A DNA stretch of 63,024 nt, filler included, from Malassezia furfur (GCA_052055015.1; 10 parts of 10 records of this genome joined end to end with filler, not necessarily neighbours in it); one strand, 5' to 3'; numbered from the whole stretch's first letter, positions 1-63,024 are shown. Notes: generated from the letters alone by a model not told the origin. A program made the numbers and translations.

Positions 1-351
1 CGACGGCGGCGCTGGGCCCTGCACTGGCCGCGGCGGCGGCGACGCACTGCGCAGCCGTGCGCCGGACCGCGGCGGGGATGTGCTGCGCTGCTTCGTGCCC
101 TCATCTGCAAAGCGCCAGCGGTACCGTGTGCCCTGCACCGGTGCGGCCGTCCCCGCATAGTAGCGGTCGCTCAGGCGCCCGTCGTTCCACCGGCGCACAA
201 ACCGCGCAAAGTACCGCCGCGCGTCCTCGCTAGGCATCTCATCGAGGTAGTGGTCACGCTCCTCAAGCCATGCGCGAAACTCGCGCGCGCGCGCATAGTA
301 CGCGTCGTATCCCAGCCGCGGCGCGCCGTGGGGCAGCGCCGGCAGCGTCAT
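1..351 (-). CDS. Conserved small nuclear protein, style cell-cycle inhibitor 1 (SCI1)-like; 3' end runs off the window
   Basis: Not in the ORF track. Manual translation from ATG 351 gives MTLPALPHGAPRLGYDAYYARAREFRAWLEERDHYLDEMPSEDARRYFARFVRRWNDGRLSDRYY, which resembles the EF..WL...AR.YF..FV..WN.G.L...YY pattern of SCI1-like proteins. Confidence 0.6.
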   Translation of the reverse strand, partial: MTLPALPHGAPRLGYDAYYARAREFRAWLEERDHYLDEMPSEDARRYFARFVRRWNDGRLSDRYYAGTAAPVQGTRYRWRFADEGTKQRSTSPPRSGARLRSASPPPRPVQGPAPPS

Positions 352-386
352 GTCAATGTGGAGGCGCGAAGCGGGGCGAAGCTCGG

Positions 387-2359
387 CTAGGCTACGGGAG
401 ACATGCTAAACAGCTCGCCCTCGGTCTCGCTCGGCGGCGGCGAGGCCGCCGTGTGTACCGAGAGCGCAGGTGCGCCTGCGCGCGGCGGCATGTGTGTATT
501 AATCGAGAGCGACTGCATCCCACGCGCGACATCCGTCGGCGCCGCCGCCGCCGACGCGGGCGACGGCACATCCGACTCGTCGTCGTCCGGCACCGACGCC
601 GTGCCATGCGCCGCCGCAGGCGACGCGGGGACAGAACGTGCATTACGTACCGGCATGGGCATGTGCGACGGCATCATGTGCATCATGCCCGGCGGGGCCA
701 TCATGCCGAACGGCGCAAACGCCACCAAACCTGGCTCGGTCCGCGGCGCTCGCTCGTGGGCTGCGCCGCGCGGCATGCCCGGTGCCGTGGTCGGTGGCGC
801 AAACATCGCAGGGTTAGGGGGGTATGTGACGCCCTGCATCGCAGCGGCGCCGTAGTGCTTGGTAAAGTCGTCAAGCGGCACGGGGCCGCTCGACCCGAAC
901 GGCTCGCGTGGCGCGTGCCGGGGCAAGGAGCGCGAGCCCGTAGACGCGTCATGGTGCCGCCGCGAGCTGGGAAAATCGGGCGCGCGGGAGAGTTCGTCCT
1001 CGCGCTCCTCGCACAACTCGTCGAGGAGCGCAGTGGCACGTGCGCTGCGGTTCGACAGCAGGCGGCCTGCGCGCATAAACTCGCCGCGGATCGTATAGAG
1101 GCCATCCTTGGTGACAGTGCGCGACACGTTGTACCCGTGCTGGAACGGGTCCTCGATGCACAGGTGCTCACCACTCCATCCCCGCGACTCTTTGGTGACG
1201 AGGCCTGCCTCGGTGTGGATGGAGATGGCGTCCTTGGCATAGTTGAAGTCGCGCGAAAAGTACCGGAAAAAGTCGAGCATCAGCTCGCCGACCGAGTCGG
1301 TACACAGCGAGTGCCACTCGCGCCGGAGTGTGTCGATATCGTCGTAAAAGTACACATTGCACCCGTCCAGCTCCGCCTCCTCCGGCGCGAGCGGCCGCCC
1401 AGGCGGGATGCGCTGCAGGTTCGGCAGCACATTGGGGCGACGCACATGGATCAGGTAGAAGAGCACGAGCAGCGTGTAGCCGTACGAGGACAGTGTGCCC
1501 GTGTACGGCGAGTTGAGCTTCCGCCGCTTGGTCCATACCTTGAGGAAGAGGACGAGCGTGCGGAGCCGTGCAGGGTCGATCATCGCGTACGACAGCAGCA
1601 GACGCGTATTCTCCAGCGCAACCTGGTTGTCGAAGCCGATGTCGCACGCAATGTCGCACGGCACCTCGCTCGTCGCGCGTCGGCTGATCTTGATGATAGG
1701 GATCCGTGCCTTGGGTAGCGGCAGAACCTGGAAATCGGTTTCTGCGTGTGAGCGCGCCACGTACCTTTACGGATCAGCTCGCCCAGGATCTCGACCATCT
1801 CAGAGGCGCTCCGATGCGCGTCGTGCGCGTCGTCGTCGCCATGAGGGATCATACAGCACAGGTCCATGTCTGGGGGAGGTCAGTGGCACAACGTACCCGA
1901 GTTGCGCAGCGCAAAGCCGTTGGCCATGCTCCCGAACGCGAGGAGGCGTGCGCCTGGGCACACACGCGCTGCGAGCTGCTCGAGCTGCCGCCGCGTCGCC
2001 TCCTTGATCTCGTACTCACGGTCCGTCGGAAGCATCGGCTCGAGGATCTCTATCATTGCGCGCGCGAGATCAGCCGTATGCCGCTCATAGGTCTGCGTCA
2101 CACTCCCTGCCGGACCGCGCGAGCGCCCGCGCGGTTGTGCACCATGCACGCTGCCAGTGCGGTCCGCGGGCGGTGCTGGGACGCGAAATGGTTCGCGCCC
2201 GTACGGCGCGTGTATTGGCGCATGCGGCAGGTGCGGATCGGATGACACGGACCGCGGTCTTCGCAGAGCACTATCACCCCACACCGGGCTGCCCACTCCT
2301 GGATGCGGATGCGCGGCTTGCATCGCGACCGGCGCGACGTGAGCTGACGTCGGCTCCAT
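387..2359 (-). CDS. Cid1/Cid13-family non-canonical poly(A)/poly(U) RNA nucleotidyltransferase
   Basis: Motifs FGSMANGFALRNS-DMDL (Pol-beta GS..DxD), CDIGFDN, GTLSSYGY, CIEDPF. Introns at 1870-1896 (27 nt) and 1742-1764 (23 nt) join three ORF-track pieces. Confidence 0.9.
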
Positions 2360-2579
2360 GGACGAGGCGGGGTGGGCGTAAATGGAGGTGCGTATCAGGG
2401 AAGTGCGGACTACGCTACAGGAGGGGCAGGACGCATGGGACAAGCGGCGCACACGCGGACCGGCGGCGCGCGCGAATGAATCCACGCACGCGCACTGGGT
2501 GCCGCGGTACACGCTGCTTGCGCTGCGCGCGTACGCACCGGCGCGTGGCCGGCGCAGGGTATGTGGTCAGGATCGGCCG

Positions 2580-2882
2580 CTAAGCCTCCTGGAACTCGGC
2601 ACGGAGCTGGTCGCGCTCTTCCTTGGACACCTGCGTAAGTATGCTATGCCAATGGCGTGTGTGACATACCTTCCAGAACCGGTTCTTGCGCGGGACGTAG
2701 GGCACGAGGCGCACGTTGCTCGGCAGGTCGACGCTCTGGAGCTTGTCGAGCACAGTCGGCGCGGCCGGCGCGGGCGTCGTGCGCTGGGCCGTCTGTGCTG
2801 CCTGGCGGATCACCGCCTTTTGGATGCGCAGGTGTTGCGGCAGCGGCTGGATGTGCAGCAGCCGGGGCACACTCGCCAACAT
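2580..2882 (-). CDS. Small hypothetical protein (~87 aa) with a possible mitochondrial presequence
   Basis: ATG 2882 (MLASVPRLL...). In-frame intron candidate 2631-2669 (GTATGT...CTTACGCAG, 39 nt). Divergent from TFC3. Confidence 0.55.
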   Translation of the reverse strand: MLASVPRLLHIQPLPQHLRIQKAVIRQAAQTAQRTTPAPAAPTVLDKLQSVDLPSNVRLVPYVPRKNRFWKVCHTRHWHSILTQVSKEERDQLRAEFQEA

Positions 2883-2954
2883 CGTCGTCGTCGCAGGTCG
2901 AAGAAAAGCGCACGTGACGTACGCGCTCCGGTCTGTGCGCCCCCCACGAGCGTG

Positions 2955-5900
2955 ATGCTGGCGCGGCTGCTGGCGTACTGCGTCGAGCAAATCGCGCTCG
3001 ATGGCGAACAAGGTACGCGGCGCATAAATGCTCATCACAGGCACGGACGTAGAACGTGTGTTTGCGTTCGCGGCCGCGTGTATCGCGCGTACGGGCGTGC
3101 GCGCGGTGCTTGACGCGCCCTATCGCGCGTACGTTTGGGAGGCGCTTGTCGCGCATCCCGACGTGTACGTGGGTGTGGCGGTAGAGCGTGCCGCACCCAA
3201 GAGCGAGCGACGGACCTCGGTGCTTGGCAAGGCGGCGCCCGCATCGATGGCGCCTGACCGGATCGCGTCGGGGCCGTTGGCGGCTCTGCAGCACGCGCAC
3301 GGTGATGCGCTGCGCGTCGCGGTCGATGCCCAGCGTGTGCGGCGCCTGCTGACGGGAACCGATGATCCAGCCTACTTGTCCCCCGCCGCGTACGTGGTGC
3401 TGCAGCATGTGAGCCGCGCACGCGCCGCCGGACTCACCGTCGTGGAGCTGGGCAAGGCGACGCACTACGACCAAAAGACGGTGTTTTATCTGGTCAAGGC
3501 GCTGGTGGAGCGCGACTTGGTGTACGTTGAACGACTGATGCAGGGCCAAGTTTGCTGCGCCCGAGATGGGGCACGTGTCCAACTACATCGTCTGCAAGGC
3601 CTTCCTGGCGGACAATCCCCAGTGGCAGGCGCAGCAGAATGCGCTCGGCGATGCGGCGCACGCGGAGGACGCGCAACCCAGGTGGATGGACGTCGACCGC
3701 CTCGCGACGATCGAACAGCAGCGCGAGAGCGACGACGAGGACGACGACGCGATGCCCGAGCTTGCCGTCGAAGGCGCCGCGAGCGAGGGGTCCGATATGC
3801 TCGCCTTCCCCCTGCTGTCCGAGGAGCAGAGCAAGGTGTGGCTGCACAGTCGGCAGGACCTGCTGCGCCAGCGACTGTTTGGATTGCTGCGGGCGTCGCC
3901 GGCGCACATGACGCCGCGCCGGCTGCTCGCTACGCGCCTTGGCCTGCGGTCTGTGCCGGGCACGAAGCGTGCCCTGATTGCGTTCCTGAACCGCAACGTC
4001 ACTGCCGGCTATGTTGAGCGCGTGCGTGTGCAGCTGGGCCATTTAACGCCGCTATACCTGCGTGCGACCGAGCGTGGCCTGCACGCGCTGTCGGACGATG
4101 GCGCCGCCGATGCGCCGCCCGATGCGTTCCTCGCTTCGTGGACCGTCGAGCGCGAGGCGAGTGTCGAGCAGCAGCTCGTGCGCTACATCTCCGCGCGCGG
4201 GTCGCACGGCTGCACGCTGCACGAGCTTGCGGTGCACTTCCACGCGTCTACGGACGTGAAGCGCATGATCGAGCAGATCCTTGCGGGGCAGACCGCGCCG
4301 CCTTACACACCGCTCACGATCTGTGCGCCGTTTGAGCAAGAGGGGCGCGAGCGGCGTATCCGGTATTATACATTTGCGGGCTTCCAGGCGCGGTGTGCCG
4401 ACGACGGCGTCGACCTCGCCGCGGCGCTCGGACTGCCACCGCACGCGCCGATCCCGACGGCGGCCGCGCCGCTGCCGCCGACGCTGCCGGGCGAGGCGGC
4501 GTTTGCGGACTCGGACGCGTATACAGCCGCGCTCGCAGGCCTGCAGCGGCACGAGCTCGGCTTTTTCCGCGACGCCACAGGACCCGTGGCGCTGCGCAAG
4601 CGCAAGGCGACCAACGTCGACCCGGTAACCGGACAGCCGAAGCGCGGACGGCCGCGCAAGATCAAGGCCGAGGACCGCGCGGCGTCCACGGCCGAGGCAG
4701 ACGCCGCAGCGGAGACCGCCGCACCCCCGCCGGCGCCCGTGCCCGCGGTGGCACCGGCACCACGCTTGCCCGATGCATGGGCGCAGCTGCAGCCCGCACC
4801 TGTGCGTGCCGAGGCGCGGCGGACGAACATGAGCACGTTCCACCGGAGCACGCTGCTGCTCTCGGCCGTGGAGAGTGCGGGCGGCGCGGTCGACGAGCTC
4901 GATGTGCCGCGCCTCCTGCAGCAGGCCGGGGGCCCTGACCTCGCGGACCGCACGACGCGCGCCAAGGCGATTGACGAAGCGGTGCGCCGGGGTCTGCTGC
5001 GTACCACCAAGGTGCAGCGCGACGCGGGCGACGCGCACCGCCAGCGCACCATCTTGTACCTACCGTCGCTCGCGGCCGACCAGCTGCAGGCCGTGGTGCA
5101 GGACGTGGTGCAGGGCCGCAGCGCGAGCCGTGCCGGCGTCACGAAACGCTCCGACGTGACGGGCGCCGAGGCGGGGCTGCTGGACGCGGCGCCGGCCACG
5201 CTGCCATGGGCGACGTCGGACAAGGTGCCTGCCGCGCCCGCCGACGAGGCCGGTACGCCCACGGCCGATCCCGCCGACGATCCTGCGACGCGGCACGCCT
5301 TTGCGCGGCTGTCGCACGTGCTCCGGGCGTTCTACGGCTTCTCCCACGGCGCCGCGGCACGGCTGCACCTCTTCCATGCGGCCGCGGCGACGCAGCCTAC
5401 GGCGCCGGACGTCGACCTCACCTGGTTCTGGACGGCGTGCCCGGTGTGGACCTATGTGGCACTCGTGCCTGTCAAGCTGCGCACGCGCACGGTGGTACGC
5501 ACGGTGCTGAGTGAGGCAGCACGGACCATGCCCGTGCACGAATTGTCCGAGCCCGTGGCGCAGCGCCTCGGTCTGCGCCGCATCAAGGCTCACGCCGTGC
5601 GCTTCCAAAGCTATGCCGAGCAGCTCGTGGCGCTCGGTGTCGCGGCGCGCGAGGGCACCGACCAGTACAGGCTGTGCACCGACGCCGAGCTCGGCGGCAC
5701 GCACTACGATCTGCGCACGCGCGAGGGCATCGATGCGTATTGGGCGGCGCTGCGTGCGGCGTATGCGCCAGCGGGCGAGGGCGGCGACGGCGACGGCGAG
5801 GGCGGCGAAGAAGATGGCCGTGAGCGCAGTGCGGATCAAGCGGCAGGCGGCGCAGACGCGAACAGCAGCGGAGCAACGCACCGGCCCCCACACCCGCGCC

Positions 5901-6265
5901 TGCCATTCCTGCGCACGCACCACGCATGGCAGGATACCTTCCACCTGCGGCGCCCGCAAAAGGCCTTCTTGCGGCGCTACTCGCAGCACGAGCCGACGGA
6001 CGCACTCGTCGCGCGCGTTGCGCATGCGTGCCTCGCGCCGGTCGAAGCCGTCGCTCCCTTCCTGCGTGCGCCGCGGCGTGCGGCACGTCCTGTGCGCGAC
6101 GTGCTGGCCGACAAAGTCGCAGCTCGGCGCGCGCAGCGCGCGACCGAGTTTGACGCGCTGCTCGCCGCGGAACAGGCCGAGCACACGGTCGCGCCCGAGC
6201 GGCAGCCGGCCGTCGAGCGCCTGCTCGCGCAGCACCGCCGGCGGTACCTGCACGGGCGCGACCGT
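2955..6265 (+). CDS. TFC3: RNA polymerase III factor TFIIIC B-block-binding subunit (Tfc3/Sfc3); 3' truncated by contig end
   Basis: N-terminus CVEQIALDGEQG, winged-helix-like segment ELGKATHYDQKTVFYLVKALV, AT-hook KRGRPRK. Introns 3013-3040 (28 nt) and 3522-3543 (22 nt) reconcile the frames. Confidence 0.8.
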
Positions 6266-6365
6266 NNNNNNNNNNNNNNNNNNNNNNNNNNNNNNNNNNN
6301 NNNNNNNNNTTAATTAATTAANNNNNNNNNNNNNNNNNNNNNNNNNNNNNNNNNNNNNNNNNNNN
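6266..6365. other. Artificial contig spacer (N44-TTAATTAATTAA-N44)
   Basis: Six-frame-stop 12-mer embedded in Ns; the same spacer occurs nine times in the window. Confidence 0.98.
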
Positions 6366-6839
6366 GCCGGCGAGCCCGTCGACGTGGGCGACGCGCTCGC
6401 CCTCGCGCTCGCACAGGTGCTCACGCACCTGCCGGCCGGCAAGCTCGGCGACGGCGCGCTTGCGGCGGTCGACGGGCTGTTCGACGCCGCCTTCCTCGCC
6501 GAGGAAGAGGTGCGCGAATCGGTCAAAAAGGCGCTCGCCGAGCTCAGTGCCGCGTACCTGCGCTACGATGCCGTGCACGGCACTGAGCTGCTCGAAAAGC
6601 ACGTGCTGCGCCCGGCGCCCGTCGACGTGCAGCTCGCTGCGCTGTGCCTGCGCACGTGTGTTGAAGAGGCCTCGGACGCGCTGTACGCCGCCGTGCGCCC
6701 GCCTGCGACCGTCGCGCAGCTCGCGGCGACGTGGATGGGCGATGCGCCGTCGGTCGCGCGGCCGGCGCGCGAGACGCGCGACCTGCTGCGCCGCACGGAC
6801 CCATGGCGCAAGGACGACGACGTGCAGAGCGCCCTGTGA
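6366..6839 (+). CDS. C-terminal fragment of a helical-repeat protein, possibly Gcn1
   Basis: Open frame from the contig start to TGA 6839. Amphipathic helical sequence ending VARPARETRDLLRRTDPW; the Gcn1 call is tentative recall. Confidence 0.45.
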   Translation, partial: AGEPVDVGDALALALAQVLTHLPAGKLGDGALAAVDGLFDAAFLAEEEVRESVKKALAELSAAYLRYDAVHGTELLEKHVLRPAPVDVQLAALCLRTCVEEASDALYAAVRPPATVAQLAATWMGDAPSVARPARETRDLLRRTDPWRKDDDVQSAL

Positions 6840-6927
6840 CCGTAGTCGATAGACAGCCCTTCGCAACTTCTCCGGACCCCTTGCTGTGCTCCGTGTGCCC
6901 ACGCCAATGTCTCTTTGCATATCTACA

Positions 6928-8024
6928 CTACAGTAAACCGGTCTCGCGCAGCGAGTTCTGCAACAGTGTCTCCTTGACCGCGGCAAAAACGAGGCGGATG
7001 TTGCTCGTGTCCGTGGCCTGTGTTAGATGCGGGTAAATGTTGAGCTTGGCGCGATTCGCCAAGGTGAAGCGCCAGAGAATATATTTCGCAGCCTTATTGA
7101 CATCGTCGCCGCCCGTGTACTCGGGGAAGTAGTCGGACAGCGGGTGCCGCGGGATTTTTTGCCGGAAGATGTCAATTTTGTTGAGTAGGAGCACAATCGA
7201 GGTGCGTGCAAACCAGCCTGGGTCAGTCGTCCTCACGTACGTGAATTCACCACACTCTCGAACAGTACCAGACTCTCTGCCATGCGGTTCTGTCGATTGT
7301 CCTCGAGCAGCACCTGGTCGTACTCGCTGAGCGCGACACAAAAAATGATCGACGTCACCGCCTCGAAGCAGTGGATCCATTTGCGCCGCTCGGAGCGCTG
7401 CCCGCCGACGTCCACAAGGTGGATCGAAAGCTCGCCCATGCGGAAGTGGGTCTCCATGATGCCTACCGTCTTGGACCGCGCGTGCAGTACGTCCTGCTCG
7501 CTCGGCAGGTAGGTCGACGAGGCGATCCGCTGTGCCTGCTCAAAGAAGTAGTCCGCATTGTCCATCATGTAGAATTCGCCCCGGCGTTCAAGTAGCGCTG
7601 GAATCACTGGGTCCTTCCACAGCGACGCGATCATCGTGCCCATCTCGGCGGGCAGCGTGAGGTTCGCGTCCGCGGGCACGCTGTACTCGAGGATGCGGTC
7701 GGCCGCCTCGCGGTTCGTCAGCTCTTGGGGCTCGAGCGAGAAGCGGCGCAGCGCCAGCACCACCGCCTGCGCCGAGTCAATCAGATTCTTGATTACCGTG
7801 AGCCGGTACACGAGCAGCTCGTTCGGCGTGAAGCCGTTCTGGTGGATGATCTTCATCTGCTTCACGATCGTCGACTTGCCCGACTCGCCAGAGCCGAGCA
7901 GGAGAATCTTGTACTCGCTCTTCCCGCGCCGGCTGTCCTCATCAATGCGCTTGTCGATGTCGAGGCTCTTTTGCTTGGCATCCTGGTCCACGCCGTGCGC
8001 CGGACCAGAGAAGCACGCGCCCAT
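6928..8024 (-). CDS. Heterotrimeric G-protein alpha subunit, fungal group III (cAMP pathway, Gpa3-like)
   Basis: MGAC myristoylation/palmitoylation start, [26 protein letters not shown] 23-nt intron at 7218-7240 restores SVVNSRWF. Confidence 0.95.
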
Positions 8025-8104
8025 CACGCCGACGACCGCTGTGGAGAGCAAAGGCACGCGCCGGGCGGCAGGCCCCGGCCCCGATCGGACCCGATCTATG
8101 GCGC

Positions 8105-9622
8105 CTACAGATGGCTCTTGCGCTCGCCCGTCGGGTTGAGCACGTTCGTCTCGGGCAGCTCGCCCATGGTCGTGCCGCGGTTGTGCAGCGCGCGCAGGTC
8201 GAGCATCTCAGGCACGACGTCGCGCATCGTCGGCGCGCCAATCAGGCGCATGTTCATCTCGATCTCGTCGCGCAGGATTTGCACCGCGCGCACAACACCG
8301 TCCGCACCGTACGCCGAGAACGCGTAGATGAAGGGGCGGCCGATGCCGACGGCAGTGGCGCCGAGCGCAATCGCCTTCAACACGTCCGTGCCGCGGCTGA
8401 TCCCGCCGTCGACAAACAGCTGGAACGTGGGGCCCGGCGCCTTGCCCCGCTTGCGCAGCTCGTAGACGACCTCTTCGAGCACCTCGATGCCCGAGCGCGA
8501 AAAGTCGAGCTGCCGGCCACCGTGGTTGGACAGGACGCAGCCGGCAAAGCCCATGTCGTACGCCTTCAGTGCGTCCTCCCAGCACTGAACGCCCTTGAGC
8601 AGGACGGGCATGCGCACTTGGTTCTTGATCCACATCGCGTCGTTCCAGTCGAGGCCGGGGTCGATGAACGAGCTGATGGCACGCGCGGCGCCCTCGTCGC
8701 GCGAAACCTCGTCGCCCGAAGAGCTCTGTACGTTGGACCCTGCGTCGTCAAAGTGCATGCGCATGTCCTGTTCGCGGCGCCCGAGCTGCGGCGCATCGAC
8801 GGTGATGAAGAGCGCCTGGACGTCGGCCTCCTCGGCCTTGCGCAGCATCTCGCGCACGATCTTGCGGTCGCTGTTGACGTACAGCTGGAAAAACTGCGTG
8901 GGCTTGCCGCCCTCGGTGCGTTCGTTCACAATCTCGTCAAAGCTGCACGACGACAGCGTCGGGATCATCTGGATGAGACCGGTGCGCGCAGCGGCGCGCG
9001 TCAGGTTTTTCTCGCCGTCGGGGTGGCCGAGGCGGCCTAGCGCCGTGGCGGTGATGTACACAGGAAGCGTGCTGGGGTGCCCGAGAATCGACGTGCTGGG
9101 GTCGACGTAGCGCACGTTGCGCAGGATGCGGGGACGGAACCAGATGCGGCGGAACACGGCGCGGTTCTCGTGGTACGTCTCGAGGTCGTCGGCGGCCGAG
9201 CTGTAGTACGCCCAGGCCATTGGTGTGAGCACCTGGCGCGCGACCAGGCGGAAGTCTTGCAGGTTGAGACACTGGTCGAGCGGCGGGAGGTTTTCGCGGC
9301 GTTTCTGCTCCTCGCGCGCCTGCTCCTCGCGCTCCTTGCGCAGCGCTTCAGGCACCGTGTTGGTGTCGATAGAGCCGAGGTGCTTCTCCTTCGGGAGGTG
9401 GTTCTCGATCGTGCCCGGCGGGTGCACGGGGTCAAACACGGAGCTGGGTCAGGCGCGAGCAACGTACGTGGCATCCTTCCCAGCGTACTTGAGGATGATC
9501 TGCGTGCCGCCCGGGTGGTCCGGGAGGAAATCGGTCACATCGTACACCTTATCGTAGAGCACAACATAGCAGTCATCGCGCGATGAGTGCTTTGCGACCT
9601 CGTCGTAGCTCCAGACGGTCAT
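8105..9622 (-). CDS. CYB2: Flavocytochrome b2 / L-lactate dehydrogenase (cytochrome b5 domain plus FMN alpha-hydroxy-acid dehydrogenase)
   Basis: HPGG heme motif in exon 1, [18 protein letters not shown]. 24-nt intron 9444-9467. Ends -SHL. Confidence 0.92.
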
Positions 9623-9763
9623 GCTGGACGTGCGTTACTTGCTTAGCAATCGGCGCGGTGCGAGGCCCTGGCGCCTTTGCGCCCCAACTTCCACACCGCG
9701 GCCTCCACACGCCAACCCCCGCACGTGGCAGCGCGCACGCGGCGCTCCCATCCGTGCGCCCAC

Positions 9764-12604
9764 ATGCTCCACGGCCTGGGGCTGCTGCGGCAGCAGTACG
9801 AGAAGTTTGCGGCGAATGCAGTGCCGACGCCCGAGAAGACGGTGCAGGTTCTCGCGCAGAAGCTCGGCGATGGCGCGCTCACGCGCGAGGACCGACGCGC
9901 CGCGCTGCTCTCGCTCAAGGCGCTGACGCGCGACCATGCGAGGACGGTGCGCACCCACGCGCTCGTGCCGCTCTTGCGCTGGATCAAGGCGCCCGAGCCG
10001 GACGAAGAGATGCTTCGTGCGGCAGTTGAGACGTGTCTCGCGCTGTGCCAGTCGCCGACCGACAAGGGCGCACAGCAGCAGCTGCTCGACGAGCCCGATG
10101 CGATGCTCGGCCTGCTCGGCCTGCTGGCGCCGACGCACGCGTTCTACACGCGCTTCGCCGTGCTCCAGCTGCTCGCCGTGCTCCTCGAGCAGCACCGCGC
10201 CGAGGTACAGGACCGCGTGCTTGCCGCGCCGGGCGGGTGCAGTGCGGTGCTGCAGTGTCTGGACGCGGCGCCCACGTCGAGCACCGAGATCATCCGGAAC
10301 GAGGCGCTGCTCTTGCTGCCCTCGCTGGTGCAAGGCAGTGTTGACATCCAAAAGATCATCGCGTTTGAGGGCGCGTTCGAGCGCCTGCTCGACATTGTCG
10401 CGCAAGAGGGGCGCATCGAGGGCGGCGTCGTCGTGCAGGATGCGCTGACGGCGCTCGAGGCGCTGCTGCGCGACAACGCGTCAAACCAGAACTACTTCCG
10501 CGAGACGCTCTCGATCCCGCTCCTGGCCCCGCTCCTCTTTTTCCCGCCGCCGCTGCCGGCCGACGCCAACGAGGTGGCTCGGCACGAGTATGCACAGCAG
10601 CGCGACGCTTTCCTGCTCCAAGAGTGGGACGAGGAGAAGCTTGCGAATGCGCTGCTGCTCGTGCAGTGCACGCGGCACCTCGTCGAGGGCCATGGTGATG
10701 ACCACCGCGAGAACCAGCGCGCGATGGCACACGGCGGCCTGACCGAGTGCCTGGTACAGCTCGCGTTTGCGAGCTTGGCGCCGCCCCTGCTCAAGGCACA
10801 CACGCTCCTGCTCCTTGCCGCGATCGTGCGCGGCTCGCGGCAGAACCAGGACCTGCTGCGCACCGCCGTAGTGACGCCCGTGGCGCTCGTGCGCCGCGAT
10901 GTGCCGAGCGATGCGCCCCCGGCAGAGCCCGCGTACGAACTGGCGTGGCAGGCGCCGCAGCCCGCGATGATGTGCCTGATTGCGCTCGCGCTGCGTGGCC
11001 CCGGCGCCACCGACGCGGCGACGCAGGCGCTCGCGGTGCGTGCGGCGGCGCTCGCGGCGTTTGACGCGCTCGTTGCGCAGAACATCGACGTACGTATGAC
11101 GGTGCTGCACGCGTGCGTTGCGGCGCCTGCGCCCGACCAGAACCACGGCAACGCCAACGGCCTGCTGCTCGACACGATCGCGCACCTGCCAAGCACGTCG
11201 CTCGTGTCCTCGACGGAGCACACGCGCTTCGATGCGTCGCAGTACCTGTTTGCGTGTCTGATGCTCAGCAGTCTGCTGCACGGCAGCGACACGACCAAGG
11301 AGTTTGCGCGCCGCATCCACCTCGACGACACAGGGCGCTGCGTCGCCACGGCCACGCTCGAGACGCGCCCGGGCGACGACCCGCCGACGACGCTGCTGCA
11401 CCTCATCGTGGGCAACGTGGCGATGGCCACGCGCGAGCTCGGCGAGGCCGTGCGCCGCGAACGCGCGGCGGCCGCGGACGCCACGGCGAACACGTCCGAG
11501 GACTGGACGCGCGTGCTGGTCGGCTACTTTGTGCTGCTGTGCCACTGGCTCTGGCAGAGCCCAGAGACGGTCGCGGACCTCGTGAGCGAGAGTGCCAACC
11601 TGCAGGTGGTGCTGCAGCCCGTGGCGCAGTCGCACGGCGTCGACCCGCTCATCCAGGGCCTCGCGGCGTTTGTGCTCGGCGAGCTGTACGAGTTCAACCC
11701 GCTCACCTCCGACGAGGACGGCGTGCTGACGCGGCGTGCGATGCACCCCATCCTGCACACGCGCGTCGGCGCCGATGCGTTTGCGACGCGCCTCGTGCGT
11801 CTGAAGAGCGACGCGCGCTTCGCCGACGTCGTGCCAGACGTGCTTGAGCAGCTCGTCGCGCGCGCCGACCACCCGGCCGATGCGCCGCAGGGCGCCGTGC
11901 CCACCGTGTGGTTCTCGTGGCTGTTTGTCGAGTTCTGGAAGGAGCACTACGTCCACGTGCAAAAGGCGATCCTCGTCGAGCCGGACGCGACCTCGGCTGA
12001 CGCCGCACAGACCTCGGCAGAGCTCCTCGACGCGCGGCAGCAGGTCGCCACACTCCAGGCCGAGCTGCAGCACGCCAAGACCGAGGCGGCGCTCGTCGAG
12101 GGCCTGCGCGCCGAGCTTGCCAAGGCGCACGACGAGGCGGCGCAGACCGCGACGCTGCGTGAGCAGTTGCACGCCGTGCGCAGCGTGCTCGACACCACCA
12201 AGCAGGCGCTCGAAGAGGCACAGCAGGCGCTTCAGGCGCAGCGCTCCAGCGCGCCCACCGACGACACGCGTGTCCAGACGCTCGAGGCCGAGCTCGCCCA
12301 CACGCGCGATGAGTACAGCCACATTGCGCAGCGCGTCAAGGCCGAGCTGCAGCGCGTGCGCGACGAGCACACCGACACGCAGCAGCGCCTCGACGCGCGC
12401 GTCGCCGAGCTGCAGCAGCTCGAGGCGAAGCGCGCCGAAGAGCTGCAGCGCGTGCGCGACGCACACGCCGCCGAGACGAGCCAGCTGCGCGATGCACACG
12501 CCGCCGAGATCGCCGCTCTGCGCGACGCGCACGCCGCCGAGACGAGCCGGCTGCGCAAGCAGATGGCGCAGAGTGGGCTGCCGCGCATCATGGACAAGAT
12601 GCGC
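9764..12604 (+). CDS. USO1: Uso1/p115 vesicle tethering factor; 3' truncated
   Basis: EIIRNEALLLL, IQKIIAFEGAFERL, NASNQNYFRE head motifs followed by coiled coil. Confidence 0.92.
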
Positions 12605-12704
12605 NNNNNNNNNNNNNNNNNNNNNNNNNNNNNNNNNNNNNNNNNNNNTTAATTAATTAANNNNNNNNNNNNNNNNNNNNNNNNNNNNNNNNNNNNNNNN
12701 NNNN
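12605..12704. other. Artificial contig spacer
   Basis: N44-TTAATTAATTAA-N44. Confidence 0.98.
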
Positions 12705-13351
12705 CGCTCCTTGTGCCGGTGCTCGTGGCGCTCGTGCCGCTCGCGGCGCTTGCGCTTCTTCTCCTCGGCAAAGTACGCGGCCATCGGGTCCGATAGGTCG
12801 ATGTCGTCGTCCGCGTCCGCGTCGTCTGCGTCAGTGTATCACGTACCGTCGACGATGGTCTCGGGCGGCGCACAGTTGAACGTCTGCTCGTCGGGCTCGA
12901 CGAGGTTCCCGTCCGCATCCGGGACACGCTCGGGCTTGTAGTTCAGCACATGGTCGACACGCAGCGTGCGGCCCAGCACCTGTGCGCCGTTCAGGTTGTC
13001 CACGGCGAGGATCGTCGACCGCTGGTCCTCGTACATGAGGAAGCCAAAACCGCGGTGCTTTGGCCGGCGCTCCGCCTCCGCCTCCGGCGGCCGCGCGCGC
13101 CCGCGGTCGTCGCGGGGCGCATCGTCGGGCGGCCGCGGCAGATGGATGTTGACCACCTCGCCGAACTGCGAAAAGATCGTGATCACGTCGCCCTCGGTCA
13201 CGTCGTACGGAAGCCCGCCCACATAGATGTACGCCGAGTCTGCGTCAGCACGCCACGCACCCTTGTACTGCTCGTGCCACGACCCGGACCCCACGAGCCC
13301 CAGCTCGAGCTCCTGCTCGTTGCGCCGCTGGATATCGCGGATCGAGTTCAT
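12705..13351 (-). CDS. IST3: RES-complex RRM splicing factor Ist3/Snu17/RBMX2; 3' truncated
   Basis: SWHEQYKDSAYIYVGGL after splicing, and GFLMYEDQRSTILAVDNLNG..VLGRTLRVDHV. Two 21-nt introns: 13240-13260 and 12826-12846. Confidence 0.93.
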
Positions 13352-13399
13352 CGAAAAGCCACGTGGCCACCCGCCGGGTCGGCACGCACGGCCATCGCA

Positions 13400-14608
13400 A
13401 TGCCGTCCGACACGAGCTACTGGATCGTGAGTGCGCCCGTGCAGGAGGAGAAGAGCGCGGAGCAGATGCAGAAGGACCTTGCGCAGCGTCTCGTGCGTGA
13501 CGGGGCGCTCGACGCGTCCGATATCGCGCCGATGCCGCTCCCCGCGCTCAAGACGGGCACCCTCGAGACGCTCATTTCGCTGTCCGAGGACCTGCCGCGC
13601 ACCGACGCCTTCTTTGAGTCGGTGGTGACGAGGATCGTCGACGCGCTGCGCTCGCTCTTCAACGACGACGTGCAGGCGATGAACGAGCACATGGTCGTCG
13701 AGGACGAGGGCGTCGACGACTATCTGCTCCACTGGCACTGGAACGCCAGCAAGTACCGCGCGGACCGCCCGCTGCCGGACCTCATCGAGGCGTTCACGCG
13801 CGAGATGCAGACCGTCGACAACATCATGAAGCAAAAGATCAACAACTACAACCTCGCCAAGGGGCAGCTCCAGCAGCTCGAGCGCAAGAAGCAGTACGTC
13901 GTCTCCGACTGACCCAGCGGCAACCTCTCGATGTGCTCCCTCGCCGACATCGTGCACAAGGACGACGTCGTGGACGCAAGCTCCGACTTCCTCGTGACGC
14001 TCCTCGTCGTCGTGCCCAAGACGCAAAAGGCGACGTGGCTCGACAAGTACGAGCGGCTCACGCCGATGGTCGTCCCGCGCTCCTCCTCGGAGCTCGCGCA
14101 GGACGACGAGTACGCGTTGTTCAACGTCACCGTCTTTAAGAAGGTCGAGCAGGAGTTCGTGCAAAAGGCGCGCGAGAACAAGTTCCAGGTGCGCGACTTT
14201 ACCTACGACGAAGAACAGCTCGAGCGCGAGCGCCGCGAGCTCGACGAGGCCGGCGCCTCGGAGAAGGAGCTCTGGACGGAGCTCGTGCGCCTCGCGCGCG
14301 TCAACTTCGGCGAGGCGTTCCAGGCGCTGATCCACTACCGCGCCGTGCGCACCTTTATCGAGAGCGTCCTGCGCTTTGGCCTCCCGCCCAACTACGCCGT
14401 GTCGCTCCTTCGGCCGAACGCCCGGCGCACCAAGCAGCTGCTCAAGTCGCTCGTCAGCGAGTACGCGTACCTCGACGAGTACCTCGGCAAGGAGCGCACC
14501 GCCAAGGACAGCGCACCCACGCAGGAGACGCCGGGCGAGTTCGCCAACCTGCTCGAACAGGAGGTGTACCCGTTCGTGCTCACCGAACAGCCCATGATCC
14601 TCGTGTAG
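13400..14608 (+). CDS. VMA5: V-ATPase V1 subunit C
   Basis: LKTGTLETLISLSEDL, YERLTPMVVPRSS, FIESVLRFGLP. 24-nt intron 13894-13917. Confidence 0.95.
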
Positions 14609-14610
14609 CG

Positions 14611-15564
14611 CTACGGCCATACCTGTACCCCTTGCTCGTCCCGCACCTCGCGTACGTAGGCCAACGGCAGCGCACCCTCGCGCCCACTCGTCAGCACCAC
14701 GCCGTTCGCCGACACCCAGAACGGCACGCCGTCGGCCAGCGCACGGTCCACATCCACCCACACCAGCCGCGTGCTCGTCGCGCGCATGCCGCTGATCACA
14801 CCCGACGCGCCTGGCAGGCCGCGCGCAAGGTGGATGTGGTTGCGGCCCATCGTCTTCAGCGCCCCGCTCGCGAGGATCGCCGTCCACGCCGGCGCCGTCG
14901 TGCCGTGGATCGCATAGTGGTAGCCATCCACCGCCGACAGGTGCGCGCCCACCGTCTCGGGCGTGAGCGGCGTCAGGTCCAGCTCGGTCACGCTCGCCAG
15001 CGAGTGGCCTTGCACGGCACGCACCCACAGCACGTCGCCGGGGCCCTCGGGGCCCTCGGCCGTCCCACTGGCCAGCGCAAAGCGCTGCTTGTCGCTCGCA
15101 CGCACCATCTCGCGCACGTCGTCCGCGTTCGGCGCACGCGTCGCGCCGTCCTCGGCGGGCATCGCAATCTTTTGCAGCTTGGGGCGCGCAAGGATCGCAT
15201 CCACGCGGAGGTACCCGTCGGGGCGCATCGCCAGAAACTCTTTTTCGGCGCCGTGCCGCAGCATGTACGCAAACGCTTTGGACAGCTGCACCATCGGCGA
15301 GGCTTCGCGCGGCGGGCGACTCGCCTTGGGCTTGTCGGACGCAGGCGCGGGGGGCGCCTGCTTCTTCTGCTGCGCCTGCAGCTTGCGCTCTTTCTTCCAC
15401 TGCTTCGCCTGCTCGCGCGAGCGCTCGGCAGGTGCGGGGGCCGCAGCACTCGGCGTGGCGCTCGGCGCGGCGCTCGGTGGTGCGGCGCTCGGAGCGGGGC
15501 GCGGCACGTCGCCGCTGGCGGGGGGAGCGGCGCTCGCTGCGTCGGTCCGTGGTGGATCGTCCAT
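14611..15564 (-). CDS. TPT1: tRNA 2'-phosphotransferase Tpt1/KptA
   Basis: YMLRHGA, DKQRF, RAVQGHS, HGT, MGRNHIH, SGMR, SANGVVLT. Confidence 0.95.
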   Translation of the reverse strand: MDDPPRTDAASAAPPASGDVPRPAPSAAPPSAAPSATPSAAAPAPAERSREQAKQWKKERKLQAQQKKQAPPAPASDKPKASRPPREASPMVQLSKAFAYMLRHGAEKEFLAMRPDGYLRVDAILARPKLQKIAMPAEDGATRAPNADDVREMVRASDKQRFALASGTAEGPEGPGDVLWVRAVQGHSLASVTELDLTPLTPETVGAHLSAVDGYHYAIHGTTAPAWTAILASGALKTMGRNHIHLARGLPGASGVISGMRATSTRLVWVDVDRALADGVPFWVSANGVVLTSGREGALPLAYVREVRDEQGVQVWP

Positions 15565-15721
15565 GGTGCCTCCACAAGAAGAATTCGCGCGAATTTCGCC
15601 AACCGAGCTGCTTGGGCGCCCGGCGCCTCGGCGGCTCGGCGTGCGTCGGCGCCCCTCGCTGCCTCGTCCATAGATCGTACAGGCTACCCATGCTACCGAG
15701 TCCTTCACGGCTCCAAGGCCA

Positions 15722-16558
15722 CTACGCTGCGTGCCGCCGGCGCCACAGCTGGAACTGGATCGCATTGCTCTTGTCGTCCAGCAGCTGGCACACGCGTGCG
15801 GCATGCGCGGCCTGCGCGAAAAACGCACGGTGCTCGTGGGCGGGAGCCTGCCGCCACACCGCGGCCTCGTCTACCTCGTCGGCACACACGCGCTCGTCGG
15901 TCGGCAGCGCGCGCAGGCACTCTTCGGCCACCTGTGCCTCCCACGCGCGCTGCTTCGGCGTGCGGAACTCGGCGAGGAACACGTCGCACGCGTCGTACGG
16001 CTCGACCGGCGCAAAGATGCGCGTCACCAGCAGGCTGTCGAGCGTCCAGTCGGCGCTCGTGTGCGTCAGCACGTAGCGGTACAGCGCCGCGCCGCCGATC
16101 ACAAACGTGTGCCCCAGCGCGGCGCCGCTGCTCCCCTCGACGTACCGTGCGAGGCGCCGCTGCTGCAGCAGGGCCACGGCGTCCTCGAACGACGGCACGA
16201 CCACCGTGTCGGGGTCCGGCGCGCCGAGGCCCAGGTCGGCCTGCGACAGGGTCGTACTGACCACGACGTTGATGCGGTCGGTTAGCGGGCGGAACCGCGG
16301 CGGGATGCTGTCCCACGTGTGGCGCCCCATGATCACGGCGTTCTTCACGCGCACGTCCGCGCGGCGCGTGTACCCCGCGGCGGCCATCGCCGCGTCGTCG
16401 TGCGGCGTGTCGACGACGTGGCTCGTCGCGGCGCGGAAGTACGCCATGTCCTTGGGGAGGCGCCAGGGCAGCGTGCCCGACACCCCGATGCCGTTGTGCA
16501 TGCTCGCCGCCACGACGATCGTCGTGCGCAGCGGGCCGAGCGTCGCGGTCGCGGCCAT
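15722..16558 (-). CDS. DFR1: Dihydrofolate reductase
   Basis: GIGVSGTLPWRLPKDMAYF, NAVIMGRHTWDSIP..FRPL..RINVV, FVIGGAALY. Confidence 0.95.
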   Translation of the reverse strand: MAATATLGPLRTTIVVAASMHNGIGVSGTLPWRLPKDMAYFRAATSHVVDTPHDDAAMAAAGYTRRADVRVKNAVIMGRHTWDSIPPRFRPLTDRINVVVSTTLSQADLGLGAPDPDTVVVPSFEDAVALLQQRRLARYVEGSSGAALGHTFVIGGAALYRYVLTHTSADWTLDSLLVTRIFAPVEPYDACDVFLAEFRTPKQRAWEAQVAEECLRALPTDERVCADEVDEAAVWRQAPAHEHRAFFAQAAHAARVCQLLDDKSNAIQFQLWRRRHAA

Positions 16559-16638
16559 GGTCGCGCGCGTGGAGCTACAAAGGGGCGCCTACATAATGGG
16601 CCGCACGTGGTACATCTTGGCTAAGCGGGTCAGTGACG

Positions 16639-18935
16639 TCACGACGTACTCTGCGGCTGCGTGTCGGTGCGCTCGTTGACCGCGGGCAGCGCGTACATGT
16701 TGACCTTGCGCGTGCCCTCGTCGATCAGCCCCTGCACCGCGTCGGTCGCCGGCGGGCCTGCGCGGCCGCCGCCCGCGGCCTTTTTCGCCTCCTTCTGCTT
16801 GGCCTTCTCGGCCTTCTCGGCGGCCTTTTTCGCGCGCGCGGCGGCGGCGGCGGCCTTCTTCTCCGCGGGGTTCTCGTCCGGGGCCGCCTTGCTCGCGCTC
16901 GACGCCGCGCGGCCGTCTGGGATGCGGATGAACACGCGGCGGCCGTTGGGGCCCTGCACCTGGTCGAGGATGAAGTAGCCCTTGCGCTCGAACTGGATCG
17001 CGTCGCCCTCGGCGAGCGCCGCGACGTTGGCGTCGGCGAGCGCCTCGGTGGTGAAGCGCGTCTGCGGCGAGAGGAAGTCGGTGAACTTGTCGTCCTCCTC
17101 GAGCTTCTTCTTGGTGATCAGGTAGTCAAAGTCCTCCAGCACCACGGGCGTCAGGTGGCGCGTCGCGTTCGGCTGCGCGAGCCACGTCACCTTCTTCTTC
17201 GTGGCCTTGAAGTCCCCGTCGAGGTTCGCCTCGAGGTCGAGCGCGGCGACGGAGCCGTCGGCCGCGAGGTGCTTCTTGCGCACGATCGCGTTGCCCCAGT
17301 CCATCAGCGTGATCTCCTCGTTGTCGCCGAACGACGCGGCGTCCGCCTGCTCGATAAAGATCGCCGCGTCAAACACGGTCGTCTTGGTGCCGAGCTTGGG
17401 GTTCTTCTTGTGGCGCGGCACCTGGCGCTCCTCGGCGGGCGGCGCGTTGGCCAGCGTCGCGGGCACGAGCTTCGCCTCGTCGAGCGCCACGTAGCGCGGC
17501 ACCACGGGGTCGAGCAGGCGCTTGTTGAGCGCCCACACGTTGTCCCACTCCATGTTGACGATCTGCTGCGAGGGGCCCTGCGACAGGATAAACTGGCGGA
17601 TCGTGTCAATGGTCATGCCGCGCCGGCGGATGCCGCGCACCGTCGGGAAGCGCGGGTCGTCCCAGCCGGGCACCACGCCGTGGTCCACAAACCACTGCAG
17701 CTTGCGCTTCGACAGCAGCGTGTACACAAAGTTGAGGCGGCCGTAGTCCCAAATGTCCACGTGGCGCAGGCCGAGCTTCTCGAGGAACCACTGGTACTGC
17801 GGGTTGCGGTCGTGGTACTCGTTCGTGCGCAGCGCGTGCGTGATGCCCTCGAGGCTGTCCACCACGGGGCAGCAGAAGTCGTACGTGGGGTACGCCTTCC
17901 ACGTGGTGCCCGTGCGCGCGTGCGGCGTATCGACGTTGCACCGGTAGATCACCGGGTCGCGCATCGCCTTGTTGGGGTTGTCCACGCTCATCTTGGCGCG
18001 CAGGCACCACTGGCACCCCTCGTCGGTGCCGCGGCACATCTCCGCGAAGCGCGCGAGGTTCTCCTCGACGCTCGCGTCGCGCCGCTTGCTCGGCAGGCCG
18101 TCCATGCGCTGGGCACGCATCTCCTCCTGCGGCGTGTCGTCCGCGTACGCATCGCCCTGCTGGATCAGGCGCACCGCCAGGTCGTGCAGCTCCGTAAAGT
18201 AGTCCGACGTGTGCGTCACCACGTCGCCCGTGATGCCGAGCAGCTTGAGGTCCTCGAGGATCGAGTCCTCAAACTCCTGCTTCTCCTTGCTGGGGTTCGT
18301 GTCGTCGAAGCGCACCACCAGCTTGCCCTTGTACGCCTGCGCAAAGTACTGGTTCAGAATCGCGGCCTTGGCGTGGCCGACGTGCAGGTAGCCGGACGGC
18401 TCGGGCGGGAACCGCGTCACCACCTCGCCCTCCTTCGCACCCTTCAGGAAGAGGTCAAAGCCCGCGGCCGTCTTCTTCTCCTTGAACATGGTGCTCTTGG
18501 CCTGCGTCATGGCGGCCACCGCCGACGAAAACGCAGGCAGCGCATCGAGGTGGGCGTACCAGCGCGCAAGGTGCGTGTGCGCGTGCTTCTTGATGATGCC
18601 CAGCAGCGGCGACGAGGAGCGGATCGCGCCCCAGATCGCCACGTCGGCCGCCGTCACGCGGTGGCCCACCAGATAGGTGCGCAGCGCCAGGTGCTGATCG
18701 AGGTCGTCGGCGCGCTGCGTCGCCTCCTGGAACGGCGCGGCGGCCAGCGTGTCCGACTGCACCACAAACGCGTCCACCGCGCCGCGCTCCGCGTCGCTGC
18801 CCGCCAGGCCGAGCGGCGCATACAGCGCGGTGAGCGCCTGCAGCACCGCCAGGCCGCCCTCGACGCGGCGGCCGTCGGCCAGCGTCGCGGCGGGGCCCTC
18901 GTTCACTGCATAGTCCAGCTTGACGTCCTTGTTTC
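16639..18935 (-). CDS. GUS1: Cytosolic glutamyl-tRNA synthetase; 5' truncated
   Basis: GST-like N-domain, RFPPEPSGYLHVGH, LSKRKL, QFERKGYF; frame open to the contig end. Confidence 0.96.
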
Positions 18936-19035
18936 NNNNNNNNNNNNNNNNNNNNNNNNNNNNNNNNNNNNNNNNNNNNTTAATTAATTAANNNNNNNNN
19001 NNNNNNNNNNNNNNNNNNNNNNNNNNNNNNNNNNN
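18936..19035. other. Artificial contig spacer
   Basis: N44-TTAATTAATTAA-N44. Confidence 0.98.
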
Positions 19036-21118
19036 CGGGCACATGGCCCGGGCGCACGAGCGGCTCGGGCGGCTCGTCGCGCTCGCGCTCGCGTTCTTCG
19101 CCGCCGTGCGACTCGTCGCCGACCGGGCCCGGTGACGGGGGAAGCGCGCTGGACGGGGCGGGCGTGCGCATCGGCTGGAACTCCTGACTCGGCGGCATGG
19201 CCAGCTGCGCACTGCGCTTCGATCCCAGCTCCTTGCGCGGCGTCAGCAGACGCAGGTCGCGTGCCGACGGCGTCGACTTGAAGCCGGCGTAGGTGCCCGA
19301 CTCCAGCAGCGTACCCCACGCGGGGTCGACGCGGCGACGCGGCATGCTTGCGGCCGTCTTGCTGGCGTTGATCATGCTCTTGGAGCGGCTCGTCGAAAGT
19401 TTCATGCGCGTGCCGCCCGCATCGCTCGCGGCCGACGTCTGCGCGTTGAGCGCGCGGTAGTGCGCGGGCGCACTGCCGTCCAAATCGGCCTGCGCGACGC
19501 GGTCCAGGTCGCGCTTGTGGGGGGGAAAGAAGGGTGTGTTGCGGTTGATACTCGCGGCCGCACGCTCGCTGCCGTTCATGGACTCGTGCACCTTTTCGTC
19601 CAGCGCCTCGAACACGCTCGGCATCGAGAGGTCGTCGGGCGGCGCATAGGCGACGTTGCCCTCCTCTTGCTGCTCGCGCAGCCACGCCGGCAAGATGCCG
19701 TGGTGCCGCCCTAGGTACGACGGCGTCGGGGCAATCGTGGGACCCAGCCCGGCATACTGCACACCGCTCATGTCGGCTGCGTCGCCGTTGTTTGGCCGGG
19801 CCTCTTGCGCAAGGAAGCTCGACATCTTGTTGATGGAGTGTGTGCGCCGCTTCGAATGCGCCTGCGGCGGCGCCTCTTGCCCGGTCAGCAGCCGCGGCTT
19901 GTCACGCTCCACCTGGCCGCTCGACGAGGAGAGCACGGTAAAGGTCTTGGGGCGCAGCGCTTGTCGCGACGCTTTTTTCATCTCGCTCCGTGCATTGAGG
20001 GACGCCTGAATCAGCGGGCTGACCTGCGGCAGCGTCTGCGGTTGCGGCGCCGACGGCCGGTCAAACGACGGACGCGTCGTGAGCAGGTGCGGCGAGTCCG
20101 GCGCACGCAGCGAGGCACGCGACGGCTGGTGCAGCGTCTCGGCGTCGTCCGCACCTGTCATGGTCCCCGACACGCTTGGATGCCGCTCAAGGGTGCCGGG
20201 CGGCGGAGGCAGCGTCGTCGGGCGGGCCAACACCGGCTTGGGACGCACGACTTTGGGACTCGACCGCGTCTCGGACGCCTGGTCCATGCGTGCTTCGTCG
20301 TCGGGCAACTGCCGAGGCGGCGCCCTGGGGATATCCATCAGCATCGGCTGCGGTAACAGCGGCGGCGAAGGCCGCGTCGCCGGCTTGGGGACGTCGGTCG
20401 CCGTGCTGCTAACGCGCGACGAGCTGTGGTGCGGACGCCGCCGCCGCGACTCGGGCGGGCGCGTCTGCAGAAAGATGAGGTCTTTGTCGATCATGCGGCC
20501 CTGCTGCGCCCACGACGCGAGACGCAGCATAGCGAAAAAGTGACCAGGCGTAAGACCAAGCGGGAGCCGCTCAAACAGCGACATGATCTTGACCTCGTCA
20601 TCCACGGTGATGCCAAACTAGTTGCGCAAGAACTTGACCGCGGCGTGCTCGTCTAGCAGCCCGCGCCGGCGCGTGTGCGCTGGCTTGATGCGCTCGACCC
20701 ACCGCCCAAACTGTACATATTCCTGGGGGCTCAGGGCCGAGACATCCAGCATGCTCGGGCGCTCCGCCTGCGCCATGCGGATCTGCGTAAGGGGTGACGA
20801 CATGGTTGGTATCTGCTGCGGTGTCGTCTGGCCGGTCAACACAGTATCGTTCGTCTTCCACGAGGTGAACGAGTTGGACGTCGTGCGCGAGTGCATCGAG
20901 CCGGACGGCGGGTTCATCGACGCGTGCACATACACGGACGGTGTCGTAGGCGCCGGCACGGAGTTCACTGGCTCGTTCCAGTAGTACGAGTGCTTCTTCG
21001 CGCTCGATTTGCGCGGCTGGCGTGCGTGGATCTCGCGTGCGGCTTGTAGATCCTGCGAGGCTTTAGCTTCTAGCGCAGGTACGGCATCTGCGCCCGAGAG
21101 CGGGACCTCGTCGGCCAT
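19036..21118 (-). CDS. Hypothetical, mostly low-complexity protein with a small EH-like helical region; interrupted by one in-frame TAG at 20618-20620; 3' truncated
   Basis: ORFs 20618-21136 and 18980-20605 are in the same frame: ...AVKFLRN*FGITVDDEVKIMSLFE...LTPGHFFAMLRL. Confidence 0.65.
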
Positions 21119-21691
21119 CGAGGTACACGTACTCACGGCCTAGGCTGACAGATTGAGACGCGTGCCAGGGCAGTGACAGGGCAAGCGGGGTCTATCAATC
21201 AAACAAGACAGACCGCCGTCGGTTCGCTCCAGGGGCCGCGGTCGCCACAATCGGGGCCCATTCGATCACGTGGGCATGCCGGGACGCCGCACGGCTGTCC
21301 TATCGGGACGCAGGTCCCGATGATTTGGGCCCGTTCGCGATAGTGTCCGTGGACCTGGCCACCCACCGCTCGCCGTGGACGCCGCGCGCGGTGCGCTGCT
21401 CCCAGTGGCAATCGGGTGTCGGCCGGGTGGGGAAAGAGGCAGGCCGATCCGTGGCGATGCGCGTCGCGTCGTACGTCGATCCGCCGATCCTCTTCGTGGC
21501 AAAATTCGCGCACGGCCGCACGCCCTCTTCGTGCACACCTAGCCACTGCACGGCATCGTTAGAGGCCCACTGTACGCCACGCACACCTCGTGCACGCTCC
21601 GTCGCCGTGTGCTGCCAGTGCGGCGCGCGATCCATAGCGTCTTCATAGCACGTGACTCGACGCGTGGGGTGGTTGCTTTCGACGTGTTGCG

Positions 21692-24600
21692 ATGCCCACG
21701 CTGGCCGCGCGTGCGCCTGCACGGAATGCGGACGGCGGCGCCCCGCGGCGTAAGGCACCAGCATTCGACGAGGTGTTACGCCGGCTCTCTACCGCTACGG
21801 CGCTCGAGCGGCCGGTGGTCGCAGCGGTGCTGACCCACCTTCCTGCCGCTGACCTGGCACGCTCCATTTCCTTGTACACCAGTACACACACGGACGTGTG
21901 TGCCGCTGGGCTCGCGTGGAGCACGGCGGAGATGCGGCAAGGCCCAGTTAGTACGGATGCTGCACGCGAGCGCCGTGCCAAGCAGGTTGCTAATGCTGTG
22001 CTCACGGGCCTACAACATCTCGTGGAGAAGCCTTCGACGGCGCGACGGACGCCGTCCATGACGCGCACAGACGACGACGTGGCGGTCCCCATTCTTTTGG
22101 ATTGCTTTCGTATCGCTATGGCGACGCTCGTCACGTCCGCGTGTGCAGCCGATACGCTCGTCCACGTCGGACTGTCGGCCGTGCGCAAGCTGGACAAGGT
22201 GCAGCGTGTACGTTTTCCACTTACCCAGCATGATGAGGCACTCACAGAGCTCGTCGCCATCGCCTCGGTGGTGTGCCCGCGCGCGTCGCACGGTACGGTG
22301 CGTGCGCCGCCCGCCGTCCTGGACCGCCTGAACGCGGTGCTTTCGCAGCCCGGCGCGACGTCGGCCACGTCGGCCACTGCTGCGGCGGTCGTCGAGCTTC
22401 AGGCCCTTGCGGTACACGTTGCCGCGGCGCAGGTACCGTCCGGGGCGTCGTCAGAATGGGCCGACCTCGTGCGCGTTCCAGACGGTCCGGCAGCCTGGCA
22501 AGCCGCGGCGCGCGCCCAGGGCATAGACGGCGCGGCGGACCGCGCAGCCTATCTGCTGGAGCGCGCCGTGTTCCAGCAAATTGCGCCGCACCTTGCGTCC
22601 GATGCTGCACGTCTACAGATCAAAATGGACACATTGGTTCAGCTGAGCTTCGTGTCACAACTGGATGTCGAGGCGTTCTGGGACCGCGTGGCCAAGGTTG
22701 GCATGGGCCACCTCCGCCGTACAGGCGATGCACATTTTGCCGACCTACACACCCATCTCGTACGGCTGGTGCATGCAGCGCATGCACGGTGCAATGGTGC
22801 GGCGTACGAGCGGCTCCGCACTTGGTGGCTCGTGACGGCCGAAAAGGTACGTGTCAGGCTCATGCAGGCGGCACACCCCGCAGCTGCCGAACTCGCACGA
22901 CACGTGCGCGACGGCGCCGACGTATTTGTGCTGCGTGCCAACGAGGCAGATGTCTGGCGCGCAGACGCGACGGAGGCGCTCGCCGCCCTGGACCTCGACG
23001 CCCCGACGGGGACAGACCTCGGCCCGGTGGCCGAGCGATGGGCGGCGCAACGCGATGCGTCCAGTGCAGCTGCATGTACTGCGACACTGGAAACGCTTAC
23101 ACCTGCGTCGATAGACGACGCAACGAAGACCGCGCTCACGGCGCTTCTTCACGATACCCTTACCGACATGCCGGCTGCACCGCCTGCGCCCGTGCTCGAC
23201 GTGCTTGCGGCGAGCGCGGCTGCAGTCGAACGATGCGGGTGTGCCGCCGCGACGTCGGACGCGATTCATGCCCTGCGTGTCGTCAGCGTCGGCCGCTTGG
23301 ATGAGGCGCAGCCTACGACGTATGGTGCGAGCCTCGATGCGCTCCAGCTTGCGGCGCGCCTTGCTGGATCCAGCGGGAGTCGGCGGTCGTACGTATCGGA
23401 CGTGGCCTTTCACCTTGGCACCCGGCTGTATGCGCGTGCTGCCTACGCGCATGCCGTGCCGTTCTTGCGCCTCGCCTGGGATATGGGACGCGACGTTGAC
23501 GCCGACGGCGATGCACAAGCACAACGGCCCCGCAAGGCACACCTTCTTGCGGGGGCATACCAGCACATGGGTCGCTACGCCGATGCCTACGATGCCCACC
23601 TTGATGCGATGCGTGTGTGCCCTGCGCTCAATGATGCTGGCGATGTCGCGCGTGCACATGCGCTTCCCGACGCGCTCGATGAGGGGCCCCTGGCTTTGCC
23701 CAGCGCGCTGGTGCGCGGTGCCCTCCACGTCGCTGTGTATTGCCTGCTGCGGCCGACGGACGCGGCCGACCCTGCGAGCCTGGCAGCGGCATTGCGCTCG
23801 CTGGGGCTGTCAGACGCCTCGTACGCAGCCTGGTGCGAGTATGCGGCCCTGACCCTCGAGCCCCTGCTGATGCGCGACGAGACACAGGCGGCACTCGACG
23901 CAATGCATGCCGCGGCACTCGACGTCTACACCGTGGAGCGCTACCCCCTCCGTCGCGCGCGGGTCCTCTTGAAAATCGCACTGTATGCAACGCTGCGTGG
24001 CGACGCTCGCACCGCGGACCTTGGCGCCTGCCTTGCGGCGCCCTCCGCCGAGGACGCGCAGCTCGCGCATTTGTGTGGGGCGCTGCAGGCACTCGACGCT
24101 TTGCAGCGCGTGCTTGCAATCGTTGCTACCGCGCCAATGGGCACGGCCTCGCTCGATGCCGCCGCGGACGCCGCTGCCGAGGCACTCGTCCATATCGATG
24201 CACACCTCGCCGGACCCACGCCGAGCGGCCGCACGCGCACGCGTACAGCACAAACGGCGCCAACGCCGACACCCACGCGCACGTCGGCACGGACTGCCGC
24301 CCGTACAACGCGGACCGTTGCGCCGGTCGCAACGCCTCGAACACGGTCGAGCCGCGCAGCCACAGCGGCGCCTGTGACGCCCGCTCCTTCGACGCCGCCG
24401 CGCACCACACCTGCCACGGCCTCGCCCTCCGGTGCAGCCTCGGCGACGCACGCCCTCGCACACGTGCTTAGTGCCGCGTGTGATGCGCTGCTGTACGCCG
24501 GCCTGGACGCCGCCGCGGTGAATACCCTCGGGGCGCTTGTGCGCCTCGCACAGGCGGCGGGCATGCCAGACCTCGTGGCATGTGCGAGTGTGCGCCTTGC

Positions 24601-25264
24601 GGAGCTGTGGATCCGTGTCGGTGCTCCCGATGCAGCCATTCATGCACTGCATTCGTCGCCACGCACGCCCGCCATGCTGTATACCCTTGCACTCGCACAG
24701 AGCGTACGGGGCGACGCGGATGCCGCACAAACGTATGCGGATGCTGCGGCATGCGCGGCCGCCGACACGCCCGCACCCGTATCGTCGGCGAACCGCGTCG
24801 CGGCCAAGTGCGCCTCGTATGCACTGCGTGCGAGCGCCGCACACGCCGCGGCATCGCTCGCACGTGAGCACTATAGCGTGTACGCCGATGCGGTGAGTGC
24901 GACGTTGCATGCGCTGCGTCTGCACCTGCGCACCTCGCTGCTCCTTGGCCAGGCGGGCAGCGACGCCGACGTGTTTGCGGCACGGACACCGTCCACACCC
25001 GGAGTCCCGCGGCATGCCCTCCTGGCACTGCGTGCATGGCACTGGCGCGTCTCGGCGGCGCTCGTGCATACCTATGGTACACTAGCCGCCTTGTATGCGG
25101 CACGCGGAGCGACGCGCGACGCGGCAGCGTTCGCGCACGAGGCCGTGGCGTTTGCCGACGCACAGCCGGCCCCGCTTCCGCGCGCCGCAGCGCATGCCGC
25201 GCATGCCGCGCTACAGACGGCGCTCGGCGCTCACGAGGCGGCGCATGCATCGCTCGACACGGCG
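21692..25264 (+). CDS. ESP1: Probable separase (Esp1/Cut1) N-terminal helical region; 3' truncated
   Basis: Over 1190 aa of TPR-like helical sequence with YPLRRARVL and a Thr/Arg/Pro-rich insert. The protease domain is not in the contig. In-frame 21-nt intron candidate 22847-22867. Confidence 0.6.
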
Positions 25265-25364
25265 NNNNNNNNNNNNNNNNNNNNNNNNNNNNNNNNNNNN
25301 NNNNNNNNTTAATTAATTAANNNNNNNNNNNNNNNNNNNNNNNNNNNNNNNNNNNNNNNNNNNN
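25265..25364. other. Artificial contig spacer
   Basis: N44-TTAATTAATTAA-N44. Confidence 0.98.
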
Positions 25365-25365
25365 T

Positions 25366-25467
25366 GGTGCGGCTAGCGACGCCGAGGCCGCCGCCGCCGC
25401 CGCGCACACGCCTCCACCGCCGCCCGAGGCGGCGCCGCCGGCGAAAAAAACCCGCGTAGACGTGTAG
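25366..25467 (+). CDS. C-terminal tail of an unidentified gene with an NLS-like end
   Basis: Reads GAASDAEAAAAAAHTPPPPPEAAPPAKKTRVDV*. Confidence 0.45.
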   Translation, partial: GAASDAEAAAAAAHTPPPPPEAAPPAKKTRVDV

Positions 25468-25486
25468 TGAGTCCCACGTGGCGACC

Positions 25487-26321
25487 ATGGCGGACGACGG
25501 CGCGCACGGCGCACCGAACGAGGCGCCGCTCGCGACGCGGCTCGAGGAGGCCAATGCGCTCAAGGCGCTGGGCAACGACCAGTACGGCAAGAAGAACTAT
25601 GCGGTTGCCATCACACACTATACGGATGCGCTTGCGCGGCTGCCGCCGCGCGCGGACGATGCGTCGGCGGACGCCGACGCGGACGCCGCCGCGGGCGAGG
25701 ATGGCCGGGCGGATGACGAGGCCAAGGTGACCGAGGTCGATGACGACGAGCCTGTCGGGTCGACGCCGGTGCACACCGTGAGCCTTGAGGAGCATCTTGT
25801 GTTTGAGGAAGTGGGCCAGCTGCGTGTGAAGCTGTACGCGAATCTGGCCGCCTCGCACCTGAAGCTGGTGCGTACCGAGGGTCTGACGGGCAGGAGCAGT
25901 ACAACGAGGCGATCATCGCGAGCACCGAGGGTGCGTGACCTGACCTAACGCAGTGCTCTGTGAAGAACCGACGAACGTGAAGGCGCTGCACCGGCGTGCG
26001 GTGGCCCACGAGCAGCTCGGCGGGTGGGCGCATTTGAACGACGCACTGCGCGGTACGTGGATGGCTGACGCAGACTATGAGCGGCTGACGGCGCTGGACA
26101 CCGAGGGCTACGTCCCCACGTCGTTCCGCGGCGAGCTGCAAGCGAACAAGCAGCGCGTCACGCAGCGCGTCCAAGAGGCCGGCGAGCAGGAGAAAGGCGA
26201 AATGCTCGGCAAGCTCAAGACGCTGGGCAACAACGTGCTGGGCTACTTTGGCCTGTCGACCGACAACTTCCAGCTGACGCCCCAAGACAACGGCGGGTAC
26301 TCGCTCAACTTTGTGCGGTAG
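25487..26321 (+). CDS. Tetratricopeptide repeat protein 1 (TTC1)-like
   Basis: TPR motifs and the C-terminal EMLGKLKTLGNNVLGYFGLSTDNF..GGYSLNF. Introns 25868-25893, 25931-25953, 26053-26073. Confidence 0.9.
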
Positions 26322-26322
26322 A

Positions 26323-27585
26323 CTACGTAAACAGCTTATTCACACTCATCGAGCCGTCCGTCTGGCGCTTGAGCACCTTGGCGATGGCCAGCTCAAAGTC
26401 TTCCTGCGACACATGCTGCCGCCGCTCGCGCAGCGCATACATGCCCGCCTCGGTGCAGATGCCGCGCACCTCGGCACCCGAGCACTGCCCCATCTTTTCC
26501 GCGAGGACGCGCAGGTTGATGCCGCGCTGCAGCGACATCTTGCGCGAGTGGATGCGCAGAATCGACACGCGCGCCTCGGGCCCGGGCGGCGGGAACTCGA
26601 TCTTGCGGTCGATGCGGCCCGGGCGGAGGAGCGCCGAGTCCAGGATATCGATGCGGTTCGTGGCCATGATGACCTTGATGTTCTGCGTGCCCTCGAACCC
26701 GTCGAGCTGGTTGAGCAGCTCCAACATGGTGCGCTGCACCTCGGAGTCGCCGCCGCCGCCGCCGCTGTCGCCGCGCGACGAGCCGATGCTGTCGATTTCG
26801 TCCATGAAAATGATCGACGGCGCGTGCTCGCGCGCCATGACGAACAGCTCGCGCACCATGCGGCTGCCCTCACCGATGTATTTCTGGACGAGCTCGCTGC
26901 CGCTCACGCGGATAAAGCGGCAGTCGGTGTGGTGCGCCACCGCACGGGCCAGCAGCGTCTTGCCGGTGCCCGGCGGGCCGTACAGGAGCACGCCCTTGGG
27001 CTGCGCAATGCCGAGGCTCTCGAAGAGTTCGGGGTGTTTGACCGGCAGTTCGATCACCTCCTTGATTTCCTTGATCTGGCGGTCCAGACCACCGACCATC
27101 TCGTAGGTGCTGTCTGGCACCTTTTCGACCATCATGAGCGACACGAGCGGGTCGATCTTGTTCGGCAGGATCTTGTGCAGTGTGTACGAGTCGGAGCGCA
27201 GCGCGACGCGCAGCGACGGCTTGAGGTCCGCGACGTCGATGCCGGGCGCAATGTTGACGACGTACTTGCCTTCCGGCTGCACCTTGACAAGCACCTTTTT
27301 CTTGCCCATCACCTTGACGACCTCGCCGACATACGACTCGGGCTCCTGCAGGAGCTGCAGCTCCTCGCGGATGAGCCGCACGCGCGCGTTGAGCGCGTTG
27401 CGCTGCGCCTCCAAGCGGCGCAGGTTCTGGGCCTTTTCGCTAATCAGCCGCTCGTACGACTGCGTCTTGCTCTGTAAGAACGACGGAATGCCGGGCGTCT
27501 GCGCAGGCGCATGCACCTGCCCGGACGCCACCGACGTCGTCTGGGCCGGCTCGACGGCCACCTCGCTCGCCGCTGTGGTCGCCAT
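26323..27585 (-). CDS. RPT6: 26S proteasome AAA-ATPase Rpt6
   Basis: [42 protein letters not shown]; intronless. Confidence 0.97.
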
Positions 27586-27653
27586 GTCGTGGAAGTGGCG
27601 AAGCGTGGACCGACGCGTCGCCGATCACGCCACGTGGCTGTGACCTCCACACC

Positions 27654-29184
27654 ATGTCCGTTTTCCAGCGGCGCACGCGCGCCGCGGCAGGAGCGCCGCC
27701 GGAGGGCGTGCGCGCCGCGTCGTACAGCGCGCCCGTGCCGCTTCTTTCGATGGGGATCGCCGCCCTGGACGATATTCTGTGTGGTGGTGGCGTGCTTGCG
27801 GGCTCCGTGCTCTTGTTCGTGCCATGCACCGAGACAGGCACCGCGTCGCCCGCCGAGCTCGGTGCGCCGGCGGCGGGCGGCGCTGCGCGAGCGGCCTTGG
27901 ACGCGCCGCGCACCGCCGCTGCCGAGCCGTACACCGACCTGTTTCTGGGGTACACTGCCGCGCAGGGCCTCGCGTCGCGCCACGTCACGGTCGTCGTCGG
28001 GCCGCATGCCTCGTCGTTCGTCAACACGCTCATGGGCCGTGCGGCCGACGACGCCGCGCCCGAGGAGGCCGCGCCCGCTGAGCAGATGCAGGACATGAAG
28101 ATTGCGTGGCGCTACAACCAGATGCAGCGCGTCGCGCCGCCGCCCGTGCGTGCCAAAGAAGGTGCGTCGACCGCCTCACCCAGCCGCCTTCTGCAGCGTG
28201 TTTGACCTCACCAAACGGATACCCAATGACGAGGTGGCGCGCGCACGCGCCGATGGCCTCTTGTATACCAGCGCAGATGACGCACCCCTCGCCGACGCGG
28301 CATGGGCGACCATCGAGCAAGGCGTCGCCCAGTGCCGCACGCAGGCCGCGGCCCAAGGGGCGCCCGCGCCGGTGCTGCGTATCGTGCTGCGCGACTGGGG
28401 CTCGAGCGCGTGGGGCATGCCTGCCTCGAGTATGGTGCCGTTCCTGCTCCGCCTACGTACCCTTGCCCGCACGCTGTCGATGCCGACCAGTGGAACGCCG
28501 GTGCCCTGCATCGTCGCCGCGTCGCTCTCGGCAGAGCTGCAAACGCACAACGCGCACGGCGCCAACCTCGTGCATCGGCTGACGCACCTCGCCGACGGCG
28601 CAATTGGGCTGACGTCGTTTGCCGCATCGCCGGCCCTGCGCGACGTCTTTCCAGACAGCACCGGCGCCCTGCGCGTGTTTCGTACGCCGGCGATCGGTAC
28701 ACTGACGAATCCGTCGCTGCGTGCATCCGTTCTGCGGGGGATGGGCGCCGGCTCGGCGGCGCACCCGACGCGCGGCGCGGGCGGCGCGGGCGGCGGCGAA
28801 AACAACCTCGCGTTCAAAGTGCGTCGCAAGCGGCTCGTGATTGATACGCTGCACCTCGACACGGACGGGGGGGTGCGGGAGCGGCGGACCAAGCCGAGCG
28901 AAGAGGCACCCGCACGCACAGCGACGCCCGCACCGCGTGCACCTCCTGCGGCCGAGGCGCCGCCAGCCCAGCCCACCACGCCAGCTCCCGCGCCGGCTGC
29001 GGCGCCTGCGCCGGCCCCGGCGCCCGTCGAAGTCGCGCTCGACGACACGCGTGCGGCACGTCTGCCGCGCGATGCGCCCATGGCCTTGCCCCCCTTTGCG
29101 GGCCTCGAGAGGCTGCGCGAGCGCGGACTGCGTGCGCGTGCCGAGCGCGGCGCTTCGACGCCTCCACAGACGTACGAGTTGTAA
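27654..29184 (+). CDS. ELP4: Elongator complex subunit Elp4
   Basis: MKIAWRY, FCSVFDLTKR, GGGENNLAFKVRRKRLVI..LHLD. 22-nt intron 28162-28183. Confidence 0.9.
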
Positions 29185-29318
29185 TGCATGCACCGAGCCC
29201 GGGGGGCCACAGAGCGCGGGCGTGCGAGCGATGCGTCCCGCGTTTACCGGCCCCCCCAGAGCGACGCGTGGGCTACATGGCGGTGTGCGCCGTACAGCGC
29301 CTGGCCGATCGCGCTACA

Positions 29319-30941
29319 CTACATACCTGTCGACGCGGCCCATTGGACGAGCGCCGAGTGGAGCGGCTCGCTCCGCCGCGCATCCGTAGTTGCCGCGAGA
29401 ATGGCCCGGCCCGACACGGCGACACGCACCGGAAGAAACTCGGGGACGACGCCCGCGCTCGGGAATGCGTCGTACGCGTTCGTCGCCGCGCCCGTCCGCG
29501 TCGCGACGCCGGCCGGCAGCGCCAGCGACAGCCGCGCGGGCTCCGGAACCAGCAGCTCGCATTGCAGCAAGCTGTGGAAGGCCTGTGTGAGTCGTGCACG
29601 TACCTGCATGGCGGTGTCGCAGTGGGCAAGCGCCTCGAGGCTCGCGATTGCGACGTTGGTGCGTGCATGGGTCGCGGCGGAGCTGAGGTCGCGGCGCACG
29701 CGCTGGACAAACTGCTGTAGCTCGTGGAAGCACATTTCCCACGTAAAGGGCTCCTTGTCGCGCAGCTGGAGGTGCCGTGCAGTGATCAGCACGGCCATCT
29801 CCAGCTCGGTCAGCTCCAGGAGCAGTGCCGCGGAAGGGTCCGTGCGCTGCGCGTCTGCCGACGCCAGGAAGGCGTCCGGCTCGAGCGCGTCCATCGCGAC
29901 TGGCACCGTCATGGCCTGGTAAAGCAGGCGCACGTCCTGCGACAGGTCGTGTAGGCCATGCAGGAATGCACGGAAGCGGGGGTCGTGCACGAGGCGCTGG
30001 GTGAGTAGACGACGTACCTCGACACGCGCCTCCCACGCATCGTCGTGGGGCGCACCGTAGCCACCGCGCAGCGCCGTACGCGCAATGAGCTCGTACTGCT
30101 CGACGCTCGGAGGGTGGACGTGGATGATGCGGTGCGAGAAACGGCTCTTGACGCGCTTCTCGAGCGCGTCGCCCGCGTCAACGCGCGTCGTCATGCCGAC
30201 GACCGCGAGACCAGGACCGTAGCTGCCTGCCTGCACGGCGTCGAGCAGGCAGTACAAGAGCGCCTGCCGCGGGCGCTGCGCAAACTGCTCGAATGCGTCG
30301 AGCACGATGAGCAACGGTCGCTGTGCGCGCTGTGTGTCGTGCGGCGTATGCGACAGGAGCGTCAGAATGTGCGACAGGGTCGTCGCCATCGTTGACAAAA
30401 TGGCACTGGCCACCGCCTCGCTCGGTCCAGGCTCGGCAGCCGGCGGCTCGGTGGGCGCCGGCGCTTCGTCGTCGTCGGACAGCGCGACGGATGCGTCGAG
30501 TTCCGGCAGATCCATCCCATCGGCGTCCGCAAACTCTTCGGCCAGCATCGTATCGAGCGTTGCGGTCTCCTGCTGGCCGAGCGCGCCCTGCGCCATGAGC
30601 TGCTTCGCGAGGTCCGCGAGGCACTGCCGGTCGGTCGGATGGAGCAGGCCGGAGAGCGTCACGATGAGCGGCGCAGGTGCGCCGCGTGTGTGCTGCTCGT
30701 GCCGCACCCGCGCAAGCACCGAGTGCACGAGCAGACTCTTGCCGCATCCATGCTCGCCGAGCAGCAGGCAGCTGTTTCCTTCGTGGGCATCGACGGTGCC
30801 GTGCAGCAGCGCATACAGCGCGACCCACGGCTCCTCTAGTCCGATGCACTCCTGGCCCGCATACGGCTGGGCTTCTGCCGTGGGCGGCGGCGCGGTGGAC
30901 AAAATCGCGAGGGCCGCCTCGCGCCCTCTCGCCGCCGACAT
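29319..30941 (-). CDS. ORC4: Origin recognition complex subunit 4
   Basis: EGNSCLLLGEHGCGKS, RQALLYCLLD, LEKRVKSRFSHR. In-frame 21-nt introns 29997-30017 and 29583-29603. Confidence 0.93.
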   Translation of the reverse strand: MSAARGREAALAILSTAPPPTAEAQPYAGQECIGLEEPWVALYALLHGTVDAHEGNSCLLLGEHGCGKSLLVHSVLARVRHEQHTRGAPAPLIVTLSGLLHPTDRQCLADLAKQLMAQGALGQQETATLDTMLAEEFADADGMDLPELDASVALSDDDEAPAPTEPPAAEPGPSEAVASAILSTMATTLSHILTLLSHTPHDTQRAQRPLLIVLDAFEQFAQRPRQALLYCLLDAVQAGSYGPGLAVVGMTTRVDAGDALEKRVKSRFSHRIIHVHPPSVEQYELIARTALRGGYGAPHDDAWEARVEVRRLLTQRLVHDPRFRAFLHGLHDLSQDVRLLYQAMTVPVAMDALEPDAFLASADAQRTDPSAALLLELTELEMAVLITARHLQLRDKEPFTWEMCFHELQQFVQRVRRDLSSAATHARTNVAIASLEALAHCDTAMQVRARLTQAFHSLLQCELLVPEPARLSLALPAGVATRTGAATNAYDAFPSAGVVPEFLPVRVAVSGRAILAATTDARRSEPLHSALVQWAASTGM

Positions 30942-31017
30942 TCGCAGCACGTACGCACGCGCCAAGGACCCTGGGCGCCGCGGGGCCCGATTTCGATCGA
31001 CGACCCCTCCCGATACG

Positions 31018-31580
31018 ATGCTGCCCCCCCGCGCGCCCGCACGGCGCCGGCAGGCGCCGCGCGTGCCTGGCGCGCCGTGGGGCTCGCACGAGGAGCTGGT
31101 CGAAGCGTGTGCGCCCCACACGCTGGAGGATGTGCCGCGCGGCGTGCACGACCTGCTCCAGGCGTGCGATGCCGCGTTCTTTGGTGCGTGGATGCCTGAC
31201 GCAGACCAACATATGCAAGATGCCCAGGCCCACACGCGGCTTGCGCAGCTCTTTCTTCGCACGGGGGTTCTGCGCGAGCTGCCGAGCGCGGCACTCGATG
31301 CTGACGCCACGCCAGACGCGGTGAGCGCGGCGCTGCTGGATGCGCTGCGTCCGGCGCTCCGCACCGGCACGTCGGCGTATGTGTTGCTGCTCCTGTACGA
31401 GCTGGTGCTGTGCGCCGGTGAGCACAATCCCAACGTGTTTCGGTGGCTGCTGTATACGCCGGCACACGAGGTGCTGCTGCCCGGCCTCGTGCGCCGCCTC
31501 GTGCACAACGTATGGGCGGGCCACTATGCGGGGCAGAGCCGCGCGGTGCTGGGCGCGGGCAGCGTTGCGCCCGCGCTGCC
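31018..31580 (+). CDS. Hypothetical protein, N-terminal fragment
   Basis: Open frame from ATG 31018 to the contig end with plausible codon bias; divergent from ORC4. Confidence 0.55.
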
Positions 31581-31680
31581 NNNNNNNNNNNNNNNNNNNN
31601 NNNNNNNNNNNNNNNNNNNNNNNNTTAATTAATTAANNNNNNNNNNNNNNNNNNNNNNNNNNNNNNNNNNNNNNNNNNNN
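31581..31680. other. Artificial contig spacer
   Basis: N44-TTAATTAATTAA-N44. Confidence 0.98.
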
Positions 31681-31824
31681 CGCGCGCCGCGCTCGGGCGC
31701 TGGGCGCTCGCCGAGGCGCAGCGGTGCGCCGCACAGGTGCGGGCTCGGTGCTAGGGTATGGAATGCAGCTACAGATGTACAATAGCGAGGTAGGCGGCGG
31801 CGGCGGCAGCATCGGCGGCCTGGT

Positions 31825-34531
31825 CTACCTATCTTCTTCGTCCTCCATGTCCTCGTCCTCCGTGTCCAGGGCGTCCTCGGCCTGGGCGTCCAGGTCCACG
31901 GCCGCGGCATCCTCGGCTGCGGCCATGCCCTCGTCCAGGGACCCCTCGCCGCCAAGCACCGAGTCCATCGCCTGCAGCGTGTACTCGAGCATCGCGCTCT
32001 CGACCAGCATGCGGTCAGCGCGCGCATAGTGCCGCTCCGTGTACGGCACGAGCGCATCGAGCACGGCCGCCAGCGAGCCGGGCTTCTCGCCCTTGGCGAA
32101 CGCTTCGAGGAGCGTCTCGGCGCTGTGCAGCCGCACGATCGCATGCAGCAGCAGCTGCGCGGTCGGCGCCGTGCGCGCCGACGTGTTCCAGTCGCGGATG
32201 TAGCCGAGCAGCTGCACGAGCTGCGGCTGCGGCAGCTGCGCGACGATCGCGTCGACGGCCGCCAGGCCGGTGATGCTCGCCTCGGGCACGCGCATGCCGA
32301 GCGCCTGCGCAAACAGCTGGTCGATCGAGTGGATCGCGTCGCCGTCGGGGCGCGCGGCGGCCACCTGCGCAAACAGCGCGAGGAGGCGCCGCGGCTGGTC
32401 GAGCTGCAGCGCGAGCGCAATCGCGTTGCGGTAGTCCTTGAGCAGCACCAGGTTGGCAAACTCCTGCTCGCGCTCGACGGCGTCCTGCGCGGCCACGGCG
32501 CGCTCGTGCTGCACGGCCGCCGTGGTATCGTTCCAGCACGCAATCGTGCTGTCCGCCGCGCCGCTGATGAGCTGCAGCGGGGCGTCGTCGGCGTGGCGCA
32601 CCGCGAGCGTCCAGATCTTGTCGTCGGCGGCGTCGATGGTCGCGGCGCACGCCTCGTCCTTGACGTTCCACACCTTGACGAGCCCGTCGCTCGCGGAGCT
32701 CGCGAGCTGCAGGCCGTGCGGCAGGAAGCGCACACGCAGCACACTGCCCGTGTGCCCCTCAAACACGCGCACGCACGCATAGTCCTTCAGGCTCCACAGG
32801 CGCACGGTCTGGTCGCCCGAGCCCGTGGCGAACGCCTGCTCCGCGGGGGAGAACTGGCAGGACCACACGCCGCGCTTGTGGCCGCGGCACGTCGCGAGCG
32901 CACGCAGCGACGCCGAGGCGCGCTGCTGGTTGCTCTTCGACGGCGCGGTGTACTCCAGGCGGAAGACGCGCGCGGTGCGGTCCTGCGACGCGGACAGCAG
33001 CAGCGCATTGTTCGGCGCCACGTCCACCGCATTGATGTCCTTCTCGTGGATCTTGAGCGTGACCAGCGACGAGGGCTTCGCGGGCGTCTCGGCCTCGGCG
33101 TCGACCGCGTGCAGGTCCCACACCTTCACCGTGCGGTCCTGGCTCGCAGTCACCACAAACGGCGGCGCATGCGCACCCCGCGGGAAGGCAACGCACCCGA
33201 TGCTCTCCGCGTGCCCTTCGCACACAGCGACCGTGCGCCAGTCGCGCGCACCGTGCGGCGCCCAGATCCGCGCAGTGCGGTCCTTGGACGCACTCGCGAG
33301 CCACGCGCCGTCCGCCCGCGCGTCCACACTGAGCACCATGTCGCGGTGCCCGGGAAGGAGCACCACGTCGTGGTCGTCGGCGCCCAGCCTGTACACGCGC
33401 ACCAGCGGGTTGTTCGACGCGACGGCCAGCAGCGAAGCGCCGTCGCGGCGCAGCAGCGCGAGATCCACAATCTCGTCGTTGTACCCCACGAGCTGCCGGG
33501 CGAGCGACAGGCGCCGCGCCGACGCATCGACCGCAATAAACGCCAGGTCCTGCGACGCGGTGACCACCACGACGGTGTGCGCCGCCCGCGCATAGTGCGC
33601 GTCCACCAGCCCACTCAGCTCGTCGTCGTCGTCCGCGTCCGCCTCGAGCGCAGCCGCCTGCGAGGCGAGCGGCGCCTCGTGCCGCACGTCCCAGAGCCGC
33701 AGCGCACCCAGGGCGCCCGCCGTATAAAACAGGTCGGCGGCCACGAAGCCGGCGGCCTCGACGCGCTCGCCCACCACGCGGATCTCTTGGCGCTCCCAGC
33801 GCCCGCTGCGCTGGCCGTAGATCGCAAGCGTCTGGTCGCGTGCGCCGCTCACGAGCGTCTGCCCGTCGGGCGCAAGCGCAATCGCCCGCACCACACCGGC
33901 GTGCGCACTGAGCACCGCCGTGGGCTTCGCGGCGGCCTTGGTGCCGCCCTGCAGGTCCCACACACGCACCTTGCCGTCGACACACCCGGTGAGCAGCTGC
34001 ACGTTGCGCGTGTTGTGCACCTTGCGGACGTCCCAGCACAGCGCACTGATCACACCGCCGTGCCCGGCAAAGACGTGCGTCACAAACCCGCGCGCAAGGT
34101 CGTACACCTTCACGCTGCCGTCTGTGCCGCCCAGCGCCACCAGGCTCGACGTGGGGTCCACGGACAGCAGCGCGACGGGCGCATCGTGCGCACGAGGAAT
34201 GCTGCGGACAAGCGTCCAGTCGGGCAGCGCATAGATGTGCACGGCCAACGAGCGCGCCACCGTCACAAGGTACGCATCGTTGGGCGACAGCGCCAAACTG
34301 CTAATCTCCGAACCGTCCTGCGTCAGCGTGGCGCCCACATACCCCTGGCAATCGCTGCACGACGCGCGTCGTGCGCGACTCAACCACAAGCACCTCGGTG
34401 CCAAACGTCGTGACACACCATGCGCCGTCCTGCGTCACAGCCACGGCACCCGCCGTGTAGAACGGCTGAAACGTATCGCCCTTCGCAAACGACGTGCACA
34501 GCGCCGGCGGCGACACCGCTCCGGACGCCAT
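31825..34531 (-). CDS. UTP13: SSU processome WD40 protein Utp13/TBL3
   Basis: FQPFYTAG start, many WD40 repeats, LVGYNDEIVD, RDWNTSAR, LVPYTERHYAR. 25-nt intron 34318-34342. Confidence 0.93.
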
Positions 34532-34709
34532 GGCAATACGCACGCGGTCTGTGCTAAAAAAAAAAGTGCGAAGAAGGCCCGCGAGGAATTATGGAGGTGC
34601 GCTCCACGGCCCGCCGCGGCCCCCGGCAAACCGAGGCAGTCAGCCTCCGCGCGGCCGCCAGGCCCACGCGCGCAGCAGCTGTGCATACGTATCACCATCG
34701 ACTACGTCT

Positions 34710-35248
34710 CTACGTGCGCTCGGGGTTGAGCTTCAGGCCCGACACGTCCACCTCGCCGCCCACAGGCAGGTTGCGGCGGGGGAACTGCTCAAACGCACTG
34801 GGTCAGCCACGGGCGCGCAACGTACGTCAGGTTGATCACGCGGTGCGCGCTCGGCTTCTGCGCATCCTGGATAAGCAGCTGCGACTCGGCCTTCTTCAGC
34901 GCCCAGTCGAGGTGCCGCTGGTTGTTCGCCGCCGTCTCCTCGGCAGAGGTCGAGAGCGACTCAATCATACGCGTAATGGACGACGGCTCGTCGGACGCCT
35001 TCTTGGTACTGGTCAGACGGTATGCCGCCCAGCCGCCCACCGCGGCAAGCAGGCCGTACTTCCACAGCGACGAGTTGAAGCCTGGGTAAGTGCTTTTCCC
35101 ACGCACCCTCAGCCGGGTACTCGGCGGTCTGCGCAGCCGACGTCGGCGCGTGCTCACCACACGCCACGCGCGAGGTATGCAGAGTGCGTGCACTCGCCCG
35201 GAGCGCGGGCGACGCAGCGATACGCGAGCGGAGCGCCAGGATCACCAT
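34710..35248 (-). CDS. Mitochondrial single-TM protein, likely complex I accessory 17.8-kDa (NDUFB5-like) subunit
   Basis: Arg/Ala/Ser-rich presequence and one TM helix. Introns 35082-35106 and 34798-34825 give a contiguous protein ending PVGGEVDVSGLKLNPERT*. Confidence 0.6.
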
Positions 35249-35330
35249 AGTTCGTCGACAGCCGCCCTCGCACGCCGCCGGCCGACCACGCGGTAGGGTC
35301 ACGTGAGACCGTGCCTCGGTCGCGACGGCC

Positions 35331-35741
35331 ATGCAGGTGCGCTGCGTGTTGGGGGGTGCCGCGCTCCTCGCCGTCGTCGCAGCGCACACGCCCGACGCAC
35401 GCGGCGATATGCTGCGCCGCGCCAAGCCGATGTCGCACTTCTCAAACCTCCTCGCTTCGCCGTCCAACGCACATACGCACGGCGTGTATCGCGCCGCACC
35501 GCCGGCACACGCCGTTCACTCCCGCGCACACCTCGCGCCCGCCCCGCCGCGCGACGCACCACGCGCACCGCATGGACCACCACGCAAGCATCTCGCGTCC
35601 GGCGCCGTGATCGGCATCTCGATTGCTTTGGGGCTCGGCGTCGCCTTCCTCGTAGGTTGCATCGCCGTCCTGGGTGCCGTGTGGACACAGACGCATACAC
35701 GCCCGGCACCCTTGACCGCCGCATCAAAACGCGCACAGTGA
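35331..35741 (+). CDS. Small protein with signal peptide and C-terminal transmembrane helix
   Basis: Hydrophobic N-terminus, Pro/His-rich middle, TM segment GAVIGISIALGLGVAFLVGCIAVLGAVW. Confidence 0.55.
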   Translation: MQVRCVLGGAALLAVVAAHTPDARGDMLRRAKPMSHFSNLLASPSNAHTHGVYRAAPPAHAVHSRAHLAPAPPRDAPRAPHGPPRKHLASGAVIGISIALGLGVAFLVGCIAVLGAVWTQTHTRPAPLTAASKRAQ

Positions 35742-35857
35742 CGCGCGCCCCTACCGCATACGAGCGCACGCACCGGTGCGCCGCACGCACTTATCGGATC
35801 CCCCCTCCGCCCCCTCGCCCAAATGTCCACGTGGCGTGGCCCCTGCGCTCGACGACG

Positions 35858-36991
35858 ATGGCGTCCGCCGACGCGCCGCACTGGGGGGCGGCGGGGGCCG
35901 TAGCGGCCCTCGCCGAGCTGATTGTACATACCCTGCTCGTACTTTGCATGATGATGCCCGTGTTTGGCGCGCTGGTCCGCGTGCGCGCCGCCTACCGTCC
36001 CGTGTCGAACGACAGCACATTGTCGGCGTCGGAGACCCACACCGGCGTGCGTGCGTTTGTGCGTGGCCTATTCTCGCACTGGAACGACGTCTTGCACGAG
36101 ATTCGGCACACGCGTAGCGTCGAGGGCGTCCGTGGCCTGTACCGCGGCACGACGGTGGCTCTCGTGCAGATCGTCGGCGAGACGCTCCTCTCGTTCCTCG
36201 TCTACGAGCGCGCTAGTGTGTTAGGGAGCACACTAGGACGCCTGCCGCGCTGGCTGCGCATTGCAGGCTCGTCTCTGGTACTCACACTCATGGACCTGCC
36301 CTTTGAAGTTGTGCTGCAGCGGTACGTCCCCTGTTGCTGACCCAGCACCGTGACCTGTACGCCGCGTGCCGCATGGTGGAACGTGCGTGCGAGCTGTGCG
36401 CAGCTGCTGTCGCGCGACGAGCTGCGTGCGCCGTGGCGACTGTATGCCTTGCCTGGCCTGCTGCCAGCAATGCTCCTGCGCAAGGCGTGGACGATGGGCC
36501 TCCTCCTCGTCTTCCAGGACGCGCTCCTCCCGCGCTTCGTCACAGTCAAGGGTGACGCGTCGCCAGGGCCCGAAGGGCCCAACGTACACACGTTCTCGTT
36601 CAGCTGGGCACATCTCTTCGGCTACGTCGTCTGGAACGGGCTGAGCCTCGTCGTTGCGCTCCCGCTCGACTGTATCATAACGCGGCTCGTCACGCAGCGT
36701 GACACGCAGTCGTATGCGCAGATTGATGCGGAGGACACCCTTGATGCATCGGACGCCCGCGATGCGGAGAACGCGCCGGGCGGTGCGCCGGACGACGACC
36801 GCCGCGAAAGTGCATCCCATGCGCCGTCCGCGGCGCTCGTGCGCCTACGCCCGTCCGGCCGGCCCTACACCGGCGTGTGGGACTGCCTCACCACGATGCT
36901 CGCCGAGGAGGGCCCCACAAGCCTCACGCGGGGCGCCGGCATCGCGCTGGCCGCGCTGCTCCTCGAGCACGCCGCGCCGCCCGGCCAATAG
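35858..36991 (+). CDS. Divergent mitochondrial-carrier (SLC25)-like membrane protein, copy 1
   Basis: EGVRGLYRG, PFEVVLQR, PLDCIITRL, YTGVWDCL...EEG..L.RG. 24-nt intron 36322-36345. Confidence 0.78.
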
Positions 36992-37051
36992 CCACGTGGC
37001 CCCATGTGGGGTCGTGCACGGCCGCGCGGGGCCTGACACGCTGCGTGCACG

Positions 37052-37895
37052 ATGACGGGGGCGTCGACGCTGACGTTCCTGGTGGCGTCCGCGGCGTACG
37101 CCGTGGGCGTTGGTATAGCGTTGTTATGTACGATGCCGTTTTTCGTGTCGATCACACGTTTGCGGGCCAACTACCTGCCCAAGGCCGTATCGCTTACCAA
37201 CGTTCTCAACGAGGGCGAGCTTGATACGATCGAGCACCGCTCCGTGCTGCGCTCGCTGCTCATGCGCACCAAACGCGCCACAGCCAAGATCGGGCCGGTG
37301 GTCGATGGCGTGTTCCCCATGATCGCGCGCACCAAGCGCCTCGAGGGCTGGCGGGGGCTGTACCAGGGCTCGACAATCGTCGCCAGCGGGGTGTTTGTCA
37401 CCTACACCATCGGCGTCATCTTCTTCCTGTCGTCGGTGACCACGATCGACGACGCGATGGCGATGCCGCGCACGCCGTTCGTCTGGGCGGTCGTCTCGGA
37501 GCTGCTGCAGGCGCTCGTCGTGCTGCCGTTCGATGTGGTGCTCAAACGCACCATGGTCCACCCCCGCCGGCTCAACTGGTTCCGGCCGCGCGAGAGTCTG
37601 CGCGAGGTGCTCTCACCCGCGGAGCTGCGGCGGCCATGGCTGCTCTTCCGCCTGCCGGGGCTGCTCCCGGCGATGCTGCTGCGTGTGTCGCTGGTGTCGA
37701 CGCTGTCGCTCGCCGCCAACCGTGCGCTGCTGCCACGCTACGAGCCGCTCGCCCCGTCCGATCCCGCACAGGACGACTTTGAGGGGCCAAGCTCCGCGAC
37801 GACCAAGGCGACCGTGCTGGGGTTCGCGACGTACCTTATCGTGGTCCTCCTCCTCCAGCTGCTCGCCGTGCCGCTCGAGTGCATCGTCGTGCGGC
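37052..37895 (+). CDS. Divergent mitochondrial-carrier (SLC25)-like membrane protein, copy 2; 3' truncated
   Basis: RLRANY, EGWRGLYQG, PFDVVLKR, PW.LF.LPGLLPAMLLR shared with copy 1. Confidence 0.78.
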
Positions 37896-37995
37896 NNNNN
37901 NNNNNNNNNNNNNNNNNNNNNNNNNNNNNNNNNNNNNNNTTAATTAATTAANNNNNNNNNNNNNNNNNNNNNNNNNNNNNNNNNNNNNNNNNNNN
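37896..37995. other. Artificial contig spacer
   Basis: N44-TTAATTAATTAA-N44. Confidence 0.98.
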
Positions 37996-38174
37996 AGGGC
38001 AAGAAGAACAAGGAGCAGTACAGCAGTACCACGAACCGGCAAAAGGCGCGTGGGAAAAACTTCCAGATGGTCGCCAAGAGCTGGGGCGTCCGCAGCAAGA
38101 AGAACGCGTCGCTGCGCGAGAAGAGCAAGCGGCTGCGCAAGCACATCACTACGGCCAAGAAACGCTACAAGTAG
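37996..38174 (+). CDS. SDA1: C-terminal fragment of 60S biogenesis factor Sda1
   Basis: Manual translation SSTTNRQKARGKNFQMVAKSWGVRSKKNASLREKSKRLRKHI...RYK*. Confidence 0.75.
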
Positions 38175-38398
38175 ATAGACCACGTACTCCTTCCCTCGCC
38201 CTTCGCGCTCGTCCGGCGCGGACGCGTTCAGGCCCTCGGATCGGCCCGGCACGCCGCGCGACGATCTCGGCACGATTTAGGAACCCCAATCGGACCCTGC
38301 AGCCGATTCGCTCCACATCCGACGTACCTGCCCGAAACCCACGAGTGGCCCTACTTTGGGTCACCCGGGCGTGGGCCGACGTGCCTTTCCCTCGCACA

Positions 38399-38905
38399 AT
38401 GAGCGCCAATCTGACCTATCCGCAGTTCTTTGAGCGGCTCCGCCAGATCAAGAGCGAAAAGGGGCTCACGTTCGCGGACCTTGCTCAGCAGCTCGGTCGG
38501 GACGAGCTGTTCGTTGCGGCCATGTACGTTCGCACGCGCACTGACCCAGCTTCTATGGCCAGGCGAAACCGGAGGCGGGGGATGTCGAGAACCTGAACAA
38601 GGTCCTCGGCATCGACTACGTCGGCGACTACCTCGGCGAGCACTACTTCCCGGACCGCGGGCAGTTGGACCCGGTGCCTCCACAGGACCCTATCCTGTAC
38701 CGCCTGTTCGAGGCCGTGATGGTGTATGGCCGGCCCATCCGGAGCCTCATCAACGAAAAGGTGTGTGGGCCCACTAACGCAGTTTGGTGACGGCATCATG
38801 AGCGCGATTGATTTCCGCGGCCATGTCGAAAAGGTCGAGGACCCCAAGGGCGACCGCGTCAAAATCACTCTCGACGGCAAATTTTTGCCGTACCGTCGTT
38901 GGTAG
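38399..38905 (+). CDS. CYN1: Cyanase (cyanate hydratase)
   Basis: [43 protein letters not shown] after removing introns 38524-38549 and 38761-38782. Confidence 0.95.
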
Positions 38906-38915
38906 AGCACGACAG

Positions 38916-39228
38916 ATGTACACCACACTACTTCGCAGACGCAACCGCCGGGTGTGGCAAAAGTCCTTGTGGGGCACCAAGTAGAACGCGGCGAGCCGCG
39001 AGGTTTTCGGCACAGGGGGCACCTACCGTGAATGGCTCGTGCGACCTCGTCGCGGCCTAGGGCGGCGAGGACGCTCGAGTCTTGACCGATGCTGCCACAG
39101 AGCCAGACTGGGACCCTCTATGATGCCTTTATGGTATATGGCCGCCGGCCATGTCCAGATTACGCGTGACGGCACATTTGTGCCATGTCGCAACGGGTTG
39201 AGAAGGATCGTAAATGTACACCACTCTA
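38916..39228. ncRNA. Candidate structured non-coding element between convergent genes
   Basis: At least four hairpins and flanking 11-bp direct repeats; no Rfam family recognised. Confidence 0.3.
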
Positions 39229-40665
39229 TCAAAGGGCCTCGCGCTTGACGAGCTCCCACTCGACGCGCAACAAAATCCACACGGTGCGTCGGATGAGCTC
39301 GAGCGCTTCAAGCAGCAAGAGGCCGCGCTGCCACTCGACGAGGTACTGCAAATGCGAGCTGAGCTTGAGCGACCACGTGAAGCGCAGCACGAGGTTCACC
39401 ACAATGAAGCCATAGTACACAGTCGTCGGAAGCGGCAGCGGCTTTTCTGGCACACGAAGAATACTTCCCCGCCGCGCATGTACCGGACGCGCCGAAAGCT
39501 CGACGCCGTCGTCGTCGTTGTCGGCGTGCAAAACATGCGTGCGCGACTCCGAGCGGCGGTGCAGCTCGGGGAGGTGCACGGTGCGGTACGCCATAAACGA
39601 CGAGGGGAGGAGCAGGTCGAGGCCCCAGTCGTTCGTCAGGTCCCACCAGAATGAAAAGAGGGTATTGAAGAGCACGGCCACGAGCCACAGGATCTGTACA
39701 GGGCCATGCATGCTCACAAACAGTGCGTGGTGTCCTGGCTCGCCGGGGACTTGGGTATCGGGCGTCTTGCGCTGCCACGCGCTCAGCCAGATCACAGGGA
39801 ATGCCGAGGCATACTTGAGTGCATTGTACAGCGGGCGCGTCGACCGCGACGTGCGGCCGAGGGGGGAAGAGGTGCGGTACTCGGACAGGCACTGCCGGAA
39901 GCGCACTAGGTACGGCACGCTGATCAGCAGCGGTACGGCAAGACTCGCTTGCTGTGACCACAGCAGACGCTCGGTGACGGGCACACCGTACACCGAGTAG
40001 GCCACCACCACCAACGACAGCCATACATCGCCGAGCACCTTGGCGAAGGAGGTGAGCACGTCGGCAAAAATCACATCAGAAAACTGGATGGTTTGACTCA
40101 ACGAGAGGGAGAAGATGCGGCTGAGCAAGCTGGACATGAGCGTCTACACGTACCGCATCGAGGCGCGCTGGGCGTGCCAAAAGGGATTCGGAATGAACCA
40201 AAAGGCAAGCAGGCCGGCGAGGGCAACGACCTCCCAGCCCTGGGCCATGAGCGTGCGCTCGTGGTTCACGGGGTCCACGCTCGCGCGGTACAGCGCCCAG
40301 CACAGGAGCAGCCACGCAGAGTGTGCACCAGCCAAGACGTAGAGGGCAAAGGCGCCGCTCTCGCGCAAGGTTTCACGCGCGCTTTGGACCGTACGATGCA
40401 CCGGCAAGCGCGACGGTCCTGCATTGCTCCAGATATTCATGCCCCAGTGTTGTAGAACATTGAGATCTGTGCCGAAGCCCACGATGCCTAGGGCGATCAT
40501 GAGCAGGACGCGAAAGATGGGGGGGATGAGCTGCGCAAACGGTGCGTCGTACTCGAGCCACGCCGGGTCCGTTCCTGTACCTGTGGGCACCGTTGCGTTC
40601 TGTGCATGCGCGCATTGTGCGTAGGCTGCGGCCAGCGCAATGAAGAGCCGCAGCGTACTCACCAT
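39229..40665 (-). CDS. ERD1: EXS-family membrane protein (Erd1-like)
   Basis: DVIFADVLTSFAK, RFRQCL.EY, NALKYASAFP, SFWWDLTNDWGL, LRFTWSLKLS. 24-nt intron 40130-40153. Confidence 0.9.
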
Positions 40666-41027
40666 GCCTCGCGGGGTAGCAAATGCGGTCGGTCGGCGTG
40701 GAGGAGTGTAGCCAAATTTCTCGGTAGGGGGGGTGTACCAGCGCGTGATTGGGCGGCACACGGAGGATCGGCGGCGAAGAAAAAACTCGCAAGCGACCGC
40801 CTAGGCGAGCTGGGCCGCCGACGCTGCACCGATAGAGCGGGGCTCGGCCAACGCTCCAACGCGCCGCGCTGGATACCGGCACACCGAGTCTACACAACAC
40901 ACTAGCACCTGGTGCGGAAACGCATACATTTTGTGTCCTGTGTGGGCTTAGGCCGGCAGAGTACATCATCAAGCCATGGGCCAGAGCTATCAAATCCCAA
41001 GCAACCACGCAAGCAACGGGAGGGCGC

Positions 41028-41850
41028 TTAGGCGTCCCGGACCTTGGTGGTACCGCGGTGGAGACCGGTGCGGCGGGCGGCAATGAGACCGACCTTCTGA
41101 CCGGGGACGGAGCCGCGCTTGACGGTCGACGAGTGACCAATGTGCTGGTGGTTACCACCACCGTGCGGGTGGTCAACGGGGTTCATAGCCACACCACGAG
41201 TACGGGGCCAGCTGTTGCGCTTGACCTTGTACTTGTGGTAGGCACGGCCGGCCTTGAGCAGGGGCTTGTCGATACGGCCACCGCCGGCAACCACACCGAT
41301 CGTGGCGCGCGCCGAGCTCGACACGGTCTTCTTGGCACCCGAGGGGAGACGGATGCGCGAGACGTTGTTGTCGGTGTCGTGGCCGATGACGGTCGCGTAG
41401 TTGCCCGAAGTGCGGGCAAGCGTGCCGCGGTCACCCGACTTCTCCTCGACGTTGCACACAATCGTACCCTCGGGGAGCGAGCTCAGGGGGAGCACGTTGC
41501 CGACGCTCAGGAGCGCCTTCTTGCCGCAGTACACAAACTGACCCGTGTGCATACCCTCAGCAGCAATGAAGGTCTCGGTGCGCAGCTGGTAGCGGTAAGG
41601 GTCACGGAACGTCACGCGGGCGAGAGGAGCACCACTGCGGGTCAGCCAAAAGGGTCAAACGTACCGGCCAGCGTCGTGGATGATCTCCTTCACGAGACCA
41701 CGGATGTAGCCGTTGCGCTCGGCGAAGTCGTACGCACGGAGCTTCGCCGGAGCCTTGTTCAGACGCGTGTGAGCCTTGAAGATGCCACCGCTCTTACGCT
41801 GAGCACGGATCACTACATGTTAGCAAGGCGGTGTACGTACCGCGTCCCAT
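41028..41850 (-). CDS. RPL2: 60S ribosomal protein uL2 (L2/L8)
   Basis: MGRVIRAQRK start, [19 protein letters not shown]. Introns 41813-41840 and 41635-41664. Confidence 0.98.
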
Positions 41851-42127
41851 GGTTGTTCGACTCGATGAAGAGAGCCGCGGCGGCGCTCGCGGGCGCTTCT
41901 CTTCGTGCTGCTGCGCCAGGTCACGTGGACAATGTAGTTCTTCACTCGGCCGAATTTGGGACGCACCAAGTGGAGTGCGCGCGCGCGCCGTGCGGGGCTC
42001 CCTTGTGTGCGAGGATGAGCAACCATATCACATTACATACCTATCCGTCCGACACCACAGTGGGGACGTCTTGATTCTGCAATGCTGAGCACACAGGGGG
42101 GAGCATAGGCGATGGCGTTATGTACAG

Positions 42128-43570
42128 CTACAGTGTATAGGGGTATCCAGTCTCGACGACGACCGGTGCATCGTCGCCGTCTTCCCACTCGTCCGCCTCG
42201 TCCTCCTCGTCGAGCACGGCGTCGAGCGACCAGCGGAAACGCGTGTGCGCCGTGGCACTCAGCGCCTTCCACGCACGTAGCAGGGCCTCGTGCGGCGGCG
42301 TGCGCTCGGCCGGCGCCCGCGCCCGCGCGGCCCACGCGCCCAGCGACCGCGCAATGTTGCGCCGCAGCTCGGCGAGGTCGCTGAGCACGCGCGGCTCCGA
42401 CATGGCCAGGCCGCCACTCCATGCATCGGTCGGGAGCGCGCTGAACTGCGCGGTGAGCAGCTCGACGAACGCGATATGCGCATCGAGCTGCGGCTGCGTC
42501 GCAAGCGCCGTGTCCTGCTCCCACTCGCATGGATGCACGTCGTAGTGACTCGGCGCACCAAGACGCGACGAGGCGTGCGCAAAGAGCGTCAGAAGCGCGA
42601 GCCAGTGCTCCAGGGCCGCGGCATTGTTGGCCTGCACAAACAGGACAAACACCAGCTCGGCCTCGCGCAGCAGCGCACCGTACGCCGGCTCGGCGCGCGG
42701 CGCAGGGCGCCGCAGGCGCCGGGCGTAGGTCGCGTCCGCAGCGGCCGCGCGCGCCAGCACGTCCGCAAGGAGCCACGACTTGTCGAAGCGGAAGCGCGTG
42801 CGGTCCACGCCGCGCGCCTCGGGCGGCCAGCTACGGTCCAGGGCAAAGGGGGTGCATTGCAGCGCGACCGCCGAGGCGGCCTGCGGCGCAGGCGCCGCAT
42901 CCTCGTCGGAGGAGGAGGACGCGTCGCTCTCGGTGTCCGACGCAGCGCCCTCGACAAGGATCTCGGGGTCGTCGCGCGCATCGTTCGCGCGGCGGTGCGT
43001 CGTCATCGCCGAGAACTGCACGCCCTCCTGCGCGGTGCTGGGCGTGCGCAGTTCGCGGTCGCTCAGCACGTCGGGGTGCTCGGCGAGCGGCGTGAATGAG
43101 TCGCACGTCGCGTCGGCGCCCCACGGCACGCCAAATACACGCGCAACGGTCGTGCGGTCCGCGTCGAGGTGGCGCGTCAGTGCCGGCCACGCGTCGCTTG
43201 CGTCGTACGGCGCAAGGTGCAGGTCGAGCGTGCGGAGGTGCTCGGGCGCGACGAGGAGGTGAGCGTCGCCGACGCCACTGAGCGTGCGCCACGTATCGGC
43301 CTCGGCGTCGTAGCGCCGGCCCAGTACCTGCTGGGGCTGTGTGTACTGTACGAGGGCCGTGCGCAGCCCCGAGGCGGCCATGCCGTCGTCGGTGCCGGCC
43401 GCCTGCCACGTCAGGCAGTGGACGCCCGGTGGGACGAGCTTGTACCCCTCGAACTTGGTCTCTACCTGCGCGGCCTGCAGGTCCAGGGCGATGTGCGCGC
43501 CGCGCGGCAGGCCCTGCAGGAGCAGCGTGGCGCGCTCCGGCAGCAGGCGCGCGGCGTCTTCGGGCGTCAT
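42128..43570 (-). CDS. AAR2: U5 snRNP assembly factor Aar2
   Basis: FEGYKLVPPGVH, HLAPY, RTRFRFDKSWLL, LLREAELVF, EDGDDAPVVVE. Confidence 0.88.
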   Translation of the reverse strand: MTPEDAARLLPERATLLLQGLPRGAHIALDLQAAQVETKFEGYKLVPPGVHCLTWQAAGTDDGMAASGLRTALVQYTQPQQVLGRRYDAEADTWRTLSGVGDAHLLVAPEHLRTLDLHLAPYDASDAWPALTRHLDADRTTVARVFGVPWGADATCDSFTPLAEHPDVLSDRELRTPSTAQEGVQFSAMTTHRRANDARDDPEILVEGAASDTESDASSSSDEDAAPAPQAASAVALQCTPFALDRSWPPEARGVDRTRFRFDKSWLLADVLARAAAADATYARRLRRPAPRAEPAYGALLREAELVFVLFVQANNAAALEHWLALLTLFAHASSRLGAPSHYDVHPCEWEQDTALATQPQLDAHIAFVELLTAQFSALPTDAWSGGLAMSEPRVLSDLAELRRNIARSLGAWAARARAPAERTPPHEALLRAWKALSATAHTRFRWSLDAVLDEEDEADEWEDGDDAPVVVETGYPYTL

Positions 43571-43584
43571 GGTGGAGGTGGAGG

Positions 43585-44183
43585 CTACGACGAAGCGAGC
43601 GGCTCTACGTGCAGCTCGCACAGGGAGCGCTGGTTCTTCCACTCAGGTCCCTGCGTGACGCGGGCGACCGGGGTATCGTTGCCCTCCGCGACGCACAGGG
43701 CGTCCTGGATGGAGCGCACGAGCTCAACACGCTGTGCATCCTCCGGCGTGCCAGGGTACACGCGGCGTGTGCCCTTCTTGGAGAGGATCACGGCGTGCAC
43801 CTTGTGCCCCCTTGCGAGATCCTTGCGCGCACGCGAGAGCTTGTGTGCGAGGTCGTTGCCGGACACGCCCCACGTGAGCTGCATGTCCTTGGTGGTGGTC
43901 GGAGCGGCGTGCGTCGCCGCGCGTTTCTTGGCCTCGCGCTGCTTTTGGTACTCGTCGCGCTTCGAGACCAGCTTGCACACGGGCAGCTCGTCCATCGTCC
44001 ACGACGCAGCCTTGGCCGCCTGGGCGGCCGCGGCGCCCGGCGCGACCTGGACGAGGGCGAAGGCCTTGCGGTCGATTTTGGCGACAATGTCTCCCGGCTT
44101 GAACGGCCCCGTGACCTTGCCCGAGTGCGGGTCGACGAGGCGGACGAGCGGTGCGCGGATCGCCTCGTCACGCGGCGCCTCCG
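43585..44183 (-). CDS. Mitochondrial translation initiation factor 3; 5' truncated
   Basis: RRDEAIRAPLVRLVD, PVCKLV, KDMQLTWGVSGNDLAHKL..AR..LARGHKV. Confidence 0.8.
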
Positions 44184-44283
44184 NNNNNNNNNNNNNNNNN
44201 NNNNNNNNNNNNNNNNNNNNNNNNNNNTTAATTAATTAANNNNNNNNNNNNNNNNNNNNNNNNNNNNNNNNNNNNNNNNNNNN
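44184..44283. other. Artificial contig spacer
   Basis: N44-TTAATTAATTAA-N44. Confidence 0.98.
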
Positions 44284-44495
44284 CCGACGCACACGCGGCC
44301 GCCGACGCGCAGGCCGCGGGGCCGCAGCGTGTGCTCGACGCGGCAGCAAAAGGTGCGCTGCATACGTGGCTCGCGGACGTCGACCGCGCGGCCGAGGACG
44401 CCGAGGCGGCGCTCGGTGTGCCGACGGCCGAGGCGTTCCGCACGACGTACGAAGGCATCGCGCCGCAGACCAACGGGCTTGCTGTACAGTGGTAG
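44284..44495 (+). CDS. C-terminal fragment of an unidentified gene
   Basis: Open frame ending EAFRTTYEGIAPQTNGLAVQW*. Confidence 0.5.
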
Positions 44496-44498
44496 AGG

Positions 44499-45605
44499 CT
44501 ATCGGAAGAAGGGCCGAATGATGAGGAGCGCGACGAGCAGCGCAATGCACAGCACGAGCAGCAGCATGAGCTGCCGGCGGCCCGAGCCGGCCTGGTAGTG
44601 CATCGCCTGCGTGAGCTGCACCGTAGACTGCTGCATGTTCGTCGCCATGGTATCGATGTTGTAGTCGATGCGGTCGAGCATCGTGCCCTGCTCGATCACC
44701 ATCGCCGACAGGTCCTGGAAGAGCTGCGCGAGCTCGCTGATCGACTGCGCAATCTGCGTGATTTCGCGGTCGCGCTCCTGGATCGCCGCAAGGTCCGAGT
44801 CCTGCGTGTCGAGCAGGAGCGAGGTCTGCATCCCCGACTGGCTCTGCAGCTTTTTGGACTGTGTCAGTGCGCCACGTACCAGCTCCATGTCCTCCTGTGC
44901 CATCTCGCTCGACAGCAGACTCGCCGCGTGGGGGTCGGCGACCGCGCGCTTCTCTGCGTCCTGCACCTCCATGCCCTGCAGGCGCCGCAGGTACAGCGAC
45001 TGCTTCCGGCGGAACAGCGAGGACATCTGCTGCACACGCGTCGCGAGCGCCGTCTGCGCGTTGCGCGCCGCAGTGATCTCGTGGCCCTGCAGCGTCTTTG
45101 TGCGCATGGCCTGCGTCGTCTGCGACGCCAGCCGCGCAATGTGCTGGCTCGCGCGCCGGAAGTCGGACGTGATCTCAGACGTGAGCGACTCGATCTGCCG
45201 CTCCTGCTCCGTCTTGTCCACAAAGCCCGGCAGGAGGTGCTTGGCGTGCAGCCGGTCGAGCTCGGCGAGCTTCGGCGTCATGCTCTCGAGCAGTGCATCC
45301 ACCTCCTCGGACACATCCATCCACGCGGGCGGAAGCTTGTTGCTGGACGGCATCGAGAGCGACACGGCATCGCCGCGGGGCCGCAGCTCGCCCGCCGCAT
45401 CAAAGTAGACGCGCTCGCCGCGCGACGCGGGGCCATCGTCGCCCAAAAGCGGCGCCGTCGTCGTATGTCCTGGCGCCAGCGAGTCGCGCACGCTCAGGAA
45501 AAGCAGAGTACGCGACCGCGTCACGCCGATGGCCGAGCTCGCGCCCGTGGGGGTATAATAACTCGCGGCGCTGCTGCTCTCTGCAGGCGTTCCGGGACGA
45601 AACAT
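44499..45605 (-). CDS. TLG2: t-SNARE Tlg2/syntaxin-16
   Basis: TRSRTLLFLSVR, LPPAWMD, KHLLPGF.D, EQGTMLDRIDYN, C-terminal TM. In-frame 21-nt intron 44859-44879. Confidence 0.94.
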   Translation of the reverse strand: MFRPGTPAESSSAASYYTPTGASSAIGVTRSRTLLFLSVRDSLAPGHTTTAPLLGDDGPASRGERVYFDAAGELRPRGDAVSLSMPSSNKLPPAWMDVSEEVDALLESMTPKLAELDRLHAKHLLPGFVDKTEQERQIESLTSEITSDFRRASQHIARLASQTTQAMRTKTLQGHEITAARNAQTALATRVQQMSSLFRRKQSLYLRRLQGMEVQDAEKRAVADPHAASLLSSEMAQEDMELVRGALTQSKKLQSQSGMQTSLLLDTQDSDLAAIQERDREITQIAQSISELAQLFQDLSAMVIEQGTMLDRIDYNIDTMATNMQQSTVQLTQAMHYQAGSGRRQLMLLLVLCIALLVALLIIRPFFR

Positions 45606-45911
45606 GCGATGGGGCGTGGAGAAGAAGGCCTCCACCGGCGCCGATCGTGTGCTCCGTGCTCGCGATCGGGGCCGGAAGAGAACGGAGGTAGGGGCGTGGC
45701 CGACTACATGCGCGGTGCCGCGCCTGCCGCGCCGCCGTCGCACTGGCAAACACCGCAGTCGTGACGGGGGTACTCTGCACGGGTGCGTTGTCCACCGGCG
45801 GCGCTGCTGCTCCGCACCAGGCCTTTGCGCCACGACGCCGCAGACGACGATGGCGTGCATCGCCTCAGTCGTTCATGTCGACGTTCCACTATGCGTTTTC
45901 TACTCCTACGA

Positions 45912-46317
45912 CTAGGCGTCCAGCATGGACGAGCCGCCCGACTGCGTGAGGGGATACGACGTACGTTGATCGCCTCCATCTCGGCCGGACTCCAGCGCAG
46001 CGCCGGCGTGTCCCAGAACCGCGAGGGCAGGTCGTAGATCGTGCTCGTCTCGTCGGCGGCCACGGGCTCGCCCTGTGCGGCGCCCTCCGCGCCGCCGTGC
46101 TTCACGAGCTTCTCGGGGTCGAAATGCGGGCCGCTCTCGTGCAGCTTCTTATAGTGGTCGAAGTTCTCCACGATCTCCTGCGGCGCATCCGGGTGCGGAC
46201 GGGGCGCGTGCGATTCTGTGTAAGGCGATGCCACCTACCCTTGGGCGCCTTCCGGTCCGGGAAGCGCATCATCGGCTTGTATGTATGCGCGAGCCGCACC
46301 AGCGTCGGTCGAAGCAT
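45912..46317 (-). CDS. KGD4: 2-oxoglutarate dehydrogenase adaptor Kgd4/Ymr31 (MRPS36)
   Basis: PMMRF near the N-terminus and DLPSRF...EMEAINSGG at the C-terminus after removing introns 46216-46238 and 45942-45964. Confidence 0.82.
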
Positions 46318-46389
46318 CTTGGGTGTCGAGGCCAACCCGTGAAGCCACGGCTCGGCCGAATTTCGACGGTCGCCCACCTGCTTACCACT

Positions 46390-46711
46390 ATGACCGAGGT
46401 TGACCATACGGCGTCGCTCGAGGAGGCTCAGGCTGCGCGTCTGCCCCTCGGCTACCGCGATGCGTGCAGCGCGTACGTTGGACGAGCTGACCAAGTCTGC
46501 TGATCCCGCTCAACCAGTGCCGGCGGAAGACGCTGTATGCGCCCTGGAAGTGTGAAGAGGAGCGGTACGTCGGCTCACAACTTACGCAGCCACACCTACG
46601 AGCGCTGCCAATACCAGGAGTAGGTCGCACTTCTACTGACCCAGTTTCCTTGCGCGCGAAAAGAAGCTGCGCCAAATGAAGCTGCAAGAGGCCGAGGCGG
46701 CCGAGGAGTAA
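46390..46711 (+). CDS. NDUFB7: Complex I subunit NDUFB7 (B18)
   Basis: LPLGYRDACSALLIPLNQCRR...PWKCEEERHTYERCQYQDF (twin CX9C). Introns 46473-46495, 46565-46589, 46620-46644. Confidence 0.93.
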
Positions 46712-46728
46712 AACAGCTCCCGTAGGCG

Positions 46729-47496
46729 CTATCGTACACTGGGCGTGGATGCCGCACCCTGCTTGCTACCGACACCGTCGACCGTGTGGGTGGACGAGTT
46801 GGCCGCCGCGACATCGTGGCGGTACAGCGCGTCCTGCCGCAGCTCGAGGGCCTTGCCGACGAACCCGATATAGAACACGCGTGAGGTCTGCTGCGTGGCC
46901 GAGTCGGACTGAGGTCAGCAGCGTTGACGTACCAGCATCACGCTGACGCTCTGTGTCTGTGCAAAGCGCGAGGCGCTCACGGGGTACGCCGTCACGCCCG
47001 GCGTTTGCTCGAGGAGCGCAAAGTCGGCCTGTGGACGTGCGCCGCCCGCAGGCCCGACGTGCGCGCCGGGCACTGTGTCCATCTCGGCGGCGGCTTCGTC
47101 GAAGTCGATTCCATTGGGCCGGTTGACAAAGAGCGTACATCGCTGTGTGAGACGGTGGACGTACGCGCGGCGCAAAGTCGCCCGTGCCTGGATTGAGTAG
47201 GATGCTCTGGAGGCGCACCGGACTGGTAAACGGCACGGTGATGATCATCTGGATGAGCGAGCATTGCCTACCTGGTCGTCGACGCCGCTCTCGATCCACA
47301 CGTCGGTGGTGTTGCGCGCGTCCCAGGGTTTGATGGCGTCCTTCGCGGACTCGGGCGGGTCGAGATTCAGCCCATAGACCCGGTCGCGGTCAATGTAGGT
47401 ATACAGGTTGTGCGCATCGCCGTATGCGCCCGTTGAGTTGCCCGCCTCGGCGTTCGGCTCGCGGTCCAGCGCAGTTGCGTCGCCCCCGCACTGCAT
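46729..47496 (-). CDS. PITH-domain protein (PITHD1-like)
   Basis: [48 protein letters not shown]. Introns 47249-47271, 47143-47164, 46909-46932. Confidence 0.88.
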
Positions 47497-47576
47497 GGCG
47501 CCGGCGAACGCGTGGCGGCGTGCCTTGGAGGTTGTGGAGGCATGTTGGCGCAGGTGCGCCGTCGCCTCCTGCAAGC

Positions 47577-50467
47577 ATGGTGCGTATGCAGCGACGTGAC
47601 TGACGTGCAGGGAGTGCCGGCATTGTTCCGATGGCTCTCGAAAAAGTACCCCAAGATCATCCAGAGTGTTGAGGAGGATGAGCCGGCGCGGATCCCCGGG
47701 CGCGATGGCGAGGTGGTCGAGGTGCCAGTCGACACGTCGCGCCCGAACCCCAACGGCGAAGAATTCGACTGTTTGTATCTGGACATGAACGGTATTGTGC
47801 ATCCGTGTACGCACCCCGAGGGCAAGCCACCGCCACAGACGGAGGAAGAGATGATGACCGAGGTGTTTGCCTACACGGAGCGCGTCGTGAACATGATCCG
47901 ACCGCGCAAGCTGCTCATGATGGCGATCGACGGCGTCGCGCCGCGCGCCAAGATGAACCAGCAGCGCAGTCGGCGCTTCCGCTCTGCCCAAGATGCGCAA
48001 ATCCTGCTCGAGCAGCAGGAGAGCGAGCTCGAGGCCCGCAAGAGCCGCGGAGAGGCGCGCACCGACGAGGTGGTGAAGCGGTCGTGGGACTCGAATGCGA
48101 TCACGCCCGGCACGCCGTTTATGGATCTGCTGGCGAACTCGCTGCGGTTCTGGATCGCGCACAAGCTCAACACGGACCCTGGGTGGAAGGACTTGTGCGT
48201 GGTGCTGAGCGACGCGAGCGTCCCTGGCGAGGGCGAGCACAAGATCATGGACTACATCCGCCGGAAGCGCAGTGATCCGAACCACGACCCCAACATGAAG
48301 CATGTCATCTACGGGCTGGACGCCGACCTGATCATGCTGTCGCTCGCGACGCACGAGCCCTACTTTAAGGTGCTGCGTGAAGACGTCTTTGCCCAGGATG
48401 CCAAGAACCGCGGGTGCCACCGCTGCGGCCAAGAGGGCCACATTGCCGCGCACTGCACCGGCAAGGCGCGGCCCAAGGACGAGGCGCCCAAGAAGCCCGA
48501 GAAGAAGCCGTTCATCTTTCTGGACGTGCCGACGCTGCGCGAGTACCTCGAGATCGAGCTGCTCGTGCCCGACACGCCGTTCCCGTTCGACTTGGAGCGT
48601 GCGATCGACGACTGGGTCTTTTTGATCTTCTTTGTGGGCAACGACTTTTTGCCGCACCTGCCGAGTCTGGAGATCCGCGAAGGCGCCATCGACACGCTGC
48701 TAAGCATCTGGAAGCGCGAGCTGCCGCGCATGGGCGGCTACGTGACAAACAACGGCAAGGTCGAGCTGGCGCACGCGCAGTACATCCTCGACGGCCTCAT
48801 GCAGTCCGAGGACGACATCTTCCGCAAGCGCAAAGAGACCGAGGAGCGCCAGGAGGCCAACGCGCGCCGGCGTCGGCAGCATGCGGATGCAGATGCGCGG
48901 CGCAGCGGGCGTGCAGACGACACGCTGCAGCACGGCGACACGAGCTACGTCGAAGTGAAGCCCAAGGTCGAGATGCCCACCTTGCAGCCGGCCCGTGCCT
49001 CGGGCAAGGGGCCGGTGATGCTCGACGGCGACAGCATGGATGTGGTGCGCAACCGCGCGCAGATTCGGATGGCCAACATCAGTGCGGCGGATGCACTGCG
49101 CCAGGAGCTCATGTCCAAGGGCAAGAAGGGCACGAAGCGCGCGGCACCTGCGCCGGACGCAAGCCGCAAGCGCGAAAAGGTGGCGGAGGCGGAAACGTCG
49201 GGCGACTCGGCCGTATTCAAGCTGGATGAAGACGTGAAGGGGGATGCGCCGCCGGCCGCGCAGCGCGCTGCGTCGCTCACCCATGCCCTCGAAGGGGGGG
49301 ATAAGCGCGCGCCGGAAGACACCGAGACTAAGGCGGAGGAGGCCGGTGTTAAGCAGGAGACCGACGCCGACGTCCAACCGGGGGTCGATGCCGACGTGAA
49401 GCAAGAGGCCGACACCGACGTCAAGCAGGAGGGCGCCGACGTGAAGCAAGAGGCCGACACCGACGACAAGCAGGAGGACGCCGACGACGATGCCGACGAC
49501 GACGACGACGACGACGACGCGCCTGACGTCCCACCCGAGATCAAGGCCGTGGAGCGCAAGGTGAATGCGGATGGCACCGTGGACTACGAAGACACCGTGA
49601 AGCTGTACGAGCCCGGCTACCGCGAGCGCTACTACCGCCAGAAGTTTGGTGTGGAGCTGTCCGACGTCGCGTTCCGGCGCAAGGTGGTGCAGGCGTACGT
49701 CGAGGGCCTGTGCTGGGTGCTGGCGTACTACTACCAGGGCTGCCCGTCGTGGAAGTGGTACTACCCCTACCACTATGCGCCGTTCGCCGCCGACTTTACC
49801 GACATTGCCTCGCTGCGCATCGAGTTTGACGAGGGCCAGCCATTCCGGCCGTTTGAGCAGCTCATGGGGGTGCTGCCGGCCGCAAGCCGCGCGAATCTCC
49901 CCGCGCCCTTCCAGTGGCTGATGACGAACGAGGACTCGGAGATCCTCGACTTCTACCCCACGTCGTTCGAGATCGATATGAACGGCAAAAAGATGGCATG
50001 GCAGGGCGTGGCGCTCCTCCCGTTCATCGACGAGACGCGCCTGCTCGATGCGCTGCGCAAGCGCTACCCTGAGCTCACCGACGACGAGACGCGCCGCAAC
50101 TCGTTTGGGCGCAACGCGCTGTTTGTCAGCACGGACGCCAACTTGTACGGCGCGCTGAGCCGTCTGTACGCCAAGCGTGCCAACGGGCAGCCTGAGGCGA
50201 TCGACACCAAGCAGACATCGAGCATCGCCGGGCTCATTTCGCCCGATCCGTCGTGCGTGCCAGGTTCGACGTTCTACTCGCCACTGCCCACGCAAGAGGG
50301 CATGCACGATATCCAGAACGACCACAGCATCTCGGCGCACTACGACTTCCCACCGCAGCGCGTACCGCACCGCAGCGTGCTGCTGAAGAACGTGCGCCTC
50401 CCGCGCCGCCGTCTCAACGCATCCGACGCCGAGTTTGTGCGCCGTGGCTCGCGCGGCGGCGGACCCC
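47577..50467 (+). CDS. RAT1: 5'-3' exoribonuclease 2 (Rat1/Dhp1/Xrn2); 3' truncated
   Basis: ATG, then 31-nt intron 47580-47610, then [37 protein letters not shown] zinc knuckle. Confidence 0.97.
49348..49476 (+). repeat. Coding tandem repeat (VKQExDxD) inside RAT1
   Basis: Five imperfect copies of (GAC)GTSAAGCARGAG. Confidence 0.8.
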
Positions 50468-50567
50468 NNNNNNNNNNNNNNNNNNNNNNNNNNNNNNNNN
50501 NNNNNNNNNNNTTAATTAATTAANNNNNNNNNNNNNNNNNNNNNNNNNNNNNNNNNNNNNNNNNNNN
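50468..50567. other. Artificial contig spacer
   Basis: N44-TTAATTAATTAA-N44. Confidence 0.98.
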
Positions 50568-50969
50568 CACGCCGTGTGGCACGCGGCGTTGGCGCGCGGC
50601 GCCGGCGCCGGTGCGCAGGCATTCGGCCTGGCGCTCGTCCGTGCGATCGACCGCGACGCCGGCACGCTCCAGCTGCTGACGCCTGTCGCGCCCGAGCGCC
50701 TTGCGCATGCGCTCGATGCGGCGTGCGGCGCCTTGGCGCTCGTCAAAGGCGCGCTGGACGTGCCGGTGTGGTGTGCGCTCGATGCGCCCGCGTACGCCGA
50801 GGTGCTGCAGCCGCGGGAGGGCGAGCAGCCTGCAGCGCTGGCGGGTGTGCCGCGCGCCGAGGTGCCGTACCTTGCGTGGCCAAGCGAGCTGCTCGCCGCC
50901 GAGGCGATCGGCGCGCGCCCGCGCAAGGTGCGGCGCAACCTGATGCGCCGTGCGCACCACGCGCCGTAG
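50568..50969 (+). CDS. GRC3: C-terminal fragment of polynucleotide 5'-kinase Grc3/Nol9
   Basis: GLALVRAID...LQLLTPV, LVKGALDVP.W, VPYL...KVRRNLMR. Confidence 0.75.
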   Translation, partial: HAVWHAALARGAGAGAQAFGLALVRAIDRDAGTLQLLTPVAPERLAHALDAACGALALVKGALDVPVWCALDAPAYAEVLQPREGEQPAALAGVPRAEVPYLAWPSELLAAEAIGARPRKVRRNLMRRAHHAP

Positions 50970-50990
50970 TGTGGAGGTAGTCGTTCTGCG

Positions 50991-52166
50991 ATGGCTGCGC
51001 CGCCGCCCGAGTCGGCCCGGTCGTACCTGCCGACGCCCGCGCTGGACCATGCGTTTGCCGGGATGGCCGCGGGAACGATCGCGACGCTGTGCATGAACCC
51101 GCTGGACCTCGTCAAGACGCGCTTCCAGGTGAACGATGCGGCGTTCTCTGCGGCGCCGGCGGAGCGCTCCGGCTTTTACCAGCGTATGCACGCGCGGCGC
51201 TGGGCGTGGTACGCGCTGGGCGGCAAGCCCGGCGTCGACGTGCTCGATGCGCTGCGCGGCATTGTGCAGCACGACGGCGTGCGTGGGCTGTACCGCGGTG
51301 TCGTGCCCAACATCGTGGGGAACGCCTCGAGTTGGGGCCTCTACTTTCTGTTCTACACGATGATCAAGGAGTACATGGCGCGCTCGTCCTCGAGCGAACA
51401 CCCCGTGCGCCTCACGGCCACCGAGCACCTCCTCGCCGCGACCGAGAGCGGTACGTCGCCCACTGACCCAGGCGTCGTCACCGCCATCCTCACCAACCCG
51501 ATTTGGGTCGTCAAGACGCGCATGTTCACCACGCAGCGGCGCCCCACGCCGCACCCGCCGAGTGCCGCGGGGACACGCAGCGCAACGAGCGTGCCGGCGC
51601 TCGCGGGCACGCCGAGCATGGTCGGGCGCCCGGGCGCGTCGCCGGTGGCGTACCGCAGCTTGCTCGACGGCCTCCTGCAGACGGCGCGGCACGAGGGCGT
51701 GCGTGGCCTGTACAAGGGCGTGGGCCTTGCGGTGCTGGGCGTGTCGAACGGCGCGATCCAGTTCATGGCGTACGAGCAGCTGAAGCAGTGGCGTGGCATG
51801 CGCCGCCTGCGCCGCGAGCGGCCCGGGGCCGAGTTCTCCGAGCGCCAGCTGGACGACGTGCGCCTGAGCAACCTGGAGTACACCGTGCTGTCCGGCGCCG
51901 CCAAGCTGTTTGCCATCACGCTCACGTACCCCTACCAGGTGGTGCGCTCGCGCGTGCAGACGCATGCGACCGCGCACCTGTACCCCAGTGCGTGGGCGTG
52001 CGTGCGGCGCACGATGCAGAACGAGGGCATGCGTGGCTTCTACCGCGGGTTCGCGACGAACGCCATCCGCATCCTGCCGGGGACGTGCGTGACGTTTGTC
52101 GCGTACGAAAACGTGTCCTGGGCGCTGCGGCGCGCCGCGGCGTACCGCGCCGGGGATGTACAGTAG
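50991..52166 (+). CDS. FLX1: Mitochondrial FAD/folate carrier (Flx1/SLC25A32)
   Basis: PLDLVKTR, GNASSWGLYF, NPIWVVKTR, YPYQVVRSR. In-frame 21-nt intron 51451-51471. Confidence 0.92.
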   Translation: MAAPPPESARSYLPTPALDHAFAGMAAGTIATLCMNPLDLVKTRFQVNDAAFSAAPAERSGFYQRMHARRWAWYALGGKPGVDVLDALRGIVQHDGVRGLYRGVVPNIVGNASSWGLYFLFYTMIKEYMARSSSSEHPVRLTATEHLLAATESGTSPTDPGVVTAILTNPIWVVKTRMFTTQRRPTPHPPSAAGTRSATSVPALAGTPSMVGRPGASPVAYRSLLDGLLQTARHEGVRGLYKGVGLAVLGVSNGAIQFMAYEQLKQWRGMRRLRRERPGAEFSERQLDDVRLSNLEYTVLSGAAKLFAITLTYPYQVVRSRVQTHATAHLYPSAWACVRRTMQNEGMRGFYRGFATNAIRILPGTCVTFVAYENVSWALRRAAAYRAGDVQ

Positions 52167-52209
52167 AATTCGTCCATTTCCTCCCTCCACTTGCTATGGC
52201 GCTGCTACG

Positions 52210-54852
52210 TCAGGCCGCGCCGGGCTTGCGGCTCGACGTGGTGTCCGCCGGGCGGTTCGGCACGACAGACTGCGTGCCCTGCAGCATGGCCTGCTGCCGC
52301 TGCGCCTGGTCGAGGCCCGAGATGTTGGGCACGTACGCGGCGCTCGTCGTGTTCGGCGCGGCGCTCGCGTCCAGGTCGAACGCGCGGTGCCCGCTGGCGG
52401 TCGCGGGCTTCGACTGTGCGGCGTTCGGCGCGGGGAACGCGATGCGGTGCAGCATGTCGGCGCCCTTGCTGAGCCACGGGTGTGCGTGGGCCGATGCGTT
52501 CGGGTTCTGCACCACCGAGTCGTACCGGTCGTACTCGTGCGGGTCGTCGGGGAAGTCGACGCAGTTGAAGTCCCACGTCTTGACGTAGATCGAGCGCTGG
52601 CACTGCTCGCCCGTCCAGCGCGACGCGTACGCGATCGGCGAGTAGCGCCAGAACACGAGCGCGGCGAGCACCGCGACGAGGAGCGCCGCCTGCAGCCGCA
52701 CGCGCGGGCGCAGGCGGCCGGTCGCCAGGTCGAACACGGCGGCGCTCAGCAGGATCGAGATGTAGAGCGCAGGCAGGTAGTGGTGCAGGAAGAGCTGGCG
52801 CGACATTGCCCAGAACGGCAGGTAGTGCATCGCCCACATGAGCGCCAGCAGGCCGCACGCGCGGTCGTAGAACACCACGGTCGAGTTGGCAAAGTCGCGG
52901 TAGCCACGCTGCGCGCGGAGCACGAGCACGACGCGCACCGCGGCGTACAGCAGGACGGAGAGCGTGCCGAGCGCCCACACCAGGGGGTTGCCGAACAGGT
53001 ACACCTGGCGGTGGTGCTTGGTCCAGAAGTTGATGCCGCGGCGCAGGAGCGGCCACTGGCTGGGCCGCGACTCGTACACGTGGTGGTCGGTGAGGCGCTT
53101 GTTGACGTTCCACATGACCGTGTTGAGCTCCACGAGCTTCTGCCAGAAGGTGGGCAGGACGTAGTTGACGCGCCACGCCTTGAGGTCCTGCTCGAGCACG
53201 GGGTGCGTGCTCGTCTCGATGTACCACAGCGAGTTGGGCAGCGTCGGACTGCCGTTGCACGTCACCTCCTGCTGCCCAAAGCCCCAGTCGGGCAGGGACA
53301 CGGTGTGCGAGTACAAATAGCACCCCAGCTGCGCGTGCCGCAGGCGGAACACGGTGCGCAGCGCCACGACGCGGCCGCTCGCGCGCGACGGCACATGATG
53401 CTCCTGGCGCTCGATCTCGACGATCCAGTCGTCGTTGACGTCGCCGCCAAACTTGATGTCGGGGAAGCCGTAGCCGCTCACCTCGTGCTGGTAGTCGCTC
53501 TCGCTCACCGGCGGCCGGTGGTTGTTGTGCGAGTGGAGACGCACGCGCGTCTGCTCGTGCATCAGGCGGATGCGCATGTGGTCCGCGAGGTGCGTCACGT
53601 TGTGCTCGAAGCGCGACACCTCGTCGTCCGGCGCGACCGCGTGCCCGTTGGCGTCCTTGGCCAGCTCGCCCTCGCGCGGCGCCTTGAGCACGATCCACTG
53701 GTTGTTGTCGTCGAAAAAGGGGTACAGCGTCACCTGCTGCTGCTTGCTGCCCGTATGCAGCGCGTGCGGGTGCGAGTGCAGGTAGCCGCCGACCGTGTTG
53801 TAGTGCTGGATGCGCACGCGCGAGCCAAGCGCCACGTCCGCGAGCGTGTCCGGCGTCTTGTGTCCCTGCAGCGTGTGCCGGAACGGCCACGACATAAACG
53901 TGTCGCCGCTGCCCGCGCGCGACAGCACCGCAAAGTGCACCGCAAACGTCAGCACGTAGATCACCACAGGGATGCCCAGCAGGCACGCGGTACGCGCCAC
54001 GACGTGGGCACCGACCGTGCGCACAGGGATCCGCACGTTGCCCAGGTGGTACCACAGCTGCACCATCACCGCCAGGCCCACCGCCGCGATGGTGAACAGG
54101 CCGACCCACTTGCACGACACCACCGCGCCGAGCGCCGCGCCCGTCGCCGCGAGCAACGCCCACCACGGCCGCGTAAAAGGCGCGTGGGCGTCGACGTTGC
54201 TAAAGTGCACCCACGCACACAGCGCCGCCGCCACGAAAAAGACCAGCGGCGCGTCCAGCAGGATGAGCCGCGACTGCGTCACCAGCGCATTCTCAAACGT
54301 GACCAGCACCGTGCCCAGCAGCGCGCTCGCCGGGCGCAGGTGCAGGCCACGCAGCGTCAGGTAGGCCAACGGAATGGTCAAGAAGCCAAACGTCGCACCA
54401 ACCATGCGCATCGCGACGTACGGCACCGGCTCCGAGTCGGGCGTCACAAGGTACTCGCGCCCAATCTCGTTAAAGTCAAAGTTGCCCCCAAAGCCGTGCA
54501 GCCAGGCCGCCAGCGTGATGAACAGCTTCGCCAGCGGGGGGTGCACGTCCATGAAAAAGGTGCGCCGGATGTACTTGGCCGCGAAGCCACCAAAGTGCAC
54601 CTCGTCAAACACCACGCTGCTCGGCCGGTCAAGTCGCCAGAAGCGCACAAACACGGCCACGAACAGCACCAGGCCCAGTGCCAGGTACTCGCCGCGCGCA
54701 ATGCCGGGGAGCGGCCGCGGCGGTGCTTCGCGCTCCGCACCGCCCGCCGCGCCGCCCTGCGCGAGGAGTTTCTCACGCTCTGCACTTGACACGCCACCCA
54801 CGTCGGGCACGCGCGCCTCAATGTCCGGCGTGTGCGTCTGCCGCACACGCAT
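52210..54852 (-). CDS. PMT1: Dolichyl-phosphate-mannose:protein O-mannosyltransferase, PMT1 subfamily
   Basis: VVFDEVHFGGFAAKY..FFMDVHPPLAKL, MIR domains, RQLFLHHYLPA. Confidence 0.93.
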   Translation of the reverse strand: MRVRQTHTPDIEARVPDVGGVSSAEREKLLAQGGAAGGAEREAPPRPLPGIARGEYLALGLVLFVAVFVRFWRLDRPSSVVFDEVHFGGFAAKYIRRTFFMDVHPPLAKLFITLAAWLHGFGGNFDFNEIGREYLVTPDSEPVPYVAMRMVGATFGFLTIPLAYLTLRGLHLRPASALLGTVLVTFENALVTQSRLILLDAPLVFFVAAALCAWVHFSNVDAHAPFTRPWWALLAATGAALGAVVSCKWVGLFTIAAVGLAVMVQLWYHLGNVRIPVRTVGAHVVARTACLLGIPVVIYVLTFAVHFAVLSRAGSGDTFMSWPFRHTLQGHKTPDTLADVALGSRVRIQHYNTVGGYLHSHPHALHTGSKQQQVTLYPFFDDNNQWIVLKAPREGELAKDANGHAVAPDDEVSRFEHNVTHLADHMRIRLMHEQTRVRLHSHNNHRPPVSESDYQHEVSGYGFPDIKFGGDVNDDWIVEIERQEHHVPSRASGRVVALRTVFRLRHAQLGCYLYSHTVSLPDWGFGQQEVTCNGSPTLPNSLWYIETSTHPVLEQDLKAWRVNYVLPTFWQKLVELNTVMWNVNKRLTDHHVYESRPSQWPLLRRGINFWTKHHRQVYLFGNPLVWALGTLSVLLYAAVRVVLVLRAQRGYRDFANSTVVFYDRACGLLALMWAMHYLPFWAMSRQLFLHHYLPALYISILLSAAVFDLATGRLRPRVRLQAALLVAVLAALVFWRYSPIAYASRWTGEQCQRSIYVKTWDFNCVDFPDDPHEYDRYDSVVQNPNASAHAHPWLSKGADMLHRIAFPAPNAAQSKPATASGHRAFDLDASAAPNTTSAAYVPNISGLDQAQRQQAMLQGTQSVVPNRPADTTSSRKPGAA

Positions 54853-54928
54853 CGTGCCGTGCGCTCCGCGGCCCACAACGTCCATGAAGGCCTCGTCCCA
54901 AGCCCGAGTCACGTGCAGCGCAGGCACC

Positions 54929-55718
54929 ATGACGCTCGCGGCCGCGAAGACCGCGTGCCGGAAGCACGCCGCGGCGATGCTCCAGCGCGTGCCGCGCGCC
55001 TCGCTCGACGAGCAGGGTACGTCGCTGTACTGACGCAGCGCACGCCGTATGCGAGGCCGTGCAGCGCCTCCCAGCATTCCAGCACGCGCACAACGTCAGC
55101 ATCTACCTCAGCATGCCCACCGGCGAACTCGACACGTGGGCGCTGAGCCGCGCGGCCCTCACGCTCGGCAAGCGCCTGTACGTGCCGCGCTTCTCGACGC
55201 TGAGCGCGGGCGCGCGTGCCTCGGAGGACCACAAGTTCACGACGGACATGCAGATGCTCCGCGTGCACGACGTCCACGAACTCGACCATGGCCTCACCGC
55301 CAACAAGTGGGGGATTGCCGAGCCCCCGCTGCTGCGCGCAGGCGCAGCGCGCGAAGACGGTACGTCTCTTTTTTACGCAGCGCTCCTCACGGGCGGCGCG
55401 GGTCTTGACCTGATCATTGTACCGGGCATGCTGTTTGACAGGAACGGCGGCCGGCTGGGGCATGGCAAGGGCTACTACGACCGCTACATTCGCCGCGCAC
55501 ACGCGTTTGCGCAGGAACGCAAGGCGCGTGTCCCGTACATTGGTACGTGCACGGCTGACCCAGTTGCGGTTGCGCTCCGCGAGCAGATCAGCGACGAGCC
55601 CGTGCCGACGGGCGACACGGACGTGCCGATCGACGCGCTCGTCACCGCGGACCACACGTGGGTGTTTCGCGGGGAGGAGGCACAGCACGCCGAAGAGAAT
55701 GTAGGACATGCACCGTAG
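54929..55718 (+). CDS. FAU1: 5-formyltetrahydrofolate cyclo-ligase (Fau1/MTHFS)
   Basis: YLSMPTGE, WGIAEP, LDLIIVPG..FD..GGRLGHGKGYYD. Introns 55017-55038, 55360-55380, 55543-55563. Confidence 0.94.
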
Positions 55719-55914
55719 GCCGGACCCCACACGCCCTGGCGACCCCTCGCCCTTCTGCGCACGGACCGCCTCGGACGAAGCGCCGGCGCCGTGCGCGTCG
55801 CCGACCGCGGCGCGCGCGTCTTTCGANNNNNNNNNNTCGAAGCGCGCGCGGGGCCATAGACCGTAACATAGGCGCATGTCCACGCTCGCATCCACAACCT
55901 AGGTATCTGTCCGC

Positions 55915-56748
55915 CTACGAAACATGATTCCGCGACTCCATCACCACCCCGCCCACCAACGCGCTCGTCAGCAGCGCCCGGAACGCCGCACGCCGATTCG
56001 CGGCCACCTGGAAGAAGCGCAGCCGCGCACTCGCCTGCGAAAGCAGCCGCAGCACCACCCACGGGTCGCCGCGCCCCGACAGCCGCCGGAGTGCCGCGGT
56101 GAGCACACTCAGCAGCAGCACGACATTGGTCGCATCGAGGAGCAGGCGCCCCAGCACACTGACGACCAGGGCCACAAATTTGAACGGCGCACGCAGCAGC
56201 GCCTGCAGCAGTGACGGGCGGTGGTACCCGCCGGGCGTGGCGCCGTTGCGCCATGCCTCGTAGCTCGGCACCTGGTCGTTGCGTGTGCCTGTGAGCCCAA
56301 GGAGCACACCGATATCGTACAGCACCTGCGTCGCCGCCTGTGCGGTGCTCTTGAGCACCGCGGCGGTGTCGCGGTGTGCGGGCGCCGGCGGCGCACGCTG
56401 CATCGACGTCTCAGCGCGGTCGAGGCGCTCGGTGAGCGCCACGAGCGACGCCTGGATCGCACGCAGCGTCTGCTCGGTGTCGCCGTCCTTGGGCGCACGC
56501 CGCGCGACCACCGGGCGTCCGGAGGAGCGCTCGCCGACGCTGCTCGGCGCGTAGCGGCCGAGCGGCCCGCCACGCTGCGACCGCGCATGCGGCGGCTGCT
56601 GCTCCTGCAGCGACGGTTGCGCGGAGGCAAAAGAGCGCGACGCCCCCTCGCTGTACCGCCCCGACTGTGTGCTGGGCGGCGCGGCCTGCACAGTGCGGGC
56701 GGCGCTGGGCCGGGCGCGCCGTGCCTTGGGCTCTGGCCAGGCGGTCGG
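55915..56748 (-). CDS. C-terminal fragment of a hypothetical protein with coiled coil and C-terminal hydrophobic helices
   Basis: Frame open to the contig end; LRAIQASLVALTERLDRAE coil, then hydrophobic segments. Confidence 0.6.
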   Translation of the reverse strand, partial: PTAWPEPKARRARPSAARTVQAAPPSTQSGRYSEGASRSFASAQPSLQEQQPPHARSQRGGPLGRYAPSSVGERSSGRPVVARRAPKDGDTEQTLRAIQASLVALTERLDRAETSMQRAPPAPAHRDTAAVLKSTAQAATQVLYDIGVLLGLTGTRNDQVPSYEAWRNGATPGGYHRPSLLQALLRAPFKFVALVVSVLGRLLLDATNVVLLLSVLTAALRRLSGRGDPWVVLRLLSQASARLRFFQVAANRRAAFRALLTSALVGGVVMESRNHVS

Positions 56749-56848
56749 NNNNNNNNNNNNNNNNNNNNNNNNNNNNNNNNNNNNNNNNNNNNTTAATTAA
56801 TTAANNNNNNNNNNNNNNNNNNNNNNNNNNNNNNNNNNNNNNNNNNNN
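56749..56848. other. Artificial contig spacer
   Basis: N44-TTAATTAATTAA-N44. Confidence 0.98.
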
Positions 56849-57082
56849 CTCGGTGCGCCGCTCGCCGCGCCCGACGCCACGCATGGCTCCGGCCTGCCGC
56901 CGATGGCCGACCGCTTTGCGGCGGTGCAGCGCGACCCAGCGACGGGCCGCGTGCTTGGCCACAAGGAGTGCATCCCGCCGCTGCTCATCGCGGGCATCGG
57001 CCAGGAACGCAAGGCGGACCGCTACTTTACCCTGCCCGACGCCGTGCCGGGCACGCTCGTAGTGCCCCTGTGGCTCTCGTAG
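56849..57082 (+). CDS. C-terminal fragment of an unidentified gene
   Basis: Open frame ending HKECIPPLLIAGIGQERKADRYFTLPDAVPGTLVVPLWLS*. Confidence 0.5.
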   Translation, partial: LGAPLAAPDATHGSGLPPMADRFAAVQRDPATGRVLGHKECIPPLLIAGIGQERKADRYFTLPDAVPGTLVVPLWLS

Positions 57083-57116
57083 ATGTGGAGGCCTGCGCAG
57101 GGACGCTCGGACGGCC

Positions 57117-58365
57117 ATGGCGCCCGCAGCCCGCTCCGCGCTGTGCTCGGCCAATTTCAATCAGGACTTTAGCTGTATCGCGATCGGCACCCGCACAGGC
57201 TACTCCATCGTGCAGTGCGAGCCATTCACGCGCGTGTTTGCGCAGGGTACGTCGCGCCCGCCCCACTCACGCAGCCGACGCACCCACCGCGCAGGTGGAG
57301 ATGCTGTTCAGCACGAGCCTCGTGACCGTCGTGCCGCTGCCGGACGCCTCCGCGCGCGCCAGCAGCGCCCAGCGCCTGAATGTCATCAACACCAAGCGGC
57401 AGTCGACGATCTGCGAGCTGTCGTTCCCGACCCCGGTGCTCCATGTGCACATGAACCGCCGCCGCCTCGTCGTGGTGCTCCAGGGCGCGCTGTTCGTGTA
57501 CGACATCAGCAACATGAAGCTCCTGCACACCGTGGAGACCGCGCCGAATGCCACAGGGCTGTGTGCGCTCTCGCCCAACTCGGACCAATGCTACATGGCG
57601 TACGCAGGGCCCTTGGCCGGCACCACCGACGGCGCCGCCAGCTCCGGCACTGGCACCGGCACCGTGGTCCTCTACGACCTACTTACCCTCAGTGTTGCGG
57701 GCGTCGTTGCGGCGCACCGCTCGCCCGTTGCCTGCCTGGCCTTCAACGCGAGTGGCACCATGCTGGCGACCGCGAGCGAGAAGGGCACCGTCGTGCGCGT
57801 GTTCTCGGTGCCAGATGGCGCACCGCTGTACCAGTTCCGCCGCGGATCGTACGCCGCGCACATCGGGAGCATCACATTCAACGCCGCGAGTACGCTGCTG
57901 TGCGTCACGTCGGACACCGGCACCGTGCACCTCTTCCAGCTCACGCACACACGCACACACGACACGGCGGGCGATGCAGGGGCGCCGCCAGCGGCACACA
58001 CGGAGCATGCGTCGCCGCGGCGCAGCGCGTCGCTGCGCAACGCGTGGCGGCGGCCGTCGGCGCTCGTGGGATCGGTCGGGGGCTATCTGCCCACATCGCT
58101 CGCGGGGATGTGGGAGCCGGCGCGCGACTTTGCGCATATCAAGCTGCCGAACCCCGGCGTGCGCGCGATCGCAGCCGTGAGCAAGTACGTCGTTGCGCCA
58201 CTCACACGCAGTCTACCCGCACAGGTGATGGTGCTGACCATGGACGGCCACTTCTACGTCTACGCGTTGGATCTCGAGCACGGCGGCGAATGTGTCTTGA
58301 CGAAACGTACGGCATCGACCCACTCACGCACCGAATACTCGCTACTGGACGGCATCATGACGTAG
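57117..58365 (+). CDS. ATG18: PROPPIN autophagy protein Atg18/WIPI
   Basis: NFNQD, EMLFSTSL, LATASEKGTVVRVF, FRRG. Introns 57247-57274, 58185-58211 and a putative GT-CG intron 58307-58333. Confidence 0.95.
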
Positions 58366-58367
58366 GT

Positions 58368-58703
58368 TTACAGCGACGCAACGAGCTTGTCGAGCTCGCC
58401 GGACGACTGCGCGCTGAGCAGCGCATCGCAGCCGCCGAGCTGCTTGCCCGAGATGAAGATGTTGGGCACCGTGCGCTGGCCCGTCTTCTCGAGCAGGTAG
58501 TTTTGGATGTCGGAGCCGTTGCTCACCTCGTCGAGCTCCATCACACCGACCTTCTTCTGGTCGACCTTGAGGTCCGAGATCACGCTCTTGGCGCGGCGGC
58601 AGTACGGGCAGTACGACTTGCTGAACACAGCAATCGCGTTCTCGCTAATAAACTTCTGCGGTCAGCGCACGCCACGCACCTCCGCAGCCTGTTTCGCAGC
58701 CAT
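58368..58703 (-). CDS. Dithiol glutaredoxin
   Basis: FSKSYCPYC, QRTVPNIFI, GGCD. 24-nt intron 58656-58679. Confidence 0.95.
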
Positions 58704-58753
58704 GGTGTCGGGAAGGGTACGTGGACTACGTTGTCACGTGCGTGCGCACGGCC

Positions 58754-59617
58754 CTACGAGAGCAGGATGCAGAAATTGTTGCGCTGCGCGCCGGGCACCA
58801 GCTCGCGCTTCTTGTACACCGTGCCGTCGTAGTACTTGCGCCGGATCGTCTCGAGCGGCGTGTCGCCCGCCTTGGCACGCTTCGGCTTGCGCTGGCGCAG
58901 TAACCAGCGCGTGAGGCGCGCGCTGTCCTCGTTGCGCACCACCTCGTAGCCGGCCGACTCCACAATCGCCTGCAGGTGCGCGTGCGTCAGGTAGCGGCTG
59001 TTGGCGACGCACGCGAGCGGCAGCACCAGGTACACGTAGCCCTGCGGACGTAGGTACTGGTGCGCGTGTAGAAGCATCTCGCCGCGCTTTGCCAGATCGC
59101 CAACAAAGTTGAGCACGAGCGAAAGGCCCACGACGTCGTACCGCTCCGCGGCCGGAGGTACGGGCCAGTCGAAAAAGTCGGACTGGTGGACATGCTCCGC
59201 ACGCGGATTCAGGTCGATGTATGTCGGTGCGATCCACTTGTACTTGGCGTACGCCGTGCCGGCAATCGCACCGACATCCAGCAGCCGGAGGGGGGTATCG
59301 GGCTGCAAAAGCTCCTTGAGCACCTTGGCACTCCACTTGGCCGACTCACCACCGCGCACCACCGCGGCGCCCGTGTTGCTCTGGTCCTGGTACGCCGTGA
59401 GGCCGCCGAGTGCGCGCTGCTCTTCGCGCAGCGCCGCGCGCTCCGCTTCGTCGGTGGTGCGCGCAATCTGTTTCTCGAGCGTGTGGTAGCGCGCAATGTG
59501 CTGGGCGTGCGCATTGGACACCGCCGTCTTTTTGCGGTTCTTGACACCGCCACGCCGTCCGCGCGGACGCACGAGCTTGGGCTTGCGCGCCTTGCGACCC
59601 TCGGGGGCCGTCGACAT
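58754..59617 (-). CDS. BMT2: 25S rRNA adenine-N1 methyltransferase Bmt2
   Basis: GGLTAYQ..S, RGGESAK, LLDVGA, LSLVLNFV...RGEML, RNNFCI. Confidence 0.9.
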   Translation of the reverse strand: MSTAPEGRKARKPKLVRPRGRRGGVKNRKKTAVSNAHAQHIARYHTLEKQIARTTDEAERAALREEQRALGGLTAYQDQSNTGAAVVRGGESAKWSAKVLKELLQPDTPLRLLDVGAIAGTAYAKYKWIAPTYIDLNPRAEHVHQSDFFDWPVPPAAERYDVVGLSLVLNFVGDLAKRGEMLLHAHQYLRPQGYVYLVLPLACVANSRYLTHAHLQAIVESAGYEVVRNEDSARLTRWLLRQRKPKRAKAGDTPLETIRRKYYDGTVYKKRELVPGAQRNNFCILLS

Positions 59618-59694
59618 GAAGGCGGCGGGGGGAAATACTCCACTCGGAATTTTGCACAAAATCTCATATAGGGCGAATTCTACGGAAGGCGGCG

Positions 59695-60508
59695 TTAGGC
59701 AGTCGTGTGTACATTCTCCTGGACGCTGCCGTCGTCCTTCAAGATGGCGATGGAGCCGTCTTCGTTGCCGAAGTAGGCAGCCTTACAGATGTGCGGGAAA
59801 AGGCCGACCTCGACAACACCCGTGATCTTCTTGATCTCGACAAACAGGTTCGCTGGGTCGCGCATGAGGGCCTCGGGGAACGGCGCGTCGATACAGAAGT
59901 TGCTGTTGTCCGTCACGACGGGTCCCGCCTTGGCCTTGGCCATGCGCAGTACGGGACTGATGCTGCCGAGCTCCGTCAGCTTGCGGAGCACGTGCGTCGC
60001 GGCGAAGGGCGCAACCTCGACCGGGATGCCCTGCTTCCACGACTCGCCGAGCACCTTGGAGCGTTTCCGGAAGTCGGCCACGACGATAAATGTCTTGGCG
60101 GCCTCAGCGAGCACCTTTTCGCGCAGCTGACAAGCGCCGCCGCCCTTGATGAGGTTCAGCGCGGTGTCGACCCTGGGGTGAGCCATCTTCCACGTACTCA
60201 TCGGCGCCGTCGAGGGTCACATCGAGCGCCGGGAACATGTCAATGTCGCCGAGCCGGAGCCCACCATCGATGATCAGGTTCTTCGACTGGAAGCCGGTCG
60301 GGACGAACCAGCGATCGCGGTTGACCTCGGCGCCCTGCGCGATGATGCGCTCGACGACGTACGGCACCGTCGAGCCCGACCCGATGCCGATCAGCTTGTG
60401 CTCGGCACGCACGTGGGTGTCGACGGCCGCGTACGCCGCCGCGCGCTTCGCGGACTCGATCAGACTGAGGTTCTTGGCCGCAGACGCTGCCGTGTTTGCT
60501 GCTGCCAT
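59695..60508 (-). CDS. RKI1: Ribose-5-phosphate isomerase A
   Basis: GIGSGSTV, DGADEVD..LNLIKGGG after removing 25-nt intron 60173-60197, GVVEVGLF. Confidence 0.96.
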
Positions 60509-60652
60509 GGTGCGCGAAGCCAGTGCCGGGTCCGCCTGCAGGGTCAGGGCCGCGTGTGGAGCGTGCTGACAAAGCACCGAGCCCGTGCGCGCGGGCGTGC
60601 GTCAGCGCCAAAAAAAAAAATATCGCTCCCACGCGAAGGTCCGCCACCCAAG

Positions 60653-62002
60653 ATGGCCGACGAGCAACTACCGCACGAGCCCGAAGTGGAGCATGGCGAG
60701 GACCTCGTACTGACGAACGACGACGTGGACGCCGATGTGACCGAATCTGCCGAGGCGCCGATGGACGAGGGCGAGGACGCCGAGCAGGACGCGGGCGGCG
60801 ACGACCAGATGGAGTTCCAGGACGACTCGATCGCCGCATTCTACGCACACCGCGCATCGGTGTTCTGCGTGGCGCTGCACCCCAACTTCCCCCAGCCGCC
60901 GATCGCCGTGAGCGGCGGCGAGGACGACCGCGCGTGGCTGTGGAACACGATCGACGGCACCGAAATTGCGCAGCTCAGCGGGCACAGCGACAGTGTCGTG
61001 GCCGTCGCGTTTAGCCACGACGGCGAGATGGTCGCGACCGGCGGCCTCGATGGCCGCGTGCGCGTGTGGCGCCGGCACGGCGATGGTTGGAACACGTGGG
61101 AGTTCCTTACGAACCTCGAGGGCCCCTCCGAGGTGGTGTGGCTCGCTTGGCACCCCAAGGGTCCGGTGCTGGTCGCCGGTGCGAGCGACGCGACCGTGTG
61201 GATGTGGCAGCTGCCGAGCGGCAACACGATGAACGTCTTTAGCGGGCACACGGGCTCGGTCACCTGCGGGCGCTTCACGCCCGACGGCCGCAAGCTCGTC
61301 AGCGCGAGCGACGACGGCTCGCTGATTGTGTGGGACCCGCGCAGTGCGGCGGTGCTCGCCAAGGTCGGCGATGACGACACGCGCTTTGCGCTCGACGGCG
61401 GGATCACGTCGCTGTGCATCTCGCCCGACTCGCGCCTCATCGTCGTCGGTGGTGCGGCGGGCGGCGTGCGCGTGGTGAGTGTGGCGAACCTCGATAGCAC
61501 GGGCGGTGTGTCGGTGGTGGGTGTGCTCAACGGGCACGCCGAGGGCGAGAGCGTCGAGAGCGTCGAGTTTGTCGACCTCGTGCCCGCGGCGTCGACGGGG
61601 CCGTTTAGCGGCCCGACGTCGCGCACCTCGACGCACATCGTGTCGGCCGGCACGGACGGCAAGGCGATTGCGTGGGACCTCACCACGGGCAAGGCGCGTG
61701 GCGAGGCGCTGCACGAAGCGGCGGTCACCAAGCTCGTCGTGCACCCGCACACGCCGCTCTTCACCACCTCGTCGGTGGACCACCTGATCCGCACGTTTGA
61801 CGCGCGGTCCATGCAGACGGTCGGCATCCAGCACGGCTTCACCGACGGCGTGCTCGACGTGGCGGTCGGCATCGACGACGGTCTCACGCAGGGCGCTGAG
61901 ACCGGCGGTGTCGGCGCCTATGCGCATGCGACGCCGTCCAAGGGCTACAAACTGGTCGGCGCGGGCGACGAGGGCGTCGCGCTCGTCTTCCGCCTGCAGT
62001 AG
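60653..62002 (+). CDS. SQT1: WD40 chaperone of uL16, Sqt1/AAMP
   Basis: Acidic N-terminus, DDSIAAFYAH, SGGEDD, WLAWHPKG, GASDATVWMW. Confidence 0.88.
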   Translation: MADEQLPHEPEVEHGEDLVLTNDDVDADVTESAEAPMDEGEDAEQDAGGDDQMEFQDDSIAAFYAHRASVFCVALHPNFPQPPIAVSGGEDDRAWLWNTIDGTEIAQLSGHSDSVVAVAFSHDGEMVATGGLDGRVRVWRRHGDGWNTWEFLTNLEGPSEVVWLAWHPKGPVLVAGASDATVWMWQLPSGNTMNVFSGHTGSVTCGRFTPDGRKLVSASDDGSLIVWDPRSAAVLAKVGDDDTRFALDGGITSLCISPDSRLIVVGGAAGGVRVVSVANLDSTGGVSVVGVLNGHAEGESVESVEFVDLVPAASTGPFSGPTSRTSTHIVSAGTDGKAIAWDLTTGKARGEALHEAAVTKLVVHPHTPLFTTSSVDHLIRTFDARSMQTVGIQHGFTDGVLDVAVGIDDGLTQGAETGGVGAYAHATPSKGYKLVGAGDEGVALVFRLQ

Positions 62003-62016
62003 ATGCATAGAGCCAC

Positions 62017-62858
62017 TCACGCCTGCCAGCAGCACGCACCGAGCGGCGCGGCGAGGCGCGTAAGCAGCAGCGGCCGCGTCTCGCTCCCGTCGTCCGCGAC
62101 CGACTGCCGCGCAAAACTAAACTGCGACTCAGAGCCGTGGGTATACAGTGCGCGTTCGCCGTACGCGACGCCCGCGTCGGCCCGCGCCGGGTCGAGACGG
62201 CCCGCCTCGACGTCAAGCAGGATCTGCCGCGCGCACAGCACGAACGGCACATCGACATTCTCTCCGGTGAGGGACGACGTCTCGGTGAAGAGCACGTCGT
62301 GGGCACGCGCCCATGCGCTCGCCTCAAGAAACTCGACCTCGCGCTCCTCTGCCGCACGGTCGAGCTTGTTGCCGACCAGCACAATCGCGGCGTGCGGCGC
62401 CGCAAGGGCGCGTGCGTCGTCGAGCCACCGCGCAATATCGGCAAACGTCGAGCGACTGGGTGAGTGTGTGTGCGGCGTACCGTGTGATGTCGTACACGAG
62501 CAGCACCGCGGCCGAGCCGCGGTAGTAGCTGCGCGTCACCGAGCTGGGTCAGTGTGCGCGACGTACCGGAAGCGTTCCTGGCCGGCAGTGTCCCAGATCT
62601 GCAGCTTGACATGCCGCCCACCGACCATCACGATCCGGCTCGCAAACTCGACGCCAATCGTCTGCGAAGAGGGCGCCTTGGCTGCGTCAGCCCACGCGGC
62701 GTACCCTGACGGTCCACAAAATGGTGGACGAGGCAGCTTTTCCCGGTGCCCGACTCGCCTGCGTCAGCACGCCACCTACCTATTACAATAGCCTTGACGA
62801 GCACATCTGTGTGAGCCATGCACGTACCGTACGCGCCGCGCGGCGTCGCCCGGTGCAT
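62017..62858 (-). CDS. Rab GTPase, Rab4/Rab2/Rab14 group
   Basis: [45 protein letters not shown]-terminal CC. Five introns: 62807-62827, 62759-62779, 62682-62704, 62544-62566, 62456-62480. Confidence 0.92.
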
Positions 62859-63024
62859 CCTGGCGCCGCCGTCGGGCGCAGCGCCGTGCTCCGTGCGCTC
62901 GGCCGCGCGCGTATGCGCACGTGACCTACGCGTCGAGATCAACACAGCGGGCGTAGAAGTTGCAGCAGGGGGGCGCGCCGACTTGGCGAGAGCGAGCATG
63001 TCGTTCCACGCGCTGGCGCCGCCG

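What the first reader, a model, noticed from the sequence alone, without database searches (positions are those of the whole stretch)
1742..62827. Ultra-short spliceosomal introns across the window, with floor and mode at 21 nt
Seen: 50 introns reconstructed by hand from frame shifts and restored conserved motifs. Length counts: 21 nt x12, 22 x5, 23 x9, 24 x6, 25 x6, 26 x2, 27 x3, 28 x4, 30 x1, 31 x1, 39 x1; none below 21. The shortest have a nearly fixed layout: GTRYGT, ~6 nt, CT(G/C/A/T)AC branch, ~4 nt ending YAG, with no polypyrimidine tract. The branch A sits only ~15 nt from the donor. Established: typical fungal introns are ~50-70 nt, and introns near 20 nt are mainly known from ciliates, nucleomorphs and microsporidia; Malassezia is known for short introns. 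Inference: this spliceosome works near its steric limit, since simultaneous U1 and U2 binding is hard to fit, and standard gene finders with larger minimum intron sizes will mis-annotate many of these genes.
Basis: partly seen in the sequence, partly recalled or inferred. Interest (0 to 1): 0.8.

Follow-up and report, generated by a model that had tools for sequence, protein, structure and literature searches.

The report
Ultra-short 21-31 nt introns, Malassezia yeast
The window comes from a Malassezia-type skin yeast whose genes are interrupted by real but extremely small introns, most often exactly 21 bases long and never shorter here, a feature already recorded for this genus.

Summary
An independent gene finder (minimum intron 14 nt) gave 52 credible introns: 21 nt x14, 22 x5, 23 x9, 24 x6, 25 x6, 26 x2, 27 x2, 28 x4, and one each of 29, 30, 31 and 39.

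The 21-nt layout GTRNGT-N6-YTNAY-N-CAG occurs 14 times against 0.04 expected. The 20- and 19-nt versions occur 0 times.

27 of 52 junctions have homology support from Pfam or PDB coordinates that run on across the junction, or from ortholog alignments. 37 of 52 cannot be read through. One database protein identical to the window is the spliced product across two introns.

RNA-seq could not be used.

The closest named species is Malassezia brasiliensis. Its public ORC4 and MTHFS proteins lack the peptides that the window's 21-nt introns in these two genes would encode.

Short Malassezia introns are already published: mean 30 bp in curated M. sympodialis, and median 30 bp in M. restricta, annotated with minimum intron length 15-20.

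So the feature is real and clean, but already known in kind. I found no printed statement of the two hard spacing floors or of the stop-free, in-frame 21-nt class.

The parts
1742..1764 (-). 23-nt intron, Cid1/PAP-like gene
   Evidence: Frame-shifting length. MTPAP-like_central profile runs 5-57, then a 34-aa exon, then 97-138, across this intron and the next.
1870..1896 (-). 27-nt intron, same gene
   Evidence: Contains an in-frame stop. Same approximate Pfam continuity.
2631..2669 (-). 39-nt intron, the longest in the set
   Evidence: Motif and codon model only. In frame and stop-free.
3013..3040 (+). 28-nt intron, TFIIIC B-block-like gene
   Evidence: Frame-shifting. Coding frames agree on both sides.
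3522..3543 (+). 22-nt intron, same gene
   Evidence: Frame-shifting. Strong coding score on both sides. The B-block_TFIIIC match runs to the end of the exon.
7218..7240 (-). 23-nt intron, G-alpha gene
   Evidence: Pfam G-alpha profile 2-245 ends at the exon end; the next exon starts at 247.
9444..9467 (-). 24-nt intron, cytochrome b2-like gene
   Evidence: In-frame stop. Cyt-b5 profile 2-47 ends at the exon end.
12826..12846 (-). 21-nt intron, RBMX2/IST3-like gene
   Evidence: In-frame stop. Frames agree on both sides.
13240..13260 (-). 21-nt intron, RBMX2/IST3-like gene
   Evidence: The read-through shows an exact 7-residue gap against human RBMX2 and yeast IST3 chains.
13894..13917 (+). 24-nt intron, V-ATPase subunit C gene
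   Evidence: Pfam profile 1-154, then 156-371. In-frame stop.
16621..16649 (-). 29-nt intron before the last 9-aa exon of a Glu/Gln-tRNA synthetase gene
   Evidence: Frame-shifting. Motif present.
22208..22228 (+). 21-nt intron in a long, poorly conserved gene
   Evidence: 7-residue gap in 2 of the homologs aligned, P0277 and P0270.
22847..22867 (+). 21-nt intron, same gene
   Evidence: Motif only. Homolog P0269 carries a peptide of the same motif at this site.
25868..25893 (+). 26-nt intron, TPR-containing gene
   Evidence: Frame-shifting. Frames agree.
25931..25953 (+). 23-nt intron, same gene
   Evidence: Frame-shifting with an in-frame stop.
26053..26073 (+). 21-nt intron, same gene
   Evidence: Motif only. 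The PDB search gave nothing.
28162..28183 (+). 22-nt intron, PAXNEB (Elp4-like) gene
   Evidence: Frame-shifting. Pfam profile 4-122, then 141-309, an approximate continuation.
29583..29603 (-). 21-nt intron, ORC4 gene
   Evidence: The 7-aa read-through insert is absent from 9 of the 10 named ORC4 proteins aligned.
29997..30017 (-). 21-nt intron, ORC4 gene
   Evidence: The 7-aa read-through insert is absent from all 10 named ORC4 proteins aligned.
31184..31204 (+). 21-nt intron in a gene of unknown family
   Evidence: Motif only.
34318..34342 (-). 25-nt intron, Utp13-like WD40 gene
   Evidence: Frame-shifting. Motif present.
34798..34825 (-). 28-nt intron in a small gene
   Evidence: Frame-shifting. 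Strong coding score on both sides.
35082..35106 (-). 25-nt intron, same gene
   Evidence: Frame-shifting. Motif score 17.6.
36322..36345 (+). 24-nt intron, mitochondrial-carrier-like gene
   Evidence: In-frame stop.
38524..38549 (+). 26-nt intron, cyanase gene
   Evidence: Frame-shifting. CYNS_N profile 6-35 ends at the exon end.
38761..38782 (+). 22-nt intron, cyanase gene
   Evidence: Cyanate_lyase profile 2-30, then 31-68.
40130..40153 (-). 24-nt intron, EXS-family gene
   Evidence: In-frame stop. EXS profile 1-103, then 111-329, an approximate continuation.
41635..41664 (-). 30-nt intron, ribosomal protein uL2 gene
   Evidence: Exon 2 matches chain 8eug_A residues 5-52 and exon 3 matches 54-251.
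41813..41840 (-). 28-nt intron after a 3-codon first exon of uL2
   Evidence: Exon 2 starts at chain residue 5. The model begins MGR/V.
44859..44879 (-). 21-nt intron, Tlg2-like syntaxin gene
   Evidence: The alignment gap against Tlg2 (6xmd_B) falls on the intron-encoded residues, within a weakly conserved linker.
45942..45964 (-). 23-nt intron before the last 9-aa exon
   Evidence: Frame-shifting. Motif present.
46216..46238 (-). 23-nt intron, same small gene
   Evidence: Frame-shifting. Frames agree.
46473..46495 (+). 23-nt intron, NDUFB7 gene
   Evidence: NDUF_B7 profile 2-21, then 23-44.
46565..46589 (+). 25-nt intron, NDUFB7 gene
   Evidence: Frame-shifting. Motif present.
46620..46644 (+). 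25-nt intron, NDUFB7 gene
   Evidence: Frame-shifting. Motif score 17.2.
46909..46932 (-). 24-nt intron, PITH-domain gene
   Evidence: In-frame stop.
47143..47164 (-). 22-nt intron, PITH-domain gene
   Evidence: PITH profile 56-83, then 86-137.
47249..47271 (-). 23-nt intron, PITH-domain gene
   Evidence: PITH profile 6-55, then 56-83.
47580..47610 (+). 31-nt intron directly after the ATG of an XRN 5'-3' exonuclease gene
   Evidence: Exon 2 residue 1 matches XRN_N profile position 2. The sequence reads ATG, then the intron, then GVPALFRW.
51451..51471 (+). 21-nt intron, mitochondrial carrier gene
   Evidence: Motif. The PDB alignment is not decisive.
55017..55038 (+). 22-nt intron, 5-formyltetrahydrofolate cyclo-ligase (MTHFS) gene
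   Evidence: The spliced model is collinear with the orthologs.
55360..55380 (+). 21-nt intron, MTHFS gene
   Evidence: 7-aa read-through insert; 13 of 14 named MTHFS proteins aligned have nothing at this site.
55543..55563 (+). 21-nt intron, MTHFS gene
   Evidence: The 7-aa read-through insert is matched in none of the 14 named MTHFS proteins aligned; M. yamatoensis ends here.
57247..57274 (+). 28-nt intron, PROPPIN (Atg18-like) gene
   Evidence: Frame-shifting. The PROPPIN profile starts at position 48 at residue 7 of exon 2.
58185..58211 (+). 27-nt intron, PROPPIN gene
   Evidence: Motif score 20.5. In frame and stop-free.
58656..58679 (-). 24-nt intron after an 8-codon first exon of a glutaredoxin gene
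   Evidence: In-frame stop. Motif present.
60173..60197 (-). 25-nt intron, ribose-5-phosphate isomerase gene
   Evidence: Pfam profile 2-37, then 39-173.
62456..62480 (-). 25-nt intron, Rab4 gene
   Evidence: Ras profile 64-82, then 85-161. P0001, 100% identical, is the spliced product.
62544..62566 (-). 23-nt intron, Rab4 gene
   Evidence: Ras profile 28-61, then 64-82. P0001 spans the junction.
62682..62704 (-). 23-nt intron, Rab4 gene
   Evidence: The spliced model aligns without gaps to the 9 named Rab4 proteins; one, P0013, has a deletion of its own downstream.
62759..62779 (-). 21-nt intron inside the Rab4 P-loop coding region
   Evidence: Read-through would put 7 residues immediately before the GESGTGKS motif. 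All 9 named Rab4 proteins have no gap at this junction.
62807..62827 (-). 21-nt intron, Rab4 N-terminus
   Evidence: All 9 named Rab4 proteins have no gap at this junction.

Best explanation
These are ordinary major-type (U2-dependent, GT-AG) spliceosomal introns of a Malassezia yeast, shrunk to about the smallest size that still holds all three signals.

Each intron has:
- a strong donor, GTACGT in most;
- a spacer of at least 6 nt;
- a strong branch site, CTGAC, CTCAC, CTTAC or CTAAC;
- one further base, usually just one;
- CAG.

Length varies almost only in the donor-branch spacer (6 to about 18 nt, 24 in the 39-nt intron). The branch A sits 5 nt from the 3' end in three quarters of the introns. 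The 3' splice site is therefore presumably chosen as the first YAG after the branch, without a polypyrimidine tract.

The floor of 21 nt is the sum of two separate minimal spacings: 15 nt from the 5' splice site to the branch A, and 5 nt from the branch A to the 3' end.

Shown here: the introns exist, their lengths and layout, and the need to remove them to get conserved proteins. Inferred: that the A of YTNAY is the branch point, that U2AF-type tract recognition is dispensable, and that the floors are steric.
For: -
- Enrichment over shuffles: 14 against 0.04, and 45 against 2.5. There are no 19- or 20-nt instances.
- 28 of 52 introns shift the frame and 9 more carry in-frame stops.
- 27 of 52 have homology support:
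  - exact Pfam continuity at 9 junctions and approximate continuity at 4;
  - uL2 chain coordinates at 2 junctions;
  - the XRN_N profile start at 1;
  - ortholog alignments for Rab4, ORC4 and MTHFS at 8 further junctions;
  - gaps in solved-structure or representative alignments at 3.
- P0001, a 187-aa database protein 100% identical to the window, reads straight across the 23- and 25-nt Rab4 introns. The window DNA cannot give this without splicing.
- Closest named proteins are M. brasiliensis at 94% (ORC4) and 88% (MTHFS).
- Published Malassezia annotations report introns of mean or median 30 bp.
Against: - No RNA-seq or lariat data could be laid on the window, so neither branch use nor splicing efficiency is shown.
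- Six introns rest on the motif and a drop in codon score alone: 2631, 22847, 26053, 31184, 51451 and 58185.
- The splice matrices were trained on motif-picked introns of 20 nt or more, so very short or signal-poor introns could be missed.
- The sample is 52 introns from about 62 kb, not a genome.
- The source of the contig behind P0001 is unknown to me. That it comes from RNA is inferred from the absence of the introns.
Confidence: 0.92

Rival explanations
1. The in-frame, stop-free segments (13 of the 14 21-nt ones) are not introns but short coding insertions that happen to look like splice signals.
For: They keep the frame and have no stop. Several public proteins of related species contain such peptides.
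Against: The exact 21-nt motif occurs 14 times against 0.04 expected. At 6 of the 14 sites the 7 residues are absent from distant orthologs. One would lie immediately before the Rab4 P-loop motif. At 13240 both human RBMX2 and yeast IST3 show an exact 7-residue gap. The public proteins that keep the peptides are predictions, and they disagree with other predictions for the same genes.
Confidence: 0.03
2. The floor at 21 nt is only apparent. It comes from a small sample and from a finder trained on introns of 20 nt or more, and shorter introns exist elsewhere in the genome.
For: Only 52 introns were sampled. The training set excluded anything under 20 nt. Other eukaryotes are reported to splice exceptionally small introns, for example Stentor (PMC9505925, abstract seen).
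Against: Motif layouts with a 4- or 5-nt spacer, or with no base between branch and YAG, have 0 instances, while the 6-nt/1-nt layout has 14 and is the mode. The distribution ends at its peak, which is not how a sampling tail looks. No gene model needed a shorter intron to keep a Pfam domain whole.
Confidence: 0.12
3. The segments are removed by something other than the major spliceosome, such as DNA-level excision or another RNA-processing route.
For: Their size is closer to ciliate eliminated sequences or to unconventional introns than to typical fungal introns. A copy lacking the introns exists in a database (P0001), and its molecule type is unknown to me.
Against: All 52 have GT...AG ends, an extended donor consensus and a fungal-type branch consensus at a fixed distance from the 3' end. 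These are the signals read by U1/U6 and U2. The published M. sympodialis introns of this size class are supported by RNA-seq junctions.
Confidence: 0.02

Closest known systems
Short introns of Malassezia sympodialis and M. restricta as annotated from RNA-seq (PMC5389616, passages and Table 2; PMC6473144 and PMC9241646, passages)
   Same: Same genus by protein similarity and the same size class. The published figures are mean 30 bp with 99% RNA-seq support, and median 30 bp. The annotators had to lower the minimum intron length to 15-20. M. brasiliensis ORC4 and MTHFS lack the peptides that the window's 21-nt introns would encode.
   Different: Here the mean is 24.1 and the median 23. In the parts I read, those papers give no length mode, floor or signal spacing. 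Their size-distribution figure (Fig. S8) is a picture I could not read.
Tiny introns of ciliates (Paramecium about 25 nt, Stentor) and of chlorarachniophyte nucleomorphs (abstracts and listing; the nucleomorph sizes are recalled)
   Same: Comparable lengths, a length distribution with a sharp lower bound, and no polypyrimidine tract.
   Different: These introns are GC-rich (61%) and carry strong yeast-like donor and branch consensus sequences. Ciliate and nucleomorph introns are AT-rich with weak internal signals (recalled). The lineage and origin are different.
Trichomonad and diplomonad introns with a branch site fused to the 3' splice site (recalled from memory, not checked here)
   Same: The branch motif lies at a fixed, very short distance from the AG, so the 3' site is set by the branch.
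   Different: The distance here is even shorter, 5 nt from the A to the 3' end. Introns are frequent here, about 1 per kb of coding sequence. The organisms are unrelated.
Human donor-to-branchpoint space constraint (PMC11291888, abstract)
   Same: The idea of a minimum donor-to-branch distance set by spliceosome assembly.
   Different: The minimal productive distance reported for human is 46 nt. Here it is 15 nt.

Membership tests
U2-type (major) spliceosomal introns | GT at the 5' end and AG at the 3' end | tested here: met
   52 of 52, though the finder required this.
U2-type (major) spliceosomal introns | Extended 5' splice-site consensus | tested here: met
   In the 39 training introns: GT 39/39, A at +3 in 34/39, C at +4 in 35/39, G at +5 in 39/39, T at +6 in 37/39. 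Positions +1, +2, +3, +5 and +6 were constrained by the motif that picked the set (GT[AG]NG[TC]); only +4 was free.
U2-type (major) spliceosomal introns | Branch-site consensus with an adenosine upstream of the 3' splice site | tested here: met
   YTNAY is present in 52 of 52. The A is 5-10 nt from the 3' end. Use of this A as the branch was not tested.
U2-type (major) spliceosomal introns | Polypyrimidine tract between branch and 3' splice site | tested here: not met
   39 of 52 have only C-N-Y-A-G after the branch A. This feature is also optional in budding yeast (recalled).
U2-type (major) spliceosomal introns | Removal restores an open frame and the conserved protein | tested here: met
   37 of 52 cannot be read through. 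27 of 52 have homology support.
U2-type (major) spliceosomal introns | Spliced RNA and lariat observed | not testable with these tools
The only indirect evidence is P0001, which reads across 2 junctions.
Malassezia ultra-short intron class | The organism belongs to Malassezia | tested here: met
   The best named hits are M. brasiliensis at 94% and 88%, followed by other Malassezia species. No genome is held, so the species itself is not named.
Malassezia ultra-short intron class | Bulk of introns about 20-40 nt | tested here: met
   The 52 introns span 21-39 nt, mean 24.1, against a published mean or median of 30 bp.
Ciliate or nucleomorph tiny introns | AT-rich, weak internal signals, ciliate or nucleomorph host | tested here: not met
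   Intron GC is 0.61 and the branch consensus is strong. The proteins are fungal.

The most novel reading that the evidence does not exclude
Malassezia splices with two hard spacing floors: 15 nt from the 5' splice site to the branch A, and 5 nt from the branch A to the 3' end. These may be the tightest known for an organism that keeps strong yeast-like signals. If so, U1 and U2/SF3b cannot sit side by side in the usual way and 3' site choice needs no tract-binding factor. The most common class, 21 nt, is in frame and stop-free (13 of 14, none in phase 2), whereas all six 24-nt introns carry stops. This hints at selection for harmless retention at the floor length. Neither point was stated in the papers I could read, and a 2026 paper's introduction naming lineages with sub-30-bp introns does not mention Malassezia.
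Probability: 0.3. Interest if true: 0.55.

Novelty: already known. Interest (0 to 1): 0.3.

Why it matters
For annotation, in-frame 21-nt introns are invisible to open-reading-frame logic. They show up in public Malassezia proteomes as 7-residue inserts or truncated proteins. In phase 0 the inserts often have the form VRxxL(T/M)Q. Any comparative work on these skin yeasts inherits such errors.

For splicing biology, a genetically tractable fungus with strong consensus signals and a 21-nt floor would be a convenient system for asking what sets the minimal intron. It contrasts with the 46-nt donor-branch minimum reported for human. The phenomenon itself, however, is already on record for the genus.

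Tried and rejected
No whole genome is held either, so no genome-wide histogram and no inventory of snRNAs, U2AF or SF1 could be made.
- The first gene-finder passes, with a flat intron penalty or a lenient matrix threshold, gave many long spurious introns that hopped across antisense genes. I discarded them in favour of the thresholded run.
- Candidate introns under 21 nt from those early passes (for example 382-395, 34345-34360 and 62023-62039) lack donor and branch signals. They either skipped a stop between neighbouring genes or were replaced by a proper intron nearby.
- I rejected the 51-nt candidate at 11090-11140 because it has no branch motif and is in frame.
- PDB searches gave nothing usable for the introns at 26053 and 31184, and the carrier alignment was indecisive for 51451.
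- The Rfam scan at gathering thresholds found nothing in the window.
- A look-up of earlier notes of this scan returned nothing.
- Six literature searches found no paper in the held library that states a 21-nt mode or floor, or the signal spacing, for Malassezia. Subscription journals are not covered. The M. sympodialis size-distribution figure could not be read.

Full report
**What the window is.** The 63,024 bases are ten pieces of about 6.2 kb joined by N44-TTAATTAATTAA-N44 linkers. GC is 64-68%. True coding frames show GC1 about 0.7, GC2 about 0.45 and GC3 0.82-0.96.

**Re-deriving the introns.**
- A motif scan for GTRNGY...YTNAY...YAG gave 125 overlapping hits, with a sharp peak at 21 nt.
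- A frame test on 30 codons either side showed that the short hits join two strongly coding frames in the phase their length requires.
- I trained donor, branch and acceptor matrices on 39 such introns.
- I then ran a dynamic-programming gene finder on both strands of every piece, allowing introns of 14-120 nt. Earlier, more lenient runs produced many long false introns and were discarded.
- The thresholded run gave 49 gene models and 53 introns.
- I dropped one, a 51-nt in-frame candidate without any branch motif.

The remaining 52 are 21 x14, 22 x5, 23 x9, 24 x6, 25 x6, 26 x2, 27 x2, 28 x4, and one each of 29, 30, 31 and 39 nt. The mean is 24.1 nt, the median 23 and the GC 0.61. That is about one intron per kb of coding sequence, and 30 of 49 models have introns.

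**More than chance.**
- The 21-nt layout GTRNGT-N6-YTNAY-N-CAG has 14 matches against 0.04 expected from shuffles.
- The same layout with N5 or N4 has none.
- With variable spacers, 45 donors match against 2.5 +/- 1.7 (maximum 8) in 200 dinucleotide shuffles.

**Anatomy.** I made a two-way table of donor-branch spacer against branch-YAG spacer. It shows two independent floors: no instance with fewer than 6 nt between donor hexamer and branch pentamer, and none with 0 nt between branch pentamer and YAG. The two apparent 3-nt cases are 23- and 25-nt introns that have a second branch motif further downstream.
- The branch A is at position 16 in 15 of 52 introns: all fourteen 21-nt introns and one 23-nt intron.
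- It is 5 nt from the 3' end in 39 of 52.
- It is 6, 7, 9 or 10 nt from the 3' end in the remaining 13.
- Length variation is therefore almost all in the first spacer, and there is no room for a polypyrimidine tract.

**Are they really removed?**
- 28 of the 52 shift the frame, and 9 of the 24 multiple-of-three introns contain in-frame stops.
- Pfam scanned exon by exon, using unchanged window references, shows profile coordinates running on exactly across 9 junctions: G-alpha 245|247, V-ATPase C 154|156, cyanate lyase 30|31, NDUFB7 21|23, PITH 55|56 and 83|86, ribose-5-phosphate isomerase 37|39, and Ras 61|64 and 82|85.
- Continuity is approximate across 4 more junctions.
- For uL2, exon 2 matches residues 5-52 and exon 3 residues 54-251 of one solved chain.
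- An XRN exonuclease gene has a first coding exon that is only the ATG, then a 31-nt intron, then the conserved GVPALFRW start.

**The 21-nt class needed its own test.** 13 of these 14 introns are in frame and stop-free.
- Rab4: the model with five introns removed (21, 21, 23, 23, 25) has no gap at any of the five junctions against 9 named basidiomycete Rab4 proteins. Reading through would put 7 residues into strand 1 and 7 immediately before the P-loop motif.
- ORC4: the 7-residue read-through peptide at 29997 is absent from all 10 named ORC4 proteins aligned, and the one at 29583 from 9 of 10. The exception is one M. vespertilionis model that keeps an insert.
- MTHFS: 14 named proteins, from Malassezia to Aspergillus and a mucoralean, were aligned. 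At 55360, 13 have nothing at the site and only the Malassezia sp. CBS 17886 protein keeps an insert. At 55543 none matches the insert, though the M. yamatoensis protein breaks off there.
- RBMX2/IST3: alignments to the human and yeast solved chains show an exact 7-residue gap at 13240-13260.
- Weaker support exists for 44859, where a gap falls in a Tlg2 linker, and for 22208, where 2 homologs show a 7-residue gap.
- 12826 has an in-frame stop.
- Four 21-nt introns (22847, 26053, 31184, 51451), the 27-nt intron at 58185 and the 39-nt intron at 2631 rest on the motif alone.

In all, 27 of 52 junctions have homology-based support.

**One piece of indirect RNA-level evidence.** P0001 is a 187-aa database protein 100% identical to the window, called on a 994-nt contig. 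It reads uninterrupted across the 23- and 25-nt Rab4 introns. P0002 is the unspliced version and begins with intron-encoded residues. The source of that contig is unknown to me.

**Organism.** The best named hits are Malassezia brasiliensis (ORC4 94%, MTHFS 88%), followed by other Malassezia species and then Ustilaginomycotina. The M. brasiliensis ORC4 record is 526 aa against the 540-aa read-through here, and in the alignment it lacks both intron-encoded peptides. The M. brasiliensis MTHFS likewise lacks both.

**What is known.**
- Zhu et al. 2017 (PMC5389616; passages, Table 2, section 10 and the supplement legend read) report for curated M. sympodialis 5350 introns of mean size 30 bp, 99% supported by RNA-seq. 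The size-distribution figure is a picture I could not read.
- A 2020 review says Malassezia genes contain very short introns (PMC7426719, one passage).
- The M. restricta re-annotation used minimum intron length 20 and then 15 (PMC6473144, passage). Its median intron is 30 bp (PMC9241646, table).
- In contrast, a fungal intron survey does not mention this extreme (PMC8476143, passages).
- A 2026 paper on the shortest animal introns names ciliates, microsporidia and dicyemids as the sub-30-bp exceptions, not Malassezia (PMC13644364, passages).
- Six searches found no statement of a 21-nt mode or floor, or of the signal spacing, for Malassezia in the held library. Subscription journals are outside it.

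**Mechanism.** The most likely reading is canonical U2-type splicing by intron definition. Near-perfect donor and branch signals replace the information that length and a pyrimidine tract give elsewhere, and the 3' site is taken as the first YAG after the branch.

The two floors argue for geometric limits. In the core, the donor-U6 and branch-U2 helices must be bridged by the spacer. For scale, the minimal productive donor-branch distance reported for human introns is 46 nt (PMC11291888, abstract). A steric-clash argument has been made for Stentor (PMC9505925, abstract).

**Verdict.** The kind of feature is already known for the genus, so novelty is low. Two things remain worth a genome-wide look: the explicit two-floor architecture, and the phase and stop pattern of the floor-length class.

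Noticed in passing
window 6266-6365 and eight further sites; 55827-55836: The window is not one contiguous locus. Nine N44-TTAATTAATTAA-N44 linkers join ten ~6.2-kb pieces. There is also one separate run of 10 N.
   Followed up: yes
P0003, P0042, P0031, P0034, P0048, P0052, P0154 (public proteins aligned): Public annotations of several Malassezia species keep intron-encoded inserts or break off at the positions of these tiny introns. M. japonica Rab4 has a 7-residue insert. Malassezia sp. CBS 17886 MTHFS has an insert. M. yamatoensis, M. psittaci, M. caprae and M. cuniculi MTHFS are truncated or diverge there. One M. vespertilionis ORC4 model has an insert. I inferred this from protein alignments only; their DNA was not seen.
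   Followed up: partly
all 52 introns; 21-nt and 24-nt classes: 13 of 14 21-nt introns are stop-free if read through and none is in phase 2. All 6 24-nt introns carry an in-frame stop and 4 of them are in phase 2. Overall 24 of 52 lengths are multiples of three. The sample is small and the comparison is post hoc.
   Followed up: partly
29997-30017, 29583-29603, 22847-22867 and the P0269 homolog: Retained phase-0 21-nt introns translate to peptides of the form VRxxL(T/M)Q: VRRLLTQ, VRARLTQ, VRVRLMQ, and VRCTLTQ in a relative. This is a handy signature for finding unannotated introns in protein databases.
   Followed up: no
47577-47610 (+): The XRN-family exonuclease gene has a first coding exon consisting only of ATG, followed by a 31-nt intron. 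uL2 (41841-41850) and a glutaredoxin gene (58680-58703) also have first coding exons of 3 and 8 codons.
   Followed up: yes
12707-13351 (-) and 42128-43570 (-): Two splicing-related genes lie in the window. One is an RBMX2/IST3 (RES complex) homolog that itself holds two 21-nt introns. The other is an intron-less AAR2 homolog.
   Followed up: no
P0149 against window 29583-29603: A 95%-identical unnamed relative has 8 rather than 7 read-through residues at the second ORC4 intron. Its intron is therefore probably 24 nt, so length drifts between close relatives while the position is kept.
   Followed up: no
22058-25264 (+): This gene model starts too late. Homologs of 1700-1900 aa align from about their residue 113 onward, so the true start lies upstream of 22058 and further exons may exist there.
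   Followed up: no
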